Source of the DNA: a virus | Taxonomy: Duplodnaviria; Caudoviricetes | Strand: one strand, 5' to 3' | DNA: 64,000 bases | IMG/VR virus record: IMGVR_UViG_3300033075_001021 | Shown here: piece after piece, positions 1 through 64,000 of the stretch | Layout of the letters: each line of letters starts with the position of its first letter | Position numbering within the stretch: position 1 is the first letter of the stretch | Made by a program: the position numbers and the translations under genes | The notes under the pieces: generated by a model | Database searches by the model: none | What the model saw: the letters and a program-made list of their open reading frames with translations, nothing else | What the model was told of the DNA's origin: nothing

Positions 1-738
1 TTTATCAATCCACTTCTTTGCTTCTTTGTCCCATGTTGGAACACCACCCTTAACTACAATTTCAAGGTAGTCGTATGGTTTAATACTGTAAACATCTTGC
101 CATGTTCTTTCATCTGATAACCATTCTTTTGCCAAATCAGCATCTTCGCTCAATGGGCTTGGGTCAACATGTGAAATACTTTGAACAACAGGACGATTGT
201 TTTGGTCCCTTGCAATCATAACTAAGAGGTCACGACCAGTTTCAGCATCTGTGATGTCTTTATTTACCGCTTGCAATACACCGTAAATTTTATCTAGTGT
301 ACCTGTCTTACGGTAGTCGTGATTAAAACGCCAGAATTTAGGACCATCGGCCTCGTTATCTCTATCGATAACTTTTACAACGTACATTTTCTTTGCGCTG
401 TACTTCTTTGCCAATTCTTTGTCAGATTCTTTACCCGTAGCAATAAGTGCCTCACGTGCTTCGCAGAAAGGACAATCTTCACCCTTTTCGTGCTTTAAGC
501 AAACGAAAGTTTTCCATTCACCTTCAACTTGGTATTTGTGACCGTGAATTTCAACAAATGGGGAAGAGCCGTCTTTAGTTGGGAGAATTCTAATGCGTCT
601 TGTTGCAGACTTTTCTTTTTCTTTTAAGAACGTAGTGAAATAGTTCTTTAAATCATAGGTTTTTTCAGTTTTAGTATAAGATGTTGTGTTGTTCTCATAC
701 TGTTTTAGCATTGCTGCTAGGATGTTTGTGTTACTCAT
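1..738 (-). CDS. T4 gp32-like single-stranded DNA-binding protein (3' end beyond window start)
   Basis: Not in the ORF track because it is truncated. Manual translation from ATG at 738: MSNTNILAAMLKQYE...RRIRILPTKDGSSPFVEIHGH...FVCLKHEKGEDCPFCE...MYVVKVIDRDNEADGPKFWRF. The IRILP, zinc-type C..CP.C and V.VIDR....G.K motifs are typical of gp32-like SSBs. Confidence 0.85.
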   Translation of the reverse strand, partial: MSNTNILAAMLKQYENNTTSYTKTEKTYDLKNYFTTFLKEKEKSATRRIRILPTKDGSSPFVEIHGHKYQVEGEWKTFVCLKHEKGEDCPFCEAREALIATGKESDKELAKKYSAKKMYVVKVIDRDNEADGPKFWRFNHDYRKTGTLDKIYGVLQAVNKDITDAETGRDLLVMIARDQNNRPVVQSISHVDPSPLSEDADLAKEWLSDERTWQDVYSIKPYDYLEIVVKGGVPTWDKEAKKWIDK

Positions 739-790
739 AATTAATAAATGTTTGTTTAAATATGTAGATTGTTATTTTACTCGGATTTTA

Positions 791-821
791 TAAATATACT
801 AAAAAAACGCAGCTAAGTCAA
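791..821 (-). promoter_or_regulatory. Proximal SSB promoter (TTG-N20-TATATTTA), overlapping an ATATTTAT late-like motif
   Basis: Minus strand reads TTGACT-17 nt-TATATTTATA, about 50 nt upstream of the SSB ATG. Confidence 0.6.
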
Positions 822-868
822 GTACCAAATGGATATTTTTTTCGGATAGCGGTTCGTTCATAGTTATA

Positions 869-900
869 CAAATATACCAAAAAAAGTAGGTAAATGCAAA
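869..900 (-). promoter_or_regulatory. Distal SSB promoter, Bacteroidota sigmaA type
   Basis: Minus strand TTTG-CATTTACCTACTTTTTTTGG (20 nt)-TATATTTG is an exact -33 TTTG / -7 TAnnTTTG match. Confidence 0.7.
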
Positions 901-924
901 TGAAAGCAATAAAATTTTTGAAAT

Positions 925-951
925 AAAAAAAGGGACGCTAGCTGCGTCCCT
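925..951 (-). terminator. Rho-independent terminator
   Basis: AGGGACGC-AGCTA-GCGTCCCT hairpin followed by a U-tract on the minus strand, just after the 959..1747 stop. Confidence 0.85.
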
Positions 952-958
952 GGTATTT

Positions 959-1747
959 TTAGATGTCTTCTTCTTCGTAATCTGGTATATTAAAACTGTC
1001 CTTTACTGACGTATCCGTGTAGGAATCAACATCATCCTTTGTAAGGACATATTCTTTTGGTTTTTGTTCAGTTTCATAACCATCAATATCTTTGAAATAA
1101 TCTGATAATTTTATATTATACGGAAAAGAATCCATAGCCCTCATTTCAAGTTTTTCTACTGGGGTTGGGTTTCTTTTAATTATTTCTTTTTCTAATGATT
1201 CGATTTTATCTGATATCGCACCCATGCTTGAAATTCTCTGCTCTAACTCGCTAAACTTAGCCAAGATTTGGTCAGTTTTTTGATTTGCCATCTGAGCCGA
1301 TTCTTTTGCTTCGTCACTAGCTTGAACCAATTGTGTTACGTCAACTTCTACTTCGTCTTCAGCTGGCATCTCACCACCCATATCATCGGCTGGCATTTCA
1401 GCACCCATGTCATCACCGCCAAATAAATTATCATCTTCTGGTGCTGCATCGGCCCCTTGAGCTGGAGGGGTTTGATTATTAGCAGCTGGCGCTGGTTGTG
1501 CTGGTGGGTTTTGGTTATTAGCTGGCGCTTGTTGTGTTGCAGCATCTGGAGCTGCGCCACCACCAGTATTAGCCGCTGTTTTTGAGTCATCAGCAGGGTC
1601 CTCGTCAACTTCTTCTAAATCTGTACCTAAAATAAGATTGTCCTCTTCTGGTTCAGTATCTTCTCGGTAAAAACTATACTCAGATATCATCTTGAACCTT
1701 TTGATTTCTTCTTTTAAAAGTTCTGGATTAAATTTCTTTTTTGCCAT
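959..1747 (-). CDS. Acidic, low-complexity hypothetical protein, possibly prohead core/internal head protein
   Basis: 262 aa; N-terminal LLKEEIKRFKMISEY motif, Pro/Ala/Gln-rich linker, coiled coil, terminator downstream. Confidence 0.6.
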   Translation of the reverse strand: MAKKKFNPELLKEEIKRFKMISEYSFYREDTEPEEDNLILGTDLEEVDEDPADDSKTAANTGGGAAPDAATQQAPANNQNPPAQPAPAANNQTPPAQGADAAPEDDNLFGGDDMGAEMPADDMGGEMPAEDEVEVDVTQLVQASDEAKESAQMANQKTDQILAKFSELEQRISSMGAISDKIESLEKEIIKRNPTPVEKLEMRAMDSFPYNIKLSDYFKDIDGYETEQKPKEYVLTKDDVDSYTDTSVKDSFNIPDYEEEDI

Positions 1748-1748
1748 A

Positions 1749-1943
1749 TTAAATTAATAATTGTCTACCGTCTTCGACGATTATTTTCTTATTTACTCTT
1801 TCGATAATACTTTTATCGTTTTTTATAACGCATACACCTGAGCTACAATCCATTTCTTCATTTTCTTGCTGTGGTTGTTGTTCTTGACCCAAGAAGCTAT
1901 CTAAAGCTGATTTAAGGTCTTTTTCATTCTTTTCGTTATTCAT
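1749..1943 (-). CDS. Small hypothetical protein
   Basis: 64-aa ORF 1 nt upstream of the next gene; ATATTTAT motif 21 nt upstream. Confidence 0.7.
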   Translation of the reverse strand: MNNEKNEKDLKSALDSFLGQEQQPQQENEEMDCSSGVCVIKNDKSIIERVNKKIIVEDGRQLLI

Positions 1944-1982
1944 AAAAAATATATTTAGATACCTATAAATATCTACATTTGA

Positions 1983-2384
1983 CTAAAAAATCCGTTTTAT
2001 ATCGAAAAGGGTCAATTTCCCATTATCAACCAAAATAAGCTTTTGCTGATATTCTGACCACTCAACTTTAACGCTTTTAATATCAACATTACCAATGTCA
2101 CCACCAAGATTTGTTTTAATTAATTCATTTAAGGCGTTGATTGTATACAACGCTTCACCACGTTTATGTATCATAACGGCATTCTGAAAGTAATCTTTCA
2201 GATTAATTTGTTTTCCGTCTTTAAGAATGAGTTTAAATGTAATGACGACTTTAGAATCGTCGGAAGGAAGTGAATACCCAAAAATTTTGGTCTTTTCAAT
2301 ACTAAATTGAGTACCTAAATACTCTATAAATGCATCTATCTTGTCAGTATGTACAAATGATGCTAATAAAATTGTCTTATCCAT
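1983..2384 (-). CDS. Hypothetical phage protein
   Basis: 133 aa, globular composition (HKRGEALYTINALNELI); overlaps the stop of the upstream gene. Confidence 0.7.
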   Translation of the reverse strand: MDKTILLASFVHTDKIDAFIEYLGTQFSIEKTKIFGYSLPSDDSKVVITFKLILKDGKQINLKDYFQNAVMIHKRGEALYTINALNELIKTNLGGDIGNVDIKSVKVEWSEYQQKLILVDNGKLTLFDIKRIF

Positions 2385-2973
2385 GGTCTATCGAATACAA
2401 ATATGGTATAAATTTGACTTGATTGTCAAGATTTTCTACTCTTTTTTTATATTCAATAAATATTTGATTATCACCCAAAAGAACCTGGTTAATTTTGGAT
2501 AATTTGGATAAAACCCTTTCTTTTTTAAGTCCAACAAATTCAAGTAAGCTTAAATCTAACCCAAAAATTAATTTTTCACCATAAATGTAGACCATATCAT
2601 CGTTTCGATATATGATTGGGTTGTTAAATAACTTGATTTTTCTGATTATTTTCTTAATTGACCTCTTAGAAAGAGAAAGTGGGTCAATAAAATAATATGC
2701 AATATCTGAAACTAACGAATAATAACATAAATGAGTAAAATTATACATATCTTCCTCAAAAATGTCACGTTTTTCAGTCCTTTTAAAGGTCCAATATACG
2801 TTTTCATCAGCTTTTCTTGATATTACGTCTAAGTTTGGGTAACTTTTAACCGCAATATCGAATCCAATGATTAATGTGGGAAGCCCATGGATAATTTCAT
2901 CCATGGACTTCACTACATTAAAGTCATCTGAAACATTAATTTTGGTTGTTGAAACAATGTTGCCAAGTATCAT
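2377..2973 (-). CDS. Hypothetical protein (probably leaderless mRNA)
   Basis: About 198 aa; ATG at 2973 lies 5 nt below a TATATTTG -7 element. Confidence 0.7.
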   Translation of the reverse strand: MILGNIVSTTKINVSDDFNVVKSMDEIIHGLPTLIIGFDIAVKSYPNLDVISRKADENVYWTFKRTEKRDIFEEDMYNFTHLCYYSLVSDIAYYFIDPLSLSKRSIKKIIRKIKLFNNPIIYRNDDMVYIYGEKLIFGLDLSLLEFVGLKKERVLSKLSKINQVLLGDNQIFIEYKKRVENLDNQVKFIPYLYSIDHG

Positions 2974-2978
2974 CAAGG

Positions 2979-3009
2979 CAAATATACTAATTTATCTTCA
3001 AAAATGCAA
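2979..3009 (-). promoter_or_regulatory. Bacteroidota-type promoter
   Basis: Minus strand TTG-CATTTTTGAAGATAAATTAG (20 nt)-TATATTTG. Confidence 0.7.
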
Positions 3010-6000
3010 TTAATTCCAATATAATTGGTCTTTACTATCATTAAATTTCTTTAAAAATTCAGATGCAGCACTACTTCTTTTATATGGGCGAAAAATCGGG
3101 GCTTTTGGGTCATTTTGAGGGCATCGCCAACCATTTGTGTATGGACCAGCATATATTTCTTTTAATGTTTTATACCCTCTTGTGTTTGCACAACCACAGC
3201 AAACCTCAACAAAATGTGCAAATAAAAACGCAGCATATTGTTCATCAATATTTGGTACCTTTTTGGTTTCTTCAATAAATGTTTTATATGCTTTCATGTT
3301 TACCAAATAATTCATTTGTTCATCAACTGTTTTAAATTTACTTGGGTTAGAATTATACAACCTAAAAACATCTGGATATGAAACTCTATTCCATTGTATT
3401 AATCCAAGTGATGGTGCAGAATTTGTATCTGCTTTATTCAATGCACCTAATTCAAATTCTGATTCAATTTCAATATTACCCATAATACCAGCAGCTATTT
3501 CTTTACTCAAACCTAAATTTTTCAAATAATTTTTAACCGCTATCTTATTATTAGTATTATTATTTGGTAAATAATATTTTAGGTTTGAATTAGGTTTTGC
3601 GCTAGGTAGACTATACCCTTCTAACATTGAAGAGAACAAACTTGAGACGTCGATAAGCGGCGTTTGATTCCTGTTGATTCTTGTACCTGTAAAGTATGTT
3701 GACATGTAGTTAGGCTTAATGTTATGTCTAACTCTTGTAATCAAATAAGCGCCACGGAACATAGGTATATTATCCAATTGGAAATACATCATTGGTTGAA
3801 TCATCGCATCACCCATCATTTCTACTTCAACTTTATAACTTCTAATTGAATAGATATTATAAAGGTTCTGACCAACATATGTTTGGCTAGCTTGTGAAAA
3901 TTGATTAGCTATTGCATCTGTAATATTTAATGATTCGGCTGTTTCGTTAAATTCTGCTTGGTCAAGGGTGACATCTTTAAAAAGATTTTGATTTTGTTGA
4001 CCATATCTAACAATAAACGCAGCGCTTTTATCTTCATATGTTTGGCCACTAGTTGTAAAATCATCTGGAATTGATGTTTCATCCGTGAAATTAAAACCGT
4101 CGTCTGGATACTCAGCATTTGGGCCAAAATCAAGTTTTGTTGATGTCTGTCCAACATACATACATACAAATGACGGACCAGTTGTTGCTTCAGTTAGTTC
4201 ATAATATGGATATGGTTTGAATACGTTTTGATACTCATTAACATTGTTATAATCAACAAAATTGGGTAACGCAATAAATTCAAACTTATTATCGTTAAGT
4301 ATTCTACCAACAACGTCATAAAAAGAGTTGTTGCTACTCTCCAATAAGATTTTTGATACCGTAACTGGATTGATTTGAAAGATATCACCAATATCTTGAT
4401 ATGACCTTGTTAAAAATCTAAAACTATCAATTAGTCCGAGTTCAGTACTTTTTCTCTTTTCACGTAATTTATCATCAGTAGATAATCTTTGCACACCAGT
4501 GTTTTTTATCTTACAACATTGGAATAAAATATCTTTTGAAGCTGTTGCCGATTCGCCCTTACTTGTATCGGCTATCCATTTGTCGTATATCTTTTTTAGT
4601 GTTCGATAAATCTCAAGTTTAACTTGTTCATTATCGTTATTACTAAAGAATACTTTTTCTTTTTCTTCAACAGCAGGGCCTATTACACCTAAAAACTTGT
4701 TTATATACAAATTTACAGTGCTTTCTTTTATCTTTGGTTTTGGTGAGCAGTCAGACTCTATGTCTTCTCTACTCCATATATACCATGAGTTATTTGCTAT
4801 ATACTTATAACTAAACATCAATTCTTTTAACTTGTTTGATGCTGCCGAATCATCCTTAAATTCAGAATAAAAGTTATATGCATATTTATTGTCACTTGGG
4901 TTTTCTAAGTATACAAAGTTAAAGAAGTTGTATCGTTTATCAAACGTATCGCCGTTTGGTAGTGTAAAGTTATTGGCTAACGTTTGTATTGATATTATAT
5001 TGTTAGTAGCATTTACCGCAGCTGTATTTACTGCTAGAAAATTTGTTACCCAATTTGCATCACTTGGACCAGAAGACGGTACAATTTCAAATAGTTTAGC
5101 AATATTCTTATACGAATTAGCATAACTTTCATTATTTACAAAATTTTCAAATTCGTTTTTAAATTGCTTCTTAACAACATCTGGTAATTTCAATATTTCG
5201 TCTTCAATTTTTTGGTAAAGTTTTGCATCGTAAAAACACATACCAAATGCTTTACCTTGTTTAGCCTCTTTGGCATATGTTTTCAAGTATTCGTCTTTCT
5301 TTGGATAATTACCATTAATTGGTAATAAATCATCCGTGAAAACAAGTGGTTCTGTGGATGATTCGTATCTCCATAGTAACCCACCAATAAATGCTGGAAA
5401 TAATTCAGGTACTTGTATAAATCCAGTTCTGTACTTAAACACATTTAGAATTTCTGGTTGTCTAAAAATTCCAATATTATCTTCGCCAGTTACATCTATT
5501 AATCCCCTCCAAGGTAATGAATGTAAAAATAAAAAGGCTCTTCCCTCGTTTGTTTGAGCATTGTAAAACCTACTTGTAAATAAAGAATAGTTTATCATGT
5601 TTACACGGCCATCAACCACACCAAAATTAAAAAATGGATAACACAATTCAGAGCTGTTTTTACTAAGATTTAAAATTGTATTTCCAATATCTTTATGGTA
5701 ACCAAACATTACGTTTTTTGCTTCATTTAATTTCTCTTTTGACTCAGTTACTGGGAATGTAGATTTTAAGTCAAAATTTGTTTTACCAATTCGTTTTTCA
5801 GAAAGACCACCATTAGTCTTATCTGTACTATTGTAAAATAAAGTATAAAAATTCATCTGGTTACTTACGCCATATTGATTTTCATAATTTATCAATTTAT
5901 ATTCTTGTACACCATATCTTCCATTATTTGCTAAGAAGCCAGCGCTTTTAATATTTTCTGGTGTGTAGCTTTTAGCTTTTAAACCACTAAGTACGAAAAC

Positions 6001-8331
6001 ACTTGGCGTGTTTAATGACGGTGAAGTAACAGCTTTATTATCATATGTCGTTGCAGTAACAAATTCTATATATGGTACTCTAGTGTCATTTAATGGTGTT
6101 TGACAAGCGTAGCTAGTTAATAGATATCTTGCAGCATTATCATTACTTAGTGTATAATATGCATTGTTAAATCCCTTATCAACAGGTAGATTATATCTAT
6201 AAACATTTGTTGAACCTATAGGGATGATATCAGATACATAACCATATTCATAAAATCCATTAGATAGTGTCAAAACTTTATTTATTTCACCATTTATTAC
6301 TCCAGTTATGTTTGTGAATTTATCCAAAGAATACTGTTTGATTGCTTGTAATACTGTTGGTTGAGAATTAAACTTTTTTAATACTAAATTTGCTTCAGAT
6401 TCAGCAAACGCTTGGATTTCTTCTTGACTTAAGGTTGAATTAGCAAAACCGATAAAACCAACCATTCTAAGCATCATTAATCTTACAATATCATCTGGTC
6501 TTGCTGATGTATCTAATCTATCATATGGTGTTTTAATCTCCCTATCGTTATAAAAAATTGAATCAATTGGTGCAAAGGAATTCCATGCAATTGGCCCATC
6601 CGCAGTTTGATTTTTTTCTTGTTCAATGTTTGTTATCATTGCTTGATATAGCTCTTCAACAAATCTAATTTCTGGAACGTTAAGCGGATTTTTAAGGGGA
6701 CCCTTTTTGGACCCCAAATATTTTTCCACGCCGTTCTCAATATATTCTGGCCACGGATAAATAGTACCTGATTTAATTACATCAGATTTAACATCAATAT
6801 TGGTACTTTTTGACTGATTTTCAAATATTTTGAATTCGGCAACTCTTGTATCGTCATTGTATTTTGATGAAACTTCAAATAATAAATCCAAAAATACTTC
6901 AACATGTGATGTTAAAAGCATTATTGTATTCCTAATAGTTGGGTCAAAACCAAGTTCTGATTTTAATGTTTTTCTCAAGTCCTCAGCAACAAGTTTTGAA
7001 ACATCGTCATATTTCTTTTCCAATGTTTTCAACATATTATCCAATTCGTCACCAATTTCAGTAAAATCGTAAAATTTAATATACGAATCAGTTATTGGTA
7101 TGTCCTCAGCGGCCCTCTTTAATCTATCGATTATAAGATTTAATGTTGTTGAATTAGTAACATCTACAATATAACCGTATCTTTCTTTAACATAGTCCCT
7201 AAAATCATTTACATCATTAAACATTTTTTGTACATTAACAAGGATATCAATGTTGCTTGATTGGTTTTTTAATTTGAGTTCTTCAATATCTCCAGATTTT
7301 TCATTAAAAGATTTAACAAAATCAAGATATTTTTTATTAAACGTCGGAATAATTTCCCTATAATTTTTTGTATCTAAAAAGTTTACCTTATCACCACCGT
7401 CAGAAGGGTCTTTTATTATTGTGATATATGGATATGTATCACTTGGTGGTGCAATAGATGTCTGCAATTGTGAAAGGGTATCTTTTAACCCAAGTTTCAT
7501 CTGTTCAATCATTGATTTCAATTCTTTAATGATTGCCAAATTATTCGTATTTTTATTATCTTCCTTTAGTTGACCGTTGATTAATCCATCAATATTACCC
7601 ATTATTTCAATAAATCTATTTATTGAAATCATATCGTTACCATCAGCCATCTTTTTGTTAGCTAAAATAGTTTTTCCTTTTTCAAGGGTTACCGCTGCTT
7701 TTAAATAACCAATAAGAATATCTGATAACATTGCATATGTATACCCAACGAATTGTGCTGCAATTTCAAAATTACCAGTTTGTGAATTAAATTTTATATT
7801 ACACTTGACCATGTGTAAGCAATAAGTAACTGGTTTTCCATAAAACCCCTTTACCTTAAGTTCAAATAACGGATATGGAAACTTAAATAAAACATTGTAT
7901 TTTGATTGTCCACCCGATTGAAATAGCGCACCGCCTTTAACATCTATAAAATTAATGTTAATTAATGGTGCATAAGATGAGTTAAAATCAATATCTATAT
8001 TTGTTATACCTAACGATTCATCAAGTTCATTTAATTCCGTACCAAGCTCAGTGTATTGTGTTGTTAAATAATTTTGATAGCCAGTTGTCTTTCCAGTCGC
8101 ACCATCAATAAACCTTACTGTCCGACCCTCAACTTCAATAATTGAGTTTTTATTATCTTTAGTATTTAAAATGGTTCTACTTTTAGAGTTTGTTTTTAAC
8201 TCTACTACAATACATAGGTCCTCATTTGGAACCGACATGTTAAGGTTGGTTACATCAAAAACCCCCTTTTTATATTCACCACTAAAATCATTAGGGTCTA
8301 TTATTCTAACCCTTCCGTTACTATCCCCCAT
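3010..8331 (-). CDS. Large baseplate hub protein with C-terminal phage tail lysozyme-like domain
   Basis: 1773 aa. Hub-like N-terminus (GITNIDIDFNSSYAPLININFIDVKG) and late hub motif (YKVEVEMMGDAMIQP...GAYLITRVRHNI); C-terminal YLKNLGLSKEIAAGIMGNIEIES...GLIQWN resembles Phage_lysozyme2. Lies in the tail module. Confidence 0.75.
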   Translation of the reverse strand: MGDSNGRVRIIDPNDFSGEYKKGVFDVTNLNMSVPNEDLCIVVELKTNSKSRTILNTKDNKNSIIEVEGRTVRFIDGATGKTTGYQNYLTTQYTELGTELNELDESLGITNIDIDFNSSYAPLININFIDVKGGALFQSGGQSKYNVLFKFPYPLFELKVKGFYGKPVTYCLHMVKCNIKFNSQTGNFEIAAQFVGYTYAMLSDILIGYLKAAVTLEKGKTILANKKMADGNDMISINRFIEIMGNIDGLINGQLKEDNKNTNNLAIIKELKSMIEQMKLGLKDTLSQLQTSIAPPSDTYPYITIIKDPSDGGDKVNFLDTKNYREIIPTFNKKYLDFVKSFNEKSGDIEELKLKNQSSNIDILVNVQKMFNDVNDFRDYVKERYGYIVDVTNSTTLNLIIDRLKRAAEDIPITDSYIKFYDFTEIGDELDNMLKTLEKKYDDVSKLVAEDLRKTLKSELGFDPTIRNTIMLLTSHVEVFLDLLFEVSSKYNDDTRVAEFKIFENQSKSTNIDVKSDVIKSGTIYPWPEYIENGVEKYLGSKKGPLKNPLNVPEIRFVEELYQAMITNIEQEKNQTADGPIAWNSFAPIDSIFYNDREIKTPYDRLDTSARPDDIVRLMMLRMVGFIGFANSTLSQEEIQAFAESEANLVLKKFNSQPTVLQAIKQYSLDKFTNITGVINGEINKVLTLSNGFYEYGYVSDIIPIGSTNVYRYNLPVDKGFNNAYYTLSNDNAARYLLTSYACQTPLNDTRVPYIEFVTATTYDNKAVTSPSLNTPSVFVLSGLKAKSYTPENIKSAGFLANNGRYGVQEYKLINYENQYGVSNQMNFYTLFYNSTDKTNGGLSEKRIGKTNFDLKSTFPVTESKEKLNEAKNVMFGYHKDIGNTILNLSKNSSELCYPFFNFGVVDGRVNMINYSLFTSRFYNAQTNEGRAFLFLHSLPWRGLIDVTGEDNIGIFRQPEILNVFKYRTGFIQVPELFPAFIGGLLWRYESSTEPLVFTDDLLPINGNYPKKDEYLKTYAKEAKQGKAFGMCFYDAKLYQKIEDEILKLPDVVKKQFKNEFENFVNNESYANSYKNIAKLFEIVPSSGPSDANWVTNFLAVNTAAVNATNNIISIQTLANNFTLPNGDTFDKRYNFFNFVYLENPSDNKYAYNFYSEFKDDSAASNKLKELMFSYKYIANNSWYIWSREDIESDCSPKPKIKESTVNLYINKFLGVIGPAVEEKEKVFFSNNDNEQVKLEIYRTLKKIYDKWIADTSKGESATASKDILFQCCKIKNTGVQRLSTDDKLREKRKSTELGLIDSFRFLTRSYQDIGDIFQINPVTVSKILLESSNNSFYDVVGRILNDNKFEFIALPNFVDYNNVNEYQNVFKPYPYYELTEATTGPSFVCMYVGQTSTKLDFGPNAEYPDDGFNFTDETSIPDDFTTSGQTYEDKSAAFIVRYGQQNQNLFKDVTLDQAEFNETAESLNITDAIANQFSQASQTYVGQNLYNIYSIRSYKVEVEMMGDAMIQPMMYFQLDNIPMFRGAYLITRVRHNIKPNYMSTYFTGTRINRNQTPLIDVSSLFSSMLEGYSLPSAKPNSNLKYYLPNNNTNNKIAVKNYLKNLGLSKEIAAGIMGNIEIESEFELGALNKADTNSAPSLGLIQWNRVSYPDVFRLYNSNPSKFKTVDEQMNYLVNMKAYKTFIEETKKVPNIDEQYAAFLFAHFVEVCCGCANTRGYKTLKEIYAGPYTNGWRCPQNDPKAPIFRPYKRSSAASEFLKKFNDSKDQLYWN

Positions 8332-8641
8332 ATAATGTGTTGTATCTATTTACTGCTGCTGTGTATCTGTTTATTGCGCTTTCAAAAGGAAATGGTATCC
8401 TTATTGTTGATTGGTCTGGAATCATAAATTCTAACCCACCAAATTGTGGATTGGCTAGCATAATTAGCCACCCATAATATGGTGAATTATAGTATGAATT
8501 ACTTAATTTGTCAAGCCTAGTTTCACCAAGCTTATAAATTACTAACTTATCACTACCTTGTTCAGGTATATTAAGACCTGGAACTGGTTTCATTTTGCTG
8601 TTAAATCTGAAATTACTATATCTATCAAAATATCTAGGCAT
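8321..8641 (-). CDS. Baseplate LysM-like protein (T4 gp53 / P2 gpX-like)
   Basis: 106 aa; GETRLDKLSNSYYNSPYYGWLIMLANP...IPDQSTIRIP matches the LysM-like wedge pattern. Confidence 0.75.
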   Translation of the reverse strand: MPRYFDRYSNFRFNSKMKPVPGLNIPEQGSDKLVIYKLGETRLDKLSNSYYNSPYYGWLIMLANPQFGGLEFMIPDQSTIRIPFPFESAINRYTAAVNRYNTLYGG

Positions 8642-8642
8642 A

Positions 8643-11600
8643 TTATAGCGATTCTTTTATATTATAAACATTAAAGTTTAATATATTCACTTTAAAGTTG
8701 TATTTATTTGCTGATGCTGGTGTAAGCTTACCAAAGTTAAATGTTGTACTATCTTTATCAAAATTAAACGTGAATGTTTGCTCATCACTATTTGCTAACC
8801 ACTCGCCGCTACCAACATTAAACTCTTTATTTGTATTATCAAATACTGTTACCTTGAAATTATACTTCTTCAATCCAGTACCAGTTTGTTTTAGTTTTAA
8901 TGTGACAACCGATTTAAACCCTTCAATAGGTGTTTCATAATGATTACTTGTAACATTAATCGAAACATCATATGTATTTGACGGATTTGCTGGTGTTTCT
9001 TGTTTAGTGATTACCTTATTATTAGCCTCAACTTCATTTTTATTCGTGTTAGATGCCGCAGCTGCTGATTTCTTATCAACTTCATTTCTAGTCAAAGCAC
9101 CAAGAGAATCTGTTACAGGGTTAATACCAGTAACTAATTTATATGTTGGTTCATCATTCTTTTGTTTGCTCTTATCATTACCACTATTATTTGTTTCAAG
9201 CGCTATTGTATCAGCTCTTGGGTCAAAAGTCTGTGTATTTGCAAAATAGTTAAATGATAACGCATTTTGAAGTTTATTGATTGGTCCATATAAACTTGAG
9301 CCACCAATATACTTAAATGATATTGTTACATTGGCAATCATTGGTTGTACACCAACACCCTCTGGATTAAGGTCCCAAACTAAAGGTTCATAATCAATAG
9401 AAACATTATCCATAATAATTTTTGTATTATAAAAATCACCGATTCTAAGTATACATACTGGTGCTGGACCAAATGCTAAATTTTTTGGTCCAGCTTCTGA
9501 TATTGTTGCCCCTTGTCTTGTGCATTGTAACAAAAATGTCAACCTAGAATTAAACCCTTCAGGTGTAGTAGAGTGAAATGCTGGGTGAAAATATCTTATC
9601 CTTTCTTTAAACTTTTCATACACAAATGGGTCTTCTCGTTTTATTTTTTCGAAGAAATCACATTCAGTATAGAATCTATTCTTAACCTGTTGATTTAAAC
9701 TTATTTGCTGTTCGACATCAACAATTTCAGGTACATCATCAATCTCTTTAGCTTTTTCATTGTTTATAAAATAAACTCTTGCATATCTATCCTTTTTTGG
9801 ATTTAATTGGTCGACTGGCGTAGGTTGACCTGTAACACCAGTTGAGTAACCACCGCTGTTTTTTTCACCAGACGCCGCTATGTTAACTATTAATCTTTTT
9901 TCTGGGATACCGTATGATTTCAATAAGTCTTTAACCGCCTTTGCCCTATTAATTGATAGTGTTTGATTTGTTTTATTATAACCTTGAGCACTGGCATGTC
10001 CATCAATCTTAGCAACGCATTCTGGACATGTATCATTCATAAATGTTGCTAAATCCTCTAAATAACCTGGTGATATCCAACCCAAGTAATCGTTATTTAA
10101 TATTTTAATTCTTTGTGAATTTAAACCAAAATCTGTATTATCTGGCCAAACCAAATTTCTATTTCCTCTGGTATATCTTGTGTCCGCTTGATAATCACCA
10201 ATACCAGCTATACGTGCTGATGTTGCTGGGTCAATATGGAAACTTATACCGCTTTCATAGTCAGTATCAATATCTGACCTATCATTTTTAAAATACACTC
10301 TAAATTCATCTGGTACTTTAATTGGTTCAATTGTCTTCTTCTTTAATTTTTTAAATTGTTGTGTTGTTGGTTTTGTTCTTTGCTCTTCAGTTAATTTTCT
10401 CGCCCACTTAGAATCTAAATCAACACAACCAGCAAACCATGAACGAATAAATTCATCACTTGGGCCATCACTACCACCAAATGAATTTACTATTGACGGG
10501 TGGTCAACTATAATACTAAATGAAAGATTTCCAGTTCTTTCAGTATTGTTATATGTATATATTGGTTCACCTCTACCAATGAAATTGGTTGATTCAATAT
10601 TCAAACTACTAGTTTCACTAAACTGAAGATTATATGGTGGGAACCACATGATTTTACCAAATTTATCAGTAAGTAAATCACCAGGTCCTTGTTCGCATGG
10701 TAATAAATTTGCTGCTGGTGTACCAGCCCAAGCTAAATTCTCTATTGAGAACATATACTTTTTAGGGACGGTTGCACTTCTTGTTAAATTATCACCTTTA
10801 TATGGTGCAATCTTAACAAAACCATTATCATCAAGAACTGAACCTTCTAAATTTTGTCTCCAACCACCATTCTTGTCACCCACTGGAAGAATATCATTAC
10901 CTTCAAATTTAGATTTATTTAAACCTCTTTGTCTAATAAGATTTTTAACATAAGCATATCTGTTATATGTTGTCCATGACCTACAAAATGTATTGTCTGC
11001 TGTTTGACCAGTTGTTGACGTTTTAACACTTGTATCTGGGTTGAAGCTTAAACTGGTTAATACTGCTGAACCCCTTGACATACCACCGTTAACAACTGAA
11101 CTTTGAATTTGGGTTGGCCTACCTATTGTCATATCCCCCTTGGTTGACAATATTGTTTTCATACCAACACTATTAAATAATTTTTGTGTTTTAGATAATA
11201 GCGTATGTTTTTCACCAACAAATTGTGTTCCATCTGATGTTGAGTTAATCGGTAGATTTTGACTTGTACTTGAAGGGTCGGCTACCCAACTAAAATCTGG
11301 TCTAAGGGCTTTTGATTCACCACCAGTACTATATGTATTGTTTGTTCCTTTAAAACCGTATTTTTCAATCATCTTATTACGGTTGTAAGAAATTTCAGGA
11401 ATTGGGTCTAATCTTCCAGTATCAAAAAAGTTTAATATACTACCTTCAGCATCCATAAAAACATAACCTTTAGGGTTAATCATTTTTTGTCCCTTGTTGT
11501 TTCTATAGCCTGGCGCATATGCACTTCTAAAAAAACTAAATGGTGCATTTGGGCTATCATAACCTTCTGGTGATGTACCATTTAATGTTGCTGTAAAGTT

Positions 11601-12677
11601 TGCCAATAAAGCTTTTACTTGTCCTTTACCAGTATTTAATATCATACTATTAGCTCTTTCAATATTACCAATAGCACCATTCTCTGATTGAAAAATTGAA
11701 CCAGCTGCTTGAACTCTACTTCTTGGGATTTCAAAACCTAATATTCTTTCAGCCACATTTAATATTCTTCCACCCGTAGTTGAACCAATTGTAATTCTAT
11801 AATTTGGTCTAAACCCAGCTAAATCACCATTCTTAACAAGACTAAGTATATTATCAGTTACATTTAATGAACCTAATATTTCTTGTTCTGTATTGAATGC
11901 TGCATTGTTCGCTAATGCTAACGCTAACTGTTGACCACCAATAATACCAAGTTTGGTGTCTTTCAATAAACCAAGTGCAGTTAATGTACGTCCAGCTAAT
12001 GAAGCCCTAATATCAAAATTGGTAACTAAACCTCCATTACTAATACCAATACCTTGACCATTTAAAATGCTACCCAATATATCTACGCTTTGAGTAAATT
12101 CTCTACTACCTAGATTCAATCCCCCGTATTCATCTAAATAACTACCCATCTGCTGACCAATCATAACTGGTTGAAGAGATATGAAGTCAGCCATATCAAT
12201 TTGTTTAGGTGCATCAAGATATAAATTCTTAATTGTATTTAGTTTTCTATATTGACCAAAATTTGATTTTGCTAATAAACCATATTGAGTAATATCTTGT
12301 TGACTATAATCAGTTGTACCATTTGGTGGTGTTGGGAATATTGGTACCGCAGGTATATTCTCAATATCAAATAAAGAAGGTGCTGAAGGGTCAGTATTCT
12401 TATACCTATTCATGATAATAGCATTATCATATCTAAGTAACCCATCAACCTCAAGACTTACTTGTTGAATAACAACTCCACTACCAACCATGGTATCTAA
12501 GAACGGTTCACCACCTCTTGGTGAACCATTAACTGATGTTGATAGTTGTGGATACCTAATTGGATTTTGAATATTTCTGTGTAATAAGAAATCTCTTATA
12601 CCAAAATCAGTAGCAGTACGTGTTATGGAATTTTTAGTACCTGGTGTAGGGGCACCTGTATCATAAAAAATTGGCAT
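8643..12677 (-). CDS. Baseplate/tube-initiator protein with inserted OmpA_C-like domain
   Basis: 1344 aa. Tube-initiator motifs (FSETSS...FIGRGEPIYTYNNTERT; PVCILRIGDFY...VSIDYE...PMIANVTISFKYIG) flank an OmpA_C-like segment (IDGHASAQGYNKTNQTLSINRAKAVKDLLKSYGIPEKRL). Confidence 0.7.
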   Translation of the reverse strand: MPIFYDTGAPTPGTKNSITRTATDFGIRDFLLHRNIQNPIRYPQLSTSVNGSPRGGEPFLDTMVGSGVVIQQVSLEVDGLLRYDNAIIMNRYKNTDPSAPSLFDIENIPAVPIFPTPPNGTTDYSQQDITQYGLLAKSNFGQYRKLNTIKNLYLDAPKQIDMADFISLQPVMIGQQMGSYLDEYGGLNLGSREFTQSVDILGSILNGQGIGISNGGLVTNFDIRASLAGRTLTALGLLKDTKLGIIGGQQLALALANNAAFNTEQEILGSLNVTDNILSLVKNGDLAGFRPNYRITIGSTTGGRILNVAERILGFEIPRSRVQAAGSIFQSENGAIGNIERANSMILNTGKGQVKALLANFTATLNGTSPEGYDSPNAPFSFFRSAYAPGYRNNKGQKMINPKGYVFMDAEGSILNFFDTGRLDPIPEISYNRNKMIEKYGFKGTNNTYSTGGESKALRPDFSWVADPSSTSQNLPINSTSDGTQFVGEKHTLLSKTQKLFNSVGMKTILSTKGDMTIGRPTQIQSSVVNGGMSRGSAVLTSLSFNPDTSVKTSTTGQTADNTFCRSWTTYNRYAYVKNLIRQRGLNKSKFEGNDILPVGDKNGGWRQNLEGSVLDDNGFVKIAPYKGDNLTRSATVPKKYMFSIENLAWAGTPAANLLPCEQGPGDLLTDKFGKIMWFPPYNLQFSETSSLNIESTNFIGRGEPIYTYNNTERTGNLSFSIIVDHPSIVNSFGGSDGPSDEFIRSWFAGCVDLDSKWARKLTEEQRTKPTTQQFKKLKKKTIEPIKVPDEFRVYFKNDRSDIDTDYESGISFHIDPATSARIAGIGDYQADTRYTRGNRNLVWPDNTDFGLNSQRIKILNNDYLGWISPGYLEDLATFMNDTCPECVAKIDGHASAQGYNKTNQTLSINRAKAVKDLLKSYGIPEKRLIVNIAASGEKNSGGYSTGVTGQPTPVDQLNPKKDRYARVYFINNEKAKEIDDVPEIVDVEQQISLNQQVKNRFYTECDFFEKIKREDPFVYEKFKERIRYFHPAFHSTTPEGFNSRLTFLLQCTRQGATISEAGPKNLAFGPAPVCILRIGDFYNTKIIMDNVSIDYEPLVWDLNPEGVGVQPMIANVTISFKYIGGSSLYGPINKLQNALSFNYFANTQTFDPRADTIALETNNSGNDKSKQKNDEPTYKLVTGINPVTDSLGALTRNEVDKKSAAAASNTNKNEVEANNKVITKQETPANPSNTYDVSINVTSNHYETPIEGFKSVVTLKLKQTGTGLKKYNFKVTVFDNTNKEFNVGSGEWLANSDEQTFTFNFDKDSTTFNFGKLTPASANKYNFKVNILNFNVYNIKESL

Positions 12678-12692
12678 GATTGTAATTTAATA

Positions 12693-12758
12693 ATAAATAT
12701 GACATTGTAAAATTATTTTAACGTGAATTTAATAAAAAGTCATTATTTATATATTTAT
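12693..12758. promoter_or_regulatory. Divergent pair of ATATTTAT late-promoter-like motifs
   Basis: ATATTTAT on the minus strand at 12693-12700 (baseplate gene) and on the plus strand at 12751-12758 (HNH gene). Confidence 0.55.
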
Positions 12759-12762
12759 TAAT

Positions 12763-13350
12763 ATGGGTAGAAAAAAAATACATACTAAAGAAGAAAAAAA
12801 AGAACTTAAAAGGCTTTATGATATTGAATATAAACGAAAAAATAAAGATAAAATTAAAGAACAAAATAAACAATATCGTTTATTAAAAAAAGAAACCTTT
12901 AAATTAAGTGATGAAGCAAAAGAAAAATTAAGATTATATGCAAAACAGTATAGAAAAAACAATCCCAATAAACATAAGGAATATGTAAAAAATAGGTCTA
13001 AAAATGATGTAAAATTTAGATTAACAACCAATATTAGGAATTTAATAAGAAATAGTATTTATAGACAAAGAATTAATAAAAATACCAAAACTGAGAATAT
13101 ATTAGGTTGTTCCTATGATGAATTTAAAAAACATATTGAATCTCAATTTGAGTCATGGATGTCATGGAATAATTACGGTAACCCTAAAGATGGTATATTT
13201 GAACCAAATAAGACTTGGGATATTGACCACATAGTTCCAATTAGCTCTGGAATGACAGAAGAAGAGATTATTAGGTTAAATCATTATACTAATTTAAAAC
13301 CATTATGCAGTTATTATAATCGTTGGGTTAAACGAAACTTAAATCAATAA
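12763..13350 (+). CDS. Free-standing HNH (homing-type) endonuclease
   Basis: 195 aa; Lys/Arg-rich N-terminus, then WDIDHIVPISS...LNHYTNLKPLC..YN..K. Opposite strand to its neighbours and more AT-rich. Confidence 0.85.
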   Translation: MGRKKIHTKEEKKELKRLYDIEYKRKNKDKIKEQNKQYRLLKKETFKLSDEAKEKLRLYAKQYRKNNPNKHKEYVKNRSKNDVKFRLTTNIRNLIRNSIYRQRINKNTKTENILGCSYDEFKKHIESQFESWMSWNNYGNPKDGIFEPNKTWDIDHIVPISSGMTEEEIIRLNHYTNLKPLCSYYNRWVKRNLNQ

Positions 13351-13423
13351 TGGCATACTTTATTTTCTATATAAATACCATTATAGATGAAAATTTGTGA
13401 AAATAAACCTCAATTTAAGCTAT

Positions 13424-13455
13424 TTTAAAATGAAAATAGCCCACTATGGGCTATT
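13424..13455 (-). terminator. Rho-independent terminator
   Basis: AATAGCCC-ATAGT-GGGCTATT followed by TTCATTTT on the minus strand. Confidence 0.7.
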
Positions 13456-13529
13456 ACGTAGTAAATTTGGTTTATTGTATGTAGTAATGTAACTATATAT
13501 TTTTTTTATGTTATTATGTAATACATAAA
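13425..13529 (-). ncRNA. Candidate small RNA of about 100 nt (or 6-codon micro-ORF MYYIIT)
   Basis: Bounded by a consensus promoter (13530-13560) and a terminator (13424-13455), with only a 6-codon ORF between them. Confidence 0.35.
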
Positions 13530-13560
13530 CAAAGTTACGAAATTTTCTTGACATTGTCAA
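13530..13560 (-). promoter_or_regulatory. Bacteroidota-type promoter with a palindrome over -33
   Basis: TTG-ACAATGTCAAGAAAATTTCG (20 nt)-TAACTTTG; inverted repeat CTTGACA-N-TGTCAAG at 13547-13561. Confidence 0.65.
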
Positions 13561-13570
13561 GTACTAATTT

Positions 13571-16099
13571 TTACTTTGGATTTTGATTTTGGGTACCAGA
13601 AGTCGCATTTCTTATCGCCATAGTGACTTTATTTGACAATTCTCTAATGAAAATTGGGTCACCTAAAAGCTCTTTTCCAATTAAATTAGCTGAATTTCCT
13701 TGTAATCTCAATTCAATTGAACCAGTTACATTCAAATCACTTAATTTAATTGAACCTGGTATTGCAGATGGTTGTGATGAAGGAACCATAGTGGTCATCA
13801 ATGCTTTAGCTAATGACTTGTTTCCATTTTCATTTGTTCCAGCTATCATTGTACCATCATTAACCTTCATGAATTTATCTTTAGGGTTAAAAACAACACC
13901 ATCATTTACAGGTCTTGCTTCTGAACCTTTTTTATTATCAAACATTCCACCTATCATTGTACCATCATTAACCTTCATGAATTTATCATTAGGGTTAAAA
14001 ATAACACCATCATTTATATTTGTTCTCTCTGAACCTTTTTTGTTATCAAATTGCCCACCAATCCAACCACCAGCCATTGAACCTAATTGTGCACCAAGCA
14101 TCGTACCAATTGGACCGAAGAACGAACCCAAAGCACCACCAAGAGCACCGCCAGCTATATTACCAATACCTTCACCAACATTACCACTAGAGAATGAGCT
14201 AATACTATTAAGTCCACCAACAACACCACCACCAAGGGCACCACCACCAAACGTACCTAATTTACTAAATACTCTTCCAGCACCACCAACAGCACCACCA
14301 GCAGCACCTGCGCCACCTGTACCCATCCCAATTTGAAAACCTTTAGCTAAGTTTATGCCATTTAATACCCAGCTAGCATTATCCCAAAGGAAACCAAAAA
14401 GTTTAGCAGCGCCAACTACACCAAGTGTAAGTAATGGATGTTTTGTAACAAAACCTAAAAATGTACCAATAACACTACCAATCACCTTAGCGGCCTCTCG
14501 TACCTTTTCACCAATTTTTTCTTTTTGCATCCAAACTCTAAAATCTTTAAGACTATTACCAAAATTTGTTGCTAATTCTGTTGCAATTGGTAAAAGAAAT
14601 TGTTTAAATTGGTCAGTTAATGATTTAATTTGGTCGTCAAATGTCATTGCAGCTTTAGCTCTTTCCTTTAGCGTCTTTTGCTCTTGCATTTTAGCATCAA
14701 CCAAAGCTTTAGCACTACCATGAATTTCATCTAAGAATTTTGTATCAGCACCTATTTTAATAAAAGCTCTACCATTTTCAAATTCTGAAACGTTGGCTAA
14801 AAATTCCTGTTCCTCAGGACTCAAGCCAGTCATAGATATTTTTTCTTTTATTTTAGCAGCCTTTCCAGCCCTTTTAGCGGCCTCTGCTAATTGTTCGTAG
14901 GATATGCCAGTCGCTTCAGCAACTTGCCTTAAACGGGCCATTTCTACGCTTGCTAGCTTAATATTACCGTCCTCATCTAAGGACGCAGATTGCGCCGCAG
15001 CTTCACCAATCGATTTTACCAACCCCTCCATATCATTACGAGCTTGATACATCAATTTGAATGGGTCAGCCAATTGTGACCATTTACCACCCAAAACTTG
15101 AAGCTGAGCAGACATTTCAACAGCACCTTCAATGTTAAATAATTTATCAGCCATTGGTGCAACAGTTTCCATATCAATACCTAATTTGGTTACTGTTTCA
15201 GCCATTTTAGCCAACCCCTTAACACCACCCTTAAAGTTATACCTATTAAGAAGCTTAATGTTGTTTTGTATGTTTTTGATTACTTTTGACGCATTTAGAC
15301 CCATTGAACTAGCATCATTCATTGTCTGTTCAATTAAGTCAGCTGTTTTTTGTGTTGATAAACCTTGTGCATTAAATTCAGCAGTCATCTTAGCCGCTGC
15401 TTCAGCACCTAATCCAGTACCTTTAGCGATATCGCTAATATTGTTTAATCCTTTTTCACTTAAAAGAACTGCCCTACCTAATTCATCTGAATACGTTGCT
15501 TGTATTTCAGCCAAATCTTGAATTGTTGTACCTAATGCAATAGCAGCATCTTGAGCATTTGTAATATTGTCACGGAATTCACCACTTCTAGAACCCAAAA
15601 GGCCCATACTAAGTGCTGAAGTCCTAATGGCTTTGTCCATGTCAAAGATACCAGTACCTTTTAGTTGACCAAAACCAGCTTTCATTAATTTAGGGAACGA
15701 TGCAATAACCTTCCCCATTTCTTTAAAAACAACACCAGTTTTATTAACAGCCTTATATTGTTCGGAATAGAATTTTAAAAGTATAGATAGCTGCCTAATC
15801 TCTTCTTCAATAATTTCTTTGTTCTCACCCTCAGCTTTAAGAGCAGCTTTTTTTAAGGCTGTAATTTCATTCTGAATATCCTTAATCTTCTTTAATCCCT
15901 TAATCAAACCATCCATTCCTTTTTTCATTTCTGATTGGACTTGGTATGATTTTTTAACAGCTTCTAAGTGTTTTTGTGCTTCCTTGCTAAATTGGGAATA
16001 GGTATCCCTGATGTCATCAAGTTGGACACCGACCCTATTTAAAAACTCTAAAAACTGTCGTCTTTCTTCAGGACTTAAATTTGAAAGGTCTATTGGCAT
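13571..16099 (-). CDS. Tail tape measure protein
   Basis: 842 aa, Ala/Gly/Lys-rich helical protein with a Gly-rich hydrophobic stretch (GGALGGALGSFFGPIGTMLGAQLG); directly follows the chaperone pair and tube genes. Confidence 0.85.
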   Translation of the reverse strand: MPIDLSNLSPEERRQFLEFLNRVGVQLDDIRDTYSQFSKEAQKHLEAVKKSYQVQSEMKKGMDGLIKGLKKIKDIQNEITALKKAALKAEGENKEIIEEEIRQLSILLKFYSEQYKAVNKTGVVFKEMGKVIASFPKLMKAGFGQLKGTGIFDMDKAIRTSALSMGLLGSRSGEFRDNITNAQDAAIALGTTIQDLAEIQATYSDELGRAVLLSEKGLNNISDIAKGTGLGAEAAAKMTAEFNAQGLSTQKTADLIEQTMNDASSMGLNASKVIKNIQNNIKLLNRYNFKGGVKGLAKMAETVTKLGIDMETVAPMADKLFNIEGAVEMSAQLQVLGGKWSQLADPFKLMYQARNDMEGLVKSIGEAAAQSASLDEDGNIKLASVEMARLRQVAEATGISYEQLAEAAKRAGKAAKIKEKISMTGLSPEEQEFLANVSEFENGRAFIKIGADTKFLDEIHGSAKALVDAKMQEQKTLKERAKAAMTFDDQIKSLTDQFKQFLLPIATELATNFGNSLKDFRVWMQKEKIGEKVREAAKVIGSVIGTFLGFVTKHPLLTLGVVGAAKLFGFLWDNASWVLNGINLAKGFQIGMGTGGAGAAGGAVGGAGRVFSKLGTFGGGALGGGVVGGLNSISSFSSGNVGEGIGNIAGGALGGALGSFFGPIGTMLGAQLGSMAGGWIGGQFDNKKGSERTNINDGVIFNPNDKFMKVNDGTMIGGMFDNKKGSEARPVNDGVVFNPKDKFMKVNDGTMIAGTNENGNKSLAKALMTTMVPSSQPSAIPGSIKLSDLNVTGSIELRLQGNSANLIGKELLGDPIFIRELSNKVTMAIRNATSGTQNQNPK
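13843..14058 (-). repeat. 108-nt (36-aa) imperfect tandem duplication in the tape measure C-terminus
   Basis: FDNKKGSE....NDGV.FNP.DKFMKVNDGTMI occurs twice; ctatcattgtaccatcattaaccttcatgaatttatc at 13843 and 13951. Confidence 0.9.
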
Positions 16100-16133
16100 T
16101 TCTTTTCTTTATTTTTATAAATATACGAAAATG

Positions 16134-16157
16134 AAAAAAGCCCATTTTCAGGGCTTT
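16134..16157 (-). terminator. Rho-independent terminator
   Basis: AAAGCCC-TGAAAAT-GGGCTTT then TTTCATTTT on the minus strand; an ATATTTAT motif for the tape measure gene follows at 16117-16124. Confidence 0.7.
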
Positions 16158-16432
16158 ATATTAGTGGTACATTTCCACTTTTTATTTGTGATTTTAAGGC
16201 TTCTCCACTGATTACCTTTTTTCTGTTACCATTCGAGCCGCCAGATGTTTTCTGGATTTGTTGCATTCTTTCATGTTCTTCTGATTTATTTTTGACCAAT
16301 AAACCAATATGAAATCTTCTTTCATTTGTTGGCATATTCATAACGTCACCATAACCCATTTTTAAATGAACCATGCAAACATGAATTTCTTCCCATAAAT
16401 TAGCCTTATATTGTAATGTCAGGCCAAAAAAA
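16156..16432 (-). CDS. Tail assembly chaperone C-terminal extension (T-like), probably reached by frameshift
   Basis: Frame overlaps the 3' end of 16406..17602 at a T7 run; the LWEEIH...GDVMNMPTNERRF segment begins before the first ATG in this frame. Confidence 0.7.
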
Positions 16433-17602
16433 CTTGAGGCTAAGCGGAAGAAAGGTTTTAATGGACCCACCTCTTGGAGTCCTAATTTCAACTTCTAAAT
16501 CAACACCCGACTCAATTTTATCAACATATTCCCTAAATTCTTTTGCATCACGTATTCTCATATTGTCAATAAATTGACTTATTGACGCTGGGTTTCTGTC
16601 ACCATTCACTTCAACAATCTGTCTCTGTAATTTATAGGTATTTGCACTATTAACGGGTAACTCTTGTTTTTCATCATTTTCAATCATCAACTCAATATCC
16701 TCAACATCGCCAACTGTTAATAACTTAAACTTTAATTCAGCTTTTGAAACTGGAAGAGTAAATGTAAATAATCCTTCAGCATCTGGGTCAACACCTAAGT
16801 TTTTAACTTTTAATGTTGATAAATCAATTTCTGTGTCGAATGGATTTCCATCTTCATCAAATACAGTAACTGGATACATTTCACCAAATGCTGTTGCTCT
16901 GAGCCACAACATAATAGCGTTTCTATCACCAACATGTAAATCTCTATACCTAATATTAGTTTCTAAAAGTTTTCTATTGATTAAGATTTCTAAAAACTGA
17001 CCACTTTGTAATAGATTTGGTGAAGTAAGAATATTCTCATCAGCTGTTGTCATATACGCAACTCTTACGTTAGGTTTTTTAGATGGATACAATTTACCTT
17101 CAGAAGGTAACGGTAATAAATCAAAAGCCGCATTAAATTGTGGCTGACTTAATTGTTGAATGTAATTGTTTGTGTCGCTCATATTAATTTCGTTAATACT
17201 TTTAACAATAGGTTTTGGCTCAGCTGCCAATACCCTTGTTTCAGGTTCATATTTGTATGATTGTTGTGGTCTTTGTTTTGCTTGCTCATATTGTTTTTCG
17301 TATTCCTGTGTTTTTTGTTGCATTTCAGCAATACGTGCATCCCTCATTTTTAATTGTTCCTCAGTTCTTTTCATCATTGCTTGTACAGCATCTGCCATTG
17401 GTGAACTAGGTGTTTGACTCAATATTGCTTCAGCGGTTCCATTATAAACCTCACTAGCTGCTTGCATTTTTCTTGCCTCATATTCATTATCAACAGATAC
17501 ATTATGTACTGGTGTATCAGCTAATTTATCTGTTCTTATTTGTCCATTTTTTTCAGGCTCTGGCTGACTACTAGGAAAAACATTAGGTCTTTTTTCAGGC
17601 AT
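16406..17602 (-). CDS. Tail assembly chaperone / T4 gp26-like baseplate hub assembly protein
   Basis: 398 aa; LPLPSEGKLY..., YMTTADENIL, GDRNAIMLWLRATAFGEMY, FTLPVSK...FKLLTVGD, ending in FFWP. Sits between tube and tape measure. Confidence 0.75.
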   Translation of the reverse strand: MPEKRPNVFPSSQPEPEKNGQIRTDKLADTPVHNVSVDNEYEARKMQAASEVYNGTAEAILSQTPSSPMADAVQAMMKRTEEQLKMRDARIAEMQQKTQEYEKQYEQAKQRPQQSYKYEPETRVLAAEPKPIVKSINEINMSDTNNYIQQLSQPQFNAAFDLLPLPSEGKLYPSKKPNVRVAYMTTADENILTSPNLLQSGQFLEILINRKLLETNIRYRDLHVGDRNAIMLWLRATAFGEMYPVTVFDEDGNPFDTEIDLSTLKVKNLGVDPDAEGLFTFTLPVSKAELKFKLLTVGDVEDIELMIENDEKQELPVNSANTYKLQRQIVEVNGDRNPASISQFIDNMRIRDAKEFREYVDKIESGVDLEVEIRTPRGGSIKTFLPLSLKFFWPDITI

Positions 17603-17603
17603 A

Positions 17604-18134
17604 TTATTTCTTTTTGAATTTTACTTCATTATATGATATTTGAACATAAATCGTAGACACATCTTTACTCTCGTAATCTAATGGGCTCCAATCAACATTT
17701 GTAATAACACAACCCTTTAATACCCATTTTTCAATAACTTCACCTAATGGGTCCAACACTTCAATTTTTAACTTAAAGGGTTTTTGTGTTTCAATCAATT
17801 TCATTAAGTTTTCTGTTGTAGATGGTTCAACACCATCACGTAATATTACGGTTATTTTACCACCAACATTAAATGGATAAGTTGGTCTAGTTAATCCTTT
17901 TACGTACCATTCTGAAATATTAAATTCTTTAGGGAATATTAAATACCAACGATTTGCCATTTTTGGCTCATACATAAACGGAGTTTTAGAATTCTTAACA
18001 ATATTCTCTTTTCCGTAAACATCTTTGATTTTTTTAGGGAGTTTTTTACCCATTGATTTAGCTTGCCTCGCAGTTCTTTTATACATTTCTTTGGCTTCAT
18101 CCATTGTTGTTGTTGTATAACCTGTTACCATCAT
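17604..18134 (-). CDS. Second tail tube-like protein (gp19 family paralogue)
   Basis: YEPKMANRW...RPTY...IEVLDPLGEVIEKWVLKG...LDY aligns by eye with the adjacent tube protein; about 50-aa basic N-terminal extension. Confidence 0.75.
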   Translation of the reverse strand: MMVTGYTTTTMDEAKEMYKRTARQAKSMGKKLPKKIKDVYGKENIVKNSKTPFMYEPKMANRWYLIFPKEFNISEWYVKGLTRPTYPFNVGGKITVILRDGVEPSTTENLMKLIETQKPFKLKIEVLDPLGEVIEKWVLKGCVITNVDWSPLDYESKDVSTIYVQISYNEVKFKKK

Positions 18135-18184
18135 ATTAAAACATTTGTATCAATAAATATATGAAATTAATTTTTTTTGTAAAT

Positions 18185-18214
18185 AAAAAGCCCTGCAAAT
18201 AATTGCAAGGCTTT
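18185..18214 (-). terminator. Rho-independent terminator after the tube gene
   Basis: AAAGCCTTGCAA-TTAT-TTGCAGGGCTTT followed by TTATTT on the minus strand. Confidence 0.75.
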
Positions 18215-18235
18215 AAGGTATAAGTAAAGAAAAAT

Positions 18236-18724
18236 TTAGAATAATAAGATTGCTCTATCAAATCTAAGAGTAGCGGTAATCTGAGCGATACCATCGTCAT
18301 CCATGGCTAAGTCACCAAAACCGACGTTGGTTAACATGGTACCATCAAGTAACCATTTTTCAACAACAACACCAGTCGGGTCAAGCATTTCAAGCTCAAC
18401 AGGTCTTTTATAACCCACAGCATAACCTTGACGACCAGTGATAGATTCTGAGTGAAGACGTACCCATTCCATAATAGCTTGTGTAGCTGAAGGACCAATA
18501 GGGTCACGGAATGTTACATCAATACTTTCCCACGTAAATCGACCAATTACCCAAGTAGATGTATTTAAGAACTGAATTTCAGTTTCATTTTGTGTAATTG
18601 AAGGTCTTGATGCACTTTCTAACCACCATTGCTGAATACCCAAATCAGCTGGGAACGTAATAAGCCAACGATTTTTCCTTTTAGGTTCGTAAGGCAACGG
18701 CATTTTCATTAGTAAATCTGACAT
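18236..18724 (-). CDS. Major tail tube protein (T4 gp19-like)
   Basis: 162 aa; EPKRKNRW, ASRPSI, GRFTWESIDVTFRD, EMLDPTGVVVEKWLLDG...FGDL...ITATLRFD. Confidence 0.9.
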   Translation of the reverse strand: MSDLLMKMPLPYEPKRKNRWLITFPADLGIQQWWLESASRPSITQNETEIQFLNTSTWVIGRFTWESIDVTFRDPIGPSATQAIMEWVRLHSESITGRQGYAVGYKRPVELEMLDPTGVVVEKWLLDGTMLTNVGFGDLAMDDDGIAQITATLRFDRAILLF

Positions 18725-18787
18725 ATCTTTGTGTTTTTAAGTTAGTCTTTTATTTTATTATAAATATGTGGTTTTTAAGTTTTATTC

Positions 18788-21667
18788 TTAACCAAACATA
18801 ATTTTTTTGATTCTTTCCACACTCTCATCTATTTGTCCTTCAACATTTTCAATTGATTCAAATCTAGTTGTACCACCATTATTCATATAAGTATCCAAAT
18901 AATCATATCTACCTTTATATTTTTTTGGTTGGTCACCTTGTGATGTAGGCCCTTGTGGTTGCCCACCTTGTGGTGTAGACCCTTGTGGTTGTCCACCTTG
19001 AGAACCAGTTGCATTAGAAAGTTTTCCCTCTTTCTTTAATTTAGTTAAATATTGAAAAAGGTTCATTGCATTAGATAAGAATTTTAAAAGATTGGCTTTA
19101 AATCTACCCCTATCTTGGGCATCCCTTAAAAATGCTTTATTTGGATTTAGCATGTCATAAGCATCACCTTCTTCAACTTTATTAATATTTCCACCACCAA
19201 GGCCTGCCATCTTATCAATCATACTAGCAAATTTGTATTTTCCAGAGTATAATGTAATGAAAATATCATCAATAAAGGCTTTTAATGAATTTGCGGCTTT
19301 TGGATTATCAGCAGGTAAATTAAACATCTTTTTAAAATCTGTCGCCATAATTGGATTAGAATTAAAACTTTTTAAATGACCCGCCATTACCTTATCAGAA
19401 GACTTCATGTTCTTAATCCTATTCCTTAAGGACTCAATACGACGCATTATTTCTTCAAATGATTTTAATTTATCATATGATAAGTTTTTATTCAAAAATT
19501 GAACCATTCTTTTATCCTTAATATATTGACCTTCAAATAATTGTGATTCATTCATCTTTTTTAATGAGTCAGTTGGAACGGTAAATACATTTTTAGCAAT
19601 ATTTTGGGCCCTAACTTGGGTTCTACCATCACCTAATTTTGGATTAATAATTGTGACTGGTTGTCCGTTATAGTTATATGTATCACCAGCTTTCATTCCT
19701 TGATTATCCATTGCAGCACCAGTACCTACATTATCTGCGGAACGAGTTCCTAACATGTTTCTATTATTTACAATGAATTGGAATAGATTTCTAAGTGAGT
19801 TGTATAAGTCATCGCCTGATACTGAACCACTTGTGCCCGTTTTTCCACGTGGAACATCCCCATTTACAGCTGATGATGGACTAACTATTTCGCCCTGCGG
19901 TTCAATAATACCCGCACCACCATCAAGGTTTCTAATTGATTGATATAGGTCATTTAAGGTTTTGGCCCTAGATTGTTTTTGGCCCTTCATCCTCATAAGT
20001 TTAACCAAGGCACCAGCGGCTAATAGACCAATACCAATTGGACCTAACACAGCACCCAATCCTTTTGCGGCGGCATATCCAGCGCCAGTTTTTACGCCTG
20101 TCTTTACAACGGTCTTGGCAATTGCTTGTGGAATAATTTTTGTTAAAATAGATATTAAACTTCTACCAGCAATTGTTCCATAAAGAGTTGTATTTGTTGG
20201 AACAAGTTTACCTGTTCCAGATGATTGAGTTCCATCTTGGAACATAAAGTTAATATTTTGATGTGATGTTGGATTGTTAATCAACTCATGTAAACCTTTA
20301 GCTGCTTCCTGTGGACGCATCATAACCCCACCGTCTTGACATAATAGGTCAACACCTTTGTGGGCGTCACCACCACCAATTTGCTTAAGTGCATCGATAA
20401 ATTCACTAGTAGATGAATTAGCATTCAATTGATGATTTGTAACACGGCCCAATAATTTATAGACACCCTCACCTGGTTTAATATCATTAAACACTTGAGT
20501 GTGTTGTTGAATCATTTGGGTTGTATTTTCAGTATCGGTATAATTAAATGGTGTATCAAACAAATGCTTAAACCAATCAGTATTTACCAACCAATTAAAA
20601 GCACCAAGAGAAGCACCTATACCCATTAGTGTTAATGGAAGTTTATTAGACTTAAGAGTTTTCATTCTTTCACTATCAAAATCATCTCCTTGTCCTCTTT
20701 TGTTTTGTAAGTGCGTTCTAGCTAAACCAGCAAGTTTGGATTGTGGAACGTTGGTATGTTGTGGCGTTTCACCCGCCTGTGTTTGAAAATCATACCCAGC
20801 CTCATTAACGGTACCCCCTTTTCTTCTTATATCATTGATATTATAATACAAATCTTCCCACCATTCATCATCCTTTGTATAACTATTTGCAACTTCTTGG
20901 TTTATACCAGAGTCGCTAATATAAAGCGTTACAGCCATCTCAACATCGTTCTCAGTATATTCTTCTGGTAATCCATCTATAATGTGATTAGCCACGTTCA
21001 AACTTGACATCATCTTTTGGTCAATTGAAGAACCAATTCCTGAATTTGAATTATCTCTACCATACATTCCCCATGTCATATCTTGACCACCACTATCTTC
21101 ACCATATTCATCGATAGCCCAAGATTCATTAAGCTCATTAATCTCTTCTTCATTCAATGTAATTGTATTTCCCTCAATTTCATCAACAACAGAGTATACC
21201 GCTGTTAAATCAACATCCAAAAACTTCTTTACGTATTCCCTAAGGTCGTTAATAACACCATTAGCTGCATCAATCGGTAAATAACCTTCTTCATCGGGGT
21301 TCTTTTGAGTTGATACCACAATTGAATCGTAAACAGCTGAAATACTTAAAATGGTATTCAAAAACTCAACTTCCTTTTCGTTGTTCGGAAACTTAGGGTT
21401 TGTTTCTTTTATTTGAGCATCTAGATTAGCAATAACTTCATTACCTTTTTTGTTGATAATGTCTTGGATTCTTTGAGCCGCTTCTTGGTCAATCTTACCC
21501 TTCCCAAATATCTTACCGCCAGCCTTATAGCGTCCTAATTTAGAAAGACCATACTTTATCTTTTCCCAAGCACCTTCATCAAGTACTTCTGTTTCTTGTA
21601 TCATTTCGCTTAAAATGAGATTAACAACTTTAGCGTGTTGTTCTTCCGTTAAAATAATTTTAGGCAT
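18788..21667 (-). CDS. Large hypothetical protein, putative head-packaged/ejected protein with hydrophobic helices
   Basis: 959 aa; N-terminal KIILTEEQ, many (I/L/V)xE sites, two hydrophobic Gly-rich helices, C-terminal IDESVERIKKIM; own ATATTTAT motif at 21682-21689. Confidence 0.55.
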   Translation of the reverse strand: MPKIILTEEQHAKVVNLILSEMIQETEVLDEGAWEKIKYGLSKLGRYKAGGKIFGKGKIDQEAAQRIQDIINKKGNEVIANLDAQIKETNPKFPNNEKEVEFLNTILSISAVYDSIVVSTQKNPDEEGYLPIDAANGVINDLREYVKKFLDVDLTAVYSVVDEIEGNTITLNEEEINELNESWAIDEYGEDSGGQDMTWGMYGRDNSNSGIGSSIDQKMMSSLNVANHIIDGLPEEYTENDVEMAVTLYISDSGINQEVANSYTKDDEWWEDLYYNINDIRRKGGTVNEAGYDFQTQAGETPQHTNVPQSKLAGLARTHLQNKRGQGDDFDSERMKTLKSNKLPLTLMGIGASLGAFNWLVNTDWFKHLFDTPFNYTDTENTTQMIQQHTQVFNDIKPGEGVYKLLGRVTNHQLNANSSTSEFIDALKQIGGGDAHKGVDLLCQDGGVMMRPQEAAKGLHELINNPTSHQNINFMFQDGTQSSGTGKLVPTNTTLYGTIAGRSLISILTKIIPQAIAKTVVKTGVKTGAGYAAAKGLGAVLGPIGIGLLAAGALVKLMRMKGQKQSRAKTLNDLYQSIRNLDGGAGIIEPQGEIVSPSSAVNGDVPRGKTGTSGSVSGDDLYNSLRNLFQFIVNNRNMLGTRSADNVGTGAAMDNQGMKAGDTYNYNGQPVTIINPKLGDGRTQVRAQNIAKNVFTVPTDSLKKMNESQLFEGQYIKDKRMVQFLNKNLSYDKLKSFEEIMRRIESLRNRIKNMKSSDKVMAGHLKSFNSNPIMATDFKKMFNLPADNPKAANSLKAFIDDIFITLYSGKYKFASMIDKMAGLGGGNINKVEEGDAYDMLNPNKAFLRDAQDRGRFKANLLKFLSNAMNLFQYLTKLKKEGKLSNATGSQGGQPQGSTPQGGQPQGPTSQGDQPKKYKGRYDYLDTYMNNGGTTRFESIENVEGQIDESVERIKKIMFG

Positions 21668-21695
21668 ATTGTAATTTTCTTATAAATATCTTCTT

Positions 21696-21726
21696 AAAAA
21701 GAAAAACCCCTGAAATTCAGGGGTTT
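21696..21726 (-). terminator. Rho-independent terminator after the sheath gene
   Basis: AAACCCCTGA-ATT-TCAGGGGTTT followed by TTCTTTTT on the minus strand. Confidence 0.85.
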
Positions 21727-21743
21727 CTTATTTTTTTATTTGA

Positions 21744-24581
21744 TTAGATATTGTCAAATGAAGCACCAGTGTTCATGATATTAAATTCAATTTCAATGAA
21801 TTCAAGACTTCTGGTTGGCTTAAGGAATATCTTACCAGTTAATTGGTTTCTATCGATATCCTCAGGGTCATTGCTCAATACCACTCTAAAGTCTGTAAGA
21901 CCTCTTTCCGTTCTGATGTTATCCAAGATTGGATTAACAAGAGCTAAGAATTGGTTTCTTACAATTGTATCGTTTTGTTCGAACAACAATCTGATAGCAA
22001 CAGCAGAGATAAGCTTTCTAGCTTGAAGAAGTAATCTTCTAACATTGATTCTGTTAAGTGCAGAGTCTTTAACTTGAAGAGTCTTATTACCCCAAATCTT
22101 AATACCGTCAGATGTGAAGGTTGCGATTGGGTTAATTCTGTTCTCATAAAGAACGTCTCTCTCAGCCAATGTAAGCTTTTTACGTGCTTTTATAGCGTCA
22201 ACATCACCTCTTTGGATACCAGCAACAGCAAACCATGGGAATGCAATGTTATCGGTTAATGCAATGTTTCTTACCACATCTCTTGTAGGTGGAACATAAA
22301 TATAAACGTTGTTCTCAGCATCAAGGATTTGAATCCATGGCCAGTAAGTTGCGGTGTAGTTTGAATCATACATATCGTATAAGTTATCAGTAACATCACC
22401 AACATTTAACACACCACCAGAAGAGTCTGTATCAGGAGTTGTAACGATATACAATGAGTCAGCCCTATCCTCTTCAATCATTTCAATAGTTTGTTCAACT
22501 AAATTCGTGTTATCAAAGGTATCAATACCTGGTGTTGCAAACACGTTGATGTTAACAGCCTCAGGGTTTTTAAACGTCCAAATAGCTTCAAGGTATGCGT
22601 AGTAATCAGATGTAATACCCATGTCACCATTAGAAAGTGTTTTAGAGGTAAACACACCGCTAGATAAACCAGCTTGTCCTTTGGTACCATTGATAATAAA
22701 ACTATCTAAATTACTTCTTCTAGTTCTATATGCGTCCCATCCATCAAAACCACCGTAAAATGCACTTGTAAACTTACGAGCATATACTTTTTCATATGGA
22801 CCGTTAGCTAAACCACTTTCAGTTGTAAATGTCCAGTTACCTGTTTCAAATTCAAAAATAGGGTTGTAAGTTGCACCAGAGTTACCATTGATATAATATG
22901 TTACACCGTCAATAGTTGCCGTTGCAGCATTAATATCCATGTGGAAACCTTTTGTTAATCCAGTCCAATGGTCATAAGTTTGTCCAATTGGAACACCCTT
23001 ATAGTCAAAGAAGTCAGCATCAATACCTATGGTATTTGAAAGACCTAGATAATACTTACGTTTATTTTCAAATGTACCATATGTTTGTTTGTACATTATA
23101 TTTGGTGTCTGTACAGTTGTATTACTGTTGATTTGGTAATCCCTAACAGGGAAACCAACGAAACCAGCAGGGAAAGCGTCGCTTGTGTCAACAGTATCAT
23201 CCAATTCAACTAAAATGTAAGCTGATTTAGATGCGTATGTTCCATCAAGAGTACCAATTCTTCTAGCGATAAAGTTGTTAGAAGTTGGGTCCATTGTACA
23301 ACGAGTGAATGCTTCAAGTATGCTTGGTTGTGAATCAGTATCGTAGAATCCTCTAATATATACGTCAAATTCTTTAGTATCTGGCTTAATATTAGCAATA
23401 GAAACTTTAAACTGTTCGTTTGCAGCATTACCATCAGAAATAGTCCAGAATCTGAACAATCTTAACACCTTATTACCTCTTAATTCAGATACGAAGTAAG
23501 GGGTAACAGCTGGTTGATACTCTTGAAGGTAATCTTCAAAGCTATCTTGATATACAACTGGAGTTAGGTTAATACCTCTTATCTTTTCAGTTTGGTAATC
23601 ACTGTTAAACATGTTGTCGAATAATTCCTCAACATATATCGCAGTTTTACCGTCTTGAGGTGTTCTACCTAAAACTCTTGGTAAATAATTCTTTTGTGTT
23701 TTATCAAATGAACAAGAATAATTGAAATCACCCAAGGTAGTTGAATTACCACTTAATGAGAATGTACCTAACGGATTTGTTTCAGCCGCCGTAACACTTG
23801 GGTCAAAGATAACACTACCAGTAACTTGGAATGTCGGTACTTGAGTTGTAGCGTCAATAGAACCTCTTGAGCGTAAAAGCGCCACCAATTTATTTTCGAT
23901 ATCTGAATATCCAGTACCAACATCCTGAATTGTATAACCAGATGTTATACCAGTATAGGTACTACCAGTACTAGAAAGAATTGTTGATAATGTAAGACCG
24001 ACAGTTGCGGCTGTAAATGCATCACCTACCTTGACATATTCGCTTGAAACAACTGAGGTTTCACCACTAGTCATTGTCGCTAAGAAGTCAAATGTAATAG
24101 CACTTGTTGTGTATAGATAATTAAATAATGCGTCAGTAGAACTAACAGCAACCAATGTACCACCAGTTGTAGCGGTAAATGTTACAAGTGGGTCAACATA
24201 TGTTGTAGTTGCACTAATTGTGGTTGGGTCTAATGCTGCGTCTAAACTGATACCCCAGCTTGGACCTGCGTAATATCCAGAGAAACCTAAAATTCTTGTA
24301 ACGAACAATTGGTTTGACTGTGAGAGATATGATTTAGCAATGTATGGTAATTCATATAATGGCGCACCATTACCATCAGAGCCATTTACTAAGGTGTTGT
24401 CTAATCCACCAAAAAATGACTGGAACTCACCATAGTTGCTAATAAAAATTGGTTGGAATGCTGGCCCTTTGGTTGTCTCACCCACCAAACCCAACGTAGT
24501 AACACCTACTTGACGTGTTACGAAGGTTAAGTCTTTTTCTGAAGTGTAAACACCTGGACTAACGAATACTTTGTCTGCCAT
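21744..24581 (-). CDS. Tail sheath protein (T4 gp18-like)
   Basis: 945 aa; FVSPGVYTSEKDL, GETTKGPAFQP, YWPW, PWFAVAGIQRG, LYENRINPI, IWGNKTLQ...LNRINVRRLL, LLFEQND, KPTRSLEFI. Confidence 0.95.
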   Translation of the reverse strand: MADKVFVSPGVYTSEKDLTFVTRQVGVTTLGLVGETTKGPAFQPIFISNYGEFQSFFGGLDNTLVNGSDGNGAPLYELPYIAKSYLSQSNQLFVTRILGFSGYYAGPSWGISLDAALDPTTISATTTYVDPLVTFTATTGGTLVAVSSTDALFNYLYTTSAITFDFLATMTSGETSVVSSEYVKVGDAFTAATVGLTLSTILSSTGSTYTGITSGYTIQDVGTGYSDIENKLVALLRSRGSIDATTQVPTFQVTGSVIFDPSVTAAETNPLGTFSLSGNSTTLGDFNYSCSFDKTQKNYLPRVLGRTPQDGKTAIYVEELFDNMFNSDYQTEKIRGINLTPVVYQDSFEDYLQEYQPAVTPYFVSELRGNKVLRLFRFWTISDGNAANEQFKVSIANIKPDTKEFDVYIRGFYDTDSQPSILEAFTRCTMDPTSNNFIARRIGTLDGTYASKSAYILVELDDTVDTSDAFPAGFVGFPVRDYQINSNTTVQTPNIMYKQTYGTFENKRKYYLGLSNTIGIDADFFDYKGVPIGQTYDHWTGLTKGFHMDINAATATIDGVTYYINGNSGATYNPIFEFETGNWTFTTESGLANGPYEKVYARKFTSAFYGGFDGWDAYRTRRSNLDSFIINGTKGQAGLSSGVFTSKTLSNGDMGITSDYYAYLEAIWTFKNPEAVNINVFATPGIDTFDNTNLVEQTIEMIEEDRADSLYIVTTPDTDSSGGVLNVGDVTDNLYDMYDSNYTATYWPWIQILDAENNVYIYVPPTRDVVRNIALTDNIAFPWFAVAGIQRGDVDAIKARKKLTLAERDVLYENRINPIATFTSDGIKIWGNKTLQVKDSALNRINVRRLLLQARKLISAVAIRLLFEQNDTIVRNQFLALVNPILDNIRTERGLTDFRVVLSNDPEDIDRNQLTGKIFLKPTRSLEFIEIEFNIMNTGASFDNI

Positions 24582-24673
24582 ATTTTTTCTTTTGTTTTTT
24601 TAGGATTATTCTTGTTTATAATAAATATTCAAGAAAAACCGAAAAAAATGTTTGATTTATAAATATTTGAAAT

Positions 24674-25087
24674 TTACCCCAAAAGACTCTTATGGCTCAT
24701 AATCAAAGAAGAAGCGAGCAAAATTGACTTAATTACACCAGACCAAAACTCAGTATTTTTCTTAAAAACCTTCCTAAATAAGATATCGGTTTTAGCTGTT
24801 ATACCAACATAAAAAAATGGCTTTTTTAGGGCAACAACATGAACAACACCACCAAAAACAACCCAAAATAACATTAAAGAAGATATTGCTGCCCAGAAAC
24901 CAAAATAAATAAAAACCAAAATTGAAACATAAACAAATATTACAGCACCCGTTGTGTGCCAATACTTATTATACTTTGGATTATTGACCCTCTTATCTAA
25001 AATAAGAAAAGAGTTGTATAACCCAAGTAAAATTGTAAAAATTAAGACCATCCACATAACTATATTATTTTTTTCCACCATAACCAC
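24674..25087 (-). CDS. Membrane protein with 3-4 hydrophobic helices
   Basis: 137 aa with several long hydrophobic stretches; overlaps the upstream ORF. Confidence 0.65.
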   Translation of the reverse strand: MVMVEKNNIVMWMVLIFTILLGLYNSFLILDKRVNNPKYNKYWHTTGAVIFVYVSILVFIYFGFWAAISSLMLFWVVFGGVVHVVALKKPFFYVGITAKTDILFRKVFKKNTEFWSGVIKSILLASSLIMSHKSLLG

Positions 25088-25473
25088 CCAAACATTCTAA
25101 CAAATAAATACCTTAAGTAATTGTCAGTCTTATTTCTTTTATTGGTTAAATTAGACCAAAATAAAAGCTCCCTGTCAACTTGATATCTTGTCATATTGTG
25201 TGTTTCTTGGTGAATATAAAGATAATCATGTATTAATGTCCCAAATAATGCATCATTAAATGGTCTGACAATTGACCATAACCATTTTGGTACGGTTGCC
25301 ATATCATAACAAAAACCTTCTGGAATTGTTATGATAGATTTATTTGATAACATAACATGAATTGGTTTGGTTATCTTCCAATATTTCTTAGATTTGTAAC
25401 TATATATGTATGATTGCTGAATGACATCATCTTTCAACAACTTATTAATTACATTTTTTTCTGTAATAACCAT
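25060..25473 (-). CDS. DUF1353-family protein
   Basis: ITIPEGFCYDMATVPKWLWS...IHDYLY...VD..L...VRMFG is the DUF1353 pattern. Confidence 0.8.
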   Translation of the reverse strand: MVITEKNVINKLLKDDVIQQSYIYSYKSKKYWKITKPIHVMLSNKSIITIPEGFCYDMATVPKWLWSIVRPFNDALFGTLIHDYLYIHQETHNMTRYQVDRELLFWSNLTNKRNKTDNYLRYLFVRMFGWLWWKKII

Positions 25474-25485
25474 ACTAAAAATTTA

Positions 25486-25920
25486 TTAAATCTGATTCAT
25501 TAATTCATAACCCTGTTGAATCGCTGAATTTCTTAAAATAACGTTTTGGGTTATGTTGTAGGTTATATCAGCTGCTAATCTTTGCCAATAGGCGGTTTCA
25601 GGTAAATTCCCTTCACCGTCAGCTACCAATCCATTTGTCATCTCAGCGATTACACCCGCTTGAACTTGTGGCATTAACATATCCATCATCTCAGCATTAA
25701 TTGTTGCGGCTTGTCCTTCAGGTAAATATGTTAAAACTTTAAATATTTGTGTTACAAAGTAATGTGGAACACTAACAGTATACAAAGCTTCAAAATCTGT
25801 ATTACCAGATAATTGAGTCTTGATTGTTTGTATAAGACTAAAATATTGTCTTATTGTTGCATCTTTTAAATTATAAATGATGTAGTAATAATGTTTTGCT
25901 TTTAATTGAATCTGTATCAT
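25486..25920 (-). CDS. Hypothetical protein downstream of a fibre gene
   Basis: 144-aa ORF in the same orientation with short gaps on both sides. Confidence 0.65.
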   Translation of the reverse strand: MIQIQLKAKHYYYIIYNLKDATIRQYFSLIQTIKTQLSGNTDFEALYTVSVPHYFVTQIFKVLTYLPEGQAATINAEMMDMLMPQVQAGVIAEMTNGLVADGEGNLPETAYWQRLAADITYNITQNVILRNSAIQQGYELMNQI

Positions 25921-25938
25921 ATTTATTTTTTTTTTTTA

Positions 25939-28900
25939 TTATGCTATGTTTATTATCATTTGACCTTCAATACGTCTAGCCGTTGCATTTGTCCATGCTG
26001 AAAAGTTAGTATCATTCGCACCATTCGCCACTTCAACAACGTTAGTACCAGCTACTATACGCCATAACATTGTGGCTTGTGTTGTACTATTTACACCATG
26101 AATTATACCACGTTGTTCACCAGCCCAAGAACTAGCATTAAACGGTAGCGTAAATGATGTTGTTGTACCAGAACTATTTGGTGACGCACATCTGAAATCA
26201 AATTGTACAAACATGGTTTTACCCATAACCATATATTGGATTTGTTTAGTTGTTAAACTAGTTAAACCTGTTATACCAACAATAGCACTGTAATCAGTCC
26301 AACCCGTAAAATCAGACCTTGTAATTGTAGTAGTACCACCAGTATTGTTATTAAGGACAACCTGTGAAGTTGAATACGTACCACCAGTTGTTACCACATC
26401 TGTTATACCCGTAACAGTAAAGGTACCACCAGTATTATTTGTTAATGATAACGTTCTTGTGCTTTGATTAAATGTACCACCAGTTGTTACCACATCTGTT
26501 ATACCCGTAACAGTAAAGGTACCACCAGTATTATTCGTTAAAGTAAGTATACCAGATGATTTAGTATACGTACCACCAGTTGTAAATATATCCGTTGGTA
26601 AATTTTGATATGTAGTAGCACTTATTGTTGTACCGTTAATAAATTTATTTCCATTAACCCATAAACCAGTATTATCAATTTTCATTACTTCAGTTCTATT
26701 TGTAGAACCAGATGTTGTTGAATTAAATGATAAATAAGTACCCTGATTAGTCGATGACCAGTTTTCAGAAGCTATTAATGATATATTGGCTTTACTTGTT
26801 GAGGTAAATCCTGTTCCAAAGTAACCTCTACCACCAAATACACCGATTGTGTCTCCACTTTGTATAGCTGAAGGTGTTGTTGATGTACCTCTTGATTTAT
26901 AAGAAATAAATCCAGCGGAATTAGTATCGTTAGCATAACGATATAATGATATTTCATGTCCACTTGTGATACCTGTTATTGTGTATGAATTTGCTGTTAT
27001 GCTTGTTGCACTAAGACTAATAAATTTACCAAACCCATTACCGTCAATACTTGAAGTCGTTACATTCGAACCATTTTGACCTTCAAATATATTATCAGTA
27101 TCGGCAGTTGACCCCCTTTGAATTGTTAATGCCCCTCTAGCACTATCTGTTATAATTTCTGGTGTGTTAGAATTATCATAAGTCTGTTGTAATGTCAACG
27201 TACTAACCCCAATAGAACCAGCTAACGATTCACCAAATTTAGAAACAGGTAAAAATATTGCGTTTGTACTATTTGAAAGGTCCGTACAACCCTTTGTTAC
27301 TGATAATATACCAATGAGAATAGCCGCAGCAGATACATTTGAATATTGTGTGAATGTTTCAGTTGTGTGTGCCGCAATAGCATTGGACAATGATGTGTAA
27401 ATAGTTTGACCATATTGTACAATAACATTACCATTTGGAAATAAATAAATACGTTGATTTGTCGCTGCATTACTTGAGCCAGGAATTGTAGTAATCACAC
27501 CACCAACATCATATTTTGTTGGGTCGATATCAGTAATAGTTGTACCAGTACCACCTGTTTGTGTTCTATATTTAAAGGATACTGGCGTTGCAGATGGTGT
27601 ATTTACCTTATTAGGGTTACTGAAATCATTTCTAGCATTGACACCTAAACCAAATAAATAACCATTAGCCTTGTTAAATTTAAGATTAGCTCCATTTGGT
27701 GATAACCCATTACCAGTATTAATAAGATGAAGTTCGGAAATAACATCAAGAACCTTGGCGTTCGCACCCTCATACGTAGTAGTAAACGAATTAACATTAC
27801 CAATACTTGTTAAATTGGTGTGCCCAAGTTGTCCAAGTAAAATAATTTGTCTTCGTTGACTATTTGTTGGTTCAGTTGAATATTGTACTAACGTACCAGT
27901 TTTATCAATACCAATATAAGATAATGTTGACGATGAAAGATATGTTAGAGTAACCCCTGTTTGTGCAGAAATACTTACAGGATAAAGCGTTGGTTGTCCT
28001 GGGGTTGTCCACCAATCAACAATATATCCAACACCACTTGTTATATTAAATGTTGCAGTATTAGCACTATTAATTGTTATAACAGCACCAGAAATAAGAC
28101 CGCTAGCAAAATCTCTAGTCAAAACCGATATTAAACTATTACCACTAATTGTATTTGCAATTGTGTTACCTGTAGCTGCTGAAAGAGCTATAAATGTTCC
28201 ACTTGAATTTATTCCAGCTAAAGCCGATGAGGTACCAGAAAGTGCATTTACGGTAACATTTGTTGTTGCTGTAATACCTGTAAACGTCTCAATTCTGGTC
28301 GATACTGTTCCACCAGTACTATTTGTTAAGGTTAATGAATTATTTGTAAACGTACCACCAGTAATCAAGACATTTGAACCGCTTGTTGTACCAGTTGTAA
28401 AACCAGTTACTGTAACTGTACCGCCAGTACTATTTGTTAAAGTCAATGTACCGTTTGAATATGTACCACCAGTAATTAAAATACTTGTACCACTTGTTGA
28501 GCCGCTTGTTGTACCAGTTGTAAAACCAGCTATACTAACAGTACCACCAGTACTATTAACCAACGATAATGTACCATTCGAATATGTACCGCCAGTAATA
28601 AATTGACCAGTTACGGCTGAAACAGCCATCGTATGCACAATACCACTAACATCAACATTTAATAGCGTGTTATTAACCTCATTAATAAGACCCTGTACCC
28701 TTAATGGGTCGGTTGCAGCTGATATATGCAACTTATTAGTTGGTGAACCTGTAATACCAATACCTGTGTTATCCCCAGCACTATTAAGTAAGTTATTACC
28801 TGTAGTATTTTCAAATGCAATGTTGGTTCCTTTTAATGTTTGACTAAATGTTGGGTTATAGTAAAATCCACGTATAGTTGATGTGTTTGCTGATGCTTGG

Positions 28901-30795
28901 TCAAAGTTTGGATTGATGTTAAATATATTAACAACACCACTACCTGATGAATGTAAGCTTCTAAAGCTGACACCAAAACCTGATTTAGTACCTGATGTAT
29001 TTGATACATCACCCAAATACAACATTGCTTCTGTTGTACCTGTTGTGTTGTTTCCACCAGCTGTACCAAATGCAACCCTTGTTGTACCAGCACCACCCAA
29101 AAACAACATATTGTTGGCATATAATCTATATTCAGATAATCCCTGTGGATTATAAGAGAATACAGATTGACCACCAAAGAACCTTGTACTATGTGTAGTA
29201 TTCTGTCCTAGTTGAACACTACCACCCACATCTAATTTATATGATGGATTTAACCCAATACCAACGTTAGTACCATCATCAATAATTTGACTATCTGTTA
29301 ATCCAGTTGAACCAGACCACTTAGGTACATAATTGGTTGTACCACTACCAGCAATTATACCATTCTGAAAACCACTGATAGTAACCGTACCACCTGTGTT
29401 ATTCACAATTGATAATGTACCAGCACTATATGTACCACCAGTAATAAAGCTATCTGTTATACCAGTTACCGTAACCGTACCACCAGTATTATTAACTAAA
29501 GACAATACCCTAGTGTTCTGGTTAAATGTACCACCAGTTATTGTTGTATCAGTAAATGTTTGACCAGTTAAGAAACCACCAACACTAAATGTACCACCTG
29601 TGTTATTTACAAATGTAGCTGTTCCGTTACTGTATGTACCACCCGTAACAAAGGTATCTGTAACACCTGTTAAGAATCCACTTATGTTGATACTATTACC
29701 ACTTGAATTAATCAATGATAATATACCAGTAGTTTGGTTATACGTACCACCCGTAATAATACTTGGATTGAACGTATATGTTGTACCAAGATTATCCTCA
29801 AGTGTAATCTGATACAGAGTTGTAAACACATCTTGAATATATGTATTAGGTACACCTGCGTTAAAACCACTTACATTAAATGTACCACCTGTTGTATTTG
29901 TAAAAGTTGCAATACCATTGGTTGGATTATATGTACCACCAGTAACAAATACATCTGTTATACCAGTTATGGTAATAGTACCACCAGTATTATTTGTTAA
30001 TGATAATATTCCAGATGATTTGGTATACGTACCACCAGTGATTGATTCAGGTGTAAATATTTCTGTACCACCAGTACTATTAAATAATAATAAAGAATTA
30101 CCGTTTTGACTTGACCCTGTTAATCGATATGTGTTAATACCTGTTAATTGACTACCATCACCATAAAATGTTGTTGCGGAAATAGTAGTTGCACTAATTG
30201 AATCTGCAATTAAATTCCCAATTGTTAAACCTGTAAAATAATTGATGTACGTATTAAGATTAACACCATCATTTCTAGTAATAATTATTTGATTATTTGA
30301 AAATGTAAGACCTGTTGTATATATATCCTCTGTTGAAAATGATGATAAATCTAGTGTATATGCGGATAAAGCATCGGTTCGATTAAAGTATACTGTTTTC
30401 CCAACAAGAGTAGTTCCTGTTGTATAATAATCCGTAAAACCTGTTACAATAATAGTACTACCATTACTGTTATATAAAGTTAACGTATCGACGTTATTAT
30501 CGAATGTGCCACCAGTTAAATATATATCTCTTGATGAGAATATATCTAATAGATTTGTACCACCACTATAATATGTTGAGGCATAAATCGTGTCAGCCGT
30601 AATTGCGTTGTTTGTATATAAATTACCATCAAAGGTTATAACACCAGTACCCATAAAAATCTTGGTGTCACCTGAACAACCAATAATACTATTTGTGTAA
30701 ACAGCTGTACATGCGCTAATTACTTCTCGATTAACGACTGTTGGTTCAATGATAAAAGTCTCATTAATATTTGTTTGATTATCTAAACAGCTCAT
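25939..30795 (-). CDS. Long tail fibre-like protein with TGGT repeats
   Basis: 1618 aa, very Thr/Gly/Ser-rich; many roughly 30-32-aa units ITGGTY...L.L.N.TGGT.TVTG; fibre motifs (TNVGIG..P..KLDV.G); C-terminal receptor-binding-like domain. Confidence 0.8.
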   Translation of the reverse strand: MSCLDNQTNINETFIIEPTVVNREVISACTAVYTNSIIGCSGDTKIFMGTGVITFDGNLYTNNAITADTIYASTYYSGGTNLLDIFSSRDIYLTGGTFDNNVDTLTLYNSNGSTIIVTGFTDYYTTGTTLVGKTVYFNRTDALSAYTLDLSSFSTEDIYTTGLTFSNNQIIITRNDGVNLNTYINYFTGLTIGNLIADSISATTISATTFYGDGSQLTGINTYRLTGSSQNGNSLLLFNSTGGTEIFTPESITGGTYTKSSGILSLTNNTGGTITITGITDVFVTGGTYNPTNGIATFTNTTGGTFNVSGFNAGVPNTYIQDVFTTLYQITLEDNLGTTYTFNPSIITGGTYNQTTGILSLINSSGNSINISGFLTGVTDTFVTGGTYSNGTATFVNNTGGTFSVGGFLTGQTFTDTTITGGTFNQNTRVLSLVNNTGGTVTVTGITDSFITGGTYSAGTLSIVNNTGGTVTISGFQNGIIAGSGTTNYVPKWSGSTGLTDSQIIDDGTNVGIGLNPSYKLDVGGSVQLGQNTTHSTRFFGGQSVFSYNPQGLSEYRLYANNMLFLGGAGTTRVAFGTAGGNNTTGTTEAMLYLGDVSNTSGTKSGFGVSFRSLHSSGSGVVNIFNINPNFDQASANTSTIRGFYYNPTFSQTLKGTNIAFENTTGNNLLNSAGDNTGIGITGSPTNKLHISAATDPLRVQGLINEVNNTLLNVDVSGIVHTMAVSAVTGQFITGGTYSNGTLSLVNSTGGTVSIAGFTTGTTSGSTSGTSILITGGTYSNGTLTLTNSTGGTVTVTGFTTGTTSGSNVLITGGTFTNNSLTLTNSTGGTVSTRIETFTGITATTNVTVNALSGTSSALAGINSSGTFIALSAATGNTIANTISGNSLISVLTRDFASGLISGAVITINSANTATFNITSGVGYIVDWWTTPGQPTLYPVSISAQTGVTLTYLSSSTLSYIGIDKTGTLVQYSTEPTNSQRRQIILLGQLGHTNLTSIGNVNSFTTTYEGANAKVLDVISELHLINTGNGLSPNGANLKFNKANGYLFGLGVNARNDFSNPNKVNTPSATPVSFKYRTQTGGTGTTITDIDPTKYDVGGVITTIPGSSNAATNQRIYLFPNGNVIVQYGQTIYTSLSNAIAAHTTETFTQYSNVSAAAILIGILSVTKGCTDLSNSTNAIFLPVSKFGESLAGSIGVSTLTLQQTYDNSNTPEIITDSARGALTIQRGSTADTDNIFEGQNGSNVTTSSIDGNGFGKFISLSATSITANSYTITGITSGHEISLYRYANDTNSAGFISYKSRGTSTTPSAIQSGDTIGVFGGRGYFGTGFTSTSKANISLIASENWSSTNQGTYLSFNSTTSGSTNRTEVMKIDNTGLWVNGNKFINGTTISATTYQNLPTDIFTTGGTYTKSSGILTLTNNTGGTFTVTGITDVVTTGGTFNQSTRTLSLTNNTGGTFTVTGITDVVTTGGTYSTSQVVLNNNTGGTTTITRSDFTGWTDYSAIVGITGLTSLTTKQIQYMVMGKTMFVQFDFRCASPNSSGTTTSFTLPFNASSWAGEQRGIIHGVNSTTQATMLWRIVAGTNVVEVANGANDTNFSAWTNATARRIEGQMIINIA
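26378..26535 (-). repeat. 96-nt-period direct repeat within the fibre gene
   Basis: gtaccaccagttgttaccacatctgttatacccgtaacagtaaaggtaccaccagtattatt at 26378 and 26474. Confidence 0.85.
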
Positions 30796-31844
30796 ATTGT
30801 TATACCAATTAGTTTAAATTTACTTGTTACCGTGTTTGACTTATATATTTTTATTGTCACTTGGTCGTTAGGGTTCATTATTATTGGGGTGTTTAAGACG
30901 GTGCCATCAAATACCCCCACTCCATTGATTGAAATTACAATCCTATTTGTGTTTTCGATATCCGTTAATCGTGTAAAACTAACACCATATTTTGCTGTAA
31001 ACGTAAATTCTGGCTCAGAATATGGTTTAAATATAAACGTATAAATTGCACTATTTCCATCAACATTAGAATCAAAAATTATGTTATTAAAAACTTTACT
31101 ATCATCCAATTCAATAAAAGCATATGTTCTATTGATTGTTGGAACAACCTCATAATCAGCCTCATCTAAGATATAACCCATCAATCTCATTTCATATAGT
31201 TGAATATAGAATCTTCTACTATCTAAATCCTCAATATTACTTTCATCGCTAATTGTTTCTAACATAATTGGCATCGGATGTCCCTTTACGTTGATATAGG
31301 CTTGCATTGCATTAAAAGTCTTGTGAATTAAAGTATTTAACTTATTCAAATCCCTCATTTTTTTTGTAAAAATTCTAACTTCGTAGTTAATGTCAACCGA
31401 TGTTGGTTGTGGGATTTTATACAAATCAATACCAGACCTTATTCCATCAAATGTTGGAACTTTCATGTAGGTGTATGTTTTATTACCAGGTATATTGTAA
31501 TTTCCCGCTTGGTTTTGACCAACTTGAATATCTGGTTTTCTAACAATAGTAATTACTGGTAATTGAACATTTTTGTATTTATCACTATGCTGCCAAGTTT
31601 TTGAGAACTCTGACCATCTTTGAAGTGTCATGAATAAAACAGGAACTTTTTGCCCATCTACGGTAATTGATAAATCTTTATTCACAAATTCAACAAATGC
31701 CTCATCCATATCTTCTTCAGAAACACCTCTAGGTAAAAAGGTTCCCTTATTGGTTATACCATCAAGAATCTCTTGTCTTCTTTCAGGCCCAATTTTACTA
31801 GGGTTTATATTAATGTTGTTTCTAAAGCCTTTAGGTACTGCCAT
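30792..31844 (-). CDS. Tail completion/terminator-like protein (T4 gp15-like)
   Basis: 350 aa; KVPVLF...RW, LPVITIVR, IPQPTSVDINYEVRIFT..MRDLNKL; next to the neck gene. Confidence 0.6.
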   Translation of the reverse strand: MAVPKGFRNNININPSKIGPERRQEILDGITNKGTFLPRGVSEEDMDEAFVEFVNKDLSITVDGQKVPVLFMTLQRWSEFSKTWQHSDKYKNVQLPVITIVRKPDIQVGQNQAGNYNIPGNKTYTYMKVPTFDGIRSGIDLYKIPQPTSVDINYEVRIFTKKMRDLNKLNTLIHKTFNAMQAYINVKGHPMPIMLETISDESNIEDLDSRRFYIQLYEMRLMGYILDEADYEVVPTINRTYAFIELDDSKVFNNIIFDSNVDGNSAIYTFIFKPYSEPEFTFTAKYGVSFTRLTDIENTNRIVISINGVGVFDGTVLNTPIIMNPNDQVTIKIYKSNTVTSKFKLIGITI

Positions 31845-31854
31845 GATTTAAAAT

Positions 31855-32376
31855 TTAGACACCACGAAATTCTGATGAATCAGTTGGGGCACATTGAATT
31901 GTTCTAAATGCACCCTTATATCCCATGATTGTATGTTTGTTATCAAAATTCATTATTCCATCGTTTGTTACAACGTAATATCTTATTTCGGTTTCTGTGA
32001 CAGGATATCCAATATAATCACCATAACTAATCTCTGTATTAAGCTCAGTCAATTGTGATACATAAATACCAAACGTTAAATTACCATCTATGATATATCT
32101 ACCAGTAGAATTTGGGTTATAAGTCTTGTTCTCTGGTTCAGCTAGAATTGGTACAACCTTTAATTCGACTGGTGGAAAGAATCTTATCCCATCTTTACTT
32201 GCCTCCCCATATAATGCATCGGCGTCTGTCATCTCTCTATCAACCCTGTACAAAATCAGGGTAAAATTCCCGTCACCCTCAATAGCCTCACGACCCATTC
32301 CAATCTCAAGCATAAAGTCCTCTTCCGAAAAGAACTTATTATTACGTGTTATTGGTGTAATTTTTGAATTTGCCAT
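31855..32376 (-). CDS. Neck/head-closure protein (T4 gp14-like)
   Basis: LILYRVD....DALYGEA....F.PPVEL, GDYIGY...YYVV. Start placed at MANSK (32376) because the ATATTTAT motif at 32387-32394 overlaps the upstream ATG. Confidence 0.6.
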   Translation of the reverse strand: MANSKITPITRNNKFFSEEDFMLEIGMGREAIEGDGNFTLILYRVDREMTDADALYGEASKDGIRFFPPVELKVVPILAEPENKTYNPNSTGRYIIDGNLTFGIYVSQLTELNTEISYGDYIGYPVTETEIRYYVVTNDGIMNFDNKHTIMGYKGAFRTIQCAPTDSSEFRGV

Positions 32377-32422
32377 GTCTTTTTTCATAAATATTTACAA
32401 TAGCCTAAATATTCATAAAGAC

Positions 32423-32453
32423 TTGATTTTATTTAAAATTTTTTGTATATTGG
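32423..32453 (+). promoter_or_regulatory. Bacteroidota-type promoter for the helicase
   Basis: TTG-20 nt-TATATTGG. Confidence 0.55.
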
Positions 32454-32485
32454 TAGTTATAATATGATAAAAAAAACCAGGTAAT

Positions 32486-34339
32486 TTGATTAATTTAGAC
32501 GACATAAAAGGCTATTCAGCGCTTGGATTATTGAAGAACTATTCTGGGATAAACCCCTACATAAGAAAACTTAGAAATGAGTATCTTAAAAACAAGAAGA
32601 TTAAGTTAACCGAAACACAAGCCAAATACGTTATTGAAAATCACCAGAGGGAACCACAACTAATTAACAGGGTAATCGGTATTAGTCGTTTTCTAGGAGA
32701 AGAACTACAAAGAAAAGAAGGTACGACTTTCGTACCAGAAAAAATTCTTATTGAATATGTATTAGCCGAAAACGAAAAATCCTACCATGTTTATGGAAAA
32801 TTAAAACGTAATCAAGTCGATTCAAAAATGTATTGGTTACCAAAAACACAAGTTTTAGAAGACCCATATTTTGAAGCAATAAACATTGAGGTTGATTTCG
32901 ACAAATATAATAAAGTTTTGGCCAAAGATGATAAAACACTCTACGCTCACCAAAAAGAAGGTATTAAGTTCTTATTATCCAGAAATAGCAGTATTTTAGC
33001 TGATGATATGGGTTTAGGGAAGTCAATTCAATCAATTATTGCGGCATTAGAAAGCGGTGCGGAAAGGATTTTAATTGTGTGTCCATCATCTGTTAAAATA
33101 AACTGGAAAAGAGAAATTAACACATTTTGTGACGATGTTACAATTGTTAGTGGTAGAGTATGGCCTAAGAAAATTGGTCGTTTTACCATCATAAACTACG
33201 ATATTCTTAAAAACTTTCATACATTGGGTGACGGAAAAAAGAAAAACCTAGAAGACCCAGTATTAGAACTCAATCGTCAGCTTGTAAATTCAAGATTTAA
33301 CCTTGTTATCATTGATGAAGCCCATGCACTTAAGAACAATAAGAGTATTCGTGGTGAAATCATGACAGATTTAATCGTAAAATACAATATTGAAAGGGCT
33401 TGGCTATTGACAGGTACCCCAATTGCTAATAGACCCATGGATTTCTTTAATCTATTAAAGATTATAAGGGCCCCAATAGCTGAAAATTGGCATTATTTTG
33501 CCCAAAGATACTGTGATGGTAGGAAAATGTTTAGAACACTTAAAAACGGCCAAAAAAAACAAATATGGCTGACTGATGGGGCATCTAACTTAGATGAATT
33601 AGCTGCAAAAACGAAGAATCTTATACTAAGGAGGCTTAAAGAAGAGGTTTTAGATATGCCAGATAAGGTTATTACCCCAGTTTACCATGAATTAACCGAT
33701 AAACAACGGGGTGAATATGAAAAACTCTGGGATGATTACCTTGAAAAACGCAGAGCTGAGAAGAAAAGGGGTTCAATTCAACGTGATTTGGTTGAACTTA
33801 TCCTTTTACGTAAGTTTATTGCCATGGAAGCCATACCAGAAACCATAGAAATGGCTGAAAATGCATTAGAAATGGGTAAAAAGGTGATTATTTTCACCAA
33901 TTTCACTGATGAACTACTTGAATTAGCTGAACATTTTGGTAAAAAGTGTGTTATTCATCACGGACCAATGTCAGAAAAGGAAAAACAACGCTCCGTTGAT
34001 AATTTCCAAAATAATCCAGCAATACGGGTATTTATTGGTAACATAAAGTCTGCTGGTGTTGGTATTACATTAACACAATCCGATGTCGTTATCTTTAATT
34101 CATTTGATTGGGTGCCAGGCTCTAACGAACAAGCTGAAGACAGAGCATATAGGATTGGTCAAAAAAATAATGTTAGTGTTTACTATCAGTTGTTTGAAGA
34201 CACAATCTCAACAAGAATGTGGTCCGTTTTAAGAACTAAAAAAGACGTGATTTCCACTATAATAGGTGATAAAAAGCTTACTGAAGAGGAAATTATTGAA
34301 ATAATGACAGAAAAATTAATCGAAGAAAACGATGGTTAG
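32486..34339 (+). CDS. SNF2-family (SMARCAL1/HARP-like) helicase
   Basis: LADDMGLGKS (Walker A), IIDEAH, LTGTPIAN, KKVIIFTNF, AGVGITLT, QAEDRAYRIGQ. Confidence 0.92.
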   Translation: MINLDDIKGYSALGLLKNYSGINPYIRKLRNEYLKNKKIKLTETQAKYVIENHQREPQLINRVIGISRFLGEELQRKEGTTFVPEKILIEYVLAENEKSYHVYGKLKRNQVDSKMYWLPKTQVLEDPYFEAINIEVDFDKYNKVLAKDDKTLYAHQKEGIKFLLSRNSSILADDMGLGKSIQSIIAALESGAERILIVCPSSVKINWKREINTFCDDVTIVSGRVWPKKIGRFTIINYDILKNFHTLGDGKKKNLEDPVLELNRQLVNSRFNLVIIDEAHALKNNKSIRGEIMTDLIVKYNIERAWLLTGTPIANRPMDFFNLLKIIRAPIAENWHYFAQRYCDGRKMFRTLKNGQKKQIWLTDGASNLDELAAKTKNLILRRLKEEVLDMPDKVITPVYHELTDKQRGEYEKLWDDYLEKRRAEKKRGSIQRDLVELILLRKFIAMEAIPETIEMAENALEMGKKVIIFTNFTDELLELAEHFGKKCVIHHGPMSEKEKQRSVDNFQNNPAIRVFIGNIKSAGVGITLTQSDVVIFNSFDWVPGSNEQAEDRAYRIGQKNNVSVYYQLFEDTISTRMWSVLRTKKDVISTIIGDKKLTEEEIIEIMTEKLIEENDG

Positions 34340-34586
34340 AATATATACAGTCGAAAATTGTCCATACTGCAATGAATTAAAAGGTATTCTTAAAAATGAA
34401 GGTGTTGAATTTGTTGAAGTTGACGTAAACAAACCAGAAAACGAAGCCGAATTTAATAAACTTTTTGAAATAACCAAGTGCGACGATGTCCCAATGGTTA
34501 AAGTTGGAAATCAACTCTTGATTCCACACACATCCTTTAGAAGCATTCGAGAAGCCGCTGATTTAACTAAGAAGTTTTTAGTTTAA
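34332..34586 (+). CDS. Glutaredoxin/NrdH-like redoxin
   Basis: 84 aa; IYTVENCPYC...VP. Confidence 0.88.
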   Translation: MVRIYTVENCPYCNELKGILKNEGVEFVEVDVNKPENEAEFNKLFEITKCDDVPMVKVGNQLLIPHTSFRSIREAADLTKKFLV

Positions 34587-34622
34587 TTCACTATTCTTAA
34601 TATTTATAAAGAAAGAATTAAC

Positions 34623-35771
34623 ATGTCAGTAAGTACAGACGAAAGAGAAAAACTATTTAGACAGTTTAAGCATTCCCTAGGTGCGCCTATCCGTCAAATC
34701 GAATTAACGGATGACCAACTATGCACCCTTTTGGAGATTTCAATCGAAGACTATGCACAATATGTTCAAGAATGGCTAATCGAACACCAATGGATGTCTG
34801 TGTTTGGACAAAACATAGATACCGTTGACATGGCCTTTGCACTAAGTGTTAGGTCTTTAGATTTTGTTAGCCAATACACCTATGCATACTCAAAACAAGT
34901 CGGTCTTCAAACCAATGGTCCATGGGAACTAAAAAAGGATTTTGTTACGCTTGAATCTGGAAGACAAGTATATGAAATCCCAGCGGGTAGAGAAATAAAC
35001 GAGGTTTTATGGTTTACACCAACAGCTGTTAGTCAAGCATTGTTAGCAAATTACGGTGGTATTGACTATGGATTTGGTGGCGGCTTCGCACAAATGGGTG
35101 GTGGTTATGGTACTGCTGGTACTGGTACTGGTGGTGGTCGAAGTGGTTATTATGTTGCCCCAGCTTACGATATTCTCTTAACCGCATCAGATATGAATCT
35201 TAAAAATAAAATCATTAGAAGTGAATTGGTCTATAAGATTACCGCAGGTCCAAACGGAACAAAACTTTTACACCTTCTTTCTACACCAGGTTCTAGATTA
35301 ACCTTTGGCAACGCAATTGGTGGATTAAACTCTTCAATTTCTGTTGCTGGTTGTCAAGTTTGGTATCACTATTACGATACTAGCGGAAGCACTGTCGACC
35401 AATGTAGAAGAGATAATCCAGATATCATAAAACTTCCAAATGAAGTGCCGTTATCAAAGTTAGATTTTTCAACCTTTAATGAGCCAACAAAAACACTTAT
35501 AAGACAATTATTCATAGCAGAAGCTAAAAGAGCTTTAGGTAGAGTAAGAGGTAAATTTGGTGGTATTATTGGCCCTCCAGAAGCTGAAAGGACAATGGAT
35601 TACGAAACACTTATAAGTGAAGGTAATGAAGAAAGAAAAGCGGTTCTTGAAAGATTAGACACAAGGCTTTTAAGGTTATCAAGTACATCACAACTTGAAA
35701 GAGGTGCAAATGAAGCTGAATACTTAAACCGAGCAATGAAATTTAGACCACTTGGTTTTTGGTTATATTAA
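34623..35771 (+). CDS. Neck protein (T4 gp13-like head-tail adaptor)
   Basis: SLGAPIRQIELTDDQL...IEDY and AEAKRALGRVRGKF...L..EG.EE; ATATTTAT motif at 34600-34607. Confidence 0.75.
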   Translation: MSVSTDEREKLFRQFKHSLGAPIRQIELTDDQLCTLLEISIEDYAQYVQEWLIEHQWMSVFGQNIDTVDMAFALSVRSLDFVSQYTYAYSKQVGLQTNGPWELKKDFVTLESGRQVYEIPAGREINEVLWFTPTAVSQALLANYGGIDYGFGGGFAQMGGGYGTAGTGTGGGRSGYYVAPAYDILLTASDMNLKNKIIRSELVYKITAGPNGTKLLHLLSTPGSRLTFGNAIGGLNSSISVAGCQVWYHYYDTSGSTVDQCRRDNPDIIKLPNEVPLSKLDFSTFNEPTKTLIRQLFIAEAKRALGRVRGKFGGIIGPPEAERTMDYETLISEGNEERKAVLERLDTRLLRLSSTSQLERGANEAEYLNRAMKFRPLGFWLY

Positions 35772-35796
35772 AAAAAGGGCCAAGTGGCCCTTTTTT
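35770..35796. terminator. Bidirectional terminator between convergent neck and polymerase genes
   Basis: A7-GGGCC-AAGT-GGCCC-T6. Confidence 0.9.
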
Positions 35797-35797
35797 A

Positions 35798-38700
35798 TTA
35801 GAAATTCCATTCATTAGTGTCTTCTTTTGGTAAACTATTTATAGTCTCCAACAATGACTTGTAATCAATATTAGGATTTGATGTTGTACCAAAACTAGGA
35901 TTTAGTGTTTCAATTTCATCATCCCATGGTGATTTTTTCTTTGTTAGTGTTGGTGGATTTAATGCCAACCTACTAATCTCAATCTCAAAATCAGCTTTTT
36001 GAATTTCAGGTATGTACCCGTCAATCTCAGGTTCTGGTGCTTCTGGGTCATATTCATCGTCATCATCATCATCATTAGATTTTTTCTCTTTCTCTTTAAT
36101 TCTAACCAATACGCCTAATTCAAATTCTTCAACATTTTTCTTAAGTAGGTCGATATTATTCATATCCTTGAGTTCACGTTTCATTTCGTTTCTAACGCTT
36201 TCCTCGACACTCATAATTTTCTGTTCTGATTTGTAATCCAACCATAACTCATATCTGTTTGTATCAGATACACTGTTCATCTGATACCATTTATCCCTCT
36301 CAATTGCATCTTCTTCGTATTTAAAAATATCGTTAATACTTCCAAGTACAACATCCCATTTTCTTGAAATAAATGAAGTGTAATCATCAGATAAAGTTGC
36401 AAACATAAGAATCTCTTGTGGCGGTGTTAACGAAGATTCAAATATTTGAATTTCTTTTAGTTCAAGTTTTTGAAGTATACGGTCAAACTCTTCAAGCTCA
36501 AACTTAATACCATTCTCACGTTCAATACGTTTTCTTTCATGGTAATCTGCTCTTATCATTTCCCACTCATCAACCTCCATATTATTTGGGACTTTATCAA
36601 CACTATCCCAAAACCTAATTTCTTTATCTTCCATTTTCATTAGGTCTTCGTAATAATCGTCTTGGTCCTCTGGCTTATTTGGTACCCCAGCGACCAACTG
36701 ACATTGTAATTCAGTAAAAATATTTTTATCCGTGAGTTTTTCTAGTTTTGTTTTCTTGTCCTTTTTAATTTCGCGAAGAATTTTATCACGTATATCTAAG
36801 TTAAAACAAACAAGCAATGGACGCACCTTTTTATTAAACGCTTCTAAATATTTGGCAACATTATACTCATCTGTTAATAATTCAGATTCCATACTAGCAA
36901 TCCTTGCATTCAACTCATTAATCTTTTCGGTATCCGATGGGTCACAAGCAGCAATCATTTTTTGTAAACTCTCAATATCTTTTAACGTTTCAAGATTAGT
37001 CTCTACGGTAACGGTATCAAGTAATTTACAATTTAATATTGTTTGTGACTCAAACTTTGGTGCATGACCATTATTGATTTCATATTGCAGTAATTGTTTT
37101 TTTGTCATTTTAGACCTTACAATAGTTTGACAATCACCATCGGTTTTCGACTTACCCGTATTAACGTAATATATGGTGTCACCTAGATTAACATCCAACT
37201 CATTAGCAATTGCCAACTCCATGTGCGCTTGTTTTGGCATTGGATTACCAGCTTTATTCTTTTTCAACGACTTCTTTTTGTAGTCTTGAATGGTTGATTT
37301 AACTTTTGATTTAGACGCAATTTTTACAAGTGGAATATTGTAGTTGTATATTTTATCAACATATTCATGGTAGTAGCTAATAAACTCTTTTCCTTTACCA
37401 TCAAGCAATAAAGCAATTGCTTTATTGATAAAATCCTCAATATATACTGGCATCTTTTTAGACTTGATTGAGTTACCAACCAATTTAAGTTTACCATTTA
37501 GTAGATTAGCGTAGTTTTTCCTTGAGAAGTTAATCGTAGACTCATAGATATCATCTATATCCAATCCCATTCTACCAATCATAAAGTTTTCATTGAATTC
37601 AGCAAGAACGGCATCTAAACCAAAAAGTTCTTTACCAGCATCCTCTTTAGTTTTCCAATGAGAACCTTTAGCAACATATTTTACCGAATTGATACTTTCA
37701 GGGAATTCAAAGTTAAAACCATCGGTATCACCCACAAGCGGATTGAAACCATATTTTTCTTTAAAGTGTCTTACCATTAAACGAAGATACTGACGACCAC
37801 GACAAGTTGTTTCTTCAGCACAATTGGTATCACCCCAATTAAAAATATACGGTGCACCATAAGCACCAAACCAAGAGTTTGCAAGAATCTTAAGAGGTAA
37901 TTGTTTTTTATCATAAAGGCTTGCTAACGCCTTATGTTCTCTAAGTTGTTCTTTTAATTTCTTAAGTTCTTCTTTTGATAATGTGTCCTTAAGGTCGTCT
38001 ATTTTTCTTTGTATTTCCTTAGCCTTTGCTTTTTCTTCACCTGTTAGGAATTTATATTTGTCACGGGTATCAACAATATAAGTTAACAACCCAGCCATCA
38101 CACCGCTAATATCAAGGTCTGGAAATATTTCATGCGTTAATTGATTCTTAGGATAAAGAGCGGCGTAGTCAAACTTAACAACGTTTCTAGAATAACCAAC
38201 GCTAAGCAATCTTGAAAGACCACCAGTAAAATCACGTTTTGTTTCTGTTTCAGGTATAGCCAAATCATTTTCATACGACCATGCAGACATAATTAATTTC
38301 CACTGGCTAGCTGTACCCATGGTAGAACTTCTACTGTAAGAAGTTGGAAGCAGTTTAGATATCAAAAATGCTGCTTGATTGTATATTGTATCAACTTGTT
38401 CTGTTTCCCATAAATCATCCAAAAGATATCTTTGAACAATAAAGTTACCCTTAACCTTTTTATAACCATCATTTAATGGCATCCTATCAGTTATCTTATA
38501 GAAGTCACCATTTTTATCATTGAAAGCGTAATCGGTCTTTTCATCAGCCCAAGTTGAATAAATTTTATCACCTTGAACATATACACGATTTTCTTTAGCA
38601 ACACCAGAGTATTTCGTGATGTATTTTAAGTTCCATTTTTTAATATCGGAATTAATTGCTTGGGCTCTACGTACAGCGTGTGCAATATCGATTACATTAT

Positions 38701-39583
38701 AACCCCATAAATAAGTCTGTTCAAACGCTTCTTGTTCGTTACCAAGCTTTAACATTGCTGGTTTACGTTTGATGGTTGTTTTACCATCTAAACAAATAGC
38801 TATTTGGTCAACAGGTATTGATAGACGTTCACAACGTTCATAAATAAAGGCCCAGTCGAATGATTCTGAGTTAAAACCAGATATAATGTCTGGTTTAAGA
38901 TGATTTATAAGTCTGAAGAAATTAATTAGATTCTCTCTTTCTGAATCTCTACGCTGTTGTGGTGTTTTACCCTTTGTTTCTAATACCAATTCAAACCCTT
39001 TATTATCACGCATACCAATTTGGAAAATTGCATGACGTTTAGGGTCTAGACCTTCAGTTTCTAAGTCAAATTGAAAACGATGAACATCATTATAATCATC
39101 CATACCCTTGAATAACCTGATACCACTTTGTATCATAAATTGTTCGACGGGTGTGAACATGAAGAAAAGTTTGGAGTACTTTTTATCAAATATATCGATT
39201 CCACCTTCCCTAAAAAATTGAACCAAACGATTATATGATTCGGTACAAGTTGCCATGTATCGGTAACCATTAGCTAATCGTTTTGGTACTTCACCATCTT
39301 CATCTGAAATTCGTAAACGTTTTGTTCTGACACCATATTTTTGGGCCATCTCTCTAGCCTTCATCTTCTTTCCACCAAAAAGTATATCTGAAACCTCATC
39401 TTTAAACCACAAGAATGGTTTATATGGATGTTTTTCAATTCTTTTACCCGTATCTGGGTCGTTGATTATAAGATGTACATAAGGCTCTCCGTAACTCGCC
39501 TCTACACCAACAACATATTTTTTTGGATTCGAACCATGTAAGAAGTTTTCTATGATTTCAGGAGCAATTTTGGTTTTTGACAT
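35798..39583 (-). CDS. Family B DNA polymerase with 3'-5' exonuclease and long acidic C-terminal extension
   Basis: Exo motifs FDLETEG, FNSESFDW, YLLDD; polymerase motifs DYAALYP, KILANSWFG, GDTDG, RKNYA. Start placed at MSKTK (39583) because a promoter occupies 39598-39628. Confidence 0.93.
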   Translation of the reverse strand: MSKTKIAPEIIENFLHGSNPKKYVVGVEASYGEPYVHLIINDPDTGKRIEKHPYKPFLWFKDEVSDILFGGKKMKAREMAQKYGVRTKRLRISDEDGEVPKRLANGYRYMATCTESYNRLVQFFREGGIDIFDKKYSKLFFMFTPVEQFMIQSGIRLFKGMDDYNDVHRFQFDLETEGLDPKRHAIFQIGMRDNKGFELVLETKGKTPQQRRDSERENLINFFRLINHLKPDIISGFNSESFDWAFIYERCERLSIPVDQIAICLDGKTTIKRKPAMLKLGNEQEAFEQTYLWGYNVIDIAHAVRRAQAINSDIKKWNLKYITKYSGVAKENRVYVQGDKIYSTWADEKTDYAFNDKNGDFYKITDRMPLNDGYKKVKGNFIVQRYLLDDLWETEQVDTIYNQAAFLISKLLPTSYSRSSTMGTASQWKLIMSAWSYENDLAIPETETKRDFTGGLSRLLSVGYSRNVVKFDYAALYPKNQLTHEIFPDLDISGVMAGLLTYIVDTRDKYKFLTGEEKAKAKEIQRKIDDLKDTLSKEELKKLKEQLREHKALASLYDKKQLPLKILANSWFGAYGAPYIFNWGDTNCAEETTCRGRQYLRLMVRHFKEKYGFNPLVGDTDGFNFEFPESINSVKYVAKGSHWKTKEDAGKELFGLDAVLAEFNENFMIGRMGLDIDDIYESTINFSRKNYANLLNGKLKLVGNSIKSKKMPVYIEDFINKAIALLLDGKGKEFISYYHEYVDKIYNYNIPLVKIASKSKVKSTIQDYKKKSLKKNKAGNPMPKQAHMELAIANELDVNLGDTIYYVNTGKSKTDGDCQTIVRSKMTKKQLLQYEINNGHAPKFESQTILNCKLLDTVTVETNLETLKDIESLQKMIAACDPSDTEKINELNARIASMESELLTDEYNVAKYLEAFNKKVRPLLVCFNLDIRDKILREIKKDKKTKLEKLTDKNIFTELQCQLVAGVPNKPEDQDDYYEDLMKMEDKEIRFWDSVDKVPNNMEVDEWEMIRADYHERKRIERENGIKFELEEFDRILQKLELKEIQIFESSLTPPQEILMFATLSDDYTSFISRKWDVVLGSINDIFKYEEDAIERDKWYQMNSVSDTNRYELWLDYKSEQKIMSVEESVRNEMKRELKDMNNIDLLKKNVEEFELGVLVRIKEKEKKSNDDDDDDEYDPEAPEPEIDGYIPEIQKADFEIEISRLALNPPTLTKKKSPWDDEIETLNPSFGTTSNPNIDYKSLLETINSLPKEDTNEWNF

Positions 39584-39597
39584 ATAATAGATTTCCA

Positions 39598-39628
39598 CAA
39601 ATATACTAAAAAAAACTTGCGGTGACAA
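39598..39628 (-). promoter_or_regulatory. Proximal polymerase promoter embedded in a terminator
   Basis: TTG-TCACCGCAAGTTTTTTTTAG (20 nt)-TATATTTG. Confidence 0.7.
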
Positions 39629-39640
39629 GTGTCACCGCAA
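39608..39640 (-). terminator. Rho-independent terminator / possible attenuator upstream of the polymerase
   Basis: TTGCGGTGAC-ACTT-GTCACCGCAA-G-T8 on the minus strand. Confidence 0.8.
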
Positions 39641-39650
39641 AAAAAAGTTT

Positions 39651-39707
39651 TTGAACATTTTAATAAAATGTTCAACAAATTTACGAAATTATCTTGATAA
39701 ATGCAAA
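39651..39707 (-). promoter_or_regulatory. Distal promoter with a 12-bp-arm palindrome at the start site
   Basis: TTTG-CATTTATCAAGATAATTTCG (20 nt)-TAAATTTG at 39676-39707, immediately followed by TTGAACATTTTA-N-TAAAATGTTCAA at 39651-39675. Confidence 0.65.
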
Positions 39708-39716
39708 TACCAGCAA

Positions 39717-40088
39717 TTATTTTTTAATTTCACCCTCTAATACGTTAATATATAATTCTTCACGAATTGGAACCAAAAGAGTTCCACTACCATCTAAAAA
39801 TTCAATAATGAATTGACCAACATATCTACCAGCCCTGTTGGTATCTTTTTCTGAGAATTGATAAGTAATGTAATATTCTTCACCGACACAGCTTATTGGT
39901 TCAACCAAAGCAACCCCAGTCCTTTTCTTACCAATTTTTCTTATACCAGTTACGACATCAGTCATACTGAAGAAAATATCAGCGTTTTGAATCATTTCAA
40001 AAAATTTTCGAAAATCATTTCTACCATCTTGAATTAATTCAAGTTTTAATATTGGTAAACTAGCGTTTTTGTTAATAAAAAATTCCAT
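39717..40088 (-). CDS. BppU-N-like baseplate/fibre adaptor domain protein
   Basis: FFINKNASLPILKLEL...YQFSEKDTNRAGRYVGQFIIEF. Confidence 0.6.
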   Translation of the reverse strand: MEFFINKNASLPILKLELIQDGRNDFRKFFEMIQNADIFFSMTDVVTGIRKIGKKRTGVALVEPISCVGEEYYITYQFSEKDTNRAGRYVGQFIIEFLDGSGTLLVPIREELYINVLEGEIKK

Positions 40089-40099
40089 ATAAAATAAGT

Positions 40100-41887
40100 T
40101 TATGTATTATAAATACCAATCAATGGTGGATTAGTTACACCACTACCAGCAAAATCTGTAGAGATACCAACAGATGTTCCTGATACCTTGGTTATTGTAT
40201 GGAAATCCCATGTTTGTGGGTCCACACCAGTTTCATTTAAAAATATTGGACCTGTTTGTGTTTGCTCCCCAATATCCAATGTATATCCAACACTTGAACC
40301 ACTAATCATTTTATAAATATTATAAGAATGGGTTGTTTTAGTAACAGTATCGGCTCTTACAACTTTCATTGAATAATTTGTTTTACCAGTATATGGTGCT
40401 GATTGAGACTGAAATAACACTGGTGGGTTTGTACACACAAAAATATTATTCTTTAAATCATAAACAGTTGACGCCGTATAAGTACCCCCAGCACCAAACA
40501 TATTATCAGCTGGTGTTGGTGTACAAGGTGGTGCTGAGTTACATGAACCAGTAAACGTTGGGAAGTTTTCAAAACCAACACCAAAATTTGGTCCACTATA
40601 CCTAGATTCTGAATTTTCAATAACAACATTATTGTAAAACCTATTATTTCTAGCATCAATCTTAAACGCACCAGAACCACTAGTATAAGCCAACGAACCA
40701 CAATTAATAATTAAATTATACGCACAAACATTTTCGTAGGCGGTTGAACCACTACTTGTCGCCCCAAATTCAAGAATACCAGCACAATCAACAAATGTAT
40801 TATACATGATACTATTATAATTATTTGTATTAAACGGTTCAACCGCACCACCATTTGTACCAAAAGACTCGGCCCACGCCCATGCACCTGATACATAGTT
40901 ATGGTGTATGTTACAATAATTACCAGTTGTTGTTATAGCATTTGCCCCATATGAACCAGTGGTATATGCATATACTTGACCAAAGTTTACCATCGTGTTA
41001 TATGAAACGTCATTATAATCACCAGCATATTCAACCCCGTTACCAATATTGTTTATAAAACAATTCTTAACGGTACAATTATTACATTTAAGTGTTGGGT
41101 CATCCTCACCTAACATAATTGCAGTAATAGAATATGATGGGTCAACTTTTGGTACGGTTGGATATCTTGGGTCATTAAATTGCAAACCATCAATTATGAT
41201 GTAATTAGTGTTTTCAAATGTTAATATTTTCTTTGTTAAATAATTTGTTACAGATGGATATGGGAATAAAAAATTAGGTAAAGGACCATAACCATAATTA
41301 CCAAATATAATTGGATTAGTTTGAGTACCAGTAGGACAATTAAGCCCACCATAACCTCTCCACCATCTGAATCCATAAGACCTATCTTGGCAATAAAATG
41401 TATCACCGCATTTAAACAAGATTGCATCACCAGCTTGTATTGTACCATTATTACCAGCAGTATTTACTTGCGATAAACTTGTCCAAGGAGTATTAATACC
41501 ACCATTTTGAGTTGTGCCTGTATAGCTAGACGAAACATACCAATATCTTAACGGTATTGGTGTTCTTTGTAAAACTGTAACAGTAACATTACTAGCTCCT
41601 GTTAAACCAAAATTATTTGTGGCTGTTAATTTATATACATATGTTCCAACGGTTAAGCCAGAAATATCTGTTACTGCTGAATTTGGTGTAATAATATTAC
41701 CACCAGTAGGTCCAGATGTTTTACTCCATAAATACGCTGTAATGGTCCCAAGTTGAGTTACTGCTGAACCACTCAATACCCAACTGGTTGTTGGAAGTGT
41801 GACTGAAGTTCCGCTACCAGCATTAACGACTGGATTAACATTAGTTTTCTTAGAAGACGATATGACACCAATATTAAATGAATACAT
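40100..41887 (-). CDS. PKD/Ig domain plus right-handed beta-helix protein (tail spike/depolymerase-like)
   Basis: PVVNAG...YLWSKTSGP...GLTVGTYVYKLTATNN (PKD-like), then WYVSS...PWTSL...AGDAILFKCGDTF and Asn-ladder repeats. Confidence 0.75.
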   Translation of the reverse strand: MYSFNIGVISSSKKTNVNPVVNAGSGTSVTLPTTSWVLSGSAVTQLGTITAYLWSKTSGPTGGNIITPNSAVTDISGLTVGTYVYKLTATNNFGLTGASNVTVTVLQRTPIPLRYWYVSSSYTGTTQNGGINTPWTSLSQVNTAGNNGTIQAGDAILFKCGDTFYCQDRSYGFRWWRGYGGLNCPTGTQTNPIIFGNYGYGPLPNFLFPYPSVTNYLTKKILTFENTNYIIIDGLQFNDPRYPTVPKVDPSYSITAIMLGEDDPTLKCNNCTVKNCFINNIGNGVEYAGDYNDVSYNTMVNFGQVYAYTTGSYGANAITTTGNYCNIHHNYVSGAWAWAESFGTNGGAVEPFNTNNYNSIMYNTFVDCAGILEFGATSSGSTAYENVCAYNLIINCGSLAYTSGSGAFKIDARNNRFYNNVVIENSESRYSGPNFGVGFENFPTFTGSCNSAPPCTPTPADNMFGAGGTYTASTVYDLKNNIFVCTNPPVLFQSQSAPYTGKTNYSMKVVRADTVTKTTHSYNIYKMISGSSVGYTLDIGEQTQTGPIFLNETGVDPQTWDFHTITKVSGTSVGISTDFAGSGVTNPPLIGIYNT

Positions 41888-41896
41888 ATTTTATTT

Positions 41897-44140
41897 TTAA
41901 ACAGTTATATCACCAGTTAAATACCAAGTATTAGTTGAACGTTTTATTAAAGTAGCAAAGCTATATGTTGATGTTAATTTTAATGCATTATTAGCACTTA
42001 AAATGGTTACACCAGTTCCACCACTAATTGTTGTTTGACCAGCCCCAGTTTGACAAATTGTTATTTGTGCGCCAGTACTAAATGTCACAGCACTATTAGG
42101 TGGTACAATAACTGTATTGGCATTTGCGTTCCCCATTTCAACAATAACATTGTTACTTCCGTTTGAGACATCAGATAACACTAATGTATAGGTGTTACCC
42201 GTTCTTGTATTAAAACTAACATTTGTGTTTGTTGCAGCTGTTATACCAGTTAAGTTCGAGCCGTTACCAAAATATGTTGTTGCTGACATTGTGGTTGCCG
42301 ATATTGTTGCTGATGTCATTAAACCCGTAACAGTCAAACCAGTAAAGGATTGTATTGTTGTTGATACTGTACCACCAGTACTATTTGTAAGTACTAATCT
42401 ATTATTTGTAAATGTACCACCAGTTATACTTGTTCCAGCTGGACCCTGTGGACCAGTTGGACCTGTTGCACCTTGAATACCTTGAATACCTTGAATACCT
42501 TGTGGGCCAGTTGCACCCTGCGGACCCGTTGCACCTTGTGGACCTGCTGGACCTGTTGCACCCTGTGGACCCACAGGGCCTTGCGGACCAGTTGCACCTT
42601 GTGCTGCTAATAATGCCCAGCTTGTTGTTGCTGTTAATGGTATACTATTAGTATTTGCACTTAATGCAAAATAAGTTGAACCACTATATGCTACCGCATC
42701 ATTCTGCGTATATGCTGATACTGAACTCCAATTACCTTTAAAGTTTAAACCAGCTGGACCTACTGGACCAGCAACACCTTGTGGACCCTGTGGACCAACT
42801 GGACCTGTTGCACCACTTAAACCTTGCGGGCCCTGCGGACCTGTTGCACCACTAACACCTTGTGGGCCTTGCGGTCCCGCTGGACCTTGTGGACCTTGTG
42901 GTCCAGTTGGACCAGCAACACCTTGTGGACCCTGTGGACCAACTGGACCTGTTGCACCGCTTAAACCTTGTGGACCCTGTGGACCCTGTGGGCCTGTTGG
43001 ACCAGCTGGACCTGTTGCACCAGCTGGACCTTGAGCACCCGTTGCACCACTAACACCTTGTGGACCCGTTGCACCTTGTGGGCCTGTAAGACCTTGTGGG
43101 CCTGTAAGACCTTGTGGACCCTGCGGACCCACAGGGCCTTGCGGACCAGTTGCACCTTGTGCTGCTAATAACGCCCATGTGCTTGCTGTTGTTGGTATAT
43201 TGTTGGTATTTGCTGTTAATGCAAAATATGTCGAGCCACTATATGCCACCGCATCATTCTGCGTATATGCCGAAGCCGAATTCCAGCTGCCTTTAAAGTT
43301 TAAACCCGTTGCACCAGCTGGACCCGTTGCACCCTGCGAACCTGTTGGGCCTGTTGCACCTTGTGGACCCGTCGCACCTTGTGCTGCTAACAAGGACCAT
43401 CTTGTTGTTGCTGTTAATGGTATATTATTAGTGTTCGCACTTAATGCGATATATGATGAACCACTATATGCCACCGCATCATTCTGTGTATAAGCTGATG
43501 CCGAATTCCAAGCCCCTCTCCAAACCATACCGACTGGACCTGCTGGACCCGTTGCACCCTGTGGACCTGTTGCACCAGCTGGACCCATTGGCCCAGTTGC
43601 ACCACTTAAACCTTGTGGACCTTGCGGTCCTTGAAGACCCTGAAGACCTTGCGGGCCAATTGTACCTTGTGGGCCTTGTGCACCCTGTGGACCTTGAGCA
43701 CCAGTCGCACCGCTTACGCCTTGCGGACCTTGTGGGCCCACTGGGCCTTGTGGGCCTTGTGGGCCTATTGGACCTTGAGCACCAGTTGCACCTTGTGCTG
43801 CTAACACAACCCAAAATGGAGAAATGTTAGGTTGATTGTTTGTATTATCAACAACGCAAAAGTATGTTGAACCACTATAACTAACAACATCATTAGTAAT
43901 ATACGCTGTTGTAGCACTCCACACACCTTGCCATACCAATCCAGCTGGACCAATATCACCTTGCGGACCTTGCGGACCTTGCGCACCCTCTGGACCTTGC
44001 GGACCAACTGGACCCTGAATACCTTGCGGACCTTGTGGGCCAGCTGGACCCTGCGGACCAACCACACCTTGAATACCTTGTGGACCTTGTGAACCTTGTA
44101 AGCCTGTTGCCACACGGTTTTGTTGAATTATTATTCCCAT
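41897..44140 (-). CDS. Collagen-like fibre protein with four CBM5/12-like knobs
   Basis: Long GPQ/GAT/GPT triplet runs interrupted by four W.G.W....AY..ND.V.YSGS.Y modules; C-terminal globular domain. Confidence 0.88.
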
Positions 44141-44153
44141 TATTTTTAATTTA

Positions 44154-45338
44154 TTATGTAGTTATTGCACCCCATAGTAACCACTCATCTGTATTTATTT
44201 TTTTTAAGTATTGTACACTATATTGTGAGTCACTAAATACACCAATAAGTGATGCGTTACCCACAACTGAATTTACAGTAACACCTGTATTAACCCCAGC
44301 AAAAATTATTTGAACCGCTGTTGATTGTACAAATGTGTACATGCTATTAATTGGTATCGTTGATGCGCTATTTGCTGGTACAACAATAGTTATTGAAGCA
44401 GAACTATCCTCACCAACCCAAATCATTTTACCTGCCGTATCACCACTTAATGCATATTGCGAAACCGCATCAACAGTTATTGTTTCTTGTGGTAATGGTG
44501 CTGATGATGTTTTTAATTTACCGTTACTATCAGCTAATACATAACCGTCACCAGAACTAGCTAAATTACCAAATACTATATCACCAGATGTATTTTCCCA
44601 AGCAATATGTTTGGATGTATTTAAAGATATTAATGTTGGGTTATAGTAAACACCCCTTAAATCACCAGAACCAAATGTAGATTGCGTATATGTTGGGTTA
44701 ATCAATAACTGATTATAGTTCATTGTATTCGCTGTAATATTTGAGTTTACATTGGATGCAATTCTAATAGAAGTCTGTGTACCAGACGCACCAATACCAT
44801 TTGTAAACCCACCATCAAATGTGTAGTAACTTAACCCAGCTATGCTACCAACAAGAGCGTATCTTGCAATGTTACCATTACCAGCCCAAAAGTTTAATTG
44901 ATTCGCACCACCATAGATACCAGTTTGAGCACCGTTAGTTGAAATACGTACAGCGTTGTTGGTATTGATTATACCACTAACATCTACCTTATATGCTGGC
45001 GATGCGGTACCAATACCAATATTAGTTCCATTATCAAATATTTCACTATTGGTAAGTGTTGTTGCGTTTGACCATTTTGGAACATAGTTAGTAGTACCAC
45101 TACCAGCCGTACCCCCACTAGTTGTTCCTGTGCCGATAATTTGACTTAAATCTGCGGTAATTGAATTACCGTTTATTTGTGATAAGACTAAATTATTACC
45201 GACTGTGGTTGCTGTGGATATTGATATACCCTTTAAAAAGATAAAATTATTATCAACATCATCATGACTCAATACACTACCCTTTGTTACATCACCGTAT
45301 GGACTTTGTAGTGTTCTTAATATTAAATTATTATTCAT
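44154..45338 (-). CDS. Fibre-like virion protein
   Basis: N-terminal [15 protein letters not shown]; shares the [12 protein letters not shown]...GTNIGIG and RG.YYNPT...IA.ENT.G modules with the 1618-aa fibre. Confidence 0.75.
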
Positions 45339-45359
45339 TGTTTGTTTTATTTATAATTA

Positions 45360-48300
45360 TTAAACTCGATATGATGAAATTAACACCCAATTAGTACCAT
45401 CGGAAACCCATTGAAACCTCTCAACAGGTTTCAATGCAACAATAGCACCAATACTACCATCAACGTCTTCGATGGTACCAGCCACTGATATAACATATAA
45501 ACTACCACCACCAGTATCCTTTGTTCTTGAAATATAATACATTCTATTTGTACATGTTGCTGGGTCGGGTAATATTATATTAAAATCACTCCCACCTAGA
45601 TAATCAAATCTGTAAACTGTTGTAAAATCATCGATTGTATAATCAGCAGCAAGCGTTGTCATATCAACATAAGTATATTTCGCACCAAAAGAACCATTTA
45701 CATCAAATGTTGATTTTGGTTCAACAACTCTAACACCTATTTTACCGTTAGGTGTTTCAGTTGCAATAGGAGTACTAATTAAATCGTCATTTAATCCAGA
45801 ACCAAATAATACGCCACCAATATTCATTGTTGAACCTGTACTAAATGGTAGTGTAATATTATTACCAATAATAATTGAATTAGGTGGGGCTCCATTATCT
45901 TTACCTGCTTTATTACCAATAAAGATTGAATTATTGGCGACGTTTGCACCATAACCAGCTTGATAACCTATAAAGTTTGAATAATTTGCGTTGTTTGCCC
46001 GATAACCAGCATAATAACCTATAAAGTTCGAGGCATTGGCATTATTAGCACTTTCACCAGCATATGAACCAAAGAAATTTGAATTATTTGCATCCTCAGC
46101 AATAAACCCAGCATACTGTCCAAAGAAATTAGAATTATTAGCTCTTGGTGATTGAAATCCAGCATATGAGCCAAAGAAATTTGAATATTGAGCGTTCGGT
46201 GATTCATTACCAGCATAATAACCAATAAAGTTTGAACCAGCAGCACTTGTTGCACCATAACCAGCTTGATAACCAATAAAGTTTGATGTAGCCGCATTCA
46301 CAGCACCCTGACCAGCATTCTGACCAATAAAGTTAGCGGCAAATGCATTAGAGGCGTTATACCCAGCTGAATCACCAATAAAGTTTGAACCAGCAGCATA
46401 TATTGCTCCCTCCCCAGCACTCGTACCAATAAAGTTTGAATTATTTGCATCCTCAGCAATAAACCCAGCATACTGTCCAAAGAAATTAGAATTATTAGCT
46501 CTTGGTGATTGAAATCCAGCATATGAGCCAAAGAAATTTGAATATTGAGCGTTCGGTGATTCATTACCAGCATAATAACCAATAAAGTTTGAACCAGCAG
46601 CACTTGTTGCACCATAACCAGCTTGATAACCAATAAAGTTTGATGTAGCCGCATTCACAGCACCCTGACCAGCATTCTGACCAATAAAGTTAGCGGCAAA
46701 TGCATTAGAGGCGTTATACCCAGCTGAATCACCAATAAAGTTTGAACCAGCAGCATATATTGCTCCCTCCCCAGCACTTCTACCTATAAAATTTGAAACC
46801 GTCGCATATGTTGCATCATAACCAGCACTCGTACCAATAAAGTTTGAATTGGGTGCACTCTCGGCATAATAACCACTTTGAAAACCAATAAAGTTTGAAT
46901 AACTAGCACCAATTGCTTGATAACCAGCTGAATCGCCAAAGAAATTTGAAGTATTAGCACTTGTCGCATTACGACCAGCATCTCGACCAATAAAGTTTGA
47001 ATAACTAGCATTTTCAGCAAACGCACCAGCGGATAACCCAAAGAAGTTTGAACGAGTGGCGTTAATAGCCGCATAACCTGCCTCAAGGCCAAAGAAGTTT
47101 GAACGACTAGCACCAGTTGCTTGATAACCAGCATCTTCAGCAAAGAAGTTTGAATTATCAGCACCTGTTGCACCATAACCAGCCTCTTGACCGATGAAAT
47201 TAGAATTATATGCGAATGTGGCAAATTTACCAGCTTGAAACCCAATAAAGTTTGAGCTATCGGCTTTTGTTAATTGACCAGCATCTCGACCAATAAAGTT
47301 TGAATTATTTGCGTCTTCAGCACCTTGACCAGCACCATAACCAAGGAAATTTGCAAAACTAGAATTCAATGCACTTTTACCAGCTTCAAACCCAATAAAA
47401 TTCGATACCTCACAATCAAATGCATCATCACCAGCAGATGTACCAATAAAGTTTGAGTTGGTTGAACCACTAGCAGTATGTCCAGCATAGTAACCAATAA
47501 AATTGGCACTTATTGAATCAAATGCACTATCACCAGCGTTTACACCAATAAAGTTTGAATAAGGCATGTTATATGAATACACACCAGCATTTTTACCAAT
47601 AAAATTAGATGAATGAACATTTATTGCGCTATCACCAGCGGCATTACCAATGAAATTACAATTTGTTGCCCCACTAGTATCTGTACCAGCTGTTTGACCA
47701 ATAAAATTTGAACCATTAGCATTTTTCGCATTATTACCAGCGTAAGAACCAATAAAATTAGAGTAATCTACGTCATCAGAATTATTACCAGCAAAATAAC
47801 CAATTAAATTTGTTGCTGTCTGCCCAGTTACATCATAACCAGCTTCGTGACCAATAAAATTACAATACTGATTATCTTTTGCGACATAACCAGCTCGATA
47901 ACCAATATAATTAGATTCTGTGACACCACTAGCATAATAACCAGCTTCAAAACCAATATAGTTAACATAAGAATCTGTTAATCCAGACCTAACATCAAAT
48001 CCAGAATCTAAACCTAAAAATATAGATTTGGTATTACCAAATCCGCTATTATTGATATCAGATAACCTAGCCAATGTATCACCACTAATTACAGATAATG
48101 GAAAATATATTTTATCTGGATTTTTAATATAAAAACCATTAACATCATTAAAAATACCACCTCCAGTGTATGATATACCAAAACCATCTGATAAAATAAG
48201 GCTTGTTGTATTTCCATATAGCTCACTCTCAATTGTTAAACCGTTCTCATTTAATATAATGGAATCAGTTGCACCAGATGTTTCGGTACTTATATTAATT

Positions 48301-48668
48301 TCTGTTTGACCAGTTGATACGGATACAATGTTTACGTTAGCGGTTGTGTCATCAATATCAATAAACGATAAACTTTCAGGGGCACCAGTTAACTGAACTG
48401 TTAACAGGTCTTGTTTTGAGGTTTGTAAGTTTTCAAATGCTGATAGTATTGTATCACCAGATGAAAGAGGTTGGTTTAAACCAGTCGTAAAACCACTCAA
48501 TCTTGTTCCTAAAACGTCAGCATCAGGAAAAACTATATTATTCACAACTGTACCAGACACAGTATCAAAACCAACGGTATAGTTATCACCACTAACAACA
48601 ACGGCGAATTCAACATCTGGTGTTATGTTGTTCAGTATCGGAAATTGGCTTATTTTTCTATTAGGCAT
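45360..48668 (-). CDS. Fibre/spike protein with about 40 copies of a 17-aa SNF(I/F)G..AG repeat
   Basis: 1102 aa; N-terminal RKISQF, repeat region about 45920-47970, then GKIGV...PKSTFDVNGS and a C-terminal domain. Confidence 0.82.
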   Translation of the reverse strand: MPNRKISQFPILNNITPDVEFAVVVSGDNYTVGFDTVSGTVVNNIVFPDADVLGTRLSGFTTGLNQPLSSGDTILSAFENLQTSKQDLLTVQLTGAPESLSFIDIDDTTANVNIVSVSTGQTEINISTETSGATDSIILNENGLTIESELYGNTTSLILSDGFGISYTGGGIFNDVNGFYIKNPDKIYFPLSVISGDTLARLSDINNSGFGNTKSIFLGLDSGFDVRSGLTDSYVNYIGFEAGYYASGVTESNYIGYRAGYVAKDNQYCNFIGHEAGYDVTGQTATNLIGYFAGNNSDDVDYSNFIGSYAGNNAKNANGSNFIGQTAGTDTSGATNCNFIGNAAGDSAINVHSSNFIGKNAGVYSYNMPYSNFIGVNAGDSAFDSISANFIGYYAGHTASGSTNSNFIGTSAGDDAFDCEVSNFIGFEAGKSALNSSFANFLGYGAGQGAEDANNSNFIGRDAGQLTKADSSNFIGFQAGKFATFAYNSNFIGQEAGYGATGADNSNFFAEDAGYQATGASRSNFFGLEAGYAAINATRSNFFGLSAGAFAENASYSNFIGRDAGRNATSANTSNFFGDSAGYQAIGASYSNFIGFQSGYYAESAPNSNFIGTSAGYDATYATVSNFIGRSAGEGAIYAAGSNFIGDSAGYNASNAFAANFIGQNAGQGAVNAATSNFIGYQAGYGATSAAGSNFIGYYAGNESPNAQYSNFFGSYAGFQSPRANNSNFFGQYAGFIAEDANNSNFIGTSAGEGAIYAAGSNFIGDSAGYNASNAFAANFIGQNAGQGAVNAATSNFIGYQAGYGATSAAGSNFIGYYAGNESPNAQYSNFFGSYAGFQSPRANNSNFFGQYAGFIAEDANNSNFFGSYAGESANNANASNFIGYYAGYRANNANYSNFIGYQAGYGANVANNSIFIGNKAGKDNGAPPNSIIIGNNITLPFSTGSTMNIGGVLFGSGLNDDLISTPIATETPNGKIGVRVVEPKSTFDVNGSFGAKYTYVDMTTLAADYTIDDFTTVYRFDYLGGSDFNIILPDPATCTNRMYYISRTKDTGGGSLYVISVAGTIEDVDGSIGAIVALKPVERFQWVSDGTNWVLISSYRV
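46078..46778 (-). repeat. Exact tandem duplication, period 357 nt (7 x 51-nt units)
   Basis: 46078-46421 is identical to 46435-46778 by direct comparison. Confidence 0.92.
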
Positions 48669-50448
48669 TTTCTATCAGTATTTTAAAATTGTTTTCTTGT
48701 AAAATGTAAAACCCGTTTTCTTGTATCAAGAAATCACCCACCACATAATATCTAGTTACCTCTTGATTATAAATATTTTGAATGTCAGTAAAATATAAGT
48801 CACAAGCATTAAATTTAAAAGTGGAAATACCACCATAAAAGGTTCCAGCGAAGTTTTTCTCAATTGCCAAGCCCAAATCGGCGGTATCAATACCATCAAA
48901 CGTTTGAGTTTCAATTAATCCTTGTGACCCACCACCAAGACTAATATTAAACGGAACCCCAACTTGCTTCTCCATATGCTCCTCAAGTCGTTTACCGATA
49001 AACTCACTAAAATTATTGACTACGAATTTTAATTTACCATTAATGTAAAACATCAACTTACCCTTTCTTTTTGGTTTAGTTTTAAGTTCACAGTCAGTCA
49101 GCGCATCAACACTAAATCTTATAATTACACTTGTCCATGCATCATATCTAACCATACCACTTGCTGAATATTGTTCTTCAGTTGTTAATCCGCTAATATA
49201 GGTTGTTCCAGAACATGTACCTGTAACGGTTAACAATCTATAACCAATTCTACCATCATCTGTTATCCTAAAACCTAGCGCATTATCAATAACATCAATT
49301 TTAGGGTCTAAGTTATCAAATTGAATTGATGTTGAAAACCCTGTTGTTGTACATACCGTTTGATTACCATAACCACTTGGTATTTGAGCACCACAACCAG
49401 AACAAGTACGACCACTTAAACCAGCTCTACCATAAAACAAAAATGGATTTGTTGTATTGGTCACTACAGTTTTTGGCTTTGTTATAGTTATTGTTTGCCC
49501 ATCATCATTACAAACGGTTTTTTGTTTAAAACCTAAAGGATTACCACAGCTTGAACATGTTGTTCCTGAACCAGTTGCCCTCCCATACAATAAAAATGGG
49601 TTGGTTATAGTTTCTGTGGTTGTTTGATTAGGGTATAGTGTAATTATTTCACCATTGGTGCCACTAATTGTAATATCTGTTTCTTTTGGAATAGTACACC
49701 ATTGACTTACAACATCCGTACAACCAACTGGTAAAGTACAAGCACTTGTACATCCAGTATCAGCACCTTCAAAACGATTCCAAAATTTATTTTCAGCCCT
49801 TGTACCCCAATAAAAGAAAAATCCCTTATTATTTGGGTATTGGTCGTTTAATTTTTCAGCCGTAAAACCAGTTAAAAAGTCTTCATTTCTTTTTAACCAA
49901 AACTCAGCAACCCATCCATTTTTAAATCTATCTGGCCAAACTTGGTATGTAGACCCATCAATCTTATAATAACCTTGGTAGAATCCACCATTAAATTGAG
50001 CATACATTCCACTAACATCAATTTCTGTTTTAATATCATAAACAAAGTTTTTAGTTGTACCCGTAACTTTGTTTAGATGTAATCTAGTGTCGCCAGATGG
50101 TATAACCAATGTAGTACCTGTTAAAGCAGATAAAAGAACCAAATTTGAGAAATCACTGTTATCTTTATCAAACGTCACTAACCCATTATCAATCCCTGTT
50201 AATCCAATTGTTGGGAAAGTATACCCACTATTTGTACCGCCAGTCCAAACCGCTAAACTAGAAATTGTCGTGGCTGAAGTATTACCACTAAGATATATGT
50301 TAGTGTCATTAAAATCAAAATGGGTTATAAGACAAGTATCACCACTAAAAATGCTTGAATCATCATTAGCCAAATAAAAGTCCCAAAACTCACTATTGGA
50401 TAGTATGATATCCAATTTATTAAAATTAAAGTTTTTAATGTTACCCAT
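48661..50448 (-). CDS. LamG/concanavalin-like virion protein with duplicated CxxC segment
   Basis: WVAEFWLK, WTSVIIRF, LMFYINGKL, F.GGISTFKF; two NPFL.YGRA...TCS.CG copies; C-terminal FLIQENGFYILQEN. Confidence 0.65.
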   Translation of the reverse strand: MGNIKNFNFNKLDIILSNSEFWDFYLANDDSSIFSGDTCLITHFDFNDTNIYLSGNTSATTISSLAVWTGGTNSGYTFPTIGLTGIDNGLVTFDKDNSDFSNLVLLSALTGTTLVIPSGDTRLHLNKVTGTTKNFVYDIKTEIDVSGMYAQFNGGFYQGYYKIDGSTYQVWPDRFKNGWVAEFWLKRNEDFLTGFTAEKLNDQYPNNKGFFFYWGTRAENKFWNRFEGADTGCTSACTLPVGCTDVVSQWCTIPKETDITISGTNGEIITLYPNQTTTETITNPFLLYGRATGSGTTCSSCGNPLGFKQKTVCNDDGQTITITKPKTVVTNTTNPFLFYGRAGLSGRTCSGCGAQIPSGYGNQTVCTTTGFSTSIQFDNLDPKIDVIDNALGFRITDDGRIGYRLLTVTGTCSGTTYISGLTTEEQYSASGMVRYDAWTSVIIRFSVDALTDCELKTKPKRKGKLMFYINGKLKFVVNNFSEFIGKRLEEHMEKQVGVPFNISLGGGSQGLIETQTFDGIDTADLGLAIEKNFAGTFYGGISTFKFNACDLYFTDIQNIYNQEVTRYYVVGDFLIQENGFYILQENNFKILIENA

Positions 50449-50461
50449 TTCTTTATCCTAT

Positions 50462-51661
50462 TTAAAATTTTTCAAGTAGTACTCTTTTCCAACCAAACGA
50501 ATTAGTTTTTATATATAGATAATTGTCATCTCTTGTGATATCACCAACACTTCCATTTATATCATACGATGATAACGGTGTATATTTCGGAATACACAAA
50601 GATTTCGGAATCAAACCTGTATTTGTTGTCCAATTACCACCATTATCAACAATAAATTTAGAATCTAATTCATTGTTAATAGCCTTTTTCACGATGATTC
50701 CACCACCAACAGAAGTTTGTTGTGTACCATTGAAGTTCAACTCAATGACATTATCTTCAGCAAAAATTGTTTGCGTATTTAATATGCTGTTAGTCCTAAT
50801 TTCACCTCCATACATTTCCTTTATAGCCTCAATTAACAACGCTGGAATATCTTTATAACTAACCGTCAAGTACCCATCAGGGGTTTCCCCGACCAATTCT
50901 GGGACAATATTTTTAACATCTTGCGCTATTAAACCAATTTTTCTTTCTTCTCCACCTCGAACCCTATCAACCCAATTAAAAGACACACCAGTTAAGCTTA
51001 AAACCTTACTTAATGCGTCATTAATTGGTAAAATATTCTCCTTTAATCGTTTATCAGATGCTTGATTTACAACAAGTCCAGTTGCGTCAACACCAATATC
51101 TACGGTACCAGGTCCAGCGCCAACATTAGTTATAATTAATTTTTCTGTTCTAGTAATTCCACTAACATCAACCCATATTGTTCTACCAGTAAAATCAGAT
51201 GTTCCAGCCGAATAATAATTTAATGAACTGGTATAAACAGTACCACTATAATTTCCACCACCTAAATCTATCATAACGGTAGGTGTTATATCAAAACTAA
51301 CACCAGTATAAGCAGTCGCAACTGTATTCCCATCAATTACCGTCGTTGAACTTGCACTAAATGCTGGTTGGGCATATTGTGTTGTTCCACTATTTGTTGG
51401 TGTTAATGCTGATAATGAACCAGTCGCAATCGACATATTAGCACTGTACCAAGTATAATTTGTTGTTCCTGAATTACCAGAAAAAGCGCTTGTTACACCA
51501 GTTATTGTCAAAGTTATTGCACTTGTTGTTAAATCTGGTCCACTAGTTAATGCACTAAAAGGAACACCAAAACTTGTTCCACCAGACAACACTGTTATTG
51601 TCTCAGGATATTGTTTTATTTGCCGATTTGATGAGTAATCCAATTTGGTTCTAAATTCCAT
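50462..51661 (-). CDS. Fibre protein with internal peptidase S74 intramolecular chaperone domain
   Basis: ASDKRLKENI.PI..AL.KV..L.GVSFNW...IGLIAQDV..IVPELV...ALLIEAIKE starting at residue 202, followed by about 115 more residues. Confidence 0.8.
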   Translation of the reverse strand: MEFRTKLDYSSNRQIKQYPETITVLSGGTSFGVPFSALTSGPDLTTSAITLTITGVTSAFSGNSGTTNYTWYSANMSIATGSLSALTPTNSGTTQYAQPAFSASSTTVIDGNTVATAYTGVSFDITPTVMIDLGGGNYSGTVYTSSLNYYSAGTSDFTGRTIWVDVSGITRTEKLIITNVGAGPGTVDIGVDATGLVVNQASDKRLKENILPINDALSKVLSLTGVSFNWVDRVRGGEERKIGLIAQDVKNIVPELVGETPDGYLTVSYKDIPALLIEAIKEMYGGEIRTNSILNTQTIFAEDNVIELNFNGTQQTSVGGGIIVKKAINNELDSKFIVDNGGNWTTNTGLIPKSLCIPKYTPLSSYDINGSVGDITRDDNYLYIKTNSFGWKRVLLEKF

Positions 51662-51677
51662 TATTGTGGGTTTTATA

Positions 51678-51707
51678 ATAAATATTCCACGTTTCCAATA
51701 TATTTAT
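51678..51707. promoter_or_regulatory. Back-to-back ATATTTAT late-promoter-like motifs at a divergent junction
   Basis: Minus-strand copy at 51678-51685 (16 nt from ATG 51661); plus-strand copy at 51700-51707 (17 nt from ATG 51725). Confidence 0.6.
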
Positions 51708-51724
51708 ATAGAAACGAATTATTT

Positions 51725-52264
51725 ATGTCAATCGAGAAAAACGAAAAAATTGAAGAATTTGTTGATTCTGATGGCGGTATGATTAGCGGTGGAGATAGAA
51801 ATCCAACCAGCGATAGTGAAATTGAAACAGGCCCAACACCTAAAACTTGGGATGATGATTCTGATTATGAGAAAGGTATATCAACAACAACAGATAGGGC
51901 AACTAGATACAGACAAAACATTCCTTGGTTTGCAATTTATAGCTATCGTAGCTCAAGTGGACGTGGTTTACCATTAGACACTAGCGTACCACCAATGGAT
52001 GCTGGTTCAGAATCAGATGGTACGGTTAAAACTGAAGACGAACCAATAAATGAAAGGAATAAAATCCTTAAGAAAAGAGAAATTGAAGAAGATATTAAAG
52101 AAGATTTGGTTAAAAAGTCAAAAGACCATGAAGTTTGGAGCAAAGATTATGATTTAAAAACCGAAAAAATAATTGATACGATTGAAGATGGTGACTTAAA
52201 TGATAATCAACTAGAAAGAATAAAAAAAGCTGTTTTAGATAGAATTAAAAATAAAAATGCCTAA
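51725..52264 (+). CDS. Acidic hypothetical protein
   Basis: 179-aa ORF, first gene of a tightly packed 5-gene operon. Confidence 0.7.
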   Translation: MSIEKNEKIEEFVDSDGGMISGGDRNPTSDSEIETGPTPKTWDDDSDYEKGISTTTDRATRYRQNIPWFAIYSYRSSSGRGLPLDTSVPPMDAGSESDGTVKTEDEPINERNKILKKREIEEDIKEDLVKKSKDHEVWSKDYDLKTEKIIDTIEDGDLNDNQLERIKKAVLDRIKNKNA

Positions 52265-52715
52265 TTCAAAACTTGCAGGTAAATCATATGCTGTTCCAGC
52301 TGAATTTCGTCAATATCTTGGCGATACGATTTCGTATGAAAATATGAAAATGACCAAGACAAGACTAATTAAGGCAAAAGATACAAACCCACAAGAATAT
52401 TCACAAAAAGGTGGTGATTTAGTTTTAAATTGGATTAACAGCGAATTAAAACGTGATACAACAGCCATAAAAAGCACCAAAAAGATTGGAATGGAAACTG
52501 GTCGTGAAAATCAATTCCTTAAAACACACGAAAAGGATAAGGATAACGCAAATCCAACAGGTGCAAATAGCGGTATGGTTAAAATTGGTAATGGTACCAC
52601 ATATCGAAAAGTTATGACTGGTAAAGAAGTCTATAACGAAGCAATTGAAAAAGAAATTACTCAAATTAAATATTTAATAGAGTATATGAATAATAACAAA
52701 AAAAGAAAACTATAA
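52257..52715 (+). CDS. Hypothetical protein with C-terminal EI..IK.LI motif
   Basis: 152 aa; ends YNEAIEKEITQIKYLIEYM. Confidence 0.7.
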   Translation: MPNSKLAGKSYAVPAEFRQYLGDTISYENMKMTKTRLIKAKDTNPQEYSQKGGDLVLNWINSELKRDTTAIKSTKKIGMETGRENQFLKTHEKDKDNANPTGANSGMVKIGNGTTYRKVMTGKEVYNEAIEKEITQIKYLIEYMNNNKKRKL

Positions 52716-52718
52716 ACT

Positions 52719-53087
52719 ATGCCTATTCCACACTTACCTGTCGGAGGACAATCAGCTCTGGAACAATACGCTATTCAGCAAAGAAACGTATTGATTCCAA
52801 TGAATATCTACAACAGTACAGCACCTGCAAATCAGTACAACCCAACCCATACAAGAGCGGTAGCTGACCAAACAACACCACACTATGGTAAAGGTACTGG
52901 TAACTTCCTAGATATCGAAAACTACGCAGCTGGTGCTGATTGGGATATCTTTGGTAACCCATCAGTCGCTATTGGCGGTGGTAGAAATCCAATGTTTGCA
53001 AATAATTTTGCAACTTGGGGTTATGACCCAACCCACACATACCAACACCCTAACACATCAGGAAATATCGGACAAGTGATAATCTAA
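52719..53087 (+). CDS. Hypothetical Pro/Asn/Gly-rich protein
   Basis: 122-aa ORF with 1-3 nt gaps to its neighbours. Confidence 0.7.
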   Translation: MPIPHLPVGGQSALEQYAIQQRNVLIPMNIYNSTAPANQYNPTHTRAVADQTTPHYGKGTGNFLDIENYAAGADWDIFGNPSVAIGGGRNPMFANNFATWGYDPTHTYQHPNTSGNIGQVII

Positions 53088-53088
53088 T

Positions 53089-53802
53089 ATGAAGCTTTAC
53101 AATTTATTTGAAGATATTATATTAGAAAGTGAAAATCTTTTAATGGAATCCGTTGATTTTAACACGGTTAAGGATTCTATTGATAAGAAATATAACGTTA
53201 ACATTGTGTATATTGATGGCGATGGAGTTCGCACCAGTAGATATATTCAACCATATGTTTTGGGTGATACATTGGCTGGTAACAAAGCGATAAGGGCTTA
53301 TCAAATATTTGGTGGGTCTAGAACAATGACAACAAAGAATGAAAAGGGTGGGTGGAGAATATTTAGACTGGATAGAATCGTAGATTGGAAACCAACAAAT
53401 ATGAAATTTAAAGTTCCCGTTTCCGATTTACCTAGTTTTATGATTAATCGAGGCCGATTCAATCCAAACGGCGATGAAATGTTCTCAAGGGTTGATGCAA
53501 TTGCTAAATTTGGTCAGCAAATACAAGAACCAACGCAAGAACCAATACAAGTTCCTATTCAAAAAGCGGAACCAACGCAGGCTCAGCCAGTCAAACCAGC
53601 TCAACCAACAATCAAGGGCTTGTCACCAAAACCATCAAAACCTGAAATAAAAACGGGTACGGAAAAGACCAATAGATATTCTACTGGTAAAGACCCGAAA
53701 CCAAAAATTGAGCCGAATAAACCTGCCGATACCAGCAAAACAACTGGAATTGATACAAGCAAGACAACAGCTCAACCAATAACTAAAAAAGAAAAGATAT
53801 GA
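53089..53802 (+). CDS. Stand-alone WYL-domain protein
   Basis: VNIVY......SRYIQPYVLG......IRAYQ...GGWRIFRLDRI is the WYL signature; no HTH; Pro/Lys/Thr-rich tail. Confidence 0.8.
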   Translation: MKLYNLFEDIILESENLLMESVDFNTVKDSIDKKYNVNIVYIDGDGVRTSRYIQPYVLGDTLAGNKAIRAYQIFGGSRTMTTKNEKGGWRIFRLDRIVDWKPTNMKFKVPVSDLPSFMINRGRFNPNGDEMFSRVDAIAKFGQQIQEPTQEPIQVPIQKAEPTQAQPVKPAQPTIKGLSPKPSKPEIKTGTEKTNRYSTGKDPKPKIEPNKPADTSKTTGIDTSKTTAQPITKKEKI

Positions 53803-54392
53803 CAACACCACCACCAGTAGATTTAAACAGATTAAAAGGTATTCTAGGTGCATCTAAAGCAATAATGAAAAAAGTTGAAACGGGTGACTTTGAAACAGGT
53901 CACGTTGATGCTAGAGCATTAACCGAAGAAGGTGTTCAAGAGTTACACGCAGCTGGTGTTAGCAGACCAATGCGTCAAGAACAACAGCAACTTCAGGGTC
54001 ATCAATATCAAGAAGCCGTAATGAATTCTGGAATGCCAGAAGCGGTGAAAAAAATTATGTTGGAAAGACCAATCCCACAGGTAACACCTAATTATACATT
54101 TTCTTTAGACGATGTCACTGATTTATCAGATGAAAAACCAATGGGTCGCCCATTAGCACCTAAAACAAAACCAAGACAACAAGTGATTCAAGAAAATTAT
54201 GTACAGTCTTCTGATATGATTACTGTAAGTAAAGCTGACTTGAAAGAAATGGTTAATGCAATTGTTAACGAAAGACTTTTGGAATTTATGACAAAAACCA
54301 ACAATAAAGCAATTGCTGAAGATGCTGTTAAAAGAACAATCAATCTTCTTATTAAAGAAGGTAAATTAGCAACAAAGAAAAAAACCCTCTAA
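53799..54392 (+). CDS. Hypothetical protein
   Basis: 197 aa; ATGA overlap with the WYL gene; followed by a terminator. Confidence 0.7.
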   Translation: MTTPPPVDLNRLKGILGASKAIMKKVETGDFETGHVDARALTEEGVQELHAAGVSRPMRQEQQQLQGHQYQEAVMNSGMPEAVKKIMLERPIPQVTPNYTFSLDDVTDLSDEKPMGRPLAPKTKPRQQVIQENYVQSSDMITVSKADLKEMVNAIVNERLLEFMTKTNNKAIAEDAVKRTINLLIKEGKLATKKKTL

Positions 54393-54410
54393 TCTATACT
54401 TTTTTTAATA

Positions 54411-54436
54411 AAAGGAGCCATTATTGGCTCTTTTTT
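54411..54436 (+). terminator. Rho-independent terminator
   Basis: GAGCCA-TTAT-TGGCTC followed by T6. Confidence 0.8.
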
Positions 54437-54437
54437 A

Positions 54438-54468
54438 TTGACTTAATTAATCTAGATTACTATATTGT
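54438..54468 (+). promoter_or_regulatory. Promoter for the glycosyltransferase gene
   Basis: TTGACT-17 nt-TATATTGT (equivalently TTG-20 nt-TATATTGT). Confidence 0.6.
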
Positions 54469-54497
54469 ATTCAAATAAAACGTTTTAAACAAAAAAT

Positions 54498-55763
54498 ATG
54501 AAAAAAATTAAAGTTTTAGTTGTCCCATCAGACAGAACTGGTGTAGGTTACTTTAGAAGTACAAAACCACATCTTGCATTAGAAGAAAATTATCCAGATG
54601 AATTCCACGTTGATATAGATTACGAACCACAGTTAGACAATGACGAGTTTTTAAAACAATATGACATTATTCACTATCACAGAACACTTGGACCATTCGA
54701 TAAAATGCAAGGTGTGCTTGAAAGATTGGATAAACTAGGTATTGTTAGTATTATGGATTTAGATGACTATTGGTCGCCAGGTACCCATCACCCAGCACAC
54801 TTGTTGATTAAACAAAGTGGAATGGATAAGATGATTATCAATAATCTAAAATTGGCTAAGAATATTACAACAACAACCGAAATATTTGCTGATGAGATTC
54901 GCAAATTTAATAAAAATGTTTTTGTTCTTCCAAATGCAATCGACCCAACAGAAAAGCAATTCATACCAAATCCAGAAGTAAGTAATAGGATTAGAATTGG
55001 TTGGTTAGGTGGCTCATCTCACTTACATGATTTAAGGCTAGTGTCTTCTATTGCTGGACATTTTGACAATGTTCAATTGGTTTTATGTGGATTTGACCTT
55101 AGAGGTGTAATGACAATGATTGATGAGAAAACAGGACAACAAACTCAAAGACCGATTAAACCACAAGAAAGCGTTTGGTATGAGTATGAAAAGATATTCA
55201 CAGACAATTATAGGACGGTAAGTCCAGAATATAAGGAATTTCTTCTTCAATTTAAAAACGAAGAATATCCAAACGTAGCAAATGAACCGTACAGAAGAGT
55301 ATGGACAAAACCAATTAGTAGCTATGCATCAAATTATAACTTATTTGATATCCTAATAGCCCCACTTGAAGAAAATATCTTTAATAAGGTAAAAAGTCAA
55401 TTAAAAGTTATTGAAGCTGGCTTTCATAAAAAAGCTATTATCGCACAAGACTTTGGCCCATATCAAATTGACCTTAAAAACGCACATCAATTTGGCGGCG
55501 GTTGGGACCCAACAGGAAATGCATTATTGGTTAACTCAAATAGAAATCATAAGGATTGGGTTAAGAATCTTACCAAACTTATCACCAATCCAGAATTAAT
55601 CAAACAATTGAGTGAAAACCTTTATAACACTGTAAAAGATAAATACTCAATTAATAAAGTGTCTGAAGATAGAAGGGCACTATATCTAAATTTATTAAAC
55701 AATGAAACTAACAATCAAACTAGACCCAACAGTAGGCCAGTTAGTGAGGTCGTTGAAGCGTAA
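54498..55763 (+). CDS. GT-B fold glycosyltransferase (GT4-like)
   Basis: GVGYFRS..P, MDLDDYW, VLPNAID, IGWLGGSSH..DL, IAPLEENIFNKVKSQLKVIEAG. Confidence 0.85.
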   Translation: MKKIKVLVVPSDRTGVGYFRSTKPHLALEENYPDEFHVDIDYEPQLDNDEFLKQYDIIHYHRTLGPFDKMQGVLERLDKLGIVSIMDLDDYWSPGTHHPAHLLIKQSGMDKMIINNLKLAKNITTTTEIFADEIRKFNKNVFVLPNAIDPTEKQFIPNPEVSNRIRIGWLGGSSHLHDLRLVSSIAGHFDNVQLVLCGFDLRGVMTMIDEKTGQQTQRPIKPQESVWYEYEKIFTDNYRTVSPEYKEFLLQFKNEEYPNVANEPYRRVWTKPISSYASNYNLFDILIAPLEENIFNKVKSQLKVIEAGFHKKAIIAQDFGPYQIDLKNAHQFGGGWDPTGNALLVNSNRNHKDWVKNLTKLITNPELIKQLSENLYNTVKDKYSINKVSEDRRALYLNLLNNETNNQTRPNSRPVSEVVEA

Positions 55764-56346
55764 GATAAATAATCTTATTTTTAATTGGTTTAAAAAACCG
55801 TACAAAAATTACTTACTGAAACGTGTTGAAAAACGCAAAGTGGCGAGTATACGCCAAGAATTTAAAAAAAATTTCAATGTATCTCCAAGTTATATTGTTG
55901 AATTAATGCATAAAAGTGATGTTGAATACTTTACCAGAAATCCAACAGTTAAAATCACCGATGAAGAACACAAAACTTTATTATTGGAACAACTTAAAAA
56001 AAGCGCTTATTTATTTAACAAAATAAAACCGTACAATAAAGCGTCATTTTTTTATGAACCAGAAATTATTGATATACATAACGAATCGCTTGATGATAAC
56101 ACTGGGCCACATATTAAAGAATTGATAGCCAAAGAAACGACTAAAGCTGGACGTGAGCTACGTAGTCAAGAAAAAAGTTGTGGGGGTACCTTAGATTATG
56201 CCCCAAAAACCAACAATACTAATGCTATGACTAGACAATCAAGTTCATTAATGCAAGACCATTTAAAGATTTGGGGCCTTGATAAAGAAAAGGGTGAAGA
56301 AGAACTATTACGCACCTTAAAGACTAGGTTTCAAGAAAAATTTTAG
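55702..56346 (+). CDS. Hypothetical protein
   Basis: 214-aa ORF filling the gap before the next promoter; start uncertain because of a 62-nt overlap. Confidence 0.55.
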   Translation: MKLTIKLDPTVGQLVRSLKRKINNLIFNWFKKPYKNYLLKRVEKRKVASIRQEFKKNFNVSPSYIVELMHKSDVEYFTRNPTVKITDEEHKTLLLEQLKKSAYLFNKIKPYNKASFFYEPEIIDIHNESLDDNTGPHIKELIAKETTKAGRELRSQEKSCGGTLDYAPKTNNTNAMTRQSSSLMQDHLKIWGLDKEKGEEELLRTLKTRFQEKF

Positions 56347-56354
56347 GTTAGTTG

Positions 56355-56385
56355 TTGCTTTTTTGGGGAATTTTGAGTATATTTG
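56355..56385 (+). promoter_or_regulatory. Bacteroidota-type promoter for the HD-dUTPase-IMPDH-GT operon
   Basis: TTG-CTTTTTTGGGGAATTTTGAG (20 nt)-TATATTTG. Confidence 0.7.
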
Positions 56386-56402
56386 TTCAAAATTCATTAT
56401 CT

Positions 56403-56969
56403 ATGTTAAAATCAGAACAAATTGTAAAAAACACCAAAAAATTCTTCCAAACAGCGCTAGAACACGGTATTATGAACGATGAACTTATGACCTTTTTAGG
56501 CGAAGAATTCATCAAAGCCCCTGCCACCGCAATGAAAGACCAATATAACGCATTTGAAGGTGGTTTAATAGACCACCTTTTAAATGTAACTAAGTATGCG
56601 GTTATATTTAACAACGCCCTTCCAGAGACAGAAAAAGTAGACCAAAAGTCACTCATCCGTGTATGTCTCCTACATCAAATAGGAAAGGCCCATCTCTACA
56701 CTCCATGCCAATCAGAGTGGCATCGTAACAATCAAGGTAAAATGTACGAATACAAGAATGACCAAGTAGCCATGCGTGTGGCTGAGCGTTCATTGTATTA
56801 CGCTCTAAATCACGGTATTAAGCTTACCGATGAAGAGTATGCTGCCATCCTTATGTCCGACAAAACTGACGACAAGATGGCCGAATACCACAATACAATG
56901 CTTGGTGATTTATTAAAAACCGCAGCACTTTTTGCGATTAAAAACGAAAAAAAGAGAGCCAATGACTAA
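56403..56969 (+). CDS. YhaM-like HD-fold protein with degenerate metal ligands
   Basis: APA......AFEGGLIDHLLNV...LLHQIGK..Y, with HQ in place of HD. Start moved to ATG 56403, downstream of the promoter. Confidence 0.7.
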   Translation: MLKSEQIVKNTKKFFQTALEHGIMNDELMTFLGEEFIKAPATAMKDQYNAFEGGLIDHLLNVTKYAVIFNNALPETEKVDQKSLIRVCLLHQIGKAHLYTPCQSEWHRNNQGKMYEYKNDQVAMRVAERSLYYALNHGIKLTDEEYAAILMSDKTDDKMAEYHNTMLGDLLKTAALFAIKNEKKRAND

Positions 56970-57543
56970 TAACGAATTATATGATAAAATGCAAGAAAGA
57001 ATCTTGGATATAGCCAATCCAAATGTTGACTATACACAAGAAGATTTTGATAAAGAATTTGGTTTGTTTACGGTTACAAACTTTGATTTTGCAAAGATTC
57101 ATATCAATTTTGTTAACAAATCTAAGAACCAAAATCCAGAATATGCAACGGATGGTTCAAGTGGATTTGATTTAAGAGCTAATCTTGAAACACCATTTAC
57201 ACTTGAAAGTGGAAAATTTGCGGTTATTCCGACTGGTTTATTTTTTGAAATACCACAAAACTTTGAAATACAAGTAAGGCCAAGGAGTGGATTGGCAGCA
57301 AAATGGGGGGTTACGGTATTAAACACACCAGGCACCGTTGACGCTGATTATCGAGGTGAAGTAAAGGTGATACTTATCAATCACGGTCAAGAACCATTTG
57401 TAATTAACAGTGGTGATAGAATCGCACAAGGTGTTATCGCTAGCGTTTACGGAAAAAATATTATCTCACTCAACCAAGTTTCAAAAATCACAGATAGAAC
57501 AGAACGCTCATCTGGTGGTTTTGGTCATACAGGTATTAAATAA
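56962..57543 (+). CDS. dut: Trimeric dUTPase
   Basis: GFDL, RPRSGLA, GTVDADYRGE, GDRIAQ, R..GGFGHTG (motifs I-V); N-terminal extension of about 45 aa. Confidence 0.95.
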   Translation: MTNNELYDKMQERILDIANPNVDYTQEDFDKEFGLFTVTNFDFAKIHINFVNKSKNQNPEYATDGSSGFDLRANLETPFTLESGKFAVIPTGLFFEIPQNFEIQVRPRSGLAAKWGVTVLNTPGTVDADYRGEVKVILINHGQEPFVINSGDRIAQGVIASVYGKNIISLNQVSKITDRTERSSGGFGHTGIK

Positions 57544-57549
57544 ATAAAC

Positions 57550-58536
57550 ATGAAATTAGACTTCAACGATTTGCTAATTGTTCCAAAAGAAATTAGTAGT
57601 ATTACCACTAGGTCAATTATCAATCCATATGTTAATGGTAAACTACCATTAATTACAGCTCCGATGGATACCGTTTTATCTGAAACAAATGCTAAATTTT
57701 TCAGTGAAAATAAAATTGAAATTTGCCAACCAAGATATCACCAAATAGAGGATGGTTTTAGGTCTTATTCAATTCAACAAATGCGAAATCTGTATAATTC
57801 AAAGCAATTGAAAAATGGAAAATATTTGATTGATATTGCAAATGGGCATATGGATAGCGTATTGCATTTAACCAAAGCAATAAAAAAAAGAGAACCAGCG
57901 ATAACATTAATGGTTGGAAACATTGCCAATCCAGAAACTTATCGTATATTATCAGAAGCTGGTGCTGATTATATTAGGGTCGGCATAGGCAATGGTGGTG
58001 GCTGTTTAACAACCCAAAACACTGGTGTTGGGTATCCGATGGCCTCTTTGATAAGAGAGTGTTATGAAATATCAACAACACTTAAAAATCCAGCATATAT
58101 TGTCGCCGATGGTGGCATGAAAGATTATAGTGATATTATTAAGGCATTAGCATTAGGTGCCGACTACGTAATGTTAGGTAGTATATTGAACAAGTCGCTT
58201 GAATCGGCTGGTGATAACTTCCTGTGGAAGAAAATTAAGGTACCACAAAAAGTCGCTGAATTTGCCTACAGACATGGTGTTCCAGTTTATAAGCTATTCA
58301 GGGGTATGAGTACAAAAGAAGTTCAGAAAAAATGGGGTGCCGAGAAAATAAAAACCTCAGAGGGTGTTGTTAGATATCGTAAAGTTGAATACACACTCTC
58401 ACAATGGACCGAAAATTTTGAACACTATTTACGTTCAGCTATGAGTTATGCTGGCGCTTTAAACCTTAATGAATTTATCGGAAAAGCCAATCTTGTTCAA
58501 ATAACAGATAATGCATATAAACGTTTTAACAAATAA
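57550..58536 (+). CDS. IMP dehydrogenase / GMP reductase family enzyme without CBS domains
   Basis: LDFNDLLIVP, TAPMDTV, IDIANGH, VGIGNGGGCLTT, ADGG...DIIKALALGADYVMLG, FRGMS, SEGV, LRSAMSY.G. Confidence 0.88.
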   Translation: MKLDFNDLLIVPKEISSITTRSIINPYVNGKLPLITAPMDTVLSETNAKFFSENKIEICQPRYHQIEDGFRSYSIQQMRNLYNSKQLKNGKYLIDIANGHMDSVLHLTKAIKKREPAITLMVGNIANPETYRILSEAGADYIRVGIGNGGGCLTTQNTGVGYPMASLIRECYEISTTLKNPAYIVADGGMKDYSDIIKALALGADYVMLGSILNKSLESAGDNFLWKKIKVPQKVAEFAYRHGVPVYKLFRGMSTKEVQKKWGAEKIKTSEGVVRYRKVEYTLSQWTENFEHYLRSAMSYAGALNLNEFIGKANLVQITDNAYKRFNK

Positions 58537-60185
58537 TGATTAGTGTAATATATTGTACAAGAGAAACAAATCCAAACCATGTTGAGCATTTAAAGAAAAC
58601 ATCTGGACTACATAAAAATCTTGAAGTTATTGAAATAATCAATAATGGTGAGGATTTAACCAAATCATATAATCGTGGTTTAAACCTAGCCACGAATGAT
58701 ATCGTCGTGTTTTGTCACGACGATATTACTATTGAAACCAATAACTGGGGAAATAAGCTTATCAAACTTTTCAAAAACAATCCAGACTACGGAATCATTG
58801 GCGTTGCTGGAACAAAATATCTGGCCGATACTGGTAAGTGGTGGGAAGATAGAAAGAAGATGTATGGCCGTGTGGCACACACACATGAAGGTAATACTTG
58901 GTTATCGTCATACAGTGACGATTTAGGTCAAGAATTAGAAGAAGTTGTTGTAGTTGATGGTGTATTCTTTGCCATTGATAAACAAATTGCTATCATTCCA
59001 TTTGACGAATCAGTCAAAGGTTTTCACTTTTACGATGTTACATTTTGTTTTCAAAACTACCTAAATAACACTAAAATTGGCGTTACCACCATGGTAAGAG
59101 TTAATCATAGGTCTATTGGTATGACCAATGAACAATGGGATGAAAACAGAAAAGAATTCGCTGAAAGATATAGTGACAAACTACCAGTTAAAATCAAAAA
59201 AGTTCTTCGTAAAAATGAAAAGCTTAAAGTTTTAATTGGATGTCTCAACTTTAATAGTTTTACTGGCTCTGAACTCTACGTCTTTGAATTAGCTAAAGCG
59301 TTGGTTAAACAAAATTGCGACGTTACCGTGTGTTCAAATATTGGTAATCCATTAGCTATGGTTGCTAAACAACACGGAATCAAATTAGCCACCCTTCAAG
59401 AACCACCTGGTTTTAAATTAGGTGATGGTGAATGGTCATTAAAGAGTGTACAGGGTGAAGTCAAGTCACAACCAAACACACTATATAAGCTTAGCGATGT
59501 TAATTTTGATGTATTACACTTAAACCATACACCAGTAACAGAACACCTTCTTAGATTGTATCCAGATACACCAACAATTTGTAGTATACATTCTGAAGTA
59601 ATTGCACTTGAGAACCCTGTTGTTAACCCACAAATCAAGAAATATATTGCAATACGGCCAGAAATCAAAGACCATATTGTCAGGAACTTTAAAATACCTG
59701 AAGAAATTGTTGATGTGGTGTATAATCCGATTGACGCAGTTAGATTTAAACCTTTAAATCAAACCAAAAAAAACGACAAAAAAAGAATTCTATTTGTTGG
59801 TACTATTGATTATCTTAGGCGAGAAACAATAATGGACCTTATTGAAACAACACGTATCAATAATGAAGAATTGTGGATTGTGGGTAAGAAAAATGAAAAC
59901 TATCTTGATGAAGCGCTTCAGAACGCACCACACGTAAAATACTTCGAACCAACGAACAAGGTAGAAAAGTTTATTCAGGATTGTGATGAAACTGCTGGTA
60001 TTCTTTTAGGTAGAACAACAATTGAGGGTTGGTTATGTGGAAAAGGCGGTTGGATATATGATGTTGACTCAGCGGGTAGCATTAAATCCAAGTCTTTTCA
60101 TCCAGTACCATCCGATGTCGAGAAATTTAAGAGTGAAAATGTTGCAAAAGAAATAATTCAAGAATACAAACAAATACTTGATTAA
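58536..60185 (+). CDS. Bifunctional glycosyltransferase (GT-A + GT-B fusion)
   Basis: N-half: SYNRGL...VVFCHDD, FDE...FHFYD. C-half: GSELYVFELAKAL, VVYNPID..RF, ILFVG, GRTTIEGW.CG. Confidence 0.85.
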   Translation: MISVIYCTRETNPNHVEHLKKTSGLHKNLEVIEIINNGEDLTKSYNRGLNLATNDIVVFCHDDITIETNNWGNKLIKLFKNNPDYGIIGVAGTKYLADTGKWWEDRKKMYGRVAHTHEGNTWLSSYSDDLGQELEEVVVVDGVFFAIDKQIAIIPFDESVKGFHFYDVTFCFQNYLNNTKIGVTTMVRVNHRSIGMTNEQWDENRKEFAERYSDKLPVKIKKVLRKNEKLKVLIGCLNFNSFTGSELYVFELAKALVKQNCDVTVCSNIGNPLAMVAKQHGIKLATLQEPPGFKLGDGEWSLKSVQGEVKSQPNTLYKLSDVNFDVLHLNHTPVTEHLLRLYPDTPTICSIHSEVIALENPVVNPQIKKYIAIRPEIKDHIVRNFKIPEEIVDVVYNPIDAVRFKPLNQTKKNDKKRILFVGTIDYLRRETIMDLIETTRINNEELWIVGKKNENYLDEALQNAPHVKYFEPTNKVEKFIQDCDETAGILLGRTTIEGWLCGKGGWIYDVDSAGSIKSKSFHPVPSDVEKFKSENVAKEIIQEYKQILD

Positions 60186-61249
60186 TGAAAAAAACCGTAA
60201 TTACGATAACGGGTATTCGACCAGATTTCATTAGAATGTCTGAAATATTTAAAAAGCTTGATGAGAATTTTAATCATATTCTTATACATAGTGGTCAACA
60301 TTATGATAAGCTTTTATCTGACGTATTTTTTGAAGAATTAGAAATTCGTAAACCAGACTATAATCTTGCAATTGGTGGGCCAAATAAAGAGCATTTTCAT
60401 CAAGCCGCTGACCTTTCAATAAAGGTTATTGAGCTTATTAGGGAAAAAAATCTAAACCCAGATTTAATTATTTTTTTAGGCGATTCAAATTCGGTTGTAT
60501 GTTCGGTCCCACTTAAAAAAGAAGGTTATAAAATTGCACATATAGAAGCTGGAATGCGTTCTGGTGATAACAGAATGTTAGAAGAAATTAATAGAAAAGT
60601 TTGTGATACATGTAGCGACTTATTATTTGTTTATCACGATAATTACAGAATGAAATTAGCTAATGAAAACATTACTAAAGGTGTATATGTTGTTGGAAAC
60701 ACAATTGTCGAGGTCGCTAGTAAATTTATTCCTTTGGAACAAAAACGTAACGATAGGATATTGTTAGATATTCATAGGCCTGAGAACTTTAAATATAAAG
60801 AAAGGCTTGAGAATATTGTAGAATATTCAAAAATGATGGCAAATAAATTTCATGTCCCAATTTTTATGCTTGAGTTTCCTAGGACAATGAAAGCAATTGA
60901 TGAGTTTAGAATTGATTTAGGTGAAATTGATGCTGTCCCTCTTCAACCGTTTAAGAAGTATTTACATCAAGTTTATCATTCAAAATTTATTATTTCAGAT
61001 TCTGGGACAGCGCAAGAAGAACCAGCTTTGTTAAAAACACCTGTAATTGTTCCAAGAGATTATACTGAAAGACCAGAATCACTAATATATAGCTGTTCAT
61101 ATATGATTGATGTTAATACAAAACATAATTTAACGTGGGATATATCGTCTGATTTCATTCAAAATGGTTATACATCCATGGATAACAGTTGGCTTGGGGA
61201 TGGGACCACATCCGATAAAATAATTGAAACATTAAAGAATGTGTTATGA
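60185..61249 (+). CDS. wecB: UDP-N-acetylglucosamine 2-epimerase (non-hydrolysing family)
   Basis: GIRPDFI, HSGQHYD, GDSNS, HIEAGMRS, EEINR, HRPEN, SDSGTAQEE, ERPE. Confidence 0.9.
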   Translation: MKKTVITITGIRPDFIRMSEIFKKLDENFNHILIHSGQHYDKLLSDVFFEELEIRKPDYNLAIGGPNKEHFHQAADLSIKVIELIREKNLNPDLIIFLGDSNSVVCSVPLKKEGYKIAHIEAGMRSGDNRMLEEINRKVCDTCSDLLFVYHDNYRMKLANENITKGVYVVGNTIVEVASKFIPLEQKRNDRILLDIHRPENFKYKERLENIVEYSKMMANKFHVPIFMLEFPRTMKAIDEFRIDLGEIDAVPLQPFKKYLHQVYHSKFIISDSGTAQEEPALLKTPVIVPRDYTERPESLIYSCSYMIDVNTKHNLTWDISSDFIQNGYTSMDNSWLGDGTTSDKIIETLKNVL

Positions 61250-62052
61250 TTTCTATTGCCACACCATATTATAATCGTAAACCTCAGTTTATCAATACAC
61301 TTAAAACGATTCAAAAGTCTAAACAAATTGATAATCTTGAATTAATTGTTGTTGATGATTGCTCATCCGATGAACATAAGTTAGACGATATTCCAGACCA
61401 ATTTCCATTTGTTAAGGTGATTACACTTAAGAAAGAAGATAGGTTTTATATCAATCCGTGTATTCCCTTTAATAAAGCCATAAAAGCAGCAACAGGGGAT
61501 ATTATTGTGTTACAAAATCCAGAATGTTTACATGTTGGTGATATTTTAACCGACATCGTAAATCGAATTACGGATGACAATTATCTCACCTATGGTGTTT
61601 ATTCAGCGAGTCAAGAAATTAGTTCTTATATTAATGAACTACCGTTTGAAAATGAACATATTTTTAATATGATTAAATCACAGTTAATGCCAATGAACAA
61701 TATCAACTATGTTAGTGAGGGGCAATCATGTTGGTATAATCATTCAATTTATCGACCAGCGGCGTATCACTTTGTTGCTGCAATATCAAAGAAAAATATG
61801 GACAAATTAGGCGGCTTTGATGAAAGATATTATAATGGTATTGGTTTTGATGACGATGAATTCTTATATAGGATAAAGGTTTTGGGTTTAAATATTGAAA
61901 TACACGATAATCCGTTTGCGGTTCATCAATGGCATTATAGTGAAAACAATTTTTTTGCTAATGCTGATAATGTTAGTTTAGCTATACAGCGTAACCAAGA
62001 TTTATTTAATAATGTAACAAAAAAGTTTAAAAAACCAAATGTTAATTCCTAG
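61246..62052 (+). CDS. GT2-family glycosyltransferase
   Basis: ISIATPYYNR, IVVDDCSSD, FNKAIKAATGD, GGFDERY..GFDDDEF..R. Confidence 0.88.
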   Translation: MISIATPYYNRKPQFINTLKTIQKSKQIDNLELIVVDDCSSDEHKLDDIPDQFPFVKVITLKKEDRFYINPCIPFNKAIKAATGDIIVLQNPECLHVGDILTDIVNRITDDNYLTYGVYSASQEISSYINELPFENEHIFNMIKSQLMPMNNINYVSEGQSCWYNHSIYRPAAYHFVAAISKKNMDKLGGFDERYYNGIGFDDDEFLYRIKVLGLNIEIHDNPFAVHQWHYSENNFFANADNVSLAIQRNQDLFNNVTKKFKKPNVNS

Positions 62053-62836
62053 GATAATGAATTTTTATTGGGGTGGTCAAAATCTATCATACCTACAATA
62101 TTTAACAATATTGAGTTTTCATAAATTTAATCCTTTATGGAGAATTGTTTTACATACCCCAATAGAACCGTCAAACGAAATTACTTGGATAACAGATGAA
62201 CATAGCGTTAACTATATAGGACCAAATTATTTGGATGATTTAAAATCACTTCAATATGTGAATTTTAATGTTGTTGATTTTAATGAAATTGGTTTTTTTA
62301 ATAATTCCCCAGAAGTCTTTAAATCTGATTATCTTAGATGGTATTTACTATCAACACAAGGTGGTGGATGGTCTGATATGGATATTCTTTACATTAAGCC
62401 GCTAAATGAATTGATAGACGCGAAGATACAAAATTTAGTTTGCTTAGGTAAATATGGTAATATAATTGGGTTTTTGCTTTCAATACCAAATAACCCTTTA
62501 TTTAAGAGACTTTTGGATAATTCTATTCATTATTTTAATCCTAGCGATTATCAATCAATTGGTTCAAAGTTAATGAATATATTTTATCCAAACGAAACTA
62601 GTTTATTTTATGAGTTCCCAATGACAAAAAACATTGATATGGATTCATTTTACAAAATAAATCATGAAAATTTGATTGATTTATTCTATAATAATAGAAT
62701 AGATGTTATTACTGATGACGTAATCGGTGTTCATTGGTATAATGGTTCAAACATAGCTAAACAATATAATAACGAATATTCACAGGGAAAACGAAGTGAC
62801 TGTACAATAAATGAAATAATAAAAAAAATAATATGA
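62039..62836 (+). CDS. DXD-motif glycosyltransferase (GT32/Och1-like)
   Basis: IPRIMNFYWGG...SDYLRWYLL...GGGWSDMD. Confidence 0.85.
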   Translation: MLIPRIMNFYWGGQNLSYLQYLTILSFHKFNPLWRIVLHTPIEPSNEITWITDEHSVNYIGPNYLDDLKSLQYVNFNVVDFNEIGFFNNSPEVFKSDYLRWYLLSTQGGGWSDMDILYIKPLNELIDAKIQNLVCLGKYGNIIGFLLSIPNNPLFKRLLDNSIHYFNPSDYQSIGSKLMNIFYPNETSLFYEFPMTKNIDMDSFYKINHENLIDLFYNNRIDVITDDVIGVHWYNGSNIAKQYNNEYSQGKRSDCTINEIIKKII

Positions 62837-64000
62837 AAATAATTGGTTTTACACAACTACGAAATGAGTTATCAAAGGGTAATTTAGAAAATTGGTTTAA
62901 ACAAATGTCAGTATGTGACTACATATACATATTTGACCAAAATTCAGATGACGGCAGTCTCGAATACTATAAAAAATTTGATAACGTTGTCGTTATTGAG
63001 TCACCAACAAATCGTTTTAATGAAGAGTTGATTTGTAAAAAAGAACTACTAGATAAATTATTATTTGACCATCCAGATACAGACTGGATTTTATGGTTAG
63101 ATGGCGATTTATTATTAGACGGTAGATTACTTGCTAATGATGGTAAAGAACTAAAAGAATTATGTAGATTAGGAAGCGTACACAAGATAGATGGTTATCT
63201 CTTTAATCACTATAATCTATGGAGAAGTGATATCTATTATCGTGTCGATGACCAATATCATTCATTAGATGGCAACTGGTGTCCGTTATGGAGAAATAAC
63301 GGGAACCTTAAATTTGATGCCACCGCTGGGCTACACCTACTTCAATACCCAAAAGGTATGCAAAACCTAAAACACACACCATATGCCGTTGTACACAGAG
63401 GATTTGCTACTGATTATCAAATCATAACGAAATACGAAGTATATAAGGCAAATGGGCAAAATGGTTGGAAACTTGAGAGATTACTGGATGAATATACACT
63501 AACAGTACACGAACTTGAGCGTGAATTACTTCCAGAGTGGTTTGAAGTCACCGATGATGTGAATCCAATAAACAAACGTAGGTTAAGAGAGATTTATGAA
63601 GAACAAAAAGGTATTACAAAACCAATAAATAAAAACCTTGAAATTATTACACTTATTTTCAAGTCAATAGATTATCTTGACCTAATCTATAATGAATTAA
63701 AAAGTGATAAGTGTAAAGTTGATGGTTGGGAAATAACACACAGAATTGTAGCAAATGATGCAACACCTGAGGTAATTGAAAAGCTAAAGACGCTAGATAT
63801 TCCATATACAATTTATAATGACCCAAAACCAGACGATTATTATCTGAACCGTGTATATCGTTGTTGGAACTTTGCTGGTAAAACAAGTAAGGCTGACAAT
63901 ATTTGTTTTGTTAATTCAGATATGGTTTTCAGTAAAGATTGGTTGGGTAATTTATTAAAGCACCATAACGGGATTAATATTCCGTGTTCAAGATTGGTAG
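62833..64000 (+). CDS. Tandem GT2-like glycosyltransferase (3' end beyond window)
   Basis: Manual translation from ATG 62833: MKIIGFTQLRNE...IFDQNSDDGS...WILWLDGD, then a second domain LEIITLIF...IVAND...WNFAG...ICFVNSDMVFSKDWL; frame open to the window end. Confidence 0.8.
   Translation, partial: MKIIGFTQLRNELSKGNLENWFKQMSVCDYIYIFDQNSDDGSLEYYKKFDNVVVIESPTNRFNEELICKKELLDKLLFDHPDTDWILWLDGDLLLDGRLLANDGKELKELCRLGSVHKIDGYLFNHYNLWRSDIYYRVDDQYHSLDGNWCPLWRNNGNLKFDATAGLHLLQYPKGMQNLKHTPYAVVHRGFATDYQIITKYEVYKANGQNGWKLERLLDEYTLTVHELERELLPEWFEVTDDVNPINKRRLREIYEEQKGITKPINKNLEIITLIFKSIDYLDLIYNELKSDKCKVDGWEITHRIVANDATPEVIEKLKTLDIPYTIYNDPKPDDYYLNRVYRCWNFAGKTSKADNICFVNSDMVFSKDWLGNLLKHHNGINIPCSRLV

Follow-up and report, generated by a model that had tools for sequence, protein, structure and literature searches.

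Tail-fibre genes and an adjoining glycosyltransferase island

The window examined here, a 64-kb stretch of DNA (64,000 nucleotides) from an uncultured phage of ~300 kb, encodes a tail sheath and fibre proteins on the minus strand and an island of glycosyltransferase (GT) genes on the plus strand:

21744..24581, minus strand: tail sheath, 945 aa (Pfam Phage_sheath_1 and sheath_1C, residues 658-935)
25939..30795, minus strand: 1618-aa tail fibre (PHROG 16641, tail fibre)
40100..41887, minus strand: 595-aa protein with an N-terminal PKD domain (Pfam K319L-like PKD, E 6e-19)
41897..44140, minus strand: collagen-like fibre with four CBM5/12 copies and a C-terminal fibre module (Pfam Collagen, CBM_5_12)
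44154..45338, minus strand: 394-aa fibre-module protein, with 200-290 aa in common with the 1618-aa fibre
45360..48668, minus strand: 1102-aa fibre with 17-aa SNFIG..AG repeats (51-bp and 357-bp tandem repeats)
48661..50448, minus strand: lectin-fold protein, 595 aa, whose lectin jelly-roll core is concanavalin/LamG-like (model hits include CBM40 and further lectin-like jelly rolls)
50462..51661, minus strand: S74 (intramolecular chaperone) tail fibre, 399 aa (Pfam Peptidase_S74, E 1e-16), first gene of the fibre operon
54415..54466, plus strand: hairpin with a T-run, then TTGACT-N17-TATATT, ahead of the GT operon
54498..55763, plus strand: soluble GT-B (GT4-like) glycosyltransferase, 421 aa (PHROG 7162, glycosyltransferase, E 1e-41)
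56352..58536, plus strand: HD-domain, dUTPase/dCTP-deaminase-like and IMPDH/GMP-reductase-like proteins (Pfam)
58536..60185, plus strand: 549-aa fusion of GT-A (Pfam Glyco_tranf_2_5) and GT-B (Pfam Glyco_transf_4)
60185..61249, plus strand: WecB-type non-hydrolysing UDP-GlcNAc 2-epimerase (Pfam Epimerase_2, E 7e-61)
61246..62052, plus strand: GT2 (GT-A) glycosyltransferase of the variable cassette (Pfam Glycos_transf_2)
62039..62836, plus strand: GT32-like DXD glycosyltransferase of the variable cassette (Pfam Gly_transf_sug, Caps_synth and Gb3_synth, all weak)
62833..63999, plus strand: protein with two GT2-type domains (Pfam Glyco_tranf_2_4, residues 28-93; Glycos_transf_2, residues 308-378), running past the window end

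The hairpin and the TTGACT-N17-TATATT element indicate that the GT operon is a separate transcription unit. Its 421-aa GT-B gene lies ~3 kb from the fibre operon, an order kept in a 306-kb relative whose counterpart enzyme is 68% identical. The protein has thousands of close homologues but matched no Pfam family and, by sequence, no PDB entry; the top PDB folds for its AF2 model (pLDDT 78) were GlgM, MshA, BshA, PglA and SdgB. We consider it the candidate initiating enzyme.

The other transferases form a swappable cassette. The N-terminal ~395 aa of the GT-A/GT-B fusion are conserved in the 306-kb relative, and the fusion is absent from the 735-kb megaphage LR756501; neither the epimerase nor a homologue of the GT2 at 61246..62052 was found in the 306-kb relative. 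Against TIGR00236 (wecB) the epimerase scored E 2e-51, under the family cut-off. A first-pass annotation of this DNA had counted about seven GT domains and a UDP-GlcNAc 2-epimerase, and both the seven domains and a WecB-type epimerase were confirmed. In the GT proteins no membrane segment stands out clearly, and the 64-kb window encodes no flippase, polymerase or initiating lipid transferase. The HD, dUTPase-like and GMP-reductase-like genes separate two conserved GT genes, again in an order kept in the 306-kb relative, and in LR756501 the distance between the GT-B and a gene of the thymidylate-synthase family is 1.5 kb; the presence of the GT-B among nucleotide-pool genes is compatible as well with a function in DNA or nucleotide-sugar chemistry.

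A tetrapeptide enriched in tail-exterior proteins of particular phages

The first-pass annotation had singled out the tetrapeptide [S/T][G/A]x[T/S] as recurring in virion proteins of different folds. Measured against shuffles of whole sequences and of local 30- and 15-aa blocks, the excess is real and significant in each of the outer proteins named, while enzymes are at expectation. With the collagen protein left out, pooled [ST][GA]x[ST] gave an observed/expected ratio (O/E) of 2.9 (z 16), compared with 0.95-1.5 for six reorderings of the same residue classes. The proposed alternation of Thr and Ser at the last position did not hold: pooled [ST][GA]xT stood at O/E 4.3 (z 20) and [ST][GA]xS at 0.97. 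The enriched word is thus [S/T]-[G/A]-x-T, with Thr only at position 4, Pro uncommon at x and a mostly hydrophobic residue at -1. When all gapped three-residue words were scanned without bias, SGxT (30 versus 4.4) came first outside one 17-aa tandem repeat.

The word occurs at 3-6 times the local-shuffle expectation in eight tail-exterior proteins of the window, the excess being present individually in all eight (z 3.6-13.9) with control patterns flat. No mutual homology was detected among five of them (sheath, PKD protein, 17-aa-repeat fibre, lectin-fold protein and S74 fibre), which together carry 60 matches versus 13.8. Enzymes, tube, tape measure and hub were at expectation, as were seven reordered control patterns. 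Matches to [ST][GA]xT numbered 0 in the tape measure, p959 and PolB (0.7-1.1 expected) and 2 and 3 in p1344 and p1773 (2.5 and 1.6 expected); the wider [ST][GA]x[ST] gave 0 in the tube, 1 in the hub and 2 in the polymerase. The polymerase count equals the first-pass estimate, which had also rightly given the tape measure few.

In the S74 fibre, [ST][GA]xT occurs 11 times versus 2.4 and [ST][GA]x[ST] 16 times versus 4.2; 15 of the 16 fall within the first ~170 residues, as the first-pass count of about 15 had it. Its estimate of about 11 for sheath residues 120-280 was likewise exact (11 of 14 [ST][GA]x[ST] matches, with 5.7 expected overall). The 11 sheath matches to [ST][GA]xT (versus 3.4, controls flat) concentrate in a non-conserved N-terminal insertion (~105-300). 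The "dozens" assigned to the 1618-aa fibre stand as a count (80 [ST][GA]x[ST] matches versus 27, and 73 [ST][GA]xT versus 17.7), although 26 of the 73 are TGGT from a periodic ITGGTY...N-x-TGGT module. TGGT is periodic in ~16/32-aa modules both in this fibre and in the C terminus of the collagen protein, which is homologous to it, and fibre modules are common to three window proteins, including the 394-aa protein (8 versus 2.1). The PKD-domain protein has 9 versus 3.0 (wider word, 13 versus 4.8). The 17-aa-repeat fibre also carries the motif as noted before, with 13 versus 2.6, 10 of the 13 N-terminal of residue 340. The collagen protein, cited earlier as support, has to be set aside, its count being an artefact of Gly periodicity and repeats: in the Gly-X-Y tracts, a shuffle with Gly fixed left no excess (8 versus 7.0). 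Its remaining matches sit in the four CBM5/12 copies and the shared fibre module.

The lectin-fold protein is the best single case of the motif. Its [ST][GA]xT count is 16 versus 2.3, with controls at 1-2, and the repeated matches noted before amount to 17 versus 3.5 for the wider word. Its family alignment holds 15.6 motifs per sequence versus 0.6-3.0 for controls, and 39 variable motif columns (577 occurrences) versus 7-18 columns for control patterns; substitutions retain S/T, G/A and T while x varies. In its AF2 model, which is of low confidence exactly at many motif sites, the motifs lie in helix, coil, a two-residue hairpin, mid-strand and low-confidence loops. Among 79 sheath homologues the motif has an O/E of 2.8, with turnover not above that of control patterns, and five sites are each retained by 90% or more of the sequences.

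The same word emerges from 101 divergent fibres sharing the S74 fibre's C terminus, in the N-terminal parts of which O/E is 3.85. Across divergent fibres (55 kaa), enrichment was 4.9-fold for S and 2.7-fold for T at position 1, 3.9-fold for G and 3.8-fold for A at position 2, and 3.9-fold for T at position 4, where S and Val (1.1-fold each) were not enriched. Pro at x stood at 0.8-fold, and the -1 residue was strongly hydrophobic or aromatic, charged residues there reaching at most 0.2-fold. Motif-to-motif spacing was uneven in 89 fibres, with peaks at 7, 10-11, 17 and 21 residues. With three sharp positions and a free third one, the motif behaves, from its residue pattern, like a tag read by something.

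The distribution of the motif is limited in two ways, to proteins of the tail exterior and to certain phage clades. Among the open reading frames (ORFs) of the 306-kb relative, 12 have an O/E of 3.65 versus 0.87 for the other 280; in LR756501, 16 ORFs stand at 4.2 and the remaining ORFs at 1.07. The excess is absent from T4 (0.84-1.07), the 484-kb phage LR756508 (0.76-1.27), phi92 (1.15), a Flavobacterium phage (1.43) and a Microcystis phage (1.27). The major capsid protein of the 306-kb relative has 4 matches versus 1.5, but controls behave alike, and this lack of specific enrichment indicates that the motif marks the tail, not the whole virion. In a profile search, the GT-B was present in both of the deep motif-bearing lineages and absent from four of the five motif-free phages; in phi92 the profile found only weak fragments. 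Distant homologues of the GT (26% identity) are present in phi92. The link between transferase and motif rests on gene neighbourhood and on seven genomes, and as two of these are motif-positive, the co-occurrence may reflect shared ancestry.

A putative sugar-attachment tag and its rivals

The motif excess in tail proteins, together with the adjoining soluble GT genes, makes the word look like a candidate sugar-attachment tag. We tentatively propose, with slightly less than even confidence, that Phi-[S/T]-[G/A]-x-T is a putative O-glycosylation sequon whose readers would be soluble GTs of the phage itself, acting in the cytoplasm. The tag would be written onto the tail sheath and fibres where these are exposed, and the GT4-fold enzyme (54498-55763) would add the first sugar, at the position-1 Ser/Thr or the position-4 Thr. 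Position 1 seems the likelier acceptor because Ser and Thr are both tolerated there, the strict Thr at +3 then serving for recognition, like the Thr of N-x-T. The variable cassette (GT-A/GT-B fusion, WecB epimerase, GT2, GT32-like and double-GT2 proteins) may supply UDP-ManNAc and extend a glycan that would differ between strains. The outcome would be a sugar coat over the tail exterior, head not included; the virion-wide coat of the first-pass annotation is unsupported, since the motif is missing from capsid, tube and hub. Its sequon proposal draws support from the specificity of the word, its clade limits and the conserved GT4-fold neighbour, and less well accommodates the sheath turnover and the turn-like context. 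Most known O-glycosyltransferases have no strict sequon.

A serious rival, doubtful in our estimation, is that the word is a clade-specific structural micro-motif spread by module shuffling and needing no reader, in which a buried hydrophobic residue, Ser/Thr, a small residue, any residue and Thr form a strand edge, tight turn or beta-bulge. The periodic TGGT of the ~16/32-aa modules, the hydrophobic or aromatic -1 residue with charged residues excluded, the Gly or Ala at position 2 and the uneven fibre spacing also fit such a strand-edge or turn element. The modules common to three window proteins, the modelled two-residue hairpin and the conserved sites of the sheath family, with no excess turnover, point the same way. 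Against it, Val has the same shape as Thr and is, like Ser, not enriched at position 4; the motif is carried by unrelated folds (jelly roll, PKD domain, CBM5/12 copies and sheath insertion), and helix and mid-strand are among the modelled sites. S/T/G-rich fibres of T4, phi92, the Flavobacterium phage and the Microcystis phage lack the motif, as do the same phage's beta-rich inner tail proteins, and site gain and loss in the lectin-fold family is 3-5 times more frequent than for control patterns.

We think it improbable that the tag is read by something other than a GT. On that view Ser/Thr might be phosphorylated, nucleotidylated or acylated, the word might be bound by an assembly chaperone, or it might touch the surface polysaccharide of the host directly; the GT island would then have a different target, such as DNA, glycans of the host envelope or a small molecule. 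A GT is not the sole candidate, since 25 genes of the 306-kb relative are common to LR756501 and found in none of four motif-free genomes, among them a nucleotidyltransferase-fold protein, ClpB and DnaJ; yet the set that accompanies the motif includes three glycan genes (GT-B, GT2 and a sugar epimerase/dehydratase). Nucleotide-metabolism genes interleave the conserved GT genes here, and a thymidylate-synthase-family gene lies near the LR756501 GT, but genes of that family score like T4 td (274-289 bits), unlike the T4 hydroxymethylase gp42 (58 bits). No kinase was seen in the window, and the GT island directly adjoins the fibre operon both there and in the 306-kb relative.

A statistical artefact of composition, low complexity or repeats is very improbable and already largely refuted by the control analyses: the collagen excess vanished once Gly was fixed, repeats supply part of the fibre count, and BLAST without composition correction aligns most of these S/T/G-rich proteins to one another, but the signal survives shuffling within blocks of 15 and 30 aa and comparison with seven permuted control patterns and five negative-control phages, holds in proteins without mutual homology and in the family alignments, and is recovered by the unbiased word scan.

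Comparison with known glycosylation systems

The fold family of the 421-aa GT-B includes the protein O-GlcNAc transferase SdgB, and GtfA is a further GT4 protein O-GlcNAc transferase. Like SdgB and SdgA (PDB 7VFL and related entries), the phage enzyme has a retaining GT-B (GT4) fold, and the acceptors of SdgB, SdgA and GtfA are Ser residues within short words that are repeated in surface proteins. However, the fold match is generic for GT4, with GlgM, MshA, BshA and PglA ranking higher and identity at 12-16%, and the SdgB/SdgA substrate word differs from the phage motif.

A rare defined three-residue O-sequon is D-(S/T)-(A/I/L/V/M/T) of the general O-glycosylation system of Bacteroidota, a host system that acts in the periplasm with lipid-linked glycans. 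The phage word is different, and virion proteins assemble in the cytoplasm. Bacteroidota is the predicted host phylum of similar aquatic jumbo phages (PMC12619734); the Flavobacterium phage lacks the present motif.

In mycobacteriophages, O-linked glycans decorate the C-terminal tails of siphophage capsid and tail-tube proteins (Freeman et al. 2023, Cell Host Microbe, as summarized in PMC12619734). There, as proposed here, phage-encoded GTs are thought to modify the phage's own structural proteins in the cytoplasm. Unlike in those phages, as that summary describes them, capsid and tube here are free of the motif, the candidate substrates belong to a ~300-kb myophage and comprise its sheath insertion and fibres, the word is short and defined, and the glycan is only predicted. 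Chlorovirus PBCV-1 also uses virus-encoded soluble GTs to glycosylate virion proteins in the cytoplasm, at sites that, as proposed here, are not the host's sequon; its glycans are N-linked to Asn of the major capsid protein of a eukaryotic virus, whereas O-linked glycans on tail proteins of a bacteriophage are the candidates here (PMC7019647).

In Clostridioides difficile, SgtA attaches O-GlcNAc to Thr of the Gly-Pro-Thr repeats in BclA3, a Gly-x-Thr context, and tolerates Ser for Thr (PMC7157674). SgtA combines a GT-A domain with TPR repeats, an architecture absent from the window, and, unlike in BclA3, the collagen tracts here are the one place without motif excess. The proposed phage system would resemble it in a soluble transferase, an outer-surface fibre substrate and a GT gene adjoining the substrate gene (PMC7157674), and consecutive Gly-Pro-Thr repeats read T-G-P-T, compatible with the motif.

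Gene layout and excess of a four-residue motif

The window comes from an uncultured myophage, has 33% GC and covers genes for the tail, the fibres and replication. Its lectin-fold protein is recorded on a 303,928-bp contig, and the GenBank phage collection contained neither near-identical DNA nor any phage close at the DNA level. The features are arranged as follows.

Minus strand: SSB gene
Minus strand: large tail proteins of 1773 aa and 1344 aa
13571-16099, minus strand: tape measure
16406-17602, minus strand: baseplate hub
17604-18134 and 18236-18724, minus strand: two adjacent tail-tube paralogues
Minus strand: 959-aa protein
21744-24581, minus strand: sheath
25939-30795, minus strand: 1618-aa fibre
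After the 1618-aa fibre and before the fibre operon: SNF2 helicase, 382-aa protein and family-B DNA polymerase
51661 down to 39717, minus strand: seven-gene fibre operon
From 54498, plus strand: glycosyltransferase (GT) block

The fibre operon encodes, in order, the S74 fibre (50462-51661), the lectin-fold protein (48661-50448), the 17-aa-repeat fibre (45360-48668), a 394-aa module protein, the collagen/CBM5-12 protein (41897-44140), the PKD protein (40100-41887) and a 123-aa ORF. A small-gene operon that includes a WYL-domain protein (53089-53802) separates it from the GT operon. Directly upstream of the sheath gene lies a 137-aa ORF (24674-25087) with a single segment that strongly resembles a membrane span (Kyte-Doolittle 19-residue mean, 2.3). 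The second tube paralogue (18236-18724) is 93% identical to the tube protein of a syntenic 306-kb phage, hereafter the relative, and the first (17604-18134) is far more diverged.

The octamer ATATTTAT occurs 20 times in the window, 15 of these within the roughly 2 kb of intergenic DNA. Twelve sites spanning 12693-51707 (e.g., 24621, 18760, 16117 and 51678) lie in the correct orientation 12-80 nt upstream of gene starts, among them those of the sheath, tube, tape measure, fibre operon and SSB, and the octamer is probably the phage's own promoter element. In its place, TTGACT-N17-TATATT precedes the GT operon. Promoter class was considered as a clue to timing, but the SSB gene also carries ATATTTAT, and the relative's GT gene carries ATATTTAA.

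The first-pass annotation had proposed the word [S/T]-[G/A]-x-[T/S] as an O-glycosylation sequon placed on exposed virion surfaces. Its hand counts of this word were correct on recount, and every outer protein that it named was enriched for this word against global shuffles and against shuffles in 30- and 15-residue blocks, which preserve local composition. Pooled without the collagen protein, the wider word had an observed/expected ratio (O/E) of 2.9 (z 16), compared with 0.95-1.5 for six reorderings of the same residue classes; with Thr in last place ([ST][GA]xT, hereafter the motif) the ratio was 4.3 (z 20), and with Ser it was 0.97. Eight proteins were each enriched singly for the motif (O/E 3-6; z 3.6 to 13.9), while seven control patterns were flat. 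There were no matches in the tape measure, the 959-aa protein or the polymerase; the 1344-aa and 1773-aa proteins were at expectation (two and three matches), and the wider word matched once in the hub and zero to one times in the tube proteins. When six outer proteins were scanned for every gapped word of three residues, SGxT (30 vs 4.4 expected) and SAxT (13 vs 2.6) were the top signals, ranked after words of the SNFIG..AG tandem repeat.

Repetition within proteins accounts for part of the count. TGGT within a periodic ITGGTY...L-x-L-x-N-x-TGGT module supplies 26 of the 73 matches in the 1618-aa fibre. The repeats of the 17-aa-repeat fibre are motif poor, and 10 of its 13 matches fall before residue 340; in the gene for this 1102-aa fibre, two copies of a 357-bp unit, each encoding seven of the 17-aa SNFIG..AG repeats, are 98% identical (46068-47000), which points to recent repeat expansion. 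The collagen had been counted as support and might have served as a fold-independent test, but when shuffled with Gly held in register, its Gly-X-Y tracts contained 8 matches vs 7.0 expected, and that count now carries no weight. The remaining matches in this protein belong to its four CBM5/12 copies, which are near-identical, or to a C-terminal module that the 1618-aa fibre also has. Among the sheath, the PKD protein, the 17-aa-repeat fibre, the lectin-fold protein and the S74 fibre, mutual homology was undetectable by default BLAST (without composition correction, repeat masking took whole proteins), and together they carry 60 motifs vs 13.8 expected.

Positional specificity and spread among phages

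Across 55 kaa of fibre sequence, the excess of the motif over composition was sharply position specific. Position 1 favoured S (4.9x) and T (2.7x), any other residue reaching at most 1.2x; position 2 accepted G (3.9x) and A (3.8x) alike; position 3 could be anything (Pro, 0.8x; Gln, 1.0x); and position 4 favoured T (3.9x) over S and V (1.1x each). At position -1, W, F, L and Y were favoured, and R, K, D and E were nearly excluded.

Sites within one family turn over. In 60 lectin-fold sequences of 55-85% identity, there were 15.6 motifs per sequence, compared with 0.6-3.0 for control patterns; six sites were kept in at least 90% of the sequences, and 39 variable columns contained the motif, compared with 7-18 for controls. 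Substitutions respected the word (S/T, G/A, x free, T fixed, as in SGVT, SGIT, TGVT and SGFT), and new copies arose via insertions. The signal was weaker in the sheath family, where variable columns did not exceed controls. When the lectin-fold protein was modelled with AF2 (pLDDT 63.7), the jelly-roll core was confident and matched CBM40 and other lectin-like modules, and motif sites fell in a helix (residue 107), coil (54, 118 and 129), a two-residue hairpin (413), mid-strand (419) and several low-confidence loops. The copies apparently share no single local structure in a model that is weakest at many of these very sites. Residues 228-245 of the same protein contain three consecutive [S/T]-[G/A]-C-T words (TGCT, SACT and VGCT, the last being SGCT or TGCT in most homologues) in a conserved Cys-rich stretch that overlaps the motif and may be a disulfide or metal cluster.

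The motif could be purely structural and specific to a clade, a credible if less probable reading: a strand-edge or turn element would be consistent with the hydrophobic residue at -1 and the small one at position 2, and also with the periodicity of the modules and the unevenness of the spacing. A word read by some enzyme is suggested by the sharp residue classes, by the third position being free, by the avoidance of Pro and by confinement to the tail exterior, as well as by occurrence in unrelated folds, turnover in one family and clade limits.

Sheath homologues at 80 IMG/VR loci (66-88% identity) had an O/E of 2.8, and nonhomologous fibres adjoining them reached 4-6. In the relative, which is 86% complete, 12 ORFs contained 137 motifs vs 37.6 expected, compared with an O/E of 0.87 in the remaining 280. 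Using the S74 C terminus as a handle, we fetched diverse fibres: 101 representatives with the whole S74-fibre C terminus had an N-terminal O/E of 3.85 (1280 vs 332; controls, 0.93-1.22), and 21 with the S74 domain alone in common were mixed (O/E 1.44). Because of spacing peaks and flanking Trp preferences, these fibres appear to carry shared modules and are not fully independent.

A more distant lineage, the 735-kb megaphage LR756501, has a sheath barely recognisable as related to that of the window, and 16 of its ORFs contained 220 motifs vs 52 expected, with an O/E of 1.07 in the other 589; this count leaves out six giant low-complexity ORFs of 814-3487 aa at 102897-124287 (L163-L164) and 399882-422930 (L118-L120). 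In the three at 399882-422930, the patterns in very strong excess are [ST][GA]xS and [ST]x[GA]T and not the motif, a different repeat style within the same megaphage. No motif excess was found in the structural regions of T4 (O/E 0.84-1.07), in 150 kb of the 484-kb phage LR756508 surrounding its tail genes (0.76-1.27), in phi92 (1.15), in Flavobacterium phage immuto (1.43) or in Microcystis phage Mel-JY01 (1.27).

The glycosyltransferase block

Seven GT domains and a WecB-type epimerase were confirmed in 54498-64000, where the first-pass annotation had counted about seven GT domains and a UDP-GlcNAc 2-epimerase. None of the GT proteins has a convincing membrane segment, and Pfam searches of the window found no flippase, polymerase, ligase or membrane-bound initiating transferase of a lipid-linked (Wzx/Wzy or O-oligosaccharyltransferase) pathway. 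Comparison with the relative divides the block into a conserved core and a variable cassette. In the core, whose gene order is kept, are the 421-aa protein at 54498-55763 (68% identity), the genes for the HD, dUTPase-like and GMP-reductase-like proteins, and residues 1 to ~395 of a 549-aa GT-A/GT-B fusion (58536-60185). The cassette, for which the relative has nothing corresponding, comprises the epimerase and the four GT domains downstream.

The 421-aa protein was modeled with the two-Rossmann-domain GT-B fold and lies closest to GT4 members. Its best Foldseek matches (E, 7e-11 to 1e-7; TM, 0.5-0.6) were GlgM, MshA, BshA, PglA and SdgB, the last of them a protein O-GlcNAc transferase. It has no Glycos_transf_1 or Glyco_transf_4 match and no Pfam, NCBIfam or PDB sequence match, the sole sequence match being PHROG 7162 (“glycosyltransferase”). 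Close homologues number in the thousands, some of them interrupted by LAGLIDADG elements; in two of about 730 aa (P0329 and P0348), the insertion (PF14528) suggests an intein or homing element within a highly conserved gene.

The profile of this GT-B enzyme was full length in LR756501 (E, 5e-82), but searches of LR756508, T4, the Flavobacterium phage and the Microcystis phage gave no match and phi92 only weak fragments. The small base of the association between GT and motif, two positive genomes and five negative ones, is a point against the glycosylation reading. LR756501 lacks the GT-A domain of the 549-aa fusion. A phylogenetic profile could not single out a reader of the motif: 25 genes occur in both the relative and LR756501 but in no negative genome, a GT2 and a sugar epimerase/dehydratase among them, and these are too many to choose among. 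Phi92 was considered as a cultured positive and set aside, as it has distant GT-B homologues yet no motif excess in its structural proteins, and no cultured model was found. Two of its four adjacent glycosyltransferase genes (gp163-166; L107, record 102200-105376) are those distant homologues.

In both motif-bearing lineages, the GT-B gene lies among nucleotide-pool genes. This placement counts against glycosylation and leaves some room, though not much, for another kind of reader of the motif. T4-type DNA glycosylation depends on a pyrimidine hydroxymethylase for its acceptor base. Thymidylate-synthase-family genes of the relative and LR756501 scored 274-289 bits, which resembles T4 td and not gp42 (58 bits), and a search for Tet/JBP was uninformative, since it matched in no genome, its own control genomes included. 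We consider it very improbable, given the shuffle controls described here, that the motif excess is an artefact.

Glycosylation as a proposed reading of the motif

Our preferred reading, held tentatively and at somewhat less than even confidence, is that the motif is a glycosylation sequon on tail-exterior proteins, and the conserved soluble GT encoded alongside stands out as the candidate reader. A virion-wide coat is not supported: outward tail proteins are enriched, but the tube and the relative's gp23-like major capsid protein (4 motifs vs 1.5, with controls equal) have no specific excess. In the fuller model, one conserved soluble GT4-fold initiating enzyme would read the sequon in a jumbo-myophage clade, a swappable transferase cassette would extend the glycan, and the sheath and fibres would carry a dense, strain-variable glycan coat, with sites gained and lost over evolution. 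That a true sequon Phi-[S/T]-[G/A]-x-T (x not Pro), with reader, cassette and coat all as proposed, operates across a large, uncultured clade of aquatic jumbo myophages is possible but, taken whole, unlikely.

If the motif is a sequon, sequence alone would suffice to predict where thousands of proteins from uncultured phages are glycosylated, and the motif and its enzyme would form a compact cytoplasmic O-glycosylation tag for glycoengineering. Such a sequon would also be relevant to the masking or tuning of tails by large aquatic phages in the face of host defences, proteases and nonspecific adsorption. A structural motif would still be a useful marker of exposed fibre modules in the clade.

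To our knowledge, experimental proof of self-glycosylation of phage particles is limited to a few actinophages and to giant viruses, and no tailed phage has a defined acceptor word; our literature search found no paper defining such a motif. Virion glycosylation of the mycobacteriophage type uses phage-encoded glycosyltransferases, such as the window also encodes, but its acceptor sites are on capsid and tail-tube subunits, unlike the pattern in the window's tubes and the relative's capsid. SgtA/OGT-type enzymes have TPR repeats fused to the catalytic domain, whereas no TPR match occurred in the scanned proteins of 21744-64000. The gain and loss of sites in the glycan shields of animal viruses resembles what is proposed here for the tail motif. 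The action of SgtA on Gly-Pro-Thr repeats offers a chemical precedent (PMC7157674), and chloroviruses have virus-encoded cytoplasmic glycosylation at non-host sites (PMC7019647). The aquatic jumbo “moraphages,” with predicted Bacteroidota hosts, are reported to carry genes for chaperones and, in their core set, four glycosyltransferase families whose target is unknown (PMC12619734). The relative also encodes ClpB and DnaJ homologues (L092:13072-15570 and L100:11658-12686), a reported trait of that group, so its clade and the moraphages may be the same or related.
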